DNA of 63,917 nucleotides, counting the filler, from Psammoneis japonica (taxonomy: Eukaryota): NCBI GenBank assembly GCA_008632985.1. It is 3 parts of 3 records of this genome, joined end to end, with 100 filler letters (N's around TTAATTAATTAA, not from the genome) between each part and the next. Parts side by side here need not be neighbours in the genome. Positions count along the whole stretch, not along the records: positions 1 to 26,204 come from QPGO01000423.1; positions 26,305 to 52,199 come from QPGO01000424.1; 1 more part is not named here. One strand, given 5' to 3'. Position 1 is the stretch's first letter; every line of letters begins with the position of its first letter. This document shows positions 1 through 63,917 of this stretch, in pieces. Under the pieces are notes generated by a model. It was given only the letters and a program-made list of their open reading frames with translations. It searched no databases and had not been told where the DNA came from. The translations under genes and the position numbers were made by a program.

Positions 1-1059
1 TTGAATTGTTCCAGTTCCGTGAGATGTGCTGTCCATGTTCCAATGACGTCGCCAGCGAAGAGAGCAGCGGTCGGCTCTTGGTTTCGGGCCCTGTGGCAGT
101 CAATCCATGTGCGTGGTGCCTTGAGCTTGCGATTCGCCAGGTGTGGGAAGCAGACTTGGGGGTTGGCAGCGGCATCCACGCTTTTCACAATGCCCTCAGT
201 CATGTCAGCAATTTCTGTCAAAGGGACCTGTTCCAAGTCCTCGATGGCAGCAAAGCCTTGACGGGCTGTGCAGGTGCGCATCTGCCCATTGCACCCACAA
301 TGCGTGAGACAAGTGGCAAAGGCTGCGGCAGCAGCCATGGTGCATCAGCAGATGTTTGCGTTTCGATGCGTGAGCATCCACTTGTGTGAGTGGAGAAAAG
401 TGAGAAAAATGTGTGGTTCTCGTGCCGATTTGGCGGTTTCTACTTGGCAAACCTGTGAGCAGGCGGTGTTGCTCCCAAGCAACAATTGGCAACAGACATG
501 TGCGCACATGCACAGTGTCTGAACAGTTTGACAATGTGCTCTGATTGATGAAATGCACATGATCAAATGACAGACCTCGACACACAAATCATTGTGTTGT
601 CTTCATCACAAATGTTCACATGCCTTGGCCAACACATTCCATCCACATGATCAAACATTCCGTCCACTGATGTCATGTCTGACGGATCACAGCTCTGGTC
701 TCCAAGAGCATGTCGTTCACATCCATGAATGTTGATGTGTGCAAAGGACTCAGCGATTGCATGAGCAACCATGGGACCAACATGGTGCTTGCCACAAAAA
801 TCGATCAATCACAATGATGCCGTCGTGCCGTTTGCAATGCCCGTTCCAGGCGATGAACATCACAGTGCGTTGGCTCTGACAAAGTGAACAAATGCTGCCA
901 TGACAGCCAAGAATTGGGTGTGAGACAAGACAGAGTGTTGAACAGCATCAACAGGTTCTAGAATTGTGAGATGTTGCACTGCCGGGGTCACTGAACAAGC
1001 GACAGTGGACCAATCGCCAACAGTGCATAAACTGCCTACACTCGTGACAGCATGTCAGC

Positions 1060-3390
1060 ATTTGTTCAAAGCCACAAGAGGACGGACAATGCCACAGAGC
1101 CCGCATTGTCAAAGCCATTGAGGACCATGACTGGAAAATTGGAGACAATCCTGAACTGGTCAAGTTCATTTGCTCCATCAACAATGACGAATGCGAGGAA
1201 GTCCCAGCCTGCAATGACATCATGCACCACATTGAGCAAGAAGACAAGGACACTGCCCTCTGGAAGTTCCGATGCATTGCATCACACGAAGGGCCATTGC
1301 AACCCCATGATCCCTCTTGGAAAGGCTCAAGCTACAACGTCATGCTTGAATGGGAGAACGGGCAGATCACATCTGAACCCCTTGCCATCATTGCCAAGGA
1401 TGATCCCATCACCTGTGCCATCTGTGCACATGAGCACGGCCTCCTTGAAACCAAAGGATGGAGACGTTTTCACAAGATGGCCCTGCATCAGAAGAAGCCA
1501 CTCCGCATGGCCAACCCAGCCAAGTTGTGCTCCTTTTGTGCTGCGCCCTGGCCCTTGATGAGCGCAACAGCAACCACAAGTGGGGAGACGCAACGGACCT
1601 TGAGATGACTCAGCTTGATGAGCATGAAGTCTTCCACGACCGCAGACACCACAAGGATTCCAGTGCTCCATCAGGACCTGAGAAGATCTGGGCGCATCTT
1701 GTCTGCAACGTCAAACATGACGGACGGCACAAAGCAAGGCCAGTTGCCGATGGACACCTCACAGACGTGCCCGCAGACAGTGTCTGTTCCGGAGCAGCGT
1801 CTCTCCATGGCCTGTGAATGATGATCTTCCTGGCCGAACTCAACGAACTAGAGACTTGGGCCACTGACATTGGGAATGCCTGTCTCAAAGCTGTGACCAA
1901 GGAGAAACTGTACATCACAGCAGGCCCCGAATTCAGCAAGCTGGAAGGACACATCCTTGTCATTCACAAGGCCTTGTGCAGACTCCGCAGCTCCAGCCTC
2001 AGATGGCATGAATGCTTTGCTGATTGCTTGCGTGCCAAAGGCTTCTTCCCATGCAAAGCCGAACCCGACATCTGGCTGTGCAGGAATGGTGACCACTGCA
2101 AATGCGCGGCAGTGCATGTGAACAACCTGGCCTTTGCCATGAAGGACCCCCAGGCTTTCGCAGACACCCTCATGGAGAAATGCAAGTTCAAGCTCAAGGG
2201 TGCTGGACCGTTGGAGTTTCATCTTGGTTGCAACTTCACCCGTGATCCAGACGGCACCCTGTGCCTTGCTCCCCGCAAGTGCATTGAGCGCATGGTTGAC
2301 AACTGCACACGCCTCTTTGGGGAGAAGCCCAGCACTGATGTGCTTTCACATTCCGCATGGCCAATCAAGCCAAGTTGCATTCCTTTTGCACTGTGCCACA
2401 ATGCAAGCATGGGCATGAAGTGCCCCGGGACTGCAGGCGCACCTTGGCCCCCGATGAGTGCAATGGCAACCGCAAGTGGGGAGACGCAACCAACCTCGAG
2501 ATGACTCAGCTTGATGAGCACAAGGTCTTCCACAACTGCGGACATTGCAAAGATTCCAGTGCTTCATCAGGACACAAGAAGATTTGGGTGCATCTCATCT
2601 GCAACGTCAAACATGACAGATGGCACAAAGCAAGGCCAGTTGCCGATGGACACCTCACAGACGTGCCTGCAGACATTGTCCATTCCGGAGCAGTGTCTCT
2701 CTGTGGCCTGTGAATGATGATCTTCCCAGCCGAACTCAACGAACTAGAGACTTGGGCCACTGACATTGGGGGTGCCTGTCTCAAAGCTGTGACCAAGGAG
2801 AAACTGTGCATTGTGGCAGGCCCCGAATTCGGCGAGCTGGAAGGACACATCCTTGTCATTCACAAGGCCTTGTGCAGACTCCGCAGCTCCAGCCTCAGAT
2901 GGCATGAATGCTTTGCTGATTGCTTGCATGCCGAAGGCTTCTTCCCGTGAAAAGCCGAACCCGACATCTGGCTGCGCAGGAATGGTGACCACTGCAAATG
3001 TGTGGCAGCGCATGTGAACGACCCAGCCTTTGCAAAGAAGGACCCCCAGGCTTTTGCAGACACCCTCATGGAGAAATGCAAGTTCAAGCTCAAGGGTGCT
3101 GGACCATTGGAGTTTCATCTTGGTTGCAACTTCACCCATGATCCAGATGGAACCCTGTGCCTTGCTCCTTGCAAGCACATTCAGCGCATGGTTGACAGCT
3201 GTGCATGCCTCTTTGGGGAGAAGCCCCGCACTGATGTGCTTTCACCCCTTGACAAGGGAGACCACCCTGAGCTTGACACCTCCGAATTGCTCCAACTGGA
3301 GGGCATCCACCAACTTCAATCCTTGACTGGTTCCCTGCAATGGGCCATGTCTCTTGGTTGCATTGACATCACTGCAGCTGTCATGTCCTT
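1060..3390 (+). mobile_element. Degenerate Ty1/copia (diatom CoDi-type) pol fragment: pre-RT linker and reverse transcriptase, internally duplicated
   Basis: WKFRCIASHEGPL...WENGQITSEPLAIIAKDDP, VKHDGRHKARPVADGHLT, WATDIGNACLKA, HKALCRLRSSSLRWHE, KCKFKLKG.GPLEFHLGC and DHPELDTSE match copia RT motifs; multiple stops and frameshifts. Confidence 0.9.
1499..3245 (+). repeat. Tandem direct duplication of about 0.85-0.9 kb (copy A ~1499-2349, copy B ~2348-3245) within the copia RT
   Basis: Both copies start cac(a)(c/t)tccgcatggccaa and end ctgatgtgctttcac; ORF translations 1818-2345 and 2714-3240 are near-identical; copy A has a short internal deletion near 1548. Confidence 0.92.
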
Positions 3391-4604
3391 TGACAGGATT
3401 TGAACAGGATTTGGGTGCGCACGAAATGTCGCACACTGTTTAGTTTGCCGCGCACAGTTTTTTGTGCTCTTTGGTTCCGCGCGCACGCGCACGATGTAGT
3501 TTGCTTTCGAGCCACATGGCTCACAAGAACAACAACAGCAGCCTGATTGTGCTGACTCACACGTCTTTCGGCTCCTGTGACGGTCTCTGAGCGGAGACTC
3601 ATCTGCCATTTAGACAGCAGCAAAGAGTCATTGTTTGAATTCTTGCCATTTGCATTCAATTTCTGTCAGATTGACAGTCTTGCTCATTGTCAACCCATTG
3701 AGCAACCGCCATCGTCGTCGTTGATTTACCAACGACGCTACTTCAATTCTGCGTGGACCTCCGCATGTGTTCCATGTGTACATCGGCAAGTCCACGCGCA
3801 TTCAACACCAGGCATCGGCAGGAATTTAACGTCACCGTCAAGTCTCCTTGCCGCTGGACATCTGGATTGATTGCACTGCCTTTCATCGCTGAAGACATGC
3901 ATTCAACGGTCAAATCCAAGTCTGTCCTTGATCCTCATCCCTTCACACACCCATTCAACGGTTGACGGTCAAGAACCCTGCATGTTCACAGATCTCCGTC
4001 GCTGAAGACATGTGTGTGTACATCTTCACGGCCAAGAACTTGAACCCACTCTTTGGACTGCGGCTTTGCTGCCACTCTACAAGCACACCGAGTCCATTGC
4101 ACCTGATCTGCCCCGGACTGCTGGTGCTCTGCAGTTCTGCCAGGTCCACGAGGACGACTGTGAGAGCAAGTGGCTGTGATTGCAGCCTGTGTTGGGGTGA
4201 GGGTGTTTTCCCGCATTTGTTCGTTCGTCCACAGCGCCTGACGCCTACGTCAACTGGCCAGCCTGATCGGGAAATCCAACCGACATAAAATGGGAAAGGT
4301 TCGGGGGTCTTGTCCACCTCTGGTCAGCTCACCTGCAGGGGTTTACAACCCGCTGCTCCACTCGTAAGCAACCCAAAGTGCCACTGGCTGCGGGTTTGGA
4401 TGTGCCGGCACAACTCTGCAGACCGGACAGGAAGTTTGGCACTTGACAACGAAAGGGACAGCACAACCCGGCGACTTCTGATTTTACGACAGTTCAAGAT
4501 TTCAAGTCAAGTCTGTTTCAAGTCAAGTTCATTCCCACTCAAGTTTCAAGTCTACCTCCGCATCCTGACAAGAATCGCTTGCCCTGACACCGTTTTTGTC
4601 TACC

Positions 4605-6850
4605 ATGGTTCTTGCTCGTCAGCAACAAACCGATGGTTTCGAGCACGTTGTTGGAACCGTGCTTGCCCAAGGTGCTGGAAGCCCTCTTTGTTTGGCTTTG
4701 ACCCATGACGGCACGGACTCGTGCCAAGAACTGTTCACATTCATACCTCCCAAATCGACTCGCTTGAGTGCGATGATGGCACTGATGTGATCCCATTGCC
4801 CCGAGGTTGTAAGAACATGTTAGCAGCTCCAGTTAGTCTGCACATTGTCAAAGCACACAAAGGCCTTGATGTTGCCAACAACTCCTCATTGTTCATGCAT
4901 GATGAGTTCCTTGCCTGCCGCCTCAGCCCCGACCACATGTCTTCTGTGTCCATCGGCAGCTCACCTCTTGCACCTCTGCATGTCACCAACCCGACCAAGG
5001 CACGTGACCCAGTGCGAGACTTCAAGTGAGGCATCAAGCGTGACCCCACTGCTTTCACGGCTCTCAAATCCGACAAGCAGTGGCACACTTGGCACACCTC
5101 ACTTGTGGCACAAGCCCGTGCCCAAGACATGGAGTGCATTCTCGACTCATTGTACAAACCGACCAGCCCCGAAGACAAACTGCTCTTTGCTGAACAGCAA
5201 AAGCACATGTTCGCCGTCTTCCAATGCATCCTTCTCACTGACAAGGGCAAGGCTCTCATTCGCAAAAATGTGGGGTCTTCTGACGCCCAGACTGTCTGCC
5301 GCGCCTTGTCCGAGCATGCGCTCACCTCCACCCATGCATCTGTCGAGTCCTCCACCTTGCTCACGCACCTCACCACCGCACGCCTTGGTGATGGCACTTC
5401 GAAAGGTCCGACCCACGGGTTCATCCTTCATTGGCAGGATCAGTTGTGCAAGTGCAAGGCACTCATCCCGGCCAGTGACCACTTCTCTGAAGGACAGAAG
5501 CGCGTCATGCTCGAGAATGCCATGCATCCTGTCGAGGAACTCCGCGCCATCAAGAAACAAGCTGATCAACATCGCACGCAGAGTGGCAAGAGCCTCACAT
5601 GCGACCAATGTTGTGGCTTGCTCCTCTCCGCGGCAGCTCAATGCAACAGCACGTTTCAACCCAAGATGACACCTCGAGCTCCCCGCCGTGCCACACACGC
5701 ACACGACGTCTGCTCCGAGGACCCATCCGATGATGTGTTCTGTGCCATCGACAGCGACATTGACGTCCTTCAGGCCAACGCTGCCCACACCCGCGGTCCC
5801 AGCCTCACCAGCGACCAATGGAAACGTCTCCCTCCCGACCACCAACGGATTTGGGATTCGTTGCCCAATTCCTCCAAGGCGATCATCCTTGAGCATTCTC
5901 GTCCGCCTCCTTGCAACCCACGAGCCCGCAACCTCCATGAGTCGGTTGTGGTCAACCTTCACGACCAATGACTTGGGAGTGACGGTGATGTCAACTTGTC
6001 CGCCACGACTCTTGCTGACTCTGGTGATCCCGCTCCGAATGTGGACGCCACTTCAGACAACCCCATTCTGGCACATCTCACCAAGCTCAAGCCATTGCCA
6101 CCCGGTGATCTGCAACGCCTGTTGTCTCCTAACCAAGCCCCCAAAGCCAGTCGACCAGGCCCATCCGCCGCTCCCTCTACCTCGCCTGCTCCTCCAGATG
6201 ACTTGGAACTTAACAGCCGCACTCACCGCCGCGTCAATGACCACAATGTCATTTGCTCTGCCTCCGCTCATCGCTCCACATGCACTGGCACTCTAGTTGA
6301 TCATGGAGCCAACGGCGGCATTGCTGGCGACGACGTTCGCGTCATTGCGCGCACCTCTCGCCAAGTCGAAAGGGCACTGACGACCATCAATTGGTGGACA
6401 TCCCCATTGTCACTGCTGGTGCCGTCATTGAGACACAGCGTGGTCCCGTCATCGCCATCACGCATGCACGGGAAAGGGCAAGACCATTCACTCCTGTGGC
6501 CAGATTGAATGGTGCAAACACGATGTCAACAATCGCTCTGTCAAGGTGCCCAATGGCTTGCAGCGCACCGCCACCCCAGATGGCTGTGTCATCCCAATTG
6601 ACATCAAGGGTGGCCTGCCTTGTGTTGCCATGCGGCCCTGCACTGACGACAAATGGGACACCCTGCCACATGTCATCCATGCCGGTGATGACACATGGGA
6701 CCCTTCCGTCCTCGATCACTCTGTCACTGACGACGACCAGTGGCACCACGCGATCTCTGACCTGCAGGACGATCCCACTGCCAACCTGTTTGACGAGTGC
6801 AGCAACCACCGTCACCGTGTCGTTGTCAACAAGGTGCAGCATGCCTCGCC
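4605..6850 (+). mobile_element. Degenerate Ty1/copia (CoDi-type) gag-protease region
   Basis: DFK*GIKRDPTAF..LKSDKQW..W..SLVAQARAQD...FAEQQKHMFAVFQCILLTDKGKALIR (diatom copia gag); LVDHGANGGIAGDDVRVI (protease, usually LVDRGANGG); LPHVIH...WDPSVLD. Confidence 0.85.
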
Positions 6851-7329
6851 ACTGGACAACACGGCAAGACCGTGCACAAGCCTCTTGTGCGTGACAACGC
6901 AGTGTTGTCAATGCGCACCTGGGAAGCACGACCACAGGAGGGCGTGGCTCCAGGTCTCAGGAAATTCCAGAAGGATGCTAAGAGAGCATCCGTGTGAAGC
7001 ACACTGGCCCGTCGTCTGGCCCACGATGGCAGCGTGATTCCACACGATGACATCACTCGTGCATGGCGTGTGATGGCTTGATTCGCACGATCCACAATGC
7101 GAGCGCACTGTTGATTTGATGCAATCCAAATGCGAATGAACAGGGATTTGGCAAGATTCCCCATTCGCACGATCCCACTTTCTCTACTCTAAACTAGCTC
7201 ACAATTTTCACAACGACAAAGTCGTAACACATCTTCTTTTCAGCGCCTGGCACACACATGGGGCACAGCAATGTCACTCCCGCATGTTGTGCGAGGCAAC
7301 GAAATCTACAGAAACGAAACTACGAAATG

Positions 7330-8700
7330 TTGGCAGGACCGACAAATCTCAAAACGACCATGAAGAAGTGGATCAAGCCACCGATTCCGTTCGCACGGCC
7401 GGAGAAGAAAGAACTGCAGCAGGGCGAGTGCCAGACGTTCAAACTGCGCAACAACCCTGCTGATCCGGATGGTCCAACGCACGAGATGGGCATCCCGCAC
7501 CTTTCTACGGCTACATGCGAGACACTCCTGGTCTTTCTGTGCAACGTGGATCGCGTGCACGAAGGACAAAACATGACGACCGGGCCAGCGAAATTTGCCC
7601 TTGTGCGTGACCTGCTACAGGGCGATGCTCTGACGTCATTCAACAATGCCACTGACAAGCAGGCATCCCAAACCAACGCTGCGTGCGCAGCATGCGTCGC
7701 GAAGCTAAAGGAAAGTGTCTTCCCACATGGGGGCGGCACTGTTGCAGAAGCGTTGTCTGAGGCGCTTCACGCGCAAGCCCGCAGAGGTTTCCACTCATGA
7801 CTGCGTCGCGAGGGCTGTTGAAATTAACGGCTGTGTCTCTCCGTTTCCACCCGTGACGGAGGATGGAGAAGCACCGGCACCATTGCCCAATGACGAACTG
7901 TGTGACATGTTCGAGTGCGGTGTGCCGAACGCATGGCAGAAGTTCATGATGTTGCAGAATTTTGACCCATTGGCGCACACCATCGCCGAATTTGTGCAGT
8001 TCTGCAAGCGCGTCGAGCAGGTCAAGCTTGCCGAAGGTAACCTGGACCAACACACTAAGATTCCACGCAAGCGGGGGGACGCAGAATGGACAATCCTGAG
8101 TCGTTGATCACGACCCAACCGAACACCCACGTGAAACGTGTCAAGACTGGACATTCCAATGACGGAGGCAGCAAGCCTGATGCAAAACCTTGGAATGAGG
8201 AAAACATCAATGCTCTCATCGGATCAAAGGTCAAGGAGTTCTTTGCCAATGCTCAGAAAAAGCGCAAGGCACGTGAGGAGGAGCTCAATCACTTCCGCGA
8301 CCTCAACTCAAGTGATTCCGAAGATTCGGACACCGGAGAAGGGGGGCCGACATGATGCAGGTGGTTTTAATGCATTGGGTGAATGCATCAATGAACAATT
8401 GAATTACCATCGTACACGTGTTGCAGGCCAATCCCGCAAATGAGTTAAAAAGACTCATCTTGCTCCAATCTTGTTTGTGGCTGTGAACACTGAACATGGC
8501 AAGGGCAAGACTCAAACCATCAAGGCACCACCAGACAGTGGCGCCAGCAGTGCTCCACTCGATGGTCGATGCTGCAAGCGTCTGCGAAGCCATCCAATGG
8601 CTGAGACAAACTGGACTGCGGCAGCAGGCTTGTTCAGTGCGTCTAACGACTGTGCCGTCAAGGTGGTGCGGGTGCAAAAGTGGGCCAGATTCTGCGCACG
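7330..8700 (+). mobile_element. Degenerate Ty3/gypsy gag and start of protease
   Basis: IKPPIPFARPEKKE...FKLRNNPADPDGPTHEM, TGPAKFALVRDLLQGDAL..F, VPNAWQKFM (diatom gypsy gag-like); TIKAPPDSGAS (decayed LLDSGAS protease motif); possible LTR end gtcgtaaca at ~7229. Confidence 0.75.
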
Positions 8701-8799
8701 TAGAGCTTAGCATGTTTTCTACACAAATCGCCAAAGTCGGCTCGCCAACTTGAACCCTCTCCAGGACGATGGAAACTTGGACATTTCACATGACAAAGT

Positions 8800-9013
8800 G
8801 TTTCGACCACTCAACTACACTCTCCTCGACTTGTTTGGGGAGAGAAGTTACAAGTTTTCACAGGTTTCTGAGGACACATGACGAATCTAATCAGAAAGGT
8901 GCTGAAAACGCAACGTTCGAGTTTTAAAGAGCCACACAAAACGAGAAACCCATGGAAACTTGTAACTTCTCTTCACAAACAAGTCGAGGGGAGTGCAACT
9001 AAGTGGTCCAAAC
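8800..9013. repeat. Short inverted-repeat element (MITE-like), ~65-70 bp arms with ~75 bp spacer
   Basis: gaccactcaactacactctcctcgacttgtttggggagagaagttacaagtttt (8805 on) is the imperfect reverse complement of aaacttgtaacttctcttcacaaacaagtcgaggggagtgcaactaagtggtc (ending 9008). Confidence 0.8.
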
Positions 9014-9014
9014 G

Positions 9015-12000
9015 GTGGGTTGGCGACAACCACAGCGTGCAAGACATTGGCCACCGTCTGGTGCATTTGTTCACAAATGGAGTTGGCTGCAGGATTTCGA
9101 GACGTCATCGGCGCATCAGCAACACCCGCTTGATTTGGCAGCATTTGAAATTCCCAACCAACAAATTCTCCACCATTGTCATGGGTGCATCGATTTGGTC
9201 TGGGATGATGAGCCAACCAAAGATTGCAAAACTTGTCATTCACATGCTGAGAAGTTTTGTTGTCAATGCGCGTGAGTTCAGTCAATCCAGTGACAGCATC
9301 AATGCAAGTGAGAGCGCTGAATTCAATCTCTTGGTCTTGAATCGGCATTTTCCATGGTCCAATGAGATCAATCGCTGCTTCCGTCCACGGAGCCAAAGGT
9401 GCTTGACGTTGAGGCAATTCTCCACATCCAGGGCCCAGTTGTTTAAATCGTTGACACGCATCGCAAACAAATTCGTTACAACGTCAACGCAATGCAGGGT
9501 GACACATGTGAGTCCAAACACTTTCATGCAATCGCACGACTCCACAATGGCCCAATGTGCGATGGCACCATGCAATGGCATCCGGCAACAACGCAGCAGG
9601 AGTGCAAATTTTCCAGGCTCCAGGCGGATCATTCAGATGCAAGCAACAACAAATCAAGGGACGATGATTCACAATCTTGACCATGAACTGCTGCGGATTT
9701 TGTTGTCTTTGCTGATTCAGTTGGAGGTCTTCGAACTGGAGCTGTTGCACCCTTGGCATCTCAGTGGGGCTTGGCATTTCGTCCAGCATCGGGCAACTCA
9801 AAAAGCACTCAAACAATTCAGGCTCATCAAGCAGAGAGGAAAAGGCGGCGTGAGACTCATCAGAAGGATCAACAGGAGCATGGCAACACTTGAACCTGCA
9901 AGCGCCCAACTCCAAATCTTCCTCTTCCTTGGCTTTGCTCAGTTCCTTGGAATCCAACTTTTCAAAATGAATGATTTTTCCTTTGCGTTTGCTGCTTGGC
10001 CCAAGGCTCTTCCCCTCCGAAGGCGGATCCACACGTGGGAGACGAGAAAAACAATCGGCGAGCACGTTGTCCTTGCCTTCGACATGCTCAAAGGTGGGCG
10101 CGAAATCTTTGAGGAACAGTCGCCAATGAAGGACGCGCTGCGTGTTCAAAGTGCAAAAGGCAAGATTTTTGTGATCAGCATGAACAGTGACATCAGCACC
10201 GAGCAACATTGAGCAAAAGTCCTTGAAGCACATGATGACGGCCAGGAGTTCTTTTTCCATTGTTGAGTGATTGCGTTGAGCCGCCGAGAGCTTCTTGGAC
10301 CAACACGCCACAGGTTTGCCATCTTGAATGACAGCGGCGCCCATCTGGCAGTCTGATGCATTGGTGCAGACATGGAACGGTGGGTCATGGTTGGGGCAGG
10401 CCATCAACACTTCCGCCGCGATCACTGCCTTCATCTCCTTGAACGCTTTCTGACATGATTCTGTCCATTGGAGCTGACTCTTGCCTGTCAATTCAGTCAG
10501 AGGTGCAAGCAGGTGAGAACAGCGAGGCCACACATTGCGACAGCAGGTTGCTGCACCGAGAAACGACCAGAGCTGAGTGGTGTCCCGTGGAGGTTGCATT
10601 CGCAGGATCACCTCAACCTTCTTTTTCCATGGTTAAAAATGCCAGTTGGAGCAAGCCAATGCCCTGGAAAATCGGTTTCTTGAACACACCACTCACATTT
10701 CAACGGGTCAACTTTTAAACCATTCTCCTCGAGACGATGCAGCACCTTGTCAAGACGAGAGAGATGGCAATCAAAGTCAGCGTCAAATGCGCCAATGTCA
10801 CCAATGTAAGTTTCAACATCCAAACCATGTGGGATCTTTTCAATGATGGACTGAGCAACATCTGGAGCTGGCTTCAATCCCACAGCCATGCGACAATGCT
10901 GAAATTTCCCGCACGGAGTTGTGATTGCAGCGAGCTCCTTGCTTTCATCGTCCAACTCCAAATTGCAGCAGAACACAGTGAGATCCAGTTTTGTGAAGAA
11001 CTTGCAGCCCGCTCTCCGCTGCAGCACATCTTGAACAACTGGTGAAGGACACACTTTTCATTTGAGGACCTTGTTGAGCTCCCAAAAATTGGATGCCCAT
11101 CGCACTCGGCCATCCTTCTTTGGAGCAACAAAGGTGCCAGCTGCCCATTCCGTGGGTCCACATGGTTGCAGCACGCCGAGATTCACCAAATGCTTCAACT
11201 CCTTTTTGAATGCTTCTTCATTGACTCCAGCAACAGGAAATGGTTTTGAGTGACAAGGAATGGCATTTTCGTCCACTTCAAGGTGCACCTTTTCATGAGG
11301 ACAGTGCCCCAATGTTCCGTCAAACAAAGTCGAACATTTTTCCAACACCGTCAACAGCTTCTTCTTTTGCTCTTCCGTGAGATGGTCCAAGTTCTGAACC
11401 ACTTCCGCTGGATCCGTTGCTTCACACTTGGCATCGAGCATGTGGGTGTCACATCCATCATCACATCCATGGTCCGACTCGTCTTCACAATCTTCAACAA
11501 ATTCATCCATTCGATCTAAAGAAACACACCAATTGTGGGATTTGGACCAATGACGGGGTTCCTTCATTGGGATCACACGGTCCAGCCATCGCAGTGTCCT
11601 CGCATCGCAGCTCAGGTTGAGACCAATCTTGTCCAAGAAATCTTGACCCAAAATGATGTCATGTGCACATGGAGCATCAAATGCATGAGCCACACAGCCG
11701 TCAATCCTCCTGGTTTTGTCGAATTCCGGCAACACGACATCGCTCAAGGCTGCCCAACAACCCGATTGGAAAGGACCTGCAACGGTTTGAAAAGCTCGGA
11801 CTCCATGTTCGTCAATGGATGGCGCGGCTCCTCGAGGTAAAACTTGGGATGAAATCACAGTGTGAGAACCACCTGAATCAAACAAAACACGCATCACACG
11901 ATTTTGCTCATGCCTTTGGATTGATTTTGCAACAAGCAGTGCAGATGGGACCAATGCGGTGCGCGAGACTTGCGAGCCCATTTTGGGGAGAGGAATGTTG

Positions 12001-13420
12001 TGTTCAAATGCATCTTGATCAAACACATCCCCCTCTTCATTCACGCAATTTTCTGTGGCATTTTCAAATTCAACAGGTGACAACTTGTCAGGATTTTCAA
12101 AACAATCAAAAGCAAAACATCCATCATTTCATTCAAGTGAAACACAATCATTTTCTTCAACAAACACTTCTCTCACAGGCAATTGGGAGCACTCAGCTCC
12201 TTCTTCTCAGAACTGCCAAGGAAACTGCCCATCTGGCTGAAACCTCACCACACCTCTGCATTGTGGAGGGCCTCGTCCGATCATGTCGAAATGGCGCACA
12301 TCACCACAAGGAGCTTCTTGAGCCTGGTTGTTGTCACTCATGTTGTCTGCTTGAGCAGCATGTCCGTTGGCCTGTCCTTGGCCTCCACGGTTGTTGTTCA
12401 TTGTGATGATGTTGACCACCACCTTGGTTGCCATTGTCATTTTGATTTCCATTGTTGTTGTTACAACAGGCACCACGACCTCCTTGGTTCTGGTTGCCAC
12501 GACCACCAAAGCGTCCGCCGCCTCCACGGCCTTGACCATGGCCTCCTTGGAAACAACCTCCGCCTCGACCTCCACCGCCACGGCCTCCTCCTCGACCGCC
12601 ACGGTTCTGAGGCCCAGGACAGTTGGGGTTGTTTGGATCATCATGGCACTGGCCCCACGCATGCCTTCCATGGTGCCACGGGACCGGACACGGATCACCT
12701 GCCTTTGGTTGGCCCTCACTGTCCTTCTTGTCACGGCTGCCCTTTTTGTTGCTGGAGTCCCCCCGTTGCCATTGCTGGACTTGCATTTCTTGTTGTCTTG
12801 ACCGTCGGCAAACACCTTCTCGTCACTCATGCAGGCTTGGACACCCACCACAGAATCCGCAACAAGGTTCTTGCCTGCACGAATGTGGGGCTGCTGCCAG
12901 GTCAAAGGGAAGGCACAAAAGATGACACTTTTCTGCTCCTGCTCTGCAAGTGCAGGAACGGTTCCAGGCAAACGGTTGGCACAACGAAACAATGTTTCCA
13001 TGCGATCAGCATGAGCTTCAGATTCCACTGAGCAAGGCTTTTTGCAAGTGGGCAAGTGCATCTTCATCGTGTTGCGAGCTGTCGGTTTCACGCAGCGCAA
13101 ACAGTGGGCTGAGATGGCCTGATCAAATCGAGCTGTGGTCCTTTGATTCTGTTGGACACCCGCGGCAACATTCTGCCATTTCGCCTCCGCAGTTCCTTGG
13201 AGACAATCCTCGAAAGCATCAAACAATTCTGTTCCTGCATCACAATCTGGCTGTCTTGCCACCTTCCGGAACCTGTCCTCCACGTGCAATGATGATTCAA
13301 TTCCATGCTCTCCTGTGAAAACAGGACACATTTTTGAAAGTTTGGTGCCATCATCGAAGGTTTGAGTGAGCTTCACTTCCTGCAGTTCAGAATCCACGAA
13401 TTTGGTTTTATGTTCAATGC
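9015..13420 (-). mobile_element. Degenerate Ty3/gypsy retrotransposon: gag, protease, RT, RNase H, integrase (3' truncated)
   Basis: Gly/Asn-rich gag with CPVPWHHGRHAWGQC knuckle; VLFDSGGSH protease; PKKDGRVRW and TYIGDIG (YIDD) RT; VCTNASDCQMGA, TMEKELL, DHKNL, GKDNVLADCFSR RNase H; H..LGHCG..R, PWTEAAIDLIGPW and HDNGGEF integrase; gypsy domain order. Confidence 0.93.
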
Positions 13421-16097
13421 ACGCTTTCTCCAAGGCTTCCTGATGCATGGCGATGAACAATTTCAGCAATCAAACAATCAACAATCCACAGGACAAAGGA
13501 AACAAAATGTTCCCAGTTGATCCACACCACGAGAATGATCAACAACCAAACAACAACCAATTCAATGGCAGCAACACAAGATTCGAGTTCAAACAAACGC
13601 TGCTCCGAATCGCCAATTTCACGAGTGCAACTGCGCTGCGATTCTGATCGACTTCGAATGAAATTTTCTGCAAGAGCTCGCAAATAAATTTTCTCTCTTC
13701 TTGACAACACTCTTCGTGTTGTCATAAATTTGACAATGTGGTGAACAAGCTGCAACAACGACTGTGGTTGCAGTGCAAGATCTAGCTTGAGATGACTTGA
13801 TGAAAGTTGTGGGAGAACCAAGAAGAGACCCGATCAGCGCAATCGCTGATCGGAACCGACTTCTAATGGCTTCCTGAACATCCAATGCATCAGTTGACAT
13901 GCACACATCAGAGAGGGCACACTCGGTGATGAAGCACATTTGCCCATCTCATTCACTGTCATGGAAAGTTGTTGATCAAAAACGGCCACAATGACCCTCT
14001 TTTGATGAACACTTTGTCACCACATAAAACATCGTCACTCAAAGTTTGCGAGCCAAAATCACTTGGGTGGTGAGGGCAACACACAAAGGAAAATGTGAGT
14101 CATTCACAACACATTGACAATTTCACATGTTTTTGCACACATGCACATCATTGACAAAGTGGAAAACATTCGCAACAGACTTTCCACGCTTTTGCGGCAA
14201 CTTCCAGGCTGGTCAAGATGATCAAGCCCATCCACTGCACCGTCCGCAAACTTCAATTGCTTGGCATGTCTGCGTGCATTCAACAGAAAAATGACGTCAT
14301 GCAGGCTTGAAATTCTGGATGTTTTGTTCACAAGAAGTGTCAACTTGTGCTGCATGCTCGGCATTTTTTCACCTGGTGTGGGCAGCAGGTTTTGACCAAC
14401 TCGACTCGAGGGAAGCGAGAGTCGTCGTCATGTCACAAAAGTGACCCGGATGTCAAAGTGGGGAGAACTGACAACAACTGCACAAGCAACCATCATCAAA
14501 GGCAGCTGCACTCAAGGACAAGGGACAATGTGTGAAGCAAAATGCAACATGCAGACAAGGAGCTTGTGCAGAAACAAAGTGTCCAGCCACACCAGCACCA
14601 GTGGAGGAGGCCACAAGAGGAGGCAGAGCAACACGAGGAGGAAGCAAGAAGAGAGAAGCCGCCAAAGGGGACAAGAGCCTGCACAGAGGACAGCGGCATG
14701 TGCTGTGCCTTGAAGAACTGGGTGGAAGGGGTGAAGAGAATGCCAAAAGGGGAAATTGTGAGACTCTGTTTTGGGAGCTGAAAGCAAGCAGTTGTGAGAT
14801 GCTTTGCAGCACAACCCAGCAAAAGCTCACATTGCTGCCCCAACAGGCCAGCCAAGAATCTCTGTGTGTTGTCCATGACCAAGCAGCAGCACCCTGAAAA
14901 GTGTTTTCAACACCACTTTGGGGTGTGACCCAGTTGTCAATGAGAGCTGTGCCTTGCAAAAAACTGCTCCAGTGCTTGTCAGCAAATCTCCGAGCATGTG
15001 CGAAAGCACCGGAGCTTGCTGAAGATGTCTCTCTGCTGCTGTGCGCTGCTTCTGTCAAATGAGAGCACAAGCATGTGCTCCATGACCTCTTTGCAGAGCT
15101 GGGCAATTGTCTTTGCAGCTTTGGTGTTTGGTGCAGAGCTTCCAGCACAGTGCTTTGCTGCAGCACCAACAAGGTCACGGGCAAGAGCAGCAGTGTCAGC
15201 AGCAAAAAGCAGCTCTGCTGTGTGTTGGAGCAGCAAGCAGCCAGAGCAACAACAACAAAAAGAAAAGATGAAAAGAGCAGAAGCTCACAAGCACGCAGCA
15301 TCTGAGGTGCCCAGAAATGACCTCCAGTGTGTGCCAGCACAAGACAAGCAGCGGCAAAAGCAGGGTGAGAAAACAAAGGCTTGCTTTGATGAGGATGGCA
15401 TGGGGGCAAAGTCAAGAAGCCACACAGAGAGAAGCAAGCCAACTTGGCGCAGTCTTGGCACCAGGTGGTGGTTCAAGAGTGCACATCATTGTGCACAGCC
15501 ACTGCTTGTGAGGCGCCAGCCAAGAGCAGCGGCAGTGCTGGCCAGCTCCCAGGAGCTGCCAGAGCTCAGAGAGCCGGCCCCCTGCATTGTCAACTCAGAA
15601 CACTTGCAAAAGAAGAGACAACAACAGAGAGACAGGAAGCAAGCAACAGCTGACAACAGCAATTCTTTCTGCTTGGGATGCCACCACATTTTCCATGTTC
15701 ACTGGCCCAGTTGCTTGCGTTGGACTGGCGACATTTGTGCCACAAGATCCGTCATCTCCGTGCACACTGCGATGCGGCGGTTTAAAAAGCTGTGTTTGAC
15801 TAACTTGATTAAAGTGACAAAGGGCAATGTGTGATGACTCAAAAAAGTGCCCCGTTGGGCAAGTAAAAATTTGCCTTTGTGTGCAGTGTGACCTTGTTGC
15901 ATCCTCCGCCTTGTGTGCGGCATAAAATTTGTGCGGTGCACAAGGCGCAATTGCTTGGAGGATGACCTTCCACGTCAGCATTGTCATCATGTGCGGCACC
16001 CCACACTGTTTGACGACCTGCTGTGTGCTCCTCGCCAAAATCGCCAATCTTGAAATGTCAATGCGGAAAGTGGTCGCGGAATCCGTCGAGCAAAAGG

Positions 16098-16478
16098 AAG
16101 TCAACACAAGTCAACATTGGTCAACACAAGTCAATGTTTTAAGTCAACAATGGTCAACAAAAGTCAACAAAAGTCAACACAAGTGAACATGAGTCAACAA
16201 AAGTCAACGTGAGCAAGTCAACAAAAGTCAACAAAAAAAACAAAAAGTCAACACAAGTCAACAACAAGCAAAAATGTCTGCGGACAAACTGACAGTCTTG
16301 CACCTCGCTTGCCCACAGCCCCATGTGACAATGTCACAAACGCAGACAGTTTTGCGTGGGCACCACGCACACTCCACAGGCAGAGTCAACACAAGCCAAC
16401 AAAAGTCAACATGAGTCAACACAGTCTAAGTCAACACAAGTCAACAACAGTCATCACAAGTCAACATGAGTCAACACG
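16098..16478 (+). repeat. Degenerate ~10-bp minisatellite arrays with a GTCAAC core (two blocks, ~16098-16265 and ~16382-16478)
   Basis: Repeated aagtcaacac / aagtcaacaa / gagtcaacat units visible directly. Confidence 0.9.
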
Positions 16479-17136
16479 CTTGAGCAAAAGCATTTGCATT
16501 TGCTCACGACTTGGTTCATCAAACAACTTTTGTTGTCAAGGCATGCGCACAATGAGCGCACAGCAGCGCAATGTCAGACAGACAACAGCCATGCATTTTT
16601 TTGCGATTTGCGCGACAAATTGCCGTCGACGCCGACGATGACGCCGACAATTTTCAGACGCTGCAGAGGACAACTTTGCGATGGGCACTCAATGCATTTT
16701 GGTCAATTGCGCTGTGCAGAACACACACATGCAAAGAAAGTCCCCCGGACGAACTCATGATCATTCGACAGTTGAGTGCATAAAACGACGGTTGAAAAAC
16801 AGAGCTCCTCATTGGTGTGACATTTTGCGCTCTGACGGAGGTTGCTCGCGGGGACTTTCATGACTGCACGCGTTCTTAAACATGACAAACTGGATGTCTG
16901 TGATGACAAAAGACTCTGGGACACGTCGCTGTCATCGCTGTCGTTGCGACAACGCACCACCGTCACGTCGCCGATTGTTGGCGATGAGGCGCGTAGCGCG
17001 CTGCGCATTTCTCGTGCAGCAGAAAATCCTGAAAAATCAAATTGTCGTGCCTTTGCCCCTTCGTTCTGTGATTGCCTCAACAAAATTTATGGGATGTTTG
17101 GCTGGCGAACAAGACTGAATTCAATGGACATCCGTC

Positions 17137-17650
17137 AAGGATGGATTGTCCAGATGAGGCATTTTTTCAATTGGCTCGTGATTTTGCAATTTTCTTGTGC
17201 TTCGCCCGTGTCATTTTGCAATGCCTCTGAGCACCCCCAAACACTTGTGAGTGTGTCCACCCCCCATCAGGGCCATTGGACCCACATGTGAACTGCACAT
17301 TTCAACCTTCAAACGCCAATTGTCGGATTCGGTGCAGTTGTTGTGTTCCACAAACCGCTGTTTTTTGCCAAAATTGCACTGCTCATGGGAGATGTGCCAT
17401 GACTTTCCAGGAAATGCCTGCAATTGGTGTTTGACTGGCCACAGACACATCCACAGTTGTCATGCTAAAGATCGCGCATGGTCACGACCATCGCCAACAC
17501 ATTCTATGATGTCTTTCGAAGGGACAAAGTCCGACCTGTCGCTGAAAATGTTTTGTTGGCGAGCGCGCGCATCCAGTCCGAGAAATCCGGGTTTTTTCAA
17601 AAAAGTGCAAGCTCGCGCACAAACAGACCTCATCTGGACGATCCATCCTT
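17137..17650. repeat. ~0.5 kb segment bounded by 23-bp inverted repeats (MITE-like)
   Basis: aaggatggattgtccagatgagg (17137-17159) versus cctcatctggacgatccatcctt (17628-17650), one mismatch; no TSD recognised. Confidence 0.6.
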
Positions 17651-19072
17651 TCAAATGGAAATCGCCAATTTGTCTGTTGAGATTTGAAACTCACATGTTC
17701 AAGACTGCATCAACAAAATTCGTGGATGGTGCTGTTCGTCAGCACTGTGCACACAGCTCATGGGCGATTGTGCAAGCCATGCCACTCAGCAGAGGCAATG
17801 TTTTGGCATTGTTGGCCCATGTCAGGTTGATGCAACTGATCCCATTGTCACCGGCAGCCCGCCAAACACAATGAGGGGAACTGGGGCAGCCTCTCGTCAT
17901 CATCTGTTGTCTGTCTGTCTGCCTCCTGCCATGTGCCACTGCAGCGCAGTGACTCTCCTTGAGCTGGGCCTGCTGTCTTGGCTCCGACACGGACTTGTCT
18001 CTTGGCATGTTTGGAGGCCAATTGGCTCAAGAGATCTGAACAATGAGGCTCGCCGTGTGTCTCTTCCATTTTGCGCTGACTTTCCATTTGGCCAAAGTCA
18101 CAGATTCCTTGCAGCATGGCACTTTCCTGTCGTGTTGACAATGTGGGCTCTCCAGTTTGCCCTCAATTGATGCTTTGGACTGGGCTGTCTCATTGGATCT
18201 GTGGTCATCAGCAAGCTCACAGTCCTGAAGAAAACAGACGCTCTTTGACATGTGTGTTTCTTGTTCCACACATTGTCAACGAGCTCGGCAAAGACAAATC
18301 CTTGATTTTGAGCAAAGTTTTTTAGCTCCAGCAATTTTTCTCTGTCACATCTAATTCGTCTGGCTCTTCTATTTTTTGAAACTGCGCTGTCTTGACATTT
18401 GCAATTTCACAAGAAGTGCAAATCTTGGGTTCACCAACTCTGCTCTCCATGCTGTGAACAATGTCTGGCAGCACCCACAAGAAATCTGGTCGACCATTGA
18501 CAACACAAATGTCTGTGTTTTAATCTTGCAGTGCCGGTGGTAGAGGCTTCTTCCTGCCTGCATAAAAAATTCAGTTCCACCCATCATGGTCAAGACAAAG
18601 GTGTTCAAGAAAGACCTCGAGCATGGAGGAATCACAAACAACCCATGCCAGGTCAATGCACCTCCAGATTTTTGAGAGCAAGCTGCGGTCTTGTGATGTT
18701 GTCCACAGATCACTGTCAGCACCCTGAACAAACACTGCCACAACTGAGAACTGAACAATGAAGAAGATGAAGTGTTGAACAGCATCAACAGGTTCTAAAT
18801 TGTGAGTCAGACATGCCACTGGAACCAGTGATTCAGCAATGGTGGAACAATTGCCAATGGCAAACAAACACTCATTTTCATGACAGCATGTCAGCATTTG
18901 TTCAATCCTCTGGAACTGACCCACCCCTTTGCAAGTGGAGAACATGGTTTTGATGTCATGGCGATGCAATGTTCACGTCGTGAATTTTTCACATGTTGGC
19001 ATGTCACTTGATTTTTTGCATTTGTGCACAAACGCCAATGGCGACAGGAAAAATCCTGAAAACCACATTCTT

Positions 19073-22000
19073 CCCCTAAATCTCAAGTCGCTTGGAACTG
19101 ACCACAGCTTGAGACACTTTTTGACCTTTCTCGCAACCACGAAAAAAGCACGCGTCACATTGGATCGACCATGATGATGCCTCACAACTCTTCCCCAATG
19201 CCTTCCCAGGACACCGTTCCTGCCGACACTGTCCACAATGACACTGACACAACAGGCAATGTCATCACTTCTGTTGTGAACGGCCTGGTGCATGCAGAAC
19301 AAGATGCCACAAACTGACACTGTTGTTTGCACGCTCCACTGCCTCCCACAGATGCCACAATGAACACCAATGCCATCCCTGCATTTCCTTTGACTGGCAT
19401 GCCTGATGCTGTCACTCATGCCCTCAGCACAACAGGTGCTGTTGATGCTGTTGTTGTCTTTCACCAATGACATCCACTGTCAATTGCTGCAAACTGACAC
19501 TTTTGTTTTTCCACGCTGCACTGCCTCCAACAGACAAAGTCATGAATGCCAACGCCGCACCTGCGCTTGGCTCCGCCAGCATGCACGATGCTGTTGCTCC
19601 TGCCGTTGCTGTCACAGGTGCTGTTGATGCTGTCATTTTGTTGTGCCAATTGCATCTGCAATTAAATGGTGCCAACTGATGCTGCTTTCCATTCTTGCCC
19701 CACCGCCTCCCACATGCACTGTCGTGAACACCACCATGCCGACCTTTCCCCCATCATCCGAAACCCCCCCCAATGCTGCCACACCCGGCATGGACGGTGG
19801 TTGCCCACTGGCTCCAGCAGTTGACACCCAAACACGCGGGTCTGGCTTTGCATTCAACTGACTTTCTAGCACTTCATCCCGGTGGCACCGAGCACATGTC
19901 CCGAGCAGCTGGGGCCGCTGTCGAGCCATTTTGGTTCTTGCACCACAGCAACAATTTGACATGCCAACGAGCCTCCACAAATTCTGGAATCATTGGCATT
20001 GGGGCGACTAAATTCCAAGGGTCAAGAAAAGATTGAAGAGGAGCTGGATGCTTTGCAGGATTGTCTTGGTGGGCTTTAACTCAAAATTGGAACTTTGTTG
20101 AAAGAATTGGTTGATGGCTCTGCCAAAAGTGACCCAGTCAATTCTTCTCAATGAAAAATTGAGGGGGAAAAGCACACATGTTGTGGGCACTTGATGGGTG
20201 CATCGAATTCATGTTCATTGACAAATCAAAAAATGGAGCGTGGTTTTCCCAAACAAGGACAATTGTTTTTGCCAGAAAGAAGCACTCCATGGCACAATGA
20301 TCCAAACTGGTGAAGCAATCAAGGGGGTGGGGGGTGGCACACATTTTTTGTGCCAGGTTGGGTGTCGTGGTTCTAAGCCCATTGGCACATTTTATCGAAA
20401 CGGCACACTGCACTGTTGAGTGCATGTTTTTTGCCACACAACAGCACTTGCACTGTGCAGCAATCTCTCATTTCTTGAAAACGTCCACAAACAATCCCAT
20501 GTCCTTCTTGTGGGCTTGTGATTTTCGTCACACGTCGCTTGGAATTTCAAATTAGAGGCAGCAGACGCGTTCCAGCCCCAAGTGGGAGCTCGCAGTGCTG
20601 ACGTGTGACACAAACATTTTTTATGAGTTGGCCGGGGTGGGGCTAGTTGGTCGTGCACGTTTGGGTTCGATTCAGCCGTGCAACTGGCCATGCCCTGCAG
20701 GAAAAGCTGTTCGGTGGCGCGCGAGCAGATGCAGCACAGTGCCGCAGAAGCAACAAAGCAGAAGAGCACGGCGTGGGTCAAAACGTTGTAAAATGATGCG
20801 ACAACAACCAGTGAGAAGAAACCCAACTTGACCCATGAACACAGCGCACAAATGTTGTCCAACGACTTCAACAGTGTCTCGCATTCCCTGCTTGTAGATC
20901 AGTGAACGCTGCTCGCGTTGCTCGCCATGGTGTTGTTGGGCGTTGTCGTGTTGTTTGCGCACGAAGAACATTCCATCTGTTTGTCCAACAGTGAATCTGT
21001 TTTGGTCACAGTGGATGTTTCACTGCATCCAATCTGAAAACATTTTGAGAAGCGCTTTGGGGCGATGCTGTTCGGGACGTTAAACAGAAATTTTTTTATC
21101 CAGATTCCAGAGTTCTTCAGGGGTGTTCTGTGAGATTTTTGAATTGCCACACATGTGGACACATTAAAAGCACAACAAAATTTTGTGACATCTAAAAGCT
21201 TCAGAGACTTGCACAAATTTGTCTTTCATGTGGACCACGCAGCTTGTGTGCCGGCGGAAAATCCACCGCATGTCAACTCACTCAGCGGCAATTCCACATG
21301 TGTTCTGCTTGCACCTCACACACGTGTGCACACCTGCACAGTCTAACAACCGCGCACAAGTGCACGAGATCAACCGTCGCATGTTTCGCACGCACATTTC
21401 TGCGTGTGCTCTTCCAAAAAATTGTTCAAGACTCGCTGTTTTGCAAAAGCCCAGACGTTTTATTTAAGGTGGCCCGTCGGCTTGTTTTTTTCGCACATCT
21501 TTTCCGGGTTTTTCCGCGTTTTTGACGTGTCGCGACAGAAAATGACACGACGAAAGCACGAGCGACAATGATGATGTTCGCGACGAGCGGTGAGTTGCAA
21601 AGCATCACCTCACGAGGGACACTCATTGGTTTTGTTGTCGTCATGTGGTGCAGATTGATTTGTGTGCTTTCGTCCCTCGTGCCACTGGGCCAATTTTGAG
21701 AGATGGCGCAATTGCCGTCATCGTCGTGCTTCGATCGCGGTGCCTGATGTTCTCGTTTTCGTGGGCAATCGAACAATTCTTGCATTCAAAATTGACAACC
21801 ACAAATGAACGCATTCAAACACATCGCTAATTTTAGGATGAACGCAGAAAAAATGAGTCGGCGGTCCCCCTCAATGAAACCATGGAAACACAAATGCACC
21901 AGGTGCATTCTTCAATGTCTGAAGAATGCACCTGGCTGAGCAAAAATTGATGTGCTTCAACCATGGATGAGTTTGTGCGTTCGCAAAATTGCCTTGTTTT

Positions 22001-24285
22001 CTGTTGGCGATCATTGACATGTCAATTAACTGACAATTTTGCTGCAGAGCTCGCACGCAGAATTCTGCGGGCCCAGTGTCACACGGATTCCCGCCCACGT
22101 CTGGAACGCGTCAGCAGTTGCGCTCCATTCTGCCACAGGCTCAAGTTCAAGAAATGGGCTGGCATGTCGCCTCAACAGAAAAATCTTTCACATCCACAAC
22201 TTAGGACAATTTTGTGTGTGCCGATTTGCAACCTTTTTCGCGAATGTTTGGTCTGTCATCTGTCCATCAGAATGTGGATTTTTGTGACCCTTCAGGCCTT
22301 CTTCACCGCGACACAGCACGGCACAATGGCGCTGTCATGCCGTCGCGATTTTGAGCACAATGGAAGGTGGGGCATCGGTCGCCGATGATTGCATTGGTCC
22401 CTTTCGATGCTCTAAAGGCTCGAATGTGTCGTCGGCGACCAATGCCCCACCTTCCTTTGTCATGAAAATGCCATCTCTTTTTCGCCATGGCCGCACCGCG
22501 CAAGCGTTGAGTGATCTTGCAAGCGATGACAAGGCACGTGCATCTCTGCGTGATTCAGTGCTCGTCATTTGAATTTCCAATTTTCTCACACCAACATCAA
22601 CTGTCATCGTCGTTCGTGCAGCCATGGCATCCAGCAAGAAAAAGAGCAGCGATGCAGGAAAGAAAAAAGTTGTTGTCCTGTTGAAAAGAGAGCCAATGAT
22701 GCTCTCATTCTTTTGACAGCACACGTCTTGGTGAGCTTTGATGGGAAATGGCCAAACGCAGGAGACATTCACCGTGTGCTCCAGGTTGGTGGCATTCCAG
22801 GCAGAATGGCCCAAGTGACACACCGGATTCAATCCAGAAGGGATCTGGATCCAAGGGCTTGGTTTCATTTCGCAGAATGTCCAATGACAATGAAAGGTGC
22901 AGCCATTCAGCAAAATTTGAATCTGATCCCGATGCTCCCGAATCTCAAGCCCACATTCAAATTGAGTCATTCAGGATCGACTTGTTGGCGTGCTGCATGG
23001 TTCGTGTGATTCCCTCATTGCATCCGTTGATGCTCATGTTGCACAATCTACCGTGAAGTCATGCAACAGAATGGAACAATGCATTTTATGACAACAGCGA
23101 TTGCAGCGGCATTAATTTTTTCAACTGCCATTGCAGTTGGCGACATTGAGTTGCAATTTGCGGTGTTATCACATTCTTTGAAAGCATCCTCTTCTTCAGA
23201 CAACTCAGCTGCCGGCATCCACACAGTCGTCATGGCAAAGAAACAGCTCTCGCTTTTTCTTCAGTGTTGATGCATGGAGGGAGAAAAAAAATTCTCAGAT
23301 TGCACACAATTTCAGTGCTGAAACACACGTGGAACAGACAGCAAAAAGACGCGCAGGCCAACCCATGTTCGCAAAATGGGACTCACGTGGCGGCCCTTCA
23401 CACCAGCCCATTTCTTGAACTTGAGCCTGTGATTCCGCAGCCTCTTCCAGTTTGGGACAGTCCTTTGGAAATGGGGTGGTGCCCTGTTCCGCTCCAACTT
23501 GGTTTGTGACACTGTCCAAGTCACTGAGCACCCAAAGTTTGACGATTTGTTCTCTTTAAGCACAGAGAAGGCAGCGTTGCACCAAGTGACTTTGTGGCCG
23601 GCACCTGGTTGCCCAAAAAACTCAGACTTGTGAATGCCACTGCACTTGACGTGGACCGCCGCCTTGTTCTCCATCATGACGATTTCTTGGATTTTCTTGT
23701 TGTGTTTTCCCAGACAATCATGAATGGGTGATCAGCACATGTCACCAACAATGACACAACACCACAGCAGATGAGGGAATTGTGGATGGCATTGACCAGT
23801 GGTGCAGGTTTGGCATTGATGGAAGCTGTGGCAGGCAGTGGGCAAAAATGGAGAACAATGTCAGTTTGCAGCATTTAATTGTGGATGTTGTTGGCACAAG
23901 TCAATGACAGCATCAACAGTGCCTGTTGTGCCAAGGGTGTGAGCAACAGTGTTGAGCATGCTGGTCAAAAGAAATGCAGGGATGATGTTGGCATTTGTGA
24001 TGGCATCTGTGGGAGGTGGTTTGGCAAGGAAACAACAGTGTGAGTTGGCAGCATCTCGTTTTGCATGCATCAGGCCGTTCAGAACAGAAGCAATGACTTC
24101 ACCTGTTGCACCAGTGTTGTTTGTGACAGTGTCGGCAGGAACGGTGTCCTGCAAAGGCATTGGGGAAGAATTGCGAGACATCATCATGGTTGAGTTGTCA
24201 AAACACGTGCTTTTTTCACGGTGTGGAAATGGCCAAAAAAGTGTCACAAGCCACAGTTGGTTCCAGGCGACTTGAGATTTAGGGG
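19073..24285. repeat. Long diverged inverted repeat pair (arms ~19073-19500 and ~23860-24285) enclosing ~4 kb of unidentified decayed DNA
   Basis: cccctaaatctcaagtcgc(t/c)tggaac... and cttccccaatgcctt..caggacaccgttcctgccgacactgtc... occur on + at 19.07-19.5 kb and on - at 24.29-23.86 kb. Confidence 0.8.
22362..22455. repeat. Hairpin/palindrome with 27-bp arms and ~40-nt loop
   Basis: ggaaggtggggcatcggtcgccgatga versus tcgtcggcgaccaatgccccaccttcc; both mismatches are CG/TG type. Confidence 0.85.
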
Positions 24286-24999
24286 TGCCATGGGATGGGA
24301 GTTTTTACCCAATGACATGTGCATGTGCGCATGAACAGGAATGCATCCGACTCAACGCATGTGATGATGTCATCACACATCACCCACACCCACATCCCAT
24401 GGGACCACTTGCAAAGGGGTGGAACTGACCACAGCTCTGCTTGAGTCAGATCGACAGACAAATGCAACCTGATGCTGCCGGCCTGTTCCAGCTCCAGGTG
24501 ATGCGCACAGGTTCGATTTCCATCATTTGCCCATTTTGGCATTTGGCACATTGAGGCATGTGCACAACAAGCACACAGCAGCACAATGTCAGACAGATGA
24601 CAGTCATGCATTTTTTGCAATTTGCACGACAAATTGCCGTTGACGCCAATGATGATGACATTTTTCTCAAGCTCACGCAGGACGACTTTGCAGTGGGCAC
24701 TTGTCACAATGATCAACCACACCATTTTGAACACGAACATGCAAAGAAAGCCCCCCTGATGAAGCCCCAATCATTGGACAATGAATGCACACCAAGGTGA
24801 CTGTGGGGAAGCCATGTTGGACTTTGCCGTGCCCGTTCCGGCATTGCCCAGGAGCCCCACACGCTCGGGGCGCGGCAGCCTCAAGTCATGACCAGCCTGT
24901 GGCTGTCATCACACATTGTCAAGCCGAGACCAAATCCAAGTTCTCCATCAAGTGTCAACGCATCCCACAGCGGCAGTGGGTCCTGCCAAGCCGTGGGGG

Positions 25000-26204
25000 G
25001 ATGGCCATGCCTGTGCCATGGTTGGCGATCTTGTGAGAGGACAGTTCACTCTAGAGTGGAGTTCGTGGACACCACCTTCAATTTAGCTCAGCAAGGCACA
25101 TGGGTCCCTGCCCATGCCTCGCTCCTTGGACATGTGGCTGATGCGCCCAATGGTTTGCACCCCCACATGCAGACTGATGCCACTGAATCCATCAAGGTCA
25201 GGACCCGTGCGGCCATGTTTGTGCCATTCAAATTGGTGCCGCTTCTCTTGGGGCAAGCCCAAGGAAGCTTGCTGCTGGGTGCATGGGGCTGCAATGGCTG
25301 CCAATAAAGTGGCCGCAGTCAGTCCACTCCTTGATTTTCTGCGGGTGGCATGCTGCGCTGCCACCAATGCCCAGCTTCAGTCTGCCATCGCACGAGCTTG
25401 GCCCGCCATGCCGTGCCCACCAAATGAGGTGCTCACACAATGCTTTGACCTCAAGGTGGAGCGTGACATCCCCAGGAGACTGGGGTGCCACCAACCGATG
25501 CCACAGCAGTTCCAACCAGTCACAGCGGCAATCAAAGGGCTTGCTGCTGAGCAGCGACAGCAGGGTCTGGATGCAGAAGTGCGAGCTCAGGCATCAGTGT
25601 GCGGCAAGACCCCGGGAGAATTCTGGGGTGTGTTTGGGGTCACCAAACTAATGAGGTGGTGTCAAATTTACACCGAAGCCACTCTCCCACCCCTTTGGGC
25701 AGCTTTGTCATCAGCTCAAAAAACTGGTCATTTGTCGGTGGTCCAGAACGCTGTAGACGAACAGTGCCAAGCTCTCATGGTTTACCATGATGTCCCCGTG
25801 ACCATCAGCAGTCTTGTCACAAAGCTTGTCCAGCTCAATCTTGTGGGCCACAACCAAGATGAGCCCATGCAAGGTGTTGCCCCCTTCATGTTTGGACTCA
25901 CCACACCATGGCGCACCAAGCAGATTGCCTGCTGTAACTCCATGCATGCTCAAATTCATGGAGGGGCTGGAGCACCATCGTTGCAAGACACCAAGCTTCT
26001 GGAAGCGCCAGACAGAGCACTCGTCGCGACTGCTGTGCAGGCCACCCAGCAATCACATGACAGCTGCCGGTTGGTGCATTCTGCCATGCTCAGTGTCAAC
26101 CACCCTGTCGTTCAATGGTTGACTCGACAACACATGGATGTGGAAATCCAACACTGGCTCAAGATGCAGGCAACCAGTGATTGGCCGGTCCCGTTTGTCC
26201 CACT
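25000..26204 (+). mobile_element. Decayed ORF resembling ORF1/gag-like proteins of diatom retroelements (possibly DIRS/Ngaro-type); cut by assembly gap
   Basis: VRTRAAMFVPFKLVPLLLGQ...PLLDFLRVAC...KLMRWCQ....LPPLWAAL reads as a real protein; family assignment is from recall only. Confidence 0.35.
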
Positions 26205-26304
26205 NNNNNNNNNNNNNNNNNNNNNNNNNNNNNNNNNNNNNNNNNNNNTTAATTAATTAANNNNNNNNNNNNNNNNNNNNNNNNNNNNNNNNNNNNNNNN
26301 NNNN
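26205..26304. other. Assembly gap with artificial TTAATTAATTAA six-frame-stop linker
   Basis: N-run / ttaattaattaa / N-run, identical to the structure at 52200-52299. Confidence 0.97.
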
Positions 26305-27033
26305 CCACGACATCAAATGTCTGCTCAAGGTGAGCAACCACGAGCTTGGAAACAATCTCTCCGTCGGAGTTCTTCTTGATTCGGAAGAGAGTGTTGCAAC
26401 CAAAGTCATTTATCTCTACAAGGTGGGTGCGAACCCAGGAGTGAGCTTGGTTGCCAAATTGCTTGCGGAACTCCTTTTTGTCAAGCCCATCTAATCCGGT
26501 GTTCCAGAACTTGACAGCTCGAACCCTGTTTCCCACTCAGAACGAAGCATCAACTTGGAGTTGTTCACAAGCGAGACATCATCAAATTGGTTGTCCTTGA
26601 TGCCAAAGGCAATCAAGTTGAAAGCTTCGCGGTGTTTGGTCTCCATGAAGACGGCCCTCACCTTCTCAGGAGATGTGAGGACAGTGGCGTCTGGTTGGGA
26701 GGGAGGGAGAGCAACGGACATGGCGGTGGATGCAACAATGTGGGGTCAATCTCGGCCAAGAAGAACAACAGAGTGGCACAAAGTGAAAACAGGAGCAAAG
26801 AAGGAGGAGGCCGAAGAGCAAGGGTGCCACGTCTTGAGCATGTCTGGGATTCTTGAGAATCCGGAAAATGGCCAAAAAGGGAATTCTTGTGAATCGGTGA
26901 CCGTGATTCTGGAGAATCGGTGGTTCACAACAAATGGGAAATTTGCACGAGGTCCGATTCTTAAAAAACGGTTTTCACAAAATTCCAGGTCCGGATTCTC
27001 AAGAATCGCAGATTCTCAAGAATCGTCGTAACA
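26305..27033 (-). mobile_element. Terminus of a probable Ginger-like (integrase-type) DNA transposon with subterminal palindromes and the start of an ORF
   Basis: Minus-strand end TGTTACGACGATTCTTGAGAATC (fits the TGTNR terminus); several GATTCTnnAGAATC palindromes at 26848-27024; ORF ends at the gap in VVAHLEQTFDVV, resembling sequence just before an integrase H2C2 domain. Confidence 0.5.
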
Positions 27034-27295
27034 GATCCGCCGAGTCCGGCTTAAAATGCGAACCCCGAATCTTCCGACGACTTCGAAAAATCAGGTGGTG
27101 GAGCAAAAAGCAGTCGTGAAAACTGTCGCAACTCGCCAATCGCCACAAGTTTTCTCACAAAATACAGTACAANCTCGTTCTATCTTACACCGCTTCACAC
27201 ACACATCCTCATAGCGAACCCCATTCTGCATCCAGTTGTTCGTATCATAGACTTCACCCCTCACCCCTGATTATACATCACATTCAGTCCCGACC

Positions 27296-29489
27296 ATGAG
27301 TTTCAATGAAGACTCGTTCGATGCTCTGTTTTCTCCGCAGTCGGTCGCGGTGATTGGAGCAAGCACTCAACCAGGCAAGGTAGGCCACGATATCTTTGTC
27401 AACATTCTCAAAGGTGGCTTTACGGGCGTTTTATACCCCGTCAATCCAAAGGCCAAGTCTGTTTCCAGCATCAAGGCCTATCCAAGCATAAGCGACGTCC
27501 CAGACTCTGTCGATCTCGCCATGATCATTCTCCCACCCTGGGTCGCATTGAACGCTGTAAAGGCATCCATCGAAAAAGGCGTCAAAGCCATTGTGATTGT
27601 CAGCGCAGGGTTCCGTGAAGTCGGTGGCGAGGGTCTTGACATTGAAAACCAAATCGTCAAGTTGACCAAAGATGCCGGTGTTCGACTAGTCGGGCCGAAT
27701 TGTCTTGGAGTCATCAATCCATCCTCCTCTGTCAGACTCAATGCAAGCTTTAGCACTCGCATGCCCAAGGCTGGTAACATTTCCTTCATCTCTCAAAGCG
27801 GAGCACTGTGTACAGCAGTCCTCGATTTCGCAGCCGAAATGGACTTTGGCTTTGCGAAATTCATCTCGATTGGAAACAAAGCCGATGTTGATGAATTGGA
27901 TTTGCTTCGATACTTTCATGCCGACCAAGAAACAGACGTCATTATGATTTATCTCGAAGAATTGCGACGTGACGGACAAAAGTTTATCAACGCGGTCAAG
28001 GAAATCACGTGCGGTGACAACCACCCCACGCCCGTCTTGGTAATCAAGAGCGGTCGCACACTGGCCGGAGCCGCGGCGGCAGCAAGTCATACCGGGGCTC
28101 TCGCTGGAACCGAAGGCGCGTACGACGCCATCTTAAGCAGGCTGGATTATTCGAGTCGATAACATCGATGAGCTTTTGATTTCGCCAAACCTTTGCCTCC
28201 CACATTGAAGACAGCTTCGGCAATGTTCGCCGCAAGGTTGTCAGTGGGAATCAATTGGCCATTGTCACCAATGCTGGAGGACCGGGTATTGTTGCTACCG
28301 ACATGACAGTCTCTTCTGGACTCCAGTTGGCAACTTTCCGAGAAGATACCATTGAAACACTCGCCAGTCACTTGCCCAACACCGCCAACCTGAAGAATCC
28401 AGTGGATGTTATTGGTGACGCAGCCGCTGATAGGTACGAGCACGCCATTTCTACCGTTGTCAAGGATGAGGGAGTGGATGCCATCATGGTCATTCTCACA
28501 CCACAATCCATGACAAATGCCCTAGGCACAGCCGAAGCCATTGTCAAGATTTCGAGACGCACCTACAACCAATCGTTTGCTGCTTTATGGGTGTCATTGA
28601 TGTGTCCGCCGGGGTTCATTTCTTACAAGAACACGGTATTCCCGTCTTTCGTTTTCCCGAAAATGCGGCTCGCTCTTTGGGAGCCTTTTATCGTTATTCG
28701 AATTGGCTCAATCGTCAACACCTGGCTCAGTTTGATCTGAGACATGACACCAACAAGGCAGATGCGATTATCCAAGACTGCATCGCCCGAGGCAAGACTC
28801 ACTTGGGAGAGGTGGATGGTTACAAGCTGTTGGAGTGTTACGGGTTCAAGACTATGCCAACCAAGTTAGCCACAACGAGCAATGAGGCTGTTGCCCTTTC
28901 GGAAGAGATGGGTTATCCCGTCGTGTTGAAAATCGCCTCTCCACAGATTCTGCACAAATCGGACGCCGGCGGTGTCATGGTCAAGCTCAAGTCGGCAGAG
29001 GATGTTCGAGAGGCCTTTGATCTCATCCTCAAGCGTGCCAAAGACTTTAATCCAGACGCCGAAATTGATGGTGTCATTGTTCAGAAAATGGCACCCAAAG
29101 GAGAAGAAGTCATTCTCGGTGCCAATCGTTACCCAGTCTTTGGGCCGTTGCTCATGTTTGGCATCGGCGGTATCTTTGTGGAGGTGTTTAAGGATGTTGA
29201 ATTTCGTCTTGCCCCCATTTTGAGGAATGAAGCTCATCGTATGATTAGCGGCATCAAGGGTTACAAGCTCCTGAAGGGATTCCGTGGTAGACCGGAAACC
29301 GACATTCAAGAACTGGAAAAGAGCCTCGTCTCCCTTTCCAACATGGTGACCAATCATCCTGAAATCGCCGAGATGGATATAAATCCCATGCGCGTCTTAC
29401 CGAAAGGTCAAGGTGTCGTGGTTGTCGATGTCCGCATGATTTTGAAGGAAACAGGCTCCACGTTTGAAGAGAAGAAGTTCGATCTATAA
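27296..29489 (+). CDS. Acyl-CoA synthetase (NDP-forming) / acetate--CoA ligase [ADP-forming], alpha-beta fusion; apparent frameshifts near 28150-28250 and ~28570
   Basis: VAVIGAS..PGKVG, GPNCLG, SQSGA, AAASHTGALAG (phospho-His loop), IVTNAGGPG, NPVDVIGDA; C-terminal ATP-grasp GYPVVLKIASPQILHKSDAGGV...DINP. Confidence 0.93.
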
Positions 29490-29728
29490 TCTACAGACCG
29501 ATGTTCGAGTGATTATGAAGGAAACAACTTAGAGAAGAAGCTTGATCCACGAGATCAAGCACGATTTTGAATGACACAAGTTAGAGACAAGCTCGATCAA
29601 AGTGATCCAGCTTTTGATGTAAGTATAAGAAGAAATTTAGAATCATCATTACATGCAAAACATTTTGAGCGCCCGACATACCGTAGTGCCACCCGCATGG
29701 TGATGCCTACCGATAATCGAGAAACGTT

Positions 29729-30172
29729 TGTTATTCTTGAATTGTTTTCAACTCATCCTTCTTTAGGTACTCCATACAGTTCTGCTTCCATCTGGTGATT
29801 CCTTTGGAGGCGTTCGTAAAGATTATTTTCTTCGACAAGCATAATAATTCAATATTGGCATGTAATGCACACTCCATCCTCATATGCAGTTCCACCAGAA
29901 TACGGTCTTCAATGACAAAGCGGTCCACCATTTGCAACTCGATACCAAACTCTCCATACTTCTGCAACATTTGTCCTTTGGTGCCCCAGCGGCATCTTAC
30001 ATATGGGCATACCATGTTGTAATTCTGATAAATTGTGAGCTTAGTTTTACTCTTCTACTTTTCTAAACGTTTCTAAAATCTCTGAGAGTCAGAGCATTCG
30101 CTCGGGACTGGAGAAACACGATTGAGATCGCTTCAGTAGCGCGTTTATACCTAAAATCTACTCGGAGTAACA
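29729..30172 (-). repeat. Probable 3' LTR of the adjacent copia element, preceded by a polypurine tract
   Basis: Minus strand reads GAGGGAG|TGTTACTCCGAG at 30179-30161 just downstream of RNase H; candidate far end tgttattc at 29729 (imperfect inverted match); the left boundary is less certain. Confidence 0.6.
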
Positions 30173-30259
30173 CTCCCTCGCAGGATCGTGCGAATTTGAA
30201 TTGCGAGGATAAATTTGAAAATTCAAAAGAAAATCACCATCCCATGAACTTGAACCGTA

Positions 30260-33200
30260 GACACTCGAAAGCTTCCTTCGGTGAGGGCTTGGTGAAGATA
30301 TCTGCTAATTGCTCTTTGGTGGAGCAGTGTTGAACTTGAACATCCCCTTTCCGGATGTGATCTCTAAAATGAAACAACCGGCAAGAAGCAAAGATGCTTG
30401 GTCCTCGGACGCAGCTTCAGATTCTTGGCCAATTCGATGCATGCTGAATTGTCTTCGAACGCAGTGCACTTGATCGTAGGTTTTGTAAATGGAGTGTCAA
30501 TTCTTCTTTCCTTGAGCTCCTTGAGTAAATTCATCATGCAAATGACTTCCTTGAGAGCAGCAGACAGTGCAATGATCTCTGCTTCGGTGGTGGACAGTGT
30601 GATGAGGGACTGCAATTTTGAGCCCCAGATGATGGGACATCTGGCAGGGGCAATGAGACACCCGGTTCCAGAACATGCATTGCTGGAATTGGTTGAACAA
30701 TCCTTGTTCCAATTTTCTGCCCAATCTGCATCAACACAACACTCAAATGACTTGGCAGGGTCAGGTTTAAAAATGAGACCTTGATTTTCGGTTTTCTTGA
30801 GATGCCTGCAAATGCGTTTGATGGCCTTCTCATGAGACAATTTAGGTTCATTGCAGAATCTAGCACATTGATGAACTGCATAAGTGAGTTCAGGGCAGCT
30901 CACAGCTTGAAGACAGTTTAGAGCGCCGACCACTGAGCGGCAGCTCCAATTTTCTTGTCTCGGAGCACCACCAGGATCCTTGAAGAGAATCGTGTCGTGC
31001 TTTTTGACCATCTTGGAGGCTTCCTTGTTGTCTCTAGCAGGAATGCCAACCATTTTTAGACATCTGTCAATCACCCTTGGATGCAACAACTCAGCTGATC
31101 CGCCTGGGTGTCGCAGGATGCGCGCCTCGAGGAAATCTTTTAGATCACCTCCGTCAGTGAGTGCAAAATCCTTTTTGAGCTTCCTTGTCGGGGCCAGCAA
31201 GACATGCAACATCCCACAAAGTGCAAGCAGCACATTGACTTTTGCAAAGAGGCATGGGTTGACATTGGATGGTTTCCAACAGCGATCTGTCAAACCCTTC
31301 TGAATGTGCTCATGACAGGTTAACCCGCGGCGTCCTTGGAGACCACAGAGGTTCTTGGTGAGCCTGAGGTGAACTCTTTCATTGTGCTTGGAGTTCCTGA
31401 GGTTGGCTCCTTTGGACAGTCTCACATGGACATTCTTGGATTGTGCGTCAGCTTGAGGATGTGCAAGAACGAAATCGATGGATGGCATTTCCCAATTTAA
31501 AATCAGGACGAGAATCAATGCGATGCGAGTGGCAGTCCAGGATGCAATGGGAGAGCAAGCATCCCATGAGCATCACCATAGACTTGCATTCCACCATGGG
31601 CACAAAGTCATGCTTTCCATTTGACAACATCACCTGCTGGATCACGCTTGCGCTTCATGGACCAAACCACATTGATCGGTTTTGCAAACTTTGGTGCAAT
31701 GCTGGAAGGTGCCATTTCCCAATGCTCACATTCAGCATGATCCACAAGCTCTTTTTCCATTGCTTCCATGAACTTGTTGGCATCTTCTTGTTGCATGGCA
31801 TGCTCAAGTGTCCCATGGCATCTGGGTCTTGTTGCTTGATTGCCGAACAACATTGCAGACTAACCAGAGGGTGGAGTTCTTTGGTTTCGTTCAGTGGTGC
31901 ATTGGATGGACCGAATTTCATGACAAGCAGCCGCAAATGACAGCCTGTTGCAGGTTTTGTGCATCTTCCTGATCAAGCATGCCCGCTGGGAGCAACATTG
32001 AGTCCTCTGGGAACTGGATTTGCACTGGCTGGAGCACTGGAAACTGACTGCTCAGAACCTGAAGGCTGGTCAGGGTTTTGTCAAGCTCTCTGTTGTCCAT
32101 TGGCAGCATGCGTTGGGGCATCTCCCTCAGTTGTTGGACTTTGGTTTTGGCAAGCAAAAACGATGTTGGATTCGTAATTTTGACTTGCATGTGCGTGATT
32201 GCGTGGCTCAGGATTTTGTTCTCCCTTGAAGCCAAGACCAGGGTCGCGTTTAAATCTTGTGTGATGTCTCATGGGACTCACAAATTTTTTGGGATGCTGG
32301 CCTGCGTGCATTCGAAAAGTGACCGTTGAGTCGTGGGCACCGATTCCATGCTGATTGTCGTTGTTCAATCAGGGTCAATTGAGGATTGTTTGACTTGCAG
32401 CTTGGCTTTGCATTGCCACAAACTTGCGGCAAAGTGTTTGTCATGGGTGACAGCATCAAAGGTGTTGTCGCGCACAATGTGGCATTGCAGTGAAATGAAG
32501 CTTGTCTGCATGTTGAGTGCGAGCAGCACCAATGAAGCATGATGCGGTGAGCAGCCAAGGCAGATGCCAACTTGGGACCATTCTTTCCACTTTGGGAATG
32601 GTTTTCTTGTTTGAAGTGGTGCCTCCAGGATGTCAACAGGACAAGCAAATGGATGGAAATGTTTCAGGTTGGATTCCACAGGGCTGCCCGAGAAGACAGA
32701 GACAGGGCTCTGGCTTTGGCCAACTCGTGGCAGTGCATTGCATGTGTTGATGGCATGCTTGAGTGCCTGGGGCCAGAGGTTGACTGTGACAGTGTTGGGC
32801 CATTGATGGGCAACATGCAACAACATGGTTCTTGCAGATTCAGTCATGTCTCATGTCCTTCTCTCCACAATGCCGTTTTGATGGTGTGCTCCAACTCTGC
32901 AAAAGGATGTCATCTGGTGGGCAGCTTGTGCTGCTTCCAAAAAGGCTTTGTCAGCAAATTGTCTGTTGTCACAGTGACAGTGTTTGATTTGTGCACCATG
33001 ACTGGCAGCACAGTGCTGAAAGACCTTTTTGCGTCAATGGTTTCTCCTGGGTGCTGAGTGACTCTTGCAGATGCACGCATGTCAGGCCAGATGCATGGTC
33101 GGTAAAAACAGTTGCACCAGTGTAACACCTTTTTGTTGGTGATTCCTTTGCTGTGGGGACAAATCCTGGCACAGGAGACTTGAGCTGGTCAACTGACACA

Positions 33201-34500
33201 ACTTGTCTGGGCTTGGCAGCAAGTTTGATCTGCTTGGGTTGGCTCTTGGTGTGCCAAGGCCTTTTGTGTGCCTTTCCGTGTGGGCATCCAGGACACTTTG
33301 GAGATGGCACCTGCACAAGTTTCTTTGGCAGGAGACCTTGCTTTGCAAAGTGGTCCATCTGGGTGAATGGCAAGCGACCCAGTGTTTTGTGTGAAGCCAT
33401 TTTAAGTTTGAAATCTGATGCTGACTAGGGTGTGTCATCGTCTGACCAGAGAAGGCAGCATTGACAGGTGTTTGCCTGATGGTGCCTCCCTTGGATGGTT
33501 GATCTGCCGGCTCAGAAGCAGTGGGAGGCAACTTGTCATTGTCCTGCTTGTCATCAGCAATGCAAGCAGCATTGAAGGATTGGAAGTGCATGGCGTGACT
33601 CTTGAAACCTTGAAGTGTGGCTGCGGTGTGGACAATGCTGACGTTTGAACTGCAAAGCATTGTGTGACGTTGGCAGATCTTTCCGGAGCTGATGTCTGTC
33701 CACTCCACAAGTGGGTGAGTGCCTCTCGTGTCACAGTGGGCTGTGAAACTGTCGCACTGAATCTCATGTTGTTGCACCCATTTTTGAGGACAAAATAGAT
33801 TCATCAAATTGCTTGGGAGATGGAGGGCATCTTCAACCTCGACAGTGTGCTTCTCACCTTGATTGTCTTCAATCAATTTTAGCTGGCATTGCCACTTTCT
33901 TCGCCATCATTCTGGGCACCTCTCGAGGTTGAGCAAGGTTGATGATGGTTGAATTTCGTTTCATGCCTCGGATCAATTGTCTTGTGTGCCTGTGATGCTC
34001 TCTTCTTGCACCTTGGTTGGGAGGTGTGTGCTTGAAGCAGATGCTCCTGAAGACATCCATGAGACATTGCCTTTGGATTGGCACAGCGCGGCCTGTTCCT
34101 TGCACCAGTGGACCGGGTCTGGGGGTCATCGGAAGGTGGGCATTCCACATCCACGTCATTTCTTTGCTTGTTTGTCTCTGCTTCTGGTTGGGTGCCATTG
34201 TCTGAGTTGCCATGGCAGGGGGGCATTGTGGAGTTGAATGTTTGATGTGAGGCTGTGTTTGCTGGGCATGCACAGGACACGTTGACAAAGCCGGTTGAGA
34301 GCAGATTGGGGCTGTGCTCCCTCGCAAACATGGATGAGTGCAATGGTCTGCTGCATTGGCAGGGTTGCATTTCAGACATGGGTGGAGTAGAAAGCATTGG
34401 ACGAACAGCAAATGGAAGGGGACTGCAACAATCAACAGGGAGAAGGTGAGCAGACAGCGAACTGGAGCTGCTTGGAGCCGTGTGGGGCGTGCTCATTCTT
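30260..34500 (-). mobile_element. Degenerate Ty1/copia pol: pre-integrase, integrase, RT, RNase H
   Basis: LG.LPF..M...AKQGLLPKKL...PKCPGC, VSVDQLKSPVPG, FTDHASG, ARTMLLH...LWPQAL, KRKRDPAGDVVKWKA, YAVHQCARF, WGSKLQSLITLSTTEAE, FEDNSACIELA...RPRTKH; copia domain order. Confidence 0.92.
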
Positions 34501-36034
34501 GATCATCCAGGGTGTCAAAGGTGCTTTTGATGAGGCCCACAGGGTCAATTGTCTTGAGGTTCATGGGCGATAAGAAATCTCAGTGATTGCACACGCTGCA
34601 CGCGTGAGGTGCAGCGCACCGAGAGGTGGCTCTCTGGAGCCAGGGGCTGACTCTCTGAAATTTGGCTTGCTGTTGCAATGGTGCACTCCATTTTGATTGC
34701 ATGCAGTCAACTGCAGGGTTGAGTGTTCAAAAGGCTTTTGGATTTTTTTGTGTGGGGAGAGTTCTCCACTGGAGTGTTTGCTCTTGTTTTTGCTGGCTTC
34801 AGTCCGGGAGGAAAGCCATGTGGGCGGGCAAGCCAGCATCCAAAATTGTTGTCATCTTCCCTTGTGGCTGAAGAGCCGCACTGCTGCTGACAGAGAGACA
34901 TCAGGATCCAATGCACACATCAATGGCAGCTCTGTGAACCTTCACAATCTTTGCACCACAGTGGCAGACAAGGAGAGTTCTAAAATGCAGCGAAGTGGCC
35001 TTGAGGTCAACACACGCACCAACGAACCTCTTTTTGCAAGCTCTTTCAATCAGCTTGCGCCAGACCCAGCTCTCTGCAGTGTGCCAAAATCTAGACTCAC
35101 AGCTGCCAAGGGAGGGGACAACCTGCATGACAAGGGCTGAGACTGCATGTGGGAATGGTGTGCACAGGGTCAGAGAAGAGCAGACAGGTGAGGCCCAGGC
35201 AAGGTGTGACATGCAAAAAATCTGGGAGTGACATGCCAGACAAGACTGGTGCTGAAGTGTTCTCAAAAGAACAAAACAAAAATGTTGCAAGAGCCAGCAT
35301 GTGAGAGTTTGCCACTCTCAACAGCAAAGCAGGAGGTTCAAGGACAGCAGCTGCTGCTGCTGTCCTCATGGGCTGGGTTGTGTCTTGGGCTGGCTGGTGT
35401 TTGTCTGTCTTCATGTGCTCCACTGTGAGTTTCTTGGCAACATCTTTTGGAACACCACGCAGCTTGGACTTGATGTGTCCCATGATTTCTGAAGAGGAAA
35501 AACAGCAGTGCTCTCTGTGTGCAACACAAGCCATTTGTTCTTGGCTTCTGCTTTTTCAAAACTCAGTGGGGTGCCAGCCACATCAGCGCCAATCTTGGCT
35601 TTTGGGTCTTTTGCTGTTGTTGAAAACAGAATGTTTGTCACTCTTGCAACTGTGCCCATCATCTGTGGGGCACATCTCCTGGAGGGTGACACCATGCAGG
35701 GGTCTCATTGCATGCATGTTCATCATTGCAACAAACACATTGCTTTGTTGATGTGGTGTGTGTGTGTGATCCTGCATTTGTCAACATTTTGTCTGTGAGA
35801 AGCACCACCACAACAAAGCTGGCTCTTCTGCTCACTTTTGTGCTGTCCAAACAACAGCCTGACAAAAGATGAGTTCTTGTCATTTGTTTTTTTTTGCATG
35901 AAGGAATCAAAAGCTCAGCACAAGAAGTGGCATGTTTGGCACAGCCACACACGTGGTGGCAGCAGCTGCGGGTCTCTCTTGGAATGAGCATGCAGCCAAC
36001 CCACTGAATGAAAAAAGTGACACATGATGGGTCT

Positions 36035-36250
36035 GGTGGCAGGTGTGGAGAACACCCCCAAAGGCAGTCTTCTCAGACTTGTGAGCTGCCTTTGGAGATT
36101 TCAGTGCAACTTTGGTGTGGGGTGTGTGTTGCCGCACACAAGCAGCAGCGGGCAAAGCCTGGCTGGCCCGGCAGGTGGTGGTGTGGAGAGTGCACACCCC
36201 CAAGGCAGTCTTCTCAGACTTGCTCAGAGATTTCAGTGCAATGTTGTGTT
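36035..36250 (+). repeat. Two imperfect direct copies of an ~80-bp unit at the edge of the repeat block
   Basis: ggtgtggaga..cacccc(c)aaggcagtcttctcagacttg...gagatttcagtgcaa occurs at ~36042 and ~36180. Confidence 0.8.
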
Positions 36251-36588
36251 TAAGCCTGTGCGCCACAAGGGACCTTGTACACACATCTTTGCTCTCTGCT
36301 CTCCGCTGAGCTATCCTACCTGCGTGCGCCTCGCCCATCTTACCTGTCCATCTACCGGTGCGGCATCTATCTACGTATCTACCGGTAGACCTATCTCACA
36401 TCCTCAATTGTCGTCTGTCATGTGCTCGTGCGATTTCTGCGCGGAACCGGATTTTTGGATGTGCGTCAGTGGCGATGATGAGCCAAGCCATCGCAAAGCG
36501 ATGGAATGGAAAGATCCAAAACATCACATCAACGACGTTTGTGTCCATCACATCATAGATTCGATCAATCACGCAATTTCATTGCGTC

Positions 36589-38445
36589 ATGACAAAGACA
36601 TCGTTAAACAACAGCACATTTGAAATCCGTGTGGCTCTGATTGGCAATGTCTCGGTTGGCAAAAGCACCGTTCTGAATGCGCTCTTGGGTGCTCAGTACA
36701 GTGAGGTATCGATGCGTCGAACGACGGCCGCTGTCCACAATTTTTGTATCCTAGACGACTGGTCCATGGTTGAGAAAAAAGAGCCACAGACAGCAGCCAC
36801 TACTCTGGCGGAAACAACCATGGAGAATGCCAAGCATCGTTCTAGCGACGGTGGTGATGTGTCAGTCAAGACGTTCGACATTGCTCTAGATGAACCCGTA
36901 TGCAAGATGAGGAAAGATACAAAGCTGGTGCTTGTGGATATTCCGGGAGCTAATGACACGGACATTAGCCGTCGTTTTAGAGAATTCGTCAAGGAGTCCT
37001 GGCATACCTTTGACATTGCCGTCTTTGTCATGGATGGAGATGTCAGTGCGAAAGAGCACGTGAGCTTGCTCGAGCTCGCAAAGGGCCTGAATGAAACAAG
37101 CCGAAAGATCCCACTCATTATTCTCTGCAACAAGATTGATGATCCAGATGAAAAGGAGCAGCAAGTGATTGTTGATGAAGCTCGTCAAGCTGTGGAAAGC
37201 GTTTTTGGTCCCATGGAAGATCAAGAAGAAGAGTCGGACTTGGCCGAAATGCCAGCCTTTATCGCCGTTTCTGCATTACACGCCTTTATTTATCGCTATG
37301 GATCTCGACTTTCCTACGAAGAATTCCAATCCATGGATGAAGACTTTATCGAGAAGCTTGGAAAGGAGAGCTATGGTCGTCAGTGGCGGCGTTTTAGCGA
37401 GGAAAAGAAGTTGGAAATGGCGTTTCGGTCCGTGAGCGACCCAGAACAGTGTCTTGACGGAGTGGAGGCGAGCAACTTTGACACCTTTATCGAGGTTCTC
37501 TCGCTATGTATTGGTGACGAGAACCATCAGCTCGTCTTTGTGGAAGAGCAGTTCACGGTGAGCTTGAAGCGTCTGGAGCTTGAGCCTCACGACAATGACA
37601 TTGTCGCCGAGCTGACGGGTGTCTACAAGAGGCTGGACGGAATCAAAAGGAGCACGGCACACTTGCCGGACCGCTTTTGGAATCCTTTCGAGCTTATTAA
37701 GAAAAAGGCATTTGAGGAGTTCCTCTCGTCAAAACAGCCTGACGCGTTGGCCAAGCCCATGCGTCTCTTGACCGAGTATGCAAATCTAGTCAAGGTGACA
37801 AAGTGGGACGGCGAGCTTGACAAGGTTGCTTTGAAAGCAAAGGATCTTGTCCTTGAACAAGCTGTTGACGTATTGGACCGAGACAAGTTTGTGGGTGACA
37901 TGTCTGCACAGGATCAGTCGTTAATTTTCGGATCCATGATGCTCTTTGCGAACCGGTCGTCCTTTTCGGAGAACTTTGGTCGATTGAAATTGGCTCTGGA
38001 CGCTCGCTATATAGAAGCGAAGGTTGCTCAATTGAACAGTACGACGCCGCAATCGAAATGCGAAAAGTGCAACGGAGCAACTACCGAGTTGAGTGGTGCG
38101 GATTATTGCGCTGGATGTGGCTACCGCTGGATCGACAAGGATGTTTTGAATTGCCCCTATTGTGGTGTGCAGGAAGGTGCTCCTCATCCATTAGCAGATT
38201 CGACCGATGCAGATCCTGCCACCAGGAAATGTGTCTCAGACTGTGGTTTCGTATTTGCTTTGCGGACAAAAGCTCGTTCCTATGACGTGAAGTGCCATGA
38301 TGGTGAGCTGGTTCCCGCAAACAAAGCTCTATTCGACAAGAGTACTACGGTTGCTGTACCAGATTCTCCAAAGGATCCAAAGCACTTTGGTCACTTGATT
38401 TGGAGTTGCTGCAACTTGCTAGAGAAAATTGACGGATCCAAGTAG
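36589..38445 (+). CDS. P-loop GTPase (dynamin-N / TRAFAC-like) with helical middle region and C-terminal Cys-rich (zinc-ribbon-like) domain, 618 aa
   Basis: G1 GNVSVGKS, G2 RRTT, G3 DIPG, G4 NKID; CxxC pairs CEKC, CAGC, CPYC and CVSDC; intact single ORF. Confidence 0.85.
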   Translation: MTKTSLNNSTFEIRVALIGNVSVGKSTVLNALLGAQYSEVSMRRTTAAVHNFCILDDWSMVEKKEPQTAATTLAETTMENAKHRSSDGGDVSVKTFDIALDEPVCKMRKDTKLVLVDIPGANDTDISRRFREFVKESWHTFDIAVFVMDGDVSAKEHVSLLELAKGLNETSRKIPLIILCNKIDDPDEKEQQVIVDEARQAVESVFGPMEDQEEESDLAEMPAFIAVSALHAFIYRYGSRLSYEEFQSMDEDFIEKLGKESYGRQWRRFSEEKKLEMAFRSVSDPEQCLDGVEASNFDTFIEVLSLCIGDENHQLVFVEEQFTVSLKRLELEPHDNDIVAELTGVYKRLDGIKRSTAHLPDRFWNPFELIKKKAFEEFLSSKQPDALAKPMRLLTEYANLVKVTKWDGELDKVALKAKDLVLEQAVDVLDRDKFVGDMSAQDQSLIFGSMMLFANRSSFSENFGRLKLALDARYIEAKVAQLNSTTPQSKCEKCNGATTELSGADYCAGCGYRWIDKDVLNCPYCGVQEGAPHPLADSTDADPATRKCVSDCGFVFALRTKARSYDVKCHDGELVPANKALFDKSTTVAVPDSPKDPKHFGHLIWSCCNLLEKIDGSK

Positions 38446-38989
38446 GCTTTCCATTAGTCGGAAGGAATTCCTAGCTATGGCACAGCTCAACCAAGCATTG
38501 CTAGTTTGTTTTCTGAAGTATAATTATTTAATTAATGAACGCAAAACCCCGTTAGCTCGGGCGCTAAAAGAAAGACGACAACGCGTAAACAACAGAGCAA
38601 AGTAGTCACTTTTTCTTGCGCTTATGTGAGCCGAATCTTCAACTAGTATGTGTCAGCATCTTCAGGCCTCCGGCCCTCAGGAGAGAAACGTGCAAACCTT
38701 ACTGTACAAGCAAGCAACGCAATCAAGCAATGCAATCTCTTTTGATTGATTGACTTTTGAGTTGTCTTTGGAGCACAACCAACTAATGCCGACCGCGTGA
38801 TTGAATTTGCATCGCGAGAAAGCGCCTGCTGCCGCCCGTTGGCTGCAGTCTGCACCTACTGTACCATTTACCGCACCATTGTGGGAGTTGTGAAACGCTG
38901 TACAGTACGCTGTTGTTGCTGAGCAAGAGCATTGAGAGTACCATCGAGGCCGCTAAGGTCGGTAATTCGTACGACTCAGAAATTTTAAA

Positions 38990-40783
38990 ATGGAGCGCGA
39001 CGACGATGAAGAAATGAGGGAAGACGACGACGAGTCGACGGTGGACGAATCGTACACCAGCATTCAGTCATTCGAAGAAGACGTATCCATGAACGAAAGC
39101 GATTATGAGCTAGAAGAGGGGATGAGTCCTGACGTTTTCAAGTCGCGTTTAGATCCAAGGGAACTTTCAGTAGAAGAGCTTCGCGGCCTCATCGAAAGGC
39201 ACGCTCAAGCCGGCACTGTCGGAAGACTCTTGACAGAAATCTGCCCGGATGAGGAGGACGACCATATGCGATGCCTAGTAGAGAACCGACCTTATGAGAT
39301 GGTCATATCACGCGGTACACCACTCCACTTCGCATGTATGGATCCGGATGGGGAGCGAGGACAACAGAAAATCGAGTTGATCTTGAAGACAGCTTCTGAG
39401 TTTTGTATCGACGCACGTTTCGTAATCACGGCCAAGATGAACGCACAGACATTTGAAAACGGATCATGGACGCAACCTCATGGTGGAGATGAACCCATTG
39501 CCTATCTTGTTTATAACAATGAGGCAACTGTCGAATCATTTCGCCTTATCTGCGAGGCCTGGCCACCCATCGTTCATAGGCGTGCCACGACGGAAAGAAG
39601 AGAGACGCCATTGCACCTGGTGTGTGATGTGCATATGATAGATTGGAACAAAACCAAGGGCGAAGATACCGTGGACAGTCGATTGAAAAGTCGGTTGCAG
39701 ATGCTTGATGTCGTTCTTTCCGTAGCGAGGGAGAGAACCAAGGAAGGCAGCACCCCTCTTGTTGTGGCGACGACGGATGTAGCGTCGGCATCAGAGTTCA
39801 AGGGAGCTTATGTAAAATTCGAAGATTATTGGGGCGAAAGGAACTCATTGTCACGGCCATACTGTCCAACGACGGCACTTCATACCATCACGCATGCAAT
39901 GCCCAGAGGTTATGGACCTCATCTCTTTATCAAGAAGCTTGTGCAAGAATGTCCCGAAGTTCTGAAGTATTGCCTCGAAAGTGCAGACTGCTGCACAGGG
40001 GCATCCGCTCCTTTCCACAACGTGTGCAGATTTTCGGAAGGCAACACTTCTTTTCTATCCCATGAACAAAGTGTCCTTTCTCTGCTTGCATTTTTTAGGC
40101 ATTCCACCCCGGAAGCCCTCGCTTTTGCGCTTCTTCAGGTTGATTCGGTTTATGGAAAGGCTGGATTTGAGCTTGCACAACAAGTGCTGAATCACGACAC
40201 AGCTGAACCATTTCAATTGGAATCTGAGAGGAAGGAAATCCTTGACCTCCTTGCTCGGAAGGCGGACGCTGACGGCAAAACGATTCTGCATCACGCAGCT
40301 GCGCAACCTACAAAACCCACAACGTGGCAAAGGATGCAAGAGAAGCGCAAACTCCTATGCAAAGCCTATTTGGAAGATGATGATTTCCTTGACGATGATG
40401 AGTATGAATTGGGTCGTGATTTGACAAGGGAAGAAAGGGTTGAGCTGTGTAGACGTCTTGTCGACCTCGAAAACGCGACCAAATCTAGGCTGACGCGGTT
40501 GTTTCAGTGGCTCCGATCCATTTCGGTTGATTCTCTAGCTGTCCCGAATAAGGCTGGCCTTACACCATTGGACAGCCTTCTTTCGAATGGTAAGACATGG
40601 TTCGGTGATGGTTTGGCAGAATACGTTCCCTTGTCTTCCCAGTGGCCTGCTTCCAAGAACACACACATTGGTCTCTATCCTTTCCAGATTGCAGCTACGG
40701 CCCCGAGAGCAGACCTGTCAACCATCTATGAGCTGCTACAGTATGCTCCAGAGTCGCTTCAAGAATACGTAAGAGAGGGTTGA
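38990..40783 (+). CDS. Divergent ankyrin-repeat-like protein with acidic N-terminus, 597 aa
   Basis: GTPLHFAC, ETPLHLVC, TTALHTI, GKTILHHAA, GLTPLD; C-terminal GLYPFQIAA...DLSTIYELL motif familiar from diatom ankyrin-like expansions. Confidence 0.8.
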   Translation: MERDDDEEMREDDDESTVDESYTSIQSFEEDVSMNESDYELEEGMSPDVFKSRLDPRELSVEELRGLIERHAQAGTVGRLLTEICPDEEDDHMRCLVENRPYEMVISRGTPLHFACMDPDGERGQQKIELILKTASEFCIDARFVITAKMNAQTFENGSWTQPHGGDEPIAYLVYNNEATVESFRLICEAWPPIVHRRATTERRETPLHLVCDVHMIDWNKTKGEDTVDSRLKSRLQMLDVVLSVARERTKEGSTPLVVATTDVASASEFKGAYVKFEDYWGERNSLSRPYCPTTALHTITHAMPRGYGPHLFIKKLVQECPEVLKYCLESADCCTGASAPFHNVCRFSEGNTSFLSHEQSVLSLLAFFRHSTPEALAFALLQVDSVYGKAGFELAQQVLNHDTAEPFQLESERKEILDLLARKADADGKTILHHAAAQPTKPTTWQRMQEKRKLLCKAYLEDDDFLDDDEYELGRDLTREERVELCRRLVDLENATKSRLTRLFQWLRSISVDSLAVPNKAGLTPLDSLLSNGKTWFGDGLAEYVPLSSQWPASKNTHIGLYPFQIAATAPRADLSTIYELLQYAPESLQEYVREG

Positions 40784-41499
40784 TTGAAACCAGGTAAAGT
40801 ATTTGTGATGCGGCACCTAGCTAGGCCTCAGATCTTCGCGCACGCTTCTTTAGCTTTGGAAGCAAGCGCGTCGTCGTCACGGTGTCACTCTGTGTCATGT
40901 GCCTGGTGCCGCCATGATTTGGGGTCATGACTCATGACGCCAGGGCAGCGGCATAGGTACCCTTGATGAAGTTTGTTGATTGTTTCTGTCATCCAAAGAG
41001 CCTTGCTTTTCGTGTTGACAAGCTCACTGATTAGTGACGTAATTATGTCCCTCTCGGATCGATTCATTCGGAAATGTGGCGCCGCGAAATTTTCAGCGCA
41101 TCACTGAAATTTTCGAACGCCACTCTAGAAACATGTACCAAAATGTTCATTCATCAGTCACGGAATTGTGTTGTAGTTGCCGTTGTATGAAAGAGCTGGC
41201 GCTTAGAGAAAATTTGAGGTTTGAAGCGTCAATGCTCAATTCTTTGCGGAAGTCTCATCATCAGACTCCAAGATGTTGCATTAGAGAGGAGTGCCTTGCT
41301 CCCAACGAAAATTTTGCTCATTCAAATCAAAGTTTCGTTTCAAGATATCATCAGACACCAAATAATTTCATTCAAAAAGCTTTGTCCGTTGGGATTGTTT
41401 CCAAGACTTCATTGACCTGCAAACGACTGCGTGTTTTAGACTCTCGGCTTTGAACCTCTCATATTCTCGACTTGAGCGAGGAAGCGAAGAAGAAGAAGC

Positions 41500-43419
41500 A
41501 TGGCAAAGACGTCTTATCCATTTGAGATCCGCGTAGCCCTGATTGGCTACGTGTCTGTTGGCAAGAGTACCGTCCTGAATGCTCTTTTGGGAGCAAAGTA
41601 CGGCGAAGTTTCCATGAGGCGCACGACGGCCGTGGTAAACAACTTTCGCATTTCTAGCCCTGTGCATGTCGTGTCCTTGGACGATGTCGAGACGGACTTC
41701 TCGTCCAGTAACAAGTCCCCGGACTGGCTACGCTTGCCGAAACGACCAAGGACAACGCGGAGTTTCGTACCATCGATCAAGTGAAGGAGAAGACCTACGA
41801 CGTTGTTCTTGATGAACCCTTATGCAAGATGCGGAAGGACACGAAACTCGTTCTTGTGGATATTCCTGGCATCAACGAGGCCGGTAGCAGCCGTCGTTAC
41901 AGGGAATACGTCAAGCAGGCCTGGCATACGTTTGACGTGGCCGTTGTTGTAATGGATGGAGGTCAAGGCGTGAACACGGAGGAGCAAGTTGATTTGCTCA
42001 AGCTCGTGAAAGATCTCTGTGCCAAGAGCAAGAAAGTACCGATCATTATTCTTTGCAACAAGGTAGACGACCCCGACGATGGCGAGCATCAAGTGCTTGT
42101 AGGTGAAGCACGCCATGCCGTGGAGCAGATCTTCGGTGTTCCGGATCGAGCCAAAGCCCTACAAGATTTGAAGGAAGCTGCAGGTGGTGGCGCCAAGGGA
42201 GGCAGCGGGTCTGACCGCTCTTTGATGCCTGCATTTGTTCCGGTTTCAGCCATGCATGCTTTTATCTACCGCTGTGGATCTCGGCTTACTTACGAAGAGT
42301 TCCTAGCGATGGACGGTGACTTCATCGAGAAGCTTGGGAAAGAGAGCTATGGACTACAGTGGCGACGCTTCAATAAAGAGCGCAAACTGGAAAAGGCGTT
42401 TGAATCCGTAAACAATACAGATCAGTGTCGTGATGGGGTGGAAGCCAGTCACTTTGACACCTTTCTGGAAGTACTCTCGTTCTGCGTTGGAAATGACGAG
42501 AATCAACGCAAGTTGATTAAGGAGCACTTCTACGTGTCCTTGGACCGACTTGCGAAAAATCCCCATGATTTTGATGTAGTCACCGAGTTGACCGGTGTCT
42601 ACAACAGGTCACGTGGGATCGGTTTGAGAGCAGTACATACAAGTAAATGTTTGTTTCTGGAGGGCTTATAAACTCATCGAGACAAAAGCATTTGAGAAGT
42701 TTGTCCAGTCCAAAAAGCCTGACGCGCTTGCGAAACCGATCCGCCTCCTATCCGAGTACGCTGAACTTCTTAGGGCGACTGAGTGGGGTGGACAAACCAT
42801 GATTATGTCGAAAGCAAAAGACCTGGTACTTCGACAGGCGGGTGTCGTTATGGACAGAGACAGTTTTGGCGGGATGTCGGCGCAGGATCAGTTCTTGATG
42901 TTTGGATCAATGGTGCTCTTCACGAACAACTCTTACTTCTCAGAAAACTTTGGGAAATTAAAGTTGTGCCTAGATGCGAGGTACATGGAGGCACAGGGTG
43001 CACAATTGTGTGGTGAGCAAGACACGTGTCAAAAGTGCAAAGGAAATACTTACAATCAATATGGGGCGGATTATTGCTCTAAATGTGGCATTTATTGGAT
43101 CGACAGGAATGTTGTGCATTGTCGGAATTGTTCGCAACGGGGTTCTCCGAATCGTAGGTTGCAGGACCAAATTGGCTCCCGCCTTATCAAGAAGTGCAAC
43201 AAGAAAAGAGGTTGTAGTTTCACTTTTCACGTGCGAACGAATTATCTGTACGACCTCAAATACGTGGACGGAGAATTAGTCCCCGCTGACCCAACCGCGT
43301 CTCAGAAGAACACAAAGGTGAAAGTGCCTGATACACCATCGGACCCAAGACACTTTGGTCACTTGATCTGGAGTTGCTGCAGGTTGGCAGAAAAGATCGG
43401 TGTTGATGTATGCGAGTAA
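41500..43419 (+). CDS. Second paralogue of the dynamin-like GTPase; frameshifts near 41720 and 42630-42800 (sequencing error or pseudogene)
   Basis: FEIRVALIGYVSVGKST, DIPG, NKVD and PSDPRHFGHLIWSCC are collinear with 36589-38445 across three ORF pieces. Confidence 0.82.
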
Positions 43420-43601
43420 AACAAATTTTAAAGCCAGGATTGAAACGAATCTGAGTGGGTGTGGACAGTTTTGCTGGAAGCAGCTCGAATAATAGATAAT
43501 AGTGGTACTGCTTGCATTTTAAATTCTAACGAATCGTTAACGACGCCATTGAGTCAGAGTTTTAGACGTGTGACAATCAATTACTTTCTCACATTTCTTC
43601 T

Positions 43602-45994
43602 TTAGACAATCTCAAGAACTTTTGCGGCCACCACGGCTCCCACGGCAACACCCACAGCCACATATGGCTTAGCTACCCGGGCAAAATAAATGAGGACACT
43701 AGCCTCTCCAATGCTATCCACTTCGTAGGCACATCTCCAAGCTCCGCCGTTAAATGAACCAAACTGAAAGAGCTGGTTGGGATTGGCTAGCTTCGTCTTG
43801 GGGTTGCCGGCACTGGACGGGTTGCTGAGATCTGACAAGAGAATGGCCGACATGACGGCATTGGATGTTTTCGGTTCAAAGATTTCATAGGGTTTAAAGT
43901 AGGGCATACCCTCGTAGGCCCACGCAAAGGTACGGTTGTGAACCACCGACACGGTCGACGTGGCGGGAGCAATGTTGGAGGAAACAATGCATCCCTTGCT
44001 TCGGGCGACAACAGCACGCCAATGCTGCATGCGCTTGGCAAGAGCATAGTTGGGACCCTGAGCGACACTAATGCCATTAACCAAGTAAAATGGACCACCC
44101 TCTCCTTGGACGGGATCTCGTGCGTTCTTTCGAAGAAACTTGCCGCGGCTCAGCATCTTCATCACGACGCAAAACAGCTTCTTGCTGTAGGCCTTGTACT
44201 GCACCAAACTCGCCTCGTGAGCTTCCTTGGTGATGAGATGAAGATCGGTCGGCGTACAGAGATAGGCAAGCGAAGTGCCCTTGCGCTTTTCACTCAAATC
44301 TCTGCAAATGGCATCCATGGCAAGCGACACTTGTACGTGCAACGCTCCGTCCAAATAGGCATAGCATCCCACCGTAAAGGGTTTGCCGGGATACAAATTC
44401 AACAACCAATCGCGAATCAAAGGAGTTTCCGTAAAGAGATTGCATCCACTTGCGGCAAAGAGGGCCTCGTCGTCGGCGCAGCTCGACTGTTCCACCTTCA
44501 TGGGAAAGGTGAGCGTTCCAGAGGACTCTCTTGCGATACCAATCAAGCGTTTCCAAATTCCAGGACGGTCCAAATCGATCGCCACGACATTGGCGCCCAA
44601 TGCCATGAGAACCAAGAAGGGTCCCATGGCGGATCCGGCACCCAACAAGACAAAATAACGATCCGACAAATCCAAATACTTTTTCGGGTCGTCGATGCAG
44701 TTGTTAATGGCTTCTCCCGCCGATGGTTCGATCGTACCATAGTCGACCCACTTTTTCACTTGTTCCTTGAGGGCATTACCCGACAAGGTCGATCCCTTGT
44801 AGGGCACTTGTAAAACCTTATTTGCATCGGGCTTTTTCGTTCCCTTGACGGATCCCGTGAAGAACTTGGTGGAGTTCTTGGCCTTCATGGCATCTTCAAA
44901 GCTTACAGACGATCCGTCGGCAGCCACAAATTGAAACAATTCATACGCCTTGGCGAGTCCGGCTTGCGCCACTTGGAGCGCTGCCTTTTCGGATTGACAC
45001 TGCTCTTCGACCATGCCCACCAAATGCTTGACATACCCAAATCGCCAATTGCGCAACGACTCAATCGTTTGAGCCTTTTCGGGACTCACGGCACCCACGG
45101 CTGCCGCCAAGATGGACTTGGCGGTTGGTGTGGAACTGCGCACATCCTTGTCACCCGTAATGGGCCAAACAAGTCCACGGGGTGGAGGAGGCTTTTTGGC
45201 AAATCGCTTTTTAAACGCGCTCTTGCGGTTTTTCGCCATGTTGGTAATCATAAACGGCGAACCAACGGCATAGACCGCGGGGAGGAACTTGCTAAAGATA
45301 AATGGCAAAATCACCTCTCCGAACCGTTCCATAAAGGCGGCATCCTTGGCGGCCGTCAAGAATACAGTGAGTTCACCGGTAATTCCCGTGGGATACAAGA
45401 CGGCAAAGAGTGAATAGCGACACCAAAACAAGGGATAGGGTGTGCCCTTGGTCGCGTCTCCTGTCAGAATGGCCATGACGTAAAAAGCATACCGCGGCAC
45501 TTCCACGAGGGACCACGACAAAATCATAACACCGGCGCCCCATTGAGCTGAACAAGAAAAAAGTGACGAACAGAACACAAAATGAGTGATTCTCCAACAT
45601 GAAAATTTTAATAACACAATGATGATCACACATTATAATTATTATACGTACTCTGCGCATCCGGCGAGTAGACAATCGCAAAGAGTGCCGCAATACGAGA
45701 ACCAACTTGCATGAACGTCACAACGACGGGACTCCGAACGAGCCCGAGAGCGGCATGAACAATTTCCAAAAGTGCTGCCGATTGAACGTAGGTCAGGTAC
45801 GTGCTTAGCGCTCCAGCCGCATAAACAGACGACAAGGCATTCTTGATCGTGTCCAATAACGTGGATGCTTCGTCGTTTTCTGCATTAACAACCGAGTTGA
45901 AAACGTGCGTGACGGCCAAGGACAAGACCATGGCCCAACCTGCACAACAAAGGAGATTGTACAGAATCAGGTACGCATCCTTGGGACCAGCCAT
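43602..45994 (-). CDS. Very-long-chain 3-hydroxyacyl-CoA dehydratase (HACD/PTPLA/PHS1 family) fused to a large Rossmann/SDR-like domain; exons 45994-45652 and 45547-43602 (~762 aa)
   Basis: YLILYN, LEIVHAALGLVRS, QVGSR, WSLVEVPRY and RYSLFAVLYPTGITGE (catalytic Y/E); a GT-AG intron at 45651-45548 restores the frame (DAQ-T-QWGAG); C-domain LLGAGSAMGP and GPNYALAK; hydrophobic C-tail. Confidence 0.9.
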
Positions 45995-46474
45995 CTTTAT
46001 AATACTATAGACTGTTCTTGTTGAAATATCACTTTCTCTCTCTTGCGAACTTGGATGGATGGGAATTCAAACCGGTCAACAACAAGCAATGCTGTTCCAA
46101 CAACAAGTGACGTTGTTGTGGTGAGCCGTTTTGGTCAGCGAAATAGGATCGCGGCTCAACTTTTTTGAGTTTTTGGGCGGGAAACGCTCGTGGAGAGATT
46201 TGATTGGTTCATCTACGTCAGCTTAAACTTTTAGTCTGTCCGTCCCATCTTTTTTCTGGTCGTCCACACCGCATAATTTCTGCTCGTAGAATATCAGTAT
46301 TCTCCTACGTACGTAGTCTCCAGTAGAACTTTCAGTAGAAAAAACGCGGGAAAGCATTATTTGATGGATGCGACCACACATCTTCTCTGTCATCACTGAC
46401 AACGAAGCCCTTCTCATTTCATGTTGTTGTCGTTGTCGTTGCTGTAAATATATAGAAGAAAAAAGACAACAACG
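45995..46474. promoter_or_regulatory. Putative bidirectional promoter between the divergent HACD-fusion and ThiO genes
   Basis: 480-bp head-to-head intergenic region; gattgg (reverse CCAAT) at ~46202; function inferred from layout only. Confidence 0.45.
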
Positions 46475-49416
46475 ATGGAACTCAACTATGCCTTTATAAT
46501 TGCGCTACTGCTTGCTGCTTCTTGGGAATTTGTCGCAGCCTTTGGGACTCCGGCGTTTGTGTCAACGACAAGAAGTAAAAGCTACCGGAGCACCCACAAC
46601 AGCGGGTTGATTCTACTACTAGACTGTATGCAGACAAGAAACAAAATGAAGATACGTCGTCGCTATCCATAAACAAAAAGTCACCACAAGACGACTCGTC
46701 ACCCAAATTGGTGGCCAAACCCAATCATCAAACCAAGGATATTGTCATTATTGGTGGTGGTCTTGCTGGATTGTCGGTAGCCTTGTATGTTTCACAAATG
46801 GCACCGGACCGTCACGTGACGATTTTGGAGAGAGAAGATCTGCAGAAGGAAACAACAACCGTAGCCAGCATGGCTGCAGCCGGCATGTTGGCACCCCAAT
46901 CCGAACGTCTTCCCAAGGGACCGCTCTTGGATTTGTGCTTGGCCAGTCGACGACTCTATCCCGACTTTTGCAATCTCGTGGAAACACTCGCGTCTCAAGA
47001 CGAAGTGAGCGATTATCTCATTCGTAATGATGACGAAAGCAGTGAAAAGTTAAAACCACATTCGGTCGGGTACGTGGCAAGTGGTGGATTTTTGGCACCC
47101 GCCTTTGCGGGGGATTCCGTCGCCACGTGGGCCCCACCGGACGATGCGGGAACGGCAACATGGTTGGATGCGACGCAAGTACGAGAATTGGAACCCAATT
47201 TACATCCCAAGGTCGTGGGTGGATGGTGGTTTCCCGAGGATGCCAGTGTCGATTCCCGACGACTCACGCACAGTTTACGTGCCGCCTGTGTTGCGGCCGG
47301 TGTGCAACTCTCGACGGGATCCCATTACGAAGTGTCATCACTCGATTTGGAGGACGGCAAATGCCGTGGATTGTGGCTCAAAAGTGGAAAGTACATTTCG
47401 GCCAAGAGTGTCTTGGTCGCCAACGGCGCATGGATGAGAACACTGTTGCCCGTTCCGATTGAACCACATAAAGGCCAATCGCTCAGTCTTCGCATGCCAC
47501 CCAATCAACCGCCGTTGTTGCGTCGTGTCTTGTTTGCACAAGATTCATACATTGTCCCCAAGGCCGATGGACGCATTGTTGTGGGTGCCACGGTCGAGGC
47601 GGGATCGTTTGATCCACACGTCACGCCGGCCGGACTCTTGCACATTTTGGGACATGCCCTGGAGTTGGTGCCGGGATTGGCCGATTTGCCCATGGAGGAA
47701 ACGTGGGTGGGATTACGACCCACCACACCCGATAAGGGACCCATTTTGGGAAAATCGCCGTGGGAAAATCTCTACTTGGCAGGTGGGTATTGGAGAAACG
47801 GAGTCTTGTTGGCACCCAAAACGGGACAACTGCTGGCGGCGCTCTTGGCTGATTTGGAATTGAACAGTGACGATGTGGACTTGTTGGATGCCTTTTCTTG
47901 GGATCGCTTCACGTCGGCCGAGGGTGGCAAGGCGTTGGCTGCCAGTGCCCGGTACGCCGCGTCGATGCATCCTATTCATCAACGCACCACGGGTGTCGGC
48001 GTGGCCGCGTCGGTTGGGACCGAATTGGGTGTCTATTCCGATGCCACCTCGGCGGCGCAAGAACGAGAACAAGATCGAAAAGCACTGTGGGATACGGATG
48101 GAACTGAGGATGATGCCTTTGAACGTGCGGCACAAATGGGCAAATCCGATTTTGATGCCTTTATCTTTGATGAGGACGACGATAACGATACTCCGACTGC
48201 AGAACCCCAAAAGAAGAAGAAAGAATACGTGGCTTCACTCAATCCAGCCGTAACAACACCTTTTGAGGGATCTGCCGATGCCATTACTGTGCATGGGTAC
48301 AGTGAGACGGAACAACAACCGCAGAAGGAAAGCACCATTCCGCCCAAGATTAATGGCGAAGGAGATTCCATTCTGGATGGGTATCAAGCCATTCAGGGTG
48401 ATGCGGAAGCCGCCCGTAAGGCGCGCCAAGCGGCACGATCCGGAATGACGAGTGTTGGTGATGATGATGATACGAGCAAGGATGCAGAAATAATGGAGGA
48501 CGATGATGAATTTTGGCCCAGCAGTGACGCCCAGTACACAACAGAGTCGTCGTCTGCGATTGATGAGACGGAATCAAAGCAAAACGAAAAACAAAAAGAA
48601 CCACAGCCTTCTAAAGACTTGTCCGAGATCTACGGTCAGATCAAGAAAAACAAACAAGAAAAGCCAGAAATGTCGGAATCCGATACTGCCGAGAGACCTG
48701 ATCCTGGTTTTCGAATCTACAGGGTGGATGAAGAAACGGGCAAGAGTTATGAGGTGCCCCCCTACACGACACCCCAGGAAATGACGGAACTCATTGCCAA
48801 AATGAAGCAGGATCGAGAAAAAGACGAGGCAGCTAGCACGGAACAACCTCTGAAGAAGAGTAGTAGTACGGAAGAATCCGAAAGAACGGAGGAGTCTTTT
48901 GAATCGAAACAAGACGAGTCAAAAGATACACAGTCGTCGGAATTGTCGGAGGTTTACAACCAAATAAAGAAAAACAAGCAACAACAGCAACCACTGGAAA
49001 TGTCAGAATCCAATTCCGAAGCGAGACCCGATCCTGGTTTTCGAATTTACAGAGTGGATGAAGAAACGGGCAAGAGTTATGAAGTTCCTCCCTACACGAC
49101 ACCCCAGGAAATGACGGAACTCATTGCCAAAACGAAGCAGGATGAAACAGAAGAAACAACGACGACGGAGGCTTTGGAGAGCAGTGAGGAAGAGTCGTTG
49201 GAAAGAAAGGATACACCACAAGCACCACCATCCACACAAGAAGAAGAGTACAATGAACAAACCTTTGACGGTTATACAGCCATTCAACAAGCCAACGCTC
49301 GAGCAAGCAGAGAGGAGGAATTGCAAGCCATGAAGGATGCAAGAAAGAAGAACCGCATGTCCGCGTCCGAGATTAAAATGGAGGATATTGGTGCTCAACG
49401 AGAACAACAGACATAG
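46475..49416 (+). CDS. thiO: Glycine oxidase ThiO-like FAD-dependent oxidoreductase with probable bipartite plastid presequence and long acidic C-terminal extension; 1-bp frameshift near 46590
   Basis: Signal peptide ending ...FVAA|FGTP (ASAF-like); DIVIIGGGLAG, AAAGMLAP, YIVPK.DGRIVVGATVE, WVGLRP.TPD.GPILG and GYWRNGVLLAP. Confidence 0.85.
48616..49131 (+). repeat. Intragenic duplication of a ~62-aa module (48616-48801 and 48940-49131)
   Basis: LSE(I/V)Y.QIKKNKQ...EMSES...RPDPGFRIYRVDEETGKSYEVPPYTTPQEMTELIAK occurs twice. Confidence 0.93.
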
Positions 49417-49670
49417 TAGAACAATAAACCTACAGTAAAGAAATCAAATGGCTACAGACAGTACAAATCAATCGTTGTTGTTGCGTTCCCTCCAGAGTCG
49501 TTGTAGATACCAAAGTCGCCAAATAACCATTCAGGCAAGACTGTAAACCGCAAAAAGCAACTAGAAAACAGAACCGCCTCAACAGAACAGCAATCGAAAC
49601 TTAGAGAGTTGCTATAGGAATAACAATTGTACAGCAGTAGGTGTTTCCAATCCTAGTATTTCTACTATTC

Positions 49671-50866
49671 TTACACATAGTTACTGCTTCCCAATAAATC
49701 ATCCAAATCACTGTCTGGATGATCCGTGTTGTTTTGTTGTTCCGGTGGAATTGTTCCTCCCATTTTGACCAAGAGTTTCTCCATCCGATCCATCACCTCT
49801 TTGAGACCCGGCCGCTTCGCTCGATCCTTGGTGAGCATCCATTCGATTAACTCAAACAAATCGTCACTGCACCACGAGTATAGATCGGAACTGGGATTGG
49901 GTCTCGGAATGTTTCCTAGAATTCGCAACGATCCACAATCGACAATGCAAATTCCGGCATTGGATCGAAACTCCACTTCAAACGGCGATGCTCCATAGAG
50001 AATGGCAAAGAGGGTACATCCCAAGGACCACACATCCACCTTGGTATAATCCACAGGCTCATCTCCCACCCGAAGGGATCCCTCCAAGAGTTCTGGTGGA
50101 CGGTAGGGAAGCGTGGTGTGTTGCGCCGCCTCGTCGGCGATACTTAATACGTTGCGTCGATTTTCCAAAGGTTGCGACAACAAGGGCCCGGCAGACCCAA
50201 AATCCATGAGAACCGGTGTAGCTTCTTTATCGAGCAAGACATTGTCCACCTTGACATCGCGGTGTGAATAATTGCAAGAATGTAAAGCATGCAATCCGCG
50301 AGCAATGCCTAGACCGAGTTGCAAAGACCGAATTTGCGAAAAGGGGCGCAATTGTTGTTGAGGTTGATTTGTCAAGACACGCCGATTCAATTCTTGTCGC
50401 AACGAGTGTGGCATGTAGGGAAAGAGCATATAGCACGTGCGTGATTGTGACGTGGAATTAGAATCAATTTGATTCCCAAGAGTGGCATGGCATTTTCGTG
50501 TCGAACTGCACGATGAATGGCTGCTTCCTTTTCGGCTTCTCGCAACAATTCATCATCGACACAATTCATGCGCTTGACGGCGTATAATTTTTTTTGCGAG
50601 TCGGTAGCTTCAAAGACATAGGAAAAGCCTCCCTCGGCAATTTGATTTCCCAACTTGACGGAAATTTTGGAATCAAACACAAGTGTTGGTTTGGGAAATA
50701 GGAGATTGGAAATCCATGCAATCAACCACGACACGAGCGATTTCAACAGAGTGACCAATCGCAACAAGAATCGTTCGGCAGACGGATCTGCCATGATGGT
50801 GGGTTCGTCGTCGTTTACAGTCGCAGCAATGGATGATAAAGGAGAGGAAGAACGGCGTTGTCGCAT
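49671..50866 (-). CDS. Ser/Thr kinase, NAK family (STK16/MPSK1-like); 1-bp frameshift near 50470; true start may be the ATG near 50795
   Basis: IAEGGFSYVF, YAVKRM, HRDVKVDN, LMDFGS, TTLPYRPPEL, DVWSLGCTLF; adding one T in ATCAAATTGAT joins the two ORFs. Confidence 0.88.
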
Positions 50867-51099
50867 TCAAATAATAGAGAGAGATTAACAATAACAGCAG
50901 TCATAGAACAAAGGTGCGTTGCATGGAGGAGTTTTGAAGTTTGTCGAAGTCTCGATTTTTATTTGTCGGCAGGTCATTCTGTCAGTCCTGCACAGACAAC
51001 ACGATGAATCGTGATGAAGAGATCCAAGGGAACTATCTCAGAAGTCACAAAGCCAAACCTACAATGATCCGTCCGTTTGTCCTGACAAGTTTGAAAGTG

Positions 51100-52199
51100 T
51101 CTGCGTTCAACACTGTTTGCACTGCAGAGACGCAGGCACAGCATCTACACAGGCGTTTGCAGGTTTAATGAAGTCTTGAAAGAAGTCTTGAAAACACTCT
51201 CCCAATGGACAAAGCTTTTTGCATGAAATTCTTTGGCGTGTCTGATGGTGTGTTGTGTCGTCAAACGAAATTTTGAGTTTGAAGCAGAGGAGCGATTTTT
51301 TTTGTGTGAGCAATCTTTTTGTGCAAGCAAGCTGGAGCACACTCTTCTCCAGCACAGCATCTTGTTGGAGTTTGATGCTGACACTTTGGCAAAAAGTTGA
51401 GCACCAGCGCTTCAGAGTTTTCAAAGAGCTGTGGGGTTCCAAAAAATGTGGTGTGCACGCGCGGCTGCTGGCAAAAGGTGTGGTTTTGCAAGAAGGGGCA
51501 GCTGGCTGGGGAAGACAGATGAGAGCCAGCACATGCTGCCCCTGGTTGTTGCTGAGGGAGAGATGCCTCACTCCCAGCAGCCCAAAAACACCCTGCTCTG
51601 CCAAATCCTTAAAAGCGCTTGCATTTTCACCCTTTTGTGTTTCTCTCGAACATGTCCTTGTGTTTGCAGATGTCAAGGAAAAGCTCGCCCCTGTCTTTTC
51701 TGCTCATCCTTTTGGTGCTCTTTTCTCAGATTTGCAGGCCACAGCAAAGAAGAAAGGGCAGATGCAGGTGACATTGGTGTTGTGGTGGGTCAAGGAGGTG
51801 CAAGCAGGAACAAAGCAACCTGGGCACAAGATGTGAGACATCAGAGAGATCACTTTGTTGCAAGAGCAATTTCTGCGGCACACCTGCAAAAGTCAAAAGT
51901 GGCGTGAAGTGTCCGCAGTCTGCACAGGTGGCCACTCTGCATTTGAGAGCTCTCAACAGGGGGGGAGCCAACTGGACTTGGTGCCGATGGGCTCCAGAGG
52001 TGTCTGACTTTTTGGGGGAGCCTCAAAGCAGGGGTTTGTCAAATTGATCGCTGAGCCTGCAGTGTGCTCAGTGCCATGGGTGCCACAATGTTGCCAGGCT
52101 GCTCCAGCCTGGAGATCATTCCCTGGGCTCATTTGTCTGAATTTCTCCTTTGAGGAGCCCCCACCATAAAAATGGGGCAAGATCCTGCAGAGGTGGGGT
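51100..52199. repeat. TpA-depleted repeat remnant; its left ~280 bp is an inverted homologue of ~41170-41440
   Basis: Shared catcagacac..caaa.aatttcat.caaaaagctttgtcc.ttggga...caagacttcatt.acctgcaaacg; almost no TA dinucleotides. Confidence 0.7.
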
Positions 52200-52299
52200 N
52201 NNNNNNNNNNNNNNNNNNNNNNNNNNNNNNNNNNNNNNNNNNNTTAATTAATTAANNNNNNNNNNNNNNNNNNNNNNNNNNNNNNNNNNNNNNNNNNNN
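52200..52299. other. Assembly gap with artificial TTAATTAATTAA linker
   Basis: N-run / ttaattaattaa / N-run. Confidence 0.97.
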
Positions 52300-52510
52300 C
52301 AACCCCAGGCTTCAGACATGAATTATCCTGTGACGCTCGGATGCTGTCGAGGCAATTTTTTAGTTCCACTTGCTCTTCTACACACTCCGTTTGGCAAGGG
52401 GATGGCTCGGTACTATGCCCAGCTGAACTCCCTATCAGTTCGCCATTTCTTAACAAAGTGGACATTATGCTTTTCTCGTCGGAAGATTGCGGTGAATCAT
52501 CAGATGATGC
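52300..52510 (-). CDS. 5' part of a small hypothetical Cys-motif protein, truncated by the gap
   Basis: MASSDDSPQ...PCQTECVEEQVELKNCLDS...SCLKPG contains a CX9C spacing; normal TA content. Confidence 0.35.
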
Positions 52511-52955
52511 CATTGCTCTATGATTCCTTCTTAATTCTGGTTGCTGCGGAGCACTCACACTGCCACTACTCGATTTTATTCTTCCCACTCTGGATGCTAC
52601 CGGTACGTTCAGAAATAATGGAATGACAATAATGCTATTTGATGCTGCAATAAGTCCCAAGATACACTGTACCGGTAGAGAGATTACAGTAGGGCCCTTT
52701 CTACTAGCTAGAGATTAGGCTTTGCGTTTTGCGTTTTGCTGTATCATTGGAATAGTTCTCAGTTTGCGATGCTGATGCGAGATGCGACGACAAAAGCGGA
52801 AGGTTTTCACGTTTCTGAGGAAAAAGTGGCTTGAGCCTGCAAAATCGACGAAAAGAGCAAAAATGATAAAATCGTGTCTATTGTGGGTATTCTCAAATTC
52901 GACGACTCGCTCCTGTCGGTGCCGGTAGTCTACTCTTCTACTACAAGTATCCATA

Positions 52956-54188
52956 CGGGGCGATCCAGGAAACTTCGAAGTTTCGAAAAATATACTAGAA
53001 GATTCCTAATTCCTATCAATATATCTCTACGTGGACCTCGTGTAGGATAGACAAAAGCTTCGAACATTTTGAGGTTTCTGTCTCTATTGCCCTTTATATT
53101 GCCCAAGAGAAAGTTCGAAGTGTTCGAAGTTGTTCGAAGTGTTCGAATACTTCGAACACTTCGAAGTACTTCGAACATTTTCGAAGCTTTATATAACATT
53201 AAGTATCTGATATAATTCATACTTTCTGATTTGTCAGCTTCCTCCGTATAACGTGGTAATGCTTCTACGAGTACGATATTTTTTGTGTGCGAACGCGACC
53301 CTGACAGCGCTCGCACAAGCTCGGCACAAAACCATGCCGCCATGACCGAAATGCCGCCGCTTCCGACGCGACAACATGTTGAAACTACTGTGAGATGCCC
53401 CTGACTTGTCAATCAACCCACGAGGGATTGTGTGCCGTGTTGTAATGACATCGTTCGACCCGTTTTTGCATTGACATCGTTGATGGAAGCTCGTCATTTT
53501 TCGTTTGTACGGGGTTTCACGTGGTTTGTCTCGACGACAATGGTGGAGCGGTTCTACAGACGACAAAATTGGATTTGAGGTGCTGCATCGTGGCATTTTT
53601 GACCCAAGCGGTCGATAGAGGACCCATGTATTGCTTGTTAGCGTCGAAATGAGTGGTTTTGGGCAATCGGCTTCCGAATTCCTGCCACCATGGTCGTGAA
53701 GCACGGCGTTGCACCATGACCATGTCAAAATCAAGCCAATTACAGTATTGATAATGTACAGTGCCGAATAAATAATACGGGATAGATGATGTCATTATTT
53801 TTCGTCCTTTATGTGATTGGGCAATACTGTTCCATTGTACGGTAGGTACGTACTATTCGAACACGTCGAACTTGTTCGAACAAGTTCGAACTTTGTTCGA
53901 ATAAGTTCGAAGTGGGCAAGATGGCAATAGTAATTGTTCGAACAATTAGGCACTTAGAATCAAAAGGATAAGAGGGCAATATGTTCTCGACAAAAATTCG
54001 AACACTTCGAACAATATTCGAAATTTTCGAACAACTTCGAACACAACAAATATTTGTTCGAACTTTTATCTATTGCCCCTTATTTAACTTGTACCAACCA
54101 GGTACGAGCTCTGCGCGTAGAATAATGTACAGAAATGTCATGGAATATGGAATCTTTTGAAGCCTTCGAAGTTTCCTGGATCTCCCGG
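52956..54188. mobile_element. Non-autonomous TIR element (Tc1/mariner-like MITE) with TA target duplication and subterminal TTCGAA arrays
   Basis: TA|cggggcgatccaggaaacttcgaag ... cttcgaagtttcctggatctcccgg|TA; clusters of TTCGAA at ~53113-53186 and ~53855-54063; no transposase ORF. Confidence 0.8.
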
Positions 54189-54213
54189 TAGGCGCCCTCT
54201 CTCTAGCTACTCT

Positions 54214-55717
54214 CAGAAAACGTATCCGCGGTATGGTAAGTGCGGTCATAACGGCGGTATGGAAATCTGATTGGACAAACGACGTCAGCTATGAAATTTA
54301 CTCTTCACATTAAGTAAAGATGACATCATCCTTACCCCACCATCTATTCGGCCCGTGCGTCGCCGCCGCCGAGCAACTTCAAAAATTCTCAAGTCCCCAA
54401 GAGCCAAGAGACGTGAAAAAAGACAACACACTGTGTACGCAAACAGCACGAACCGCCCATGACAGCGGCAACTTTCGGACTGGTGAGCATAAAAATAACA
54501 CCATTAGAACCGCAGTATTCTTGTTAGTATGTGTTCGTTGTTTCTCTTTTTGTTCAATGCAAGTCCGACACTCTTAAGGGATAATTTCTTCAACTTTCAA
54601 GTAGAAAGTTTTGCACCGTCCTTCTCGGGCCATTTAGTCCACCTATACTAAAATCATTTAGCTCACATATAACACCGTTCAATCCGCTATATCTAAATTA
54701 CTCTCTATGGTAGTTTCTGTGTCATAGAGATCTAGTTTAGGGACCTTATGCATGGCCATCTGCGATGCAAGAAAAGACCTCAAAAATTCTTTCAATACAA
54801 CAGGTCCATTTTGGAAAGAAGTACGCAAAGCATTACCATTTCCTTCTCGACACGTATCATAACTACTTCATATTATCGATTGATGCTACTTCTACAGTCA
54901 TAAAGTAGAGAGAAGTTGTCCAAAACAACCACACACCGCCATGGCGACTTGCACAAAAACAATTCTATGTACGCGCGGCTTCAGTAGAAGTACTTGACGT
55001 GATGCGTCTGATACAGTGTATGAGGCTACGACTAGCATAAACGTACCTGTTATACCGGTCAGACATTTTGTATTGGATTTTATGTACCTCTTTATTTAAC
55101 GATAACGGTTCTTGCCAGAACAAATAGCAGTTTTTACATGTGTTACCTATACAAATGCCTCACAAAAGTCTATACTTTTCAACTATTTAGAAGTTTTTGC
55201 AGATGTTACACATTCAACCGTCGATACTCCGTTTGTCAACTCCGTCTTTGGATAATACTATACATATGCTCGAATGACTGATTTAATGGCGTGGCGGGCG
55301 TGGGCATGACCTTCATTTGAATTCGTACTTATGAAGAGACATTCTATTTATTGCCTCTGCATTTTGTTCGTTAAGTGCGTAGACCAGTACAAATCCTACA
55401 CAAAAAGTCATATGCAGTCAATCAACATTGTTGTATATTCGTCATTAATAAATCATTTGAATCTTTTTTATATGTCAATGGTTACATCATATTGCATTTT
55501 ATGCTAGTCGTAGCCCCATACAGTACAGTACTGTACGTACCGTACTGTAGGTAGATTGCGTGCGTGCGGCTACCGTACCGGTAGTAGCTGGGGGGGCAAT
55601 AATGATGTCAACATTACTTATTGTGAACAACAAAGTTTTTAGCTGACGTCGTTTGTCCAATCAGATTTCCATACCGCCGTTATGACCGCACTTACCATAC
55701 CGCGGATACGTTTTCTG
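54214..55717. mobile_element. Non-autonomous DNA transposon with perfect 78-bp TIRs
   Basis: cagaaaacgtatccgcggtatggtaagtgcggtcataacggcggtatggaaatctgattggacaaacgacgtcagcta (54214-54291) is the reverse complement of 55640-55717; flanks agctactct / ctctactct suggest an imperfect 9-bp TSD; AT-rich non-coding interior. Confidence 0.9.
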
Positions 55718-55808
55718 CTCTACTCTAGGGCCTAGAGCTACTCTCTAGAGAGTAGTAGGTACCGTAGAGAAACAGAGGCTCCTCCAGCATCGACATCATA
55801 CTACCGTA

Positions 55809-58800
55809 TCAAAAACCTCTCGACCTGTTGTCAAAGACCCGTGCTGATCGTCTATAAGGACTTCTCGGAAGCTGCATCCGTCTGTCAAGAAGCGAGGTAG
55901 CGGATCCATCATCGGCACTAAGCAGGGAAACCACGTTCATCCATTCTTGGAATCTCAATTGGGACGAGAATTCGAGCGAAAGACGGTCTCTACCGCGTGA
56001 GTGTAGTACTCCGACCAGAACCAGAGCATTCCCTAAAGTTCCGAATAATGTCACGGCCTCCACACAGCTCCTTGTTCGATGGCGGTGTCGGTAACGTGTC
56101 GTGAGAAGCACTAATGATGCTGCGATGCAGACGGCTCGATTGGTCATTCTGCCCTTCAGAAACCTCTTGCAACGATCGGCGCATCGACGACATGTCCAAT
56201 GCCGATTCTTCAGCATGTCCAACAAGTTGCCCCCCAGCAACGATGCGACCTAAGACTCCTTGGTCAAAGCCCATCTCTACGAGGTGAATGTGTCGAAGCT
56301 CTTGTATAAGCGTGGGTAGCTGCTGTCGACGGTATGCAAAAACCGCGACGATGACTGCTGTGTTGAGGCAGCATATGTTCTCGTGATTGATATTTTGCAA
56401 GTTTACAGCATCCAGCAAGTCCCGTACCAATCTGGTCTGGTTAGCCAACAGGAACCACGCAAGCCGCTTAAAGAATTGCGTGGAAACTACTGTTTCACCC
56501 ACTCCCAACGCCGCAGGAGCCTCTACTACATGGCCAACAGGAGGCGAGAAAACCCATTCGAAATGCCCGATAGGCATGTCCAAAAGTAGTCTATGTCCGT
56601 CGATACTTTCGCCATCCCCGTGAATCGCTGCTGCACCGCCAAACCTTTGGAGGGCGTGCGGAACTGACGGTCGATCAAAATAGTTCTCCTTACACCGAAC
56701 AACGCTTGAGCGCAACGGTTGCGCAATGCCATCGAGAGAATCACGGCGATCGTCGCGGCGCAACTCATTGGGTGTTGGGTCCCACCAAGAGTGAGTGAGG
56801 AATGACACTGCGGACGGATCGACACAACTTCCGTTGCTTCCATTCATTATGTGATCGTCCTCAACGATTCGCTCAACGCTCAATATCATAGACCGTAGAA
56901 AAACATTCGAGTCAACAAGATTTGAGGCTGCTACGCGCATGATCCTCGTAAACCCATCTTCCCAAACTGCCCGAAAAGCAAATGAAGAATTTCGCGATTT
57001 CCTTTGCAAAGCTCTCCCAACAGGTCAAACGCAGTTTGGAGACTGCCGGCGCAGTGTAACTTGTCGCTGACAACATCCTCTTTAAGATAGTCCAGCAAGC
57101 CTGAATGGGCAACAAACACTTGCTCCTCATGAGAGGACCCACGCAAGAACGATTCGGCACAGCTCGCAAGCCAGAATCTGTATGGCGAGTCATCCGTTTC
57201 GCCCATGAAAGCAGCCAAAACCTTTGATAGCAAACCAGGTCGAAGCTGCGATCTGTCTAGCCCAGCTTTGTTGCCAGATGAAATGAATTCCCGTTCGGCC
57301 GCGCTTAGAAGCAGCCGTCTCCCAGAGTAGTTGTTACAGTCTCGATCACAAAAGTTGTGCAATAGCCTCAGGTACTGGACTCTGAGGGCACTCTCAGGAT
57401 TGCACTCGCACCCTGGAATACGACGTCAAGTGAGGAAGATGGCAAAGAAATAAAGGCTGAAAGTCCAAACACTGTACGTACCTGGTCCGTGGATGCCATT
57501 TGGTGTCTCTTCTTCTTCGTCCCCAGCTGCCTGACGGGGCTCCCCCGCCGTGTGTCCCCACGAAAGGCGATGGAACATGTCGTCAAGAATCGGAATCAAA
57601 CCTAGCTGGTCAAGTCTTCTCTGCGTATCGATTTTGCGGCGGCCGCCAAGTAAAGTGCATAACACAAACAGGACTTCAACCTGATAAGGAGCCAATAAAA
57701 GGGCGTTAAATTGCATCGCGTTCGCCGCATCCTGGGGTGTACTTATGCGGAATCTCCGACGTCCTCTTCGAAGAACGTGCATGGACGGGCCACCCGCTAG
57801 CCCAAATCCAACAGTTTCCATTGCAGCATTGCCGGCGTAGTCTAGACCAGTTCCCCTCATTGGTTGGTCGAGACGCGAGTGCTCTGGTCTCCCTGGCGTT
57901 TGCCTGCCGTCTACGACGCCAGCGCTTTGGGCAGCATTAACTACTCGAATGATATGGCCCACTTGCGTGGCCTGTTGGCTCGAATTGTCCAGAAACAACT
58001 CTTCTAGATCTTCGAGCATGCTCGCAACTGAACCCAATTCACTCAAGGACACAGTTTCCGATTCACCAGAGCCATTGGAAGCGACATATTTTGAATGGAG
58101 ATCCAAGCCCTTCCTCGCTAAGTCCTGGACGACTTCAACTTCACTCCAGTCCACAAATTCACTTAGACCAAGCATCGCAAGCGTATCGGCAATCCAAGGG
58201 AAATGCGCCATAACGTGATACACGGTTCCTCGTTTTAGATCGGGGGAAAAATTCATGACTTTCATGAGCTGCAAAAGTCTTTTCAGGAGGTCGGGGTCTC
58301 CAAGCAGAATGGCTTGGTTCATGTCGACCGCAGCATCCTGGCCAGCACGAGCTGCCCTATCACGTCGAAGTTGTAACATATCGATCGACTTGAGAACAGA
58401 GGGGCTCTCCAGCAGCTGACGATCTTCAGGCTCAAACACCAATAACGCTAAGATACGGCAAAAATGAGCTAGTGCCGACAACTGAAGCTACCCCACAAGC
58501 TGTAAAGGTCGGGCACATTCCCAAGGTAAAAGGTGCTTGTTGGTCTACATCCAGCTGGTCGTCGATAATCTAAGGATTCTTCAGGCGAGTGCTCTCCATC
58601 CCTGTTGTCGGGAGTGGGCATCTGAGCCTGAAAGCTAAGAATTTCTTCAATCAGAGTTGCGGCGCCATCGAAGCAGCTGTCATGAGATAAGAGCGTGAAC
58701 AGAAATGGCAAAAAGTTTCCTTTGCCTCGTAGACTACTGGCTTCAATGACATCGGGGAGAGCATAAGTCAGCTCTCTGAGAGACGCCATGACTTCATTCC

Positions 58801-60053
58801 AGCAGCCTGACAGCTTGTTCGACACAATCTCCTTGCTCAAGTCACGGGCGTCATTGGAATACATGATTTGGTCACCAACGAAACTAGGCTCGCGAAATAT
58901 TTGAACAAGAAGTTCAATACCCCCAGAGAGAACGAAAACCTCGCGTTCGAACCCAAGCCTACCTCCGCCTCCGCGATATGGCGAGGAACCGGGTGGGAGT
59001 GAAGGATCATCGATGCCCTGTCCTCTGTTGCCTCCTATGGCTACAGAAGGATCACCAATTAATCTTGGAGAAAGTCTAGATACAACGGCCTGCGTTTCGA
59101 CCCAGTCTTTGTTCTCTATTGCTTCTTTCAATAGGTTCGTCTCTGATAGCATCGCTCCAGATGGCTTATCGAGAGCTGAGTAGAGTGTTTGGCCACCAAT
59201 GGCTTTAAGCCTGTTCACCGAATGCTCCTGGCGGTTGGAGGTTGCCTTACCCGTAGCCTAAGAAGAAGAGTAAGGACAACGCGTTCAGTTCAACAGGCTT
59301 TCTTTTATCAAACGAAATAATATTAACAACAACCAACACTTACCTCTCTTGCTAGAAGTGAAAGCACAACGTTTGGACCGCCACTTCTCGTACGACGGAT
59401 AATAGCGGGTGCAAGGCAGAAGAATCTAGTCTTTCAGATATGTCTTCTCCCTGGACAGAACTCGAGTGGCCTCTTATTCCATTGTTTCCGTCGTCGATAC
59501 AGCGATCGGAGGTACGACATGATACGCAAGCATTGTCGGTAGAGTCAGGCAAAGATAAGATGGGAGCGGCTGATATGTGTCCCAGCAGCAGCTTTTCCAC
59601 ACTCCGGCCCATCCATGCACACTGTTCGCTGACTTCAGGTGTGAATTCTTCAAACACTTGGTGAGATTCGCTGTCCTCGGCAAACGAAGTTGGCGATCTG
59701 GGAGTAAGTGGGATTAGCACAGGAGAACGGTCCTGATGCAGCTGTGGGTCACGGTCGCCATTAATCAAGTAAGGATTCAACACGACATCGTTTATCTGTC
59801 CATGGGAAAGCAACGAAGCGCCCTTTGAATCATCAAAGTCTCCGTCAAAATTGTTTTGAATCAATGCCGGGCGCTGTTTCGTTAAGCGACGGCGAATCAC
59901 ACCCGTTCGATTCGTCGCCGCGTTCTGCTCTCTCACGTGTTCTTCTACATTGTAATGCCTCCGAGCGTCTTGTTGGGTTGATAAATCATCCTGTCGAGTG
60001 CGAGAGTCCCCATTACCCCCGCGACGATGGCGAGAGGACGGCGTGTTCCCCAT
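55809..60053 (-). CDS. TRPC4AP: TRPC4-associated protein (TRUSS)-like; introns 59343-59258 and 57481-57413; several apparent 1-bp frameshifts
   Basis: Spliced GIHGPGCECNPESALRVQYLRLLHNFCD, YRFWLASCAESFLRG, LQTAFDLLGELCKGN, NLVDSNVFLR, HENICCLNT and DRLSLEFSS match TRPC4AP blocks; linkage of the N-terminal exon (MGNTPSS) needs one frameshift near 59395. Confidence 0.8.
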
Positions 60054-60828
60054 GGCCTTGCGCTGTTTTTGACAGAGAGTTCAGAGTGGCTTTTATCGTG
60101 TCCACCTCTGACAGTGGCTTGTATGTACCACGATGCCGTACGTGGATTTCTACGCAGCCGGGCTATTGCTGACGAAATGTCTAGCTTGTCCCCACGTCCG
60201 TCCGTCAGCCGCATGTGACGGTACGACATGGACTCCCTCCTCTCGCTCTCTACTACTCTGCTCGCTCTACCTCTAGCTCTAGTAGCTAGAGCTTGTAGAG
60301 CTACTCTAGCTAGAGTAGAGGCCCTACTTATACTACTAGCTACTAGTAGAGTAGAGGGCCTACAGTACCGGTAGCGTGCCTGTTGTGTTGTGGCCGGAAC
60401 GTCGCGAGAGCAGCTTGGTTCGTTGTCGCACCACACTATGGGAGCGGTAGTTAGATCGGTACGGTCTTATCTTAGGTGCTGGAGTTAGTTGGGAGTACTG
60501 TACGGGTACGAGTACTTACTCTAGTGCCTCTAATCTCTCTAGCTAGTAGTAGCTAGATAGCTACGGTTCTAGTCGCTAGCTCTTGCGAGATGCTGTGTCG
60601 CAGTCCTGTAGCAACTCTCAGCAGCTGCACTCTCAACTCTCTCGAGAGACGTAGGCTAGTTTTGAGCTGGTGAGATGAACTCCCGCCTGATCACAAGGAA
60701 AGTTGGAACGCACTCCCGTTGAACATATTCCTAATTGTTTTTCGCTCTTTCTAATGATGGAATCCCTTCCTGGGTTGTAATGGTGTCTCGCAGACCCTAC
60801 AGAGCCGCGTAGTGCAACTGATACATTT

Positions 60829-63308
60829 TTACGCTAGTGCTGAATTGACGACCTCCATGAGTTTGTCGACTTTCGCCTGATCAGACGTACCAACGCCACC
60901 ACCAGACACTTTGATTGTCAAAATCAACAACGCCTCGCCCGGTGTCTTGTTGATATTTCCTTGAATCAAGAACAATGCATCGCTCGAAGCATCCTTGGCG
61001 TAAAGAAAAAACTTGAACTCGGTTTCCAGCTCACCACTTGCCATGGTAAGAATATGCTTCTCCGATAAAACTTGTTCAACTTCCTCCGTCGAAGACGGCA
61101 AGGCCTTCATGATAACAGTCGCAACGATAGCGTCGGCATCACTCACCTCACCCCATTTCGCCTGATATTCATCGCCATCAATGGTAACTTCAGGAGTCAA
61201 ACCAAAACTCTGGGATGAAGCGGGAGCAGGAGCTGGCGAAGGAGTACCGAATCCAAGTAGATCAACCAAATCGTCTTGCGGTGGAGCCGGAGCTGCGGCT
61301 GTAGGAGCAGCCAAACTCTCTTGCTCCGACTTGGGATCGTCGAGAGAAGGCAACACCGCAGGTGCCCCCCGTCACCCTGAAGATGCTCTACTGGCATTTT
61401 GACGAAATTGACCTGGTGCTCCTCTGCAATGAAATTCTCCGAGGTCTTCCCGTACACAATACTTAAAGTATTGAATTCATTCATCAAGGCCGCGCGAAGC
61501 TCACTGTCGTCGTACTCTGAAAAATTAGCTGGGCTCTCAATGACCATGTTTGTATTCACAACTTTCTCTGCTACTTTTGGATCTCCAGCGAACTTCAAGA
61601 GGCGGTAGTACAAAAGTGCGCGGTCGTGCAAATCCTGCGAGGACACGTCTTCCGTTGCCTTGCTCAGGAGTCGTCCCAACATTCGTTGAACCTCCGGAGG
61701 ACGAAGGAAGAAGAGCTTCATGGTGCTGGTCAAAAGCGCAGACTTGACATTAGCGTCCGAAATCTCATCATACGTGTCAATGAGCTTCTCCAGCGAATAC
61801 GGCGCTTCCTTGACAATGCTTCCGCACTCTCCCAGCAAGTAGATAAGACTGGCCTTGCCAGCGGGCTCCGTCACATACTTGAGAGTGCGGGGGAGAGGCG
61901 GAGCCACGATTGTTTTCAGCGAAGGATGCTTCCGGATGACAGATGCCAATGCAGTAGCAGCTTCACTACAAACGTGGTCTACATTCAGGTCGAGCATCTC
62001 CACCAGCCTCGTGGCAATGCTCTCGGCACAGCCAGGTCCACCAACATCACGACACGCAATCATTGTCATGCTCCTTACAGCCTCTCGACTCATAGTCACG
62101 TCAACATCGGCAACGTTCTCTGCAAGCTCCGCGACAATGTCGGGAGCGTTCTCCGCGTTGGCTAGTTTCGGGAGAATGTCAATTTTGAGGTACTTGATGT
62201 GGGTAGGCTCGTGGTACCTGACGTAAAACTGACGGTACTCGTCATCGAAGATTCCGGGGCAAAGCTCCACGAGTGACTCAACGTGCTTCAAAAGGCAGTA
62301 AACAAGCTCTGAGGAACCGGACGCAACCAACGTGATGAGGGGGCCTTGACTCGGGTCACCACTTGCCTCAACATGGCGTCCTTGTCAGCACCACCAACAT
62401 GCTCCGCCAGTTCCAGAAAGGCCCGGATAGTGGCAAGAACAGCGCCACTGTTTGATGTCCTCAAGACAGGATCGAGAAGGTTCATGATTTGGAATGCTTC
62501 CTCCTCGTTGGCAGGGATGTATCTCGGCACCAGATTGAGAACCTGAACAATCCCAAACTCCGAGAACTCGTGTATCCTGTTCAAAAGGTGAAGCATAATG
62601 GCACGATTGATCGCCATACCGCCATTAGGACTCTTCTGCATGACTTCGTCAAGGACAATGATGCAATTGGTCACAACAGTGGCGTCAGTATCCCTGAGCA
62701 TATCGTATAAGATATCAACGAAACTGCATCTCTCAAACGCCTCCTTGTCTAGATGATATAGCTTGAGTACACCCATGACCCCCGTCTTGCGCACATAAGC
62801 GTGTCCATCTGTTAGAGATCTGCGTAGCGGTTCCGAAATGTATTCCACCATTTGCGGCAGCCTGAGACTGCATAGCGCACGGAGTGCGAGGCCCCTCACC
62901 ATGGGATCATCGTTGCCGCAATCCTTCTGAAGCGTGTTGGTGCACATTTGCGCCAAGTCCGGATGAGTGGTTGCGTAGTTGCAAAGAAACAGGTACACCA
63001 TCTTCTTGATGACGAGGTCTCGTGTCTCGATAGCAAGCATCATTTCCGTAAAGAGACGAGAGACATCGATACCGAGAGTCATGTAGCAATGACCTTTTTG
63101 ATGATATCGCGCTTGCGCTGAGGGTTCTTCTCCGTAGCGAAGTACGCAGAAGATTACGAAGTTCATTGACTTCTCCTTTACGCGTCTCGGTAAAGTACGA
63201 GTCAGGGACGGCGCCAGCGACGGCATTGGGATTCGTTGCGGTGGCTACACCCGCCGGTCCTTGAGGGTATGCACTTTGGCTTCTTGGATACGGAGTTGCC
63301 GAAGACAT
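60829..63308 (-). CDS. AP4B1: Beta-adaptin, AP-4 complex beta subunit-like; apparent frameshifts near 63150-63100, 62340 and 61370
   Basis: KGEVNELR, YMTLGIDVS.LF, DLVIKKMVYL, DPMVRGLALR, AYVRKTGVMG, DLHDRALLYYRLL, EFNTLSIVYGK, linker with DLLGF and a C-terminal appendage domain. Confidence 0.85.
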
Positions 63309-63917
63309 GGTTTCTTCTAACTTCTCTATTACTGGCGGCAGGCGGCACCTTCTCGACACGAACAATATGACACCGGTGAAACGACAACACACAACCACCA
63401 GTATAATAGCTGGCACTCAACAGCACTCTCAATCGTCTCCAATCGCTCTTCAACTCTACCGTACAGTACGGTGTAGGGCCCTATGGATAGCTATGCGTAC
63501 AAGTACCGTCTACCGTACTGTATGTTGAAATCAGCAATAAGCGGGGGCCAGCACGGAGAAGTGAGGATATATGATGTACGTGTCTTGATATAAAAATTAC
63601 ATGAGAATTGTTGAATCTCGTTTTGCGCTTCAAAAAATACAAACGACCATGTTCGACGGCAACGGGCAGCCGGAGAAAACTGAAACACCCAAATCCAAAC
63701 ACATGGTCAGAAGCAGCAGCAATTGAAGATTATCACAGCAACAAAAACAGTTTGATTACTTGGTTTTTTATCATTTTATCGATCGATTCAACATGCGGGT
63801 CGGACAAGGACTCAGTTCAGTCATGTGGACTCAATTCGGTTTTTTGCTGGTAGGGCCCCCAGGCCTCTCACACGGGGAAGTGCCACGACAGTCGAATAAT
63901 TCGATTGGACTCAAACG

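Follow-up and report, generated by a model that had tools for sequence, protein, structure and literature searches.

In a 63,917-nucleotide stretch of the genome of the diatom Psammoneis japonica (the window), long blocks that adjoin ordinary host genes have lost nearly all of their TpA dinucleotides, which raises the question of what removed them. A 1-kb scan gave observed/expected (o/e) TpA values of 0.02–0.25 in 26 of 26 intervals of 1–26 kb, 0.02–0.11 in 5 of 5 intervals of 31–36 kb, and 0.08 at 51–52 kb. Intervals lying wholly in host sequence gave 0.32–1.20, and because each TpA-poor interval fell below this range, the two distributions do not overlap. Runs of the form N44-TTAATTAATTAA-N44 at 26205–26304 and 52200–52299 indicate that the window consists of three joined contigs, with the following layout:

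1–26204, no strand: repeat-only contig, TpA-erased throughout (TA o/e 0.086 with 135 TA; CG 0.63, TG 1.67, CA 1.64)
26205–26304, no strand: artificial scaffolding linker, a contig join and not biology
26305–26960, no strand: opening segment of the second contig, TpA-poor (3 TA among 656 bases, o/e 0.074)
27296–29489, + strand: host gene serving as control, ADP-forming acyl-CoA synthetase-like (CoA_binding, Succ_CoA_lig, ATP-grasp_5), with normal TA
30310–36250, no strand: island erased of TpA and flanked by a host gene on each side (TA o/e 0.075 with 28 TA; CG 0.32)
36589–38445, + strand: host gene serving as control, dynamin-like GTPase, with dense TA from 36251 on
51070–52199, no strand: closing segment of the second contig, TpA-erased and unclassified (4 TA, o/e 0.057)
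52200–52299, no strand: second artificial scaffolding linker

The four TpA-poor blocks (1–26204, 26305–26960, 30310–36250, and 51070–52199) had TpA o/e values of 0.06–0.09 versus 0.49, 0.50, and 0.73 in the host blocks, whose genes are diatom-like. The TA scarcity and the normal TA use of adjacent genes described in a first-pass annotation of this DNA were therefore borne out, the former to an extreme degree, except that the middle island starts at approximately 30310 and not at 31.5 kb. TpG and CpA were elevated in the TpA-poor blocks (o/e 1.30–1.92 versus 1.08–1.22 in host blocks) and CpG was lowered (0.30–0.65 versus 1.01–1.03). In the pooled TpA-poor sequence, TpA was approximately 0.08 and CpA/TpG 1.65–1.68; arithmetic on the counts (3287 TG, 3548 CA) gave approximately 1011 missing TA and 954 missing CG, and a surplus of TG plus CA of approximately 2163. 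The depletion is graded between blocks (0.02–0.25 per kb). Block edges facing host genes are sharp, at both ends of the 30310–36250 island to within approximately 60 bases, and no TA loss leaking into the flanks was visible at the block edges, the loss ending within approximately 60 bases of the element ends.

The following elements were identified within the blocks:

1072–3434, + strand: copia (Ty1/copia, RVT_2) reverse-transcriptase fragment (Pfam RVT_2, E = 3.5e-10; tblastn with 120 relatives)
1542–3251, + strand: tandem duplication within the copia reverse transcriptase, copies at 1542–2355 and 2438–3251
4754–6858, + strand: copia N-terminal fragment (tblastn, residues 82–822 of relative P0275)
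9039–12128, − strand: gypsy (Ty3) pol (Pfam; 150 relatives), with a protease-like part at 11061–12128, RVT_1 at 10611–11057, and RNase H at 9487–10632
19073–24285, no strand: inverted repeat pair, arms at 19073–19526 and 23833–24285, interior unclassified
30367–31572, − strand: ORF resembling copia (RVT_2-like) in the leftmost part of the island (first protein-atlas hit 0.97; 30 of 30 hits in RVT_2 clusters)

The copia fragment at 1072–3434 matches approximately residues 1225–1722 of the intact relative P0275 (1963 amino acids) and is broken by TGA stops at conserved columns; the fragment at 4754–6858 stems from another copy or a rearrangement. Homolog-aligned columns of the gypsy pol extend down to 9039, and its ORF at 9487–10632(−), 382 amino acids long, contains no Tyr at all; the peptides GAATCC, VCTNASDCQ, VACWSKKL, RNHST, and FEHVEGKDN listed in the first-pass annotation are present in it. 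The copia-like ORF at 30367–31572 is less depleted than the remaining island, and a Pfam search with it returned nothing at E ≤ 0.001. By Pfam, the target families carry RVT_2, or RVT_1 plus RNase H pol domains. Their nearest relatives are from diatoms, at 57–67% for copia and up to 64% for gypsy, the named ones deriving from Cylindrotheca, Ditylum, Thalassiosira oceanica, and Epithemia. A repeat search of the window found no LTR pairs for dating. As a side observation, Tyr-free, TGA-only "ORFs" were missed by Pfam.

The direction of change was determined using the intact relatives (120 copia and 150 gypsy) as outgroup, with overlapping frames removed; 351 of 1297 conserved columns differed from the relatives. 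At the 67 conserved Tyr columns the elements read Cys (37), His (18), Phe (5), or another residue (3), and Tyr was kept at only four (6%), whereas the next worst retention was that of Arg (41/84, 49%) and all other residues were retained at 53–97%. The claimed replacement of conserved Tyr by Cys or His thus holds at 55 of 67 columns, and with Tyr replaced at 63 of them and TGA stops in the ORFs, the proteins are dead. At TpA there were 88 (plus three ambiguous) A>G or T>C changes reachable in a single step, versus 18 elsewhere; the remaining classes, CpG decay (70), transversions (90), and multi-step changes (63), represent ordinary divergence from the relatives. G replaced the codon-position-1 A of Ile, Met, Thr, Asn, and Lys codons 21 times out of 22 where T preceded it, versus 5 of 186 where the preceding base was A, C, or G (Fisher p = 4e-23). 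The Tyr losses and this bias together establish the change as TA to TG or CA on both strands, in line with the A-to-G change at TpA on either strand postulated earlier; a lack of enrichment at TpA, which the first-pass annotation had named as evidence to the contrary, was not found. TG and CA outcomes are interspersed without strand runs (z = −0.75). Survival of TA depends on the flanking bases, ATAT being gone and TTAA mostly kept, and sorts by palindromic flank classes, but the rule derived from the surviving TAs is only half matched by the strand hit at Tyr codons.

All 120 copia relatives contain at least 3.1% Tyr (median 4.1%), the median for gypsy relatives is 3.8%, and 17 of 17 metagenomic gypsy loci have TA o/e values of 0.50–1.18. 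Since intact relatives are thus neither TA-poor nor Tyr-poor, the possibility raised with the original observation that intact copies might be equally TA-poor does not refute the reading, and TA and Tyr poverty is not a lineage trait.

The TpA loss is separate from the ordinary CpG decay in the same blocks. Deamination of 5-methylcytosine (5mC) at CpG is another source of TpG and CpA and is likewise limited to the repeat blocks (CG 0.30–0.65 versus 1.0), and 70 of the C>T or G>A changes were of CpG type versus seven non-CpG. However, CpG decay cannot remove TpA, is less complete (Arg kept at 49%, Tyr at 6%), and leaves TA normal in the metagenomic gypsy loci with CpG of 0.05–0.10. Across 31 one-kb intervals TA loss did not track CpG loss (rho = 0.11, p = 0.56), so that the suggested recruitment of the mutator to methylated DNA is only loosely backed by the block-wide low CpG. 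Fungal RIP turns CpA into TpA, thereby enriching TpA, and is premeiotic and RID-dependent. The diatom blocks resemble its products in that repeat-restricted, dinucleotide-specific transitions kill transposons and leave a compositional scar; their polarity is the opposite, with TpA down to 0.08, CpA/TpG up to 1.65–1.68, and no sign of flank leakage. RIP and C-to-T processes in general were therefore rejected as the cause of TpA loss, as the first-pass annotation had argued.

APOBEC produces G>A, and ADAR, acting on one strand, produces A>G with a 5′ U about equal to A. In both, as would hold for the diatom case, a deaminase hypermutates selfish elements and the changes are fixed in their genomic copies, but the diatom blocks were hit on both strands and ApA was spared. 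ADAR-type RNA hyperediting was rejected on the grounds that 18 of the 55 Tyr losses are sense-strand T>C and that A was changed to G in only 1 of 17 ApA contexts. The signature of Pol eta is WA>WG; restriction to TpA, not WA, argues against it, as do the low ApA count and the AA o/e of 1.19 in TpA-poor blocks versus 1.14 in host sequence, and this option of the first-pass annotation was not supported.

In agreement with the claimed restriction to repeats, 17,543 contigs from the matching read set aligned to 1–20000 at ≥80% identity. They covered 30 of 30 bins at summed depths from 92 to 181,186, compared with approximately 30–60 for exactly matching contigs. The low-copy bin at 18010–18676 (summed depth 92) is as TA-poor as the multi-copy blocks. 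Of 2637 variable places among the copies, 85% were transitions; at 8 among the 40 places listed, a TG or CA of the window corresponds to TA in other copies, and the reverse was seen at none.

Duplications within the blocks bear on timing. The tandem copia copies are 90.5% identical in letters and 98.8% in purine/pyrimidine coding, and the arms of the inverted repeat 77% and 93.6%, respectively. The tandem duplication contains 12 in-frame Tyr columns. Both copies show the same outcome at eight; at one they read Pro versus His with a first base C in both, at two the outcomes are opposite (Cys versus His), and at one a TAC in one copy stands against TGC in the other. Three of the 12 Tyr codons were changed after the tandem DNA duplication, and most TA loss is older than it. 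The 13 TG-versus-CA sites of the tandem copies, against approximately 10 expected from CpG, could alone be CpG-derived; the inverted pair has 24 such sites versus approximately two predicted arithmetically by a CpG-only model. Judging from these copies, hypermutation appears to have run in more than one round, some of it after DNA duplication.

The same kind of process has been reported once before, in an unrelated alga. For the chlorarachniophyte Bigelowiella natans, the preprint of Mettrop et al. (2026, 10.64898/2026.01.13.699255) describes live, TpA-only hypermutation that strikes NCLDV and virophage DNA integrated in the genome and was measured in mutation-accumulation lines. There, A>G or T>C accounted for 230 of 231 mutations in two hypermutable regions, GC-biased mutations were all at TpA on integrated DNA, RT and DDE domains were enriched among TpA-depleted coding sequences, and an ADAT2 homologue was named as candidate enzyme (10.64898/2026.01.13.699255). 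The words trinucleotide, flanking, CpG, and diatom are absent from its main text (10.64898/2026.01.13.699255). Both cases show A:T>G:C only at TpA on both strands, giving TpG and CpA, and TpA-depleted, CpA- and TpG-enriched clusters limited to foreign or selfish DNA; in the diatom blocks the A>G and T>C transitions fall mainly at TpA and host genes are spared. The cases differ in host (a stramenopile versus a member of Rhizaria), targets (LTR retrotransposons and unclassified repeats versus NCLDV/virophage inserts), and depth (o/e 0.06–0.09 versus rho 0.45 for the NCLDV insert), and the diatom case shows co-occurring CpG decay and a visible flank hierarchy. No report of TpA-only hypermutation in diatoms was found in the literature searched. 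The earlier impression that nothing of the kind had been described holds, within that literature, for diatoms but not for eukaryotes generally.

We consider it probable that the TA-poor blocks are dead diatom repeats mutated from TpA to TG/CA near saturation, with single-copy flanking genes spared, by a process of the B. natans type. Its targets would be dead copia, gypsy, and unclassified repeats of the diatom nuclear genome, in which the A of 5′-TpA-3′ on either strand would become G. The process would proceed gradually and recurrently in silenced chromatin, whether repeated or foreign, beside and independent of 5mC-driven CpG decay, until nearly saturated in the repeats. It likely acted in situ, on integrated DNA. 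An adenine deaminase is the most plausible chemistry: an enzyme strictly needing a 5′-T and further dependent on flanking bases would deaminate adenine to hypoxanthine, and the hypoxanthine would then be read as G. The natural target A34 of TadA and ADAT2-ADAT3 follows the invariant U33, a UA context shared, as with TadA-derived adenine base editors, by the diatom process. ADAT2 is, to our knowledge, universal in eukaryotes, and its mere presence would therefore not discriminate. For the process as such we infer a role in defence.

Permanent point-mutation killing of selfish DNA has long been deemed a fungal speciality based on C-to-T changes. The saturated footprint on diatom LTR retrotransposons suggests a system present in far-apart branches of the SAR supergroup, which, if SAR-wide, would shape repeat content, GC content, and transposon annotation in ecologically dominant algae. 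More tentatively, and with the odds somewhat against it, diatoms and chlorarachniophytes may share an old, chromatin-targeted TpA adenine deamination of resident DNA with a common flank rule (ATAT erased, TTAA largely spared), an "adenine RIP" that kills transposons and integrated viruses through a natural sequence-specific DNA adenine deaminase. Such a chromosomal-DNA deaminase with a defined context, if real, would be of interest to base editing; diatoms offer a second lineage for hunting the enzyme, and concrete, testable constraints on it come from the hierarchy of flanks and from the lack of any link to CpG decay.

Alternatively, the copies may have arrived already mutated, through an adenine deaminase or error-prone step that, like an adenine counterpart of APOBEC3, works on the RNA or cDNA of retroelements while they retrotranspose. 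All targets that could be classified are LTR retroelements, which makes editing at the reverse-transcription stage conceivable, and outcomes vary from copy to copy; the end of TA loss within approximately 60 bases of the element ends, without leakage, fits such editing and precisely bounded chromatin alike. We nevertheless regard pre-integration editing as unlikely. Both strands were hit about equally (37 Cys versus 18 His; 3287 TG versus 3548 CA), which rules out RNA-only editing, and the graded depletion, the TA kept in other copies at sites lost here, and the three Tyr codons changed after the tandem duplication speak against it. Moreover, the B. natans signature arises on resident dsDNA-virus inserts (10.64898/2026.01.13.699255).

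In situ mutation of integrated repeats, the reading we prefer, might also proceed by other chemistry, either a symmetric adenine mark such as 6mA at TpA of silenced repeats that gives A>G in parallel to 5mCpG decay, or an error-prone repair polymerase; we rate this as quite improbable. TpA is palindromic like CpG, outcomes are symmetric site by site, TA survival follows palindromic flank classes, and 6mA is enriched on transposable elements of Phytophthora, another stramenopile group (PMC6211444). A repair polymerase with the WA signature of Pol eta is at odds with the untouched ApA. For 6mA, we know of no eukaryotic system that uses TpA, nor that the modified base deaminates faster than A. 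Finally, the elements might bear no mutational footprint: selection or a foreign origin could have made them TA-poor in themselves, or the base calls could be a sequencing or assembly artefact. The read sets containing the window all come from one sample of one study, and the window itself was put together from contigs by scaffolding, but this explanation is highly improbable given the conserved Tyr columns replaced at 63 of 67, the TGA stops, and relatives normal in TA and Tyr. The differences among the thousands of diverged copies are mostly transitions, and an independent k-mer assembly of the reads, probably the assembly's own source reads, reproduced four TA-poor stretches (392–1289 bases) with zero letter substitutions. 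A strand-conflict artefact would predict an excess of CG, whereas CG is not in excess.

TpA depletion in the window was real and extreme. In 1-kb windows, the observed/expected ratio (o/e) of TpA was 0.02–0.25 across all 26 windows of 1–26 kb, 0.02–0.11 in five windows of 31–36 kb, and 0.08 at 51–52 kb, versus 0.32–1.20 in each window entirely within host sequence. The TA scarcity reported in the first-pass annotation was thereby confirmed, with poor (TpA-depleted repeat) and host blocks clearly separated. Borders were refined from the positions of single TA dinucleotides.

Blocks and linkers of the window
1–26204, poor block, TA count 135, TA o/e 0.086
26305–26960, poor block, TA count 3, TA o/e 0.074
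30310–36250, poor block, TA count 28, TA o/e 0.075
51070–52199, poor block, TA count 4, TA o/e 0.057
Three host blocks, TA o/e 0.49, 0.50, and 0.73
26205–26304 and 52200–52299, linkers, N44-TTAATTAATTAA-N44, six-frame-stop

The linkers indicate that the window consists of three scaffolder-joined contigs whose adjacency over both points is not established; two poor blocks terminate at contig ends, as is usual for repeats. The borders at ~30310 and ~36250 were abrupt, with zero spill-over of TA loss into the flanks. TpG and CpA o/e each amounted to 1.30–1.92 in poor blocks versus 1.08–1.22 in host blocks, and CpG o/e to 0.30–0.65 versus 1.01–1.03. The pooled poor blocks (32.8 kb) were compared with host sequence (29.9 kb), using host o/e values rescaled to the base composition of the poor blocks as expectation. 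Deficits of ~1011 TA and ~954 CG were opposed by excesses of ~1016 TG and ~1147 CA, which match if TA and CG both became TG/CA.

The direction of change was polarised by protein relatives. The gypsy ORF (9487–10632, minus strand) yielded 150 relatives and the copia ORF (1818–2501, plus strand) 120 longer ones (53–67% identity, many with ORFs of ~1,900 amino acids); those carrying names were diatom proteins (Cylindrotheca, Ditylum, Thalassiosira oceanica, Epithemia). Relatives were placed on the window by tblastn, a column qualified with 15 or more relatives and a consensus of 50% or higher, and overlapping frames were dropped. This gave 1297 conserved columns, 351 of which deviate from the consensus of the relatives, in counts that include both copies of a tandem copia duplication, so that shared changes count twice.

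Deviations from the consensus of relatives, by class
A>G or T>C at TpA, single-step: 88 (plus 3 ambiguous)
A>G or T>C in other contexts, single-step: 18
C>T or G>A at CpG, single-step: 70 (plus 9 ambiguous)
C>T or G>A in other contexts, single-step: 7 (plus 3 ambiguous)
Transversions: 90
Multi-step: 63

Consensus Tyr was retained in only 4 of 67 columns, with replacement by Cys (37), His (18), Phe (5), or other residues (3); the next least-retained residue was Arg (41 of 84), and the remaining ones were retained at 53–97%. A Tyr-independent test used codons for Ile, Met, Thr, Asn, and Lys, whose initial A had changed to G in 21 of 22 cases after T versus 5 of 186 after other bases (Fisher p = 4e-23). 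From these counts, the process is an A>G change strictly following T, on either strand. The earlier reading of repeat-directed TpA to TpG/CpA hypermutation was thus right in direction, context, and target, including the enrichment of A>G at TpA over other contexts; its alternative of Pol eta-type repair at WA was wrong, as ApA had changed in 1 of 17 cases and AA was not depleted (o/e 1.19 in poor blocks, 1.14 in host).

CpG decay, which operates in the poor blocks as well, is a process separate from this TpA change. CpG loss was confined to the same blocks as TA loss, and TA loss was much the more complete of the two. Over 31 windows inside the blocks the two losses were uncorrelated (rho 0.11, p = 0.56), and some windows with a CpG o/e of ~1.0 were nonetheless TA-free; TA loss is independent of CpG decay.

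The few surviving TA followed a flank hierarchy. Survival was taken as remaining TA over all pyrimidine–purine steps with identical flanks, compared with host sequence.

TA survival by flanking bases
ATAT: 0 (0 of 447)
ATAC: 0.005
GTAC: 0.028
ATAG: 0.032
CTAC: 0.106
ATAA: 0.107
GTAA: 0.16
CTAG: 0.174
CTAA: 0.46
TTAA: 0.58

The order is consistent with the two strands being attacked independently and with a flank-base preference, the base concerned lying either directly after the A (T>C>G>A) or two positions before it (A>G>C>T); for survival classes the +1 and −2 rules are mathematically identical, and survival data cannot tell them apart. The strand affected, as read from Tyr outcomes, gave mixed answers on the two rules: Cys:His ratios by the base preceding the Tyr codon were 9:3 (A), 17:3 (C), 9:11 (G), and 2:4 (T), and by its third base 24:10 (C) and 13:11 (T).

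Reliability of the letters was assessed with Logan contigs from a read set containing the host genes (share 0.94), aligned to 1–20000 at no less than 80% identity. There, 17,543 contigs aligned and covered 30 of 30 bins, with a summed depth per bin of 92 to 181,186 versus ~30–60 for exactly matching contigs. Four contigs matched 392–1289 bases of TA-poor sequence with zero letter substitutions, one of them carrying a single gap. These reads support the letters within a sample that is not independent, as they are probably those from which the assembly was built. Transitions made up 2253 of the 2637 variable places (85%). Among the 40 places listed of these 2637, 8 have TA in other copies and TG/CA in the window, 14 have CG in other copies, and none has TA in the window and TG/CA elsewhere.

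Low TA is not inherent to the element lineages. Tyr makes up at least 3.1% of each of the 120 copia relatives (median 4.1%), and its median among the gypsy representatives is 3.8%. Seventeen metagenomic gypsy loci, retrieved with the Tyr-free relative P0173 at identities of up to 65%, had TA o/e values of 0.50–1.18; they serve as controls for TA content and are unsuitable for base-level polarity. The possibility that intact copies already encode Cys or His and are equally TA-poor is at odds with these Tyr- and TA-normal relatives. In four of the 17 loci, CpG was only 0.05–0.10 and TA still normal. Five metagenomic loci (L004, L010, L011, L015, L016) represent CpG decay without TpA loss (CpG o/e 0.05–0.27, TG raised, TA ordinary at 0.50–0.63). 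A metagenome scan with the gypsy ORF for close DNA relatives gave zero matches. Nine of the 150 gypsy cluster representatives and, out of 112 additional relatives, another three contained less than 1% Tyr together with raised Cys and His (P0129, P0134, P0156, P0157, P0173, P0212, P0221, P0234, P0244, P0438, P0455, P0481). These twelve originate from NCBI, ENA, JGI, and Logan protein sets, indicating that the same footprint is present in other public data.

The closest known match is the TpA hypermutation of the chlorarachniophyte Bigelowiella natans. According to the preprint (10.64898/2026.01.13.699255), 231 of 302 new nuclear mutations fall within two viral inserts, 230 of these 231 are A>G or T>C, with the GC-biased ones all at TpA, 124 clusters are TpA-poor and CpA + TpG-rich, TpA-poor coding sequences are enriched in reverse transcriptase and DDE domains, and an ADAT2 homologue is named as candidate enzyme. 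The terms trinucleotide, flanking, CpG, and diatoms are absent from its main text. The window shows another case of this very recently described process; new in it are saturation on LTR retrotransposons, independence of CpG decay, sharp borders, and the flank hierarchy. An adenine deaminase is a candidate for the chemistry. Fungal RIP is a functional analogue that runs in the opposite direction. The first-pass statement that no prior description was known does not hold for eukaryotes at large in view of the preprint, and met no counterexample for diatoms: a full-text search of openly available articles gave no description for diatoms or stramenopiles. The main diatom retrotransposon paper (PMC2806351) does not mention hypermutation, dinucleotide, TpA, or deamination; terms were also checked in the diatom methyltransferase (PMC9998398) and Cyclotella methylome (PMC5124317) papers, and PMC9258296 proved irrelevant.

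The mutation probably acts on integrated DNA in place. Because both strands are affected and TG and CA outcomes are interspersed, RNA-only editing is excluded. Mutation before integration is less likely. Every classifiable target is a retroelement, and abrupt borders without leakage are compatible with pre-integration editing and equally with in-place action; in B. natans, resident viral inserts acquire this signature de novo, as the preprint reports (10.64898/2026.01.13.699255). Graded depletion among blocks, together with TA kept in other copies at sites lost here, suggests gradual loss. A search for strand-coordinated bursts revealed none, with a same-neighbour fraction of 0.499 versus 0.503 shuffled and a host-like local variance.

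Duplicated sequences bear on in-place action as well. The tandem copia copies (1542–2355 and 2438–3251) are 90.5% identical in letters and 98.8% in purine/pyrimidine coding. Fifteen Tyr columns were listed, three of them in a second overlapping frame; in the 12 in-frame columns used, the outcome was identical between copies in eight, Cys versus His in two, Pro versus His in one (first base C in both copies), and in one TAC persisted in one copy with TGC in the other. Thus, most TA loss preceded the duplication and some followed it. TG-versus-CA sites were rejected as general proof of TA ancestry, since ancestral CpG yields the same pattern, and were used solely where a CpG-only model fails. 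This applied to an inverted pair (19073–19526/23833–24285) with 24 TG/CA, 9 CpG-to-TG/CA, and 5 CG/CG sites: the CpG-only model predicts ~2 TG/CA sites versus the 24 observed, and both arms thus lost TA independently. Plain and purine/pyrimidine-coded self-alignments revealed no LTR pairs, whether near the gypsy and copia fragments or within the 30.3–36.25 kb island.

Hypermutated elements escape profile annotation. At 13.5–26 kb, 31.6–36.25 kb, and 51.1–52.2 kb, 261 stop-to-stop ORFs gave zero Pfam matches at E ≤ 1e-4, bar two weak ones; matches to MAR_sialic_bdg and SnoaL in unclassified repeat DNA were weak and dismissed as off-target. A copia-like ORF (30367–31572, minus strand) had no Pfam match at E ≤ 0.001 and grouped with RVT_2 proteins by language-model features (0.97).

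By homology, the host is a diatom: its adaptin ORF is 72–89% identical to proteins that, where a source is named, come mostly from diatoms. Protein-atlas matches for host taxonomy comprised bacterial ThiO clusters only. The host blocks further contain two paralogous dynamin-like GTPase genes (36617–38434 and 41519–43402) ~5 kb apart, with ~67% nucleotide identity and normal TA. A 902-amino acid ORF (46708–49416) comprises an N-terminal glycine-oxidase/ThiO-like DAO domain (380 residues) and a long C-terminal part with an internal repeat (48594–48827 versus 48921–49154, 81%). Intergenic host sequence at 41321–41413 matches the TA-poor contig end at 51179–51283 in inverted orientation over a short stretch (105 bases, 79%). 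The AT-richest part of the window, 52–56 kb (GC 42%, TA o/e up to 1.07), contains a 133-base inverted repeat of 89% identity (54214–54346 and 55585–55717).
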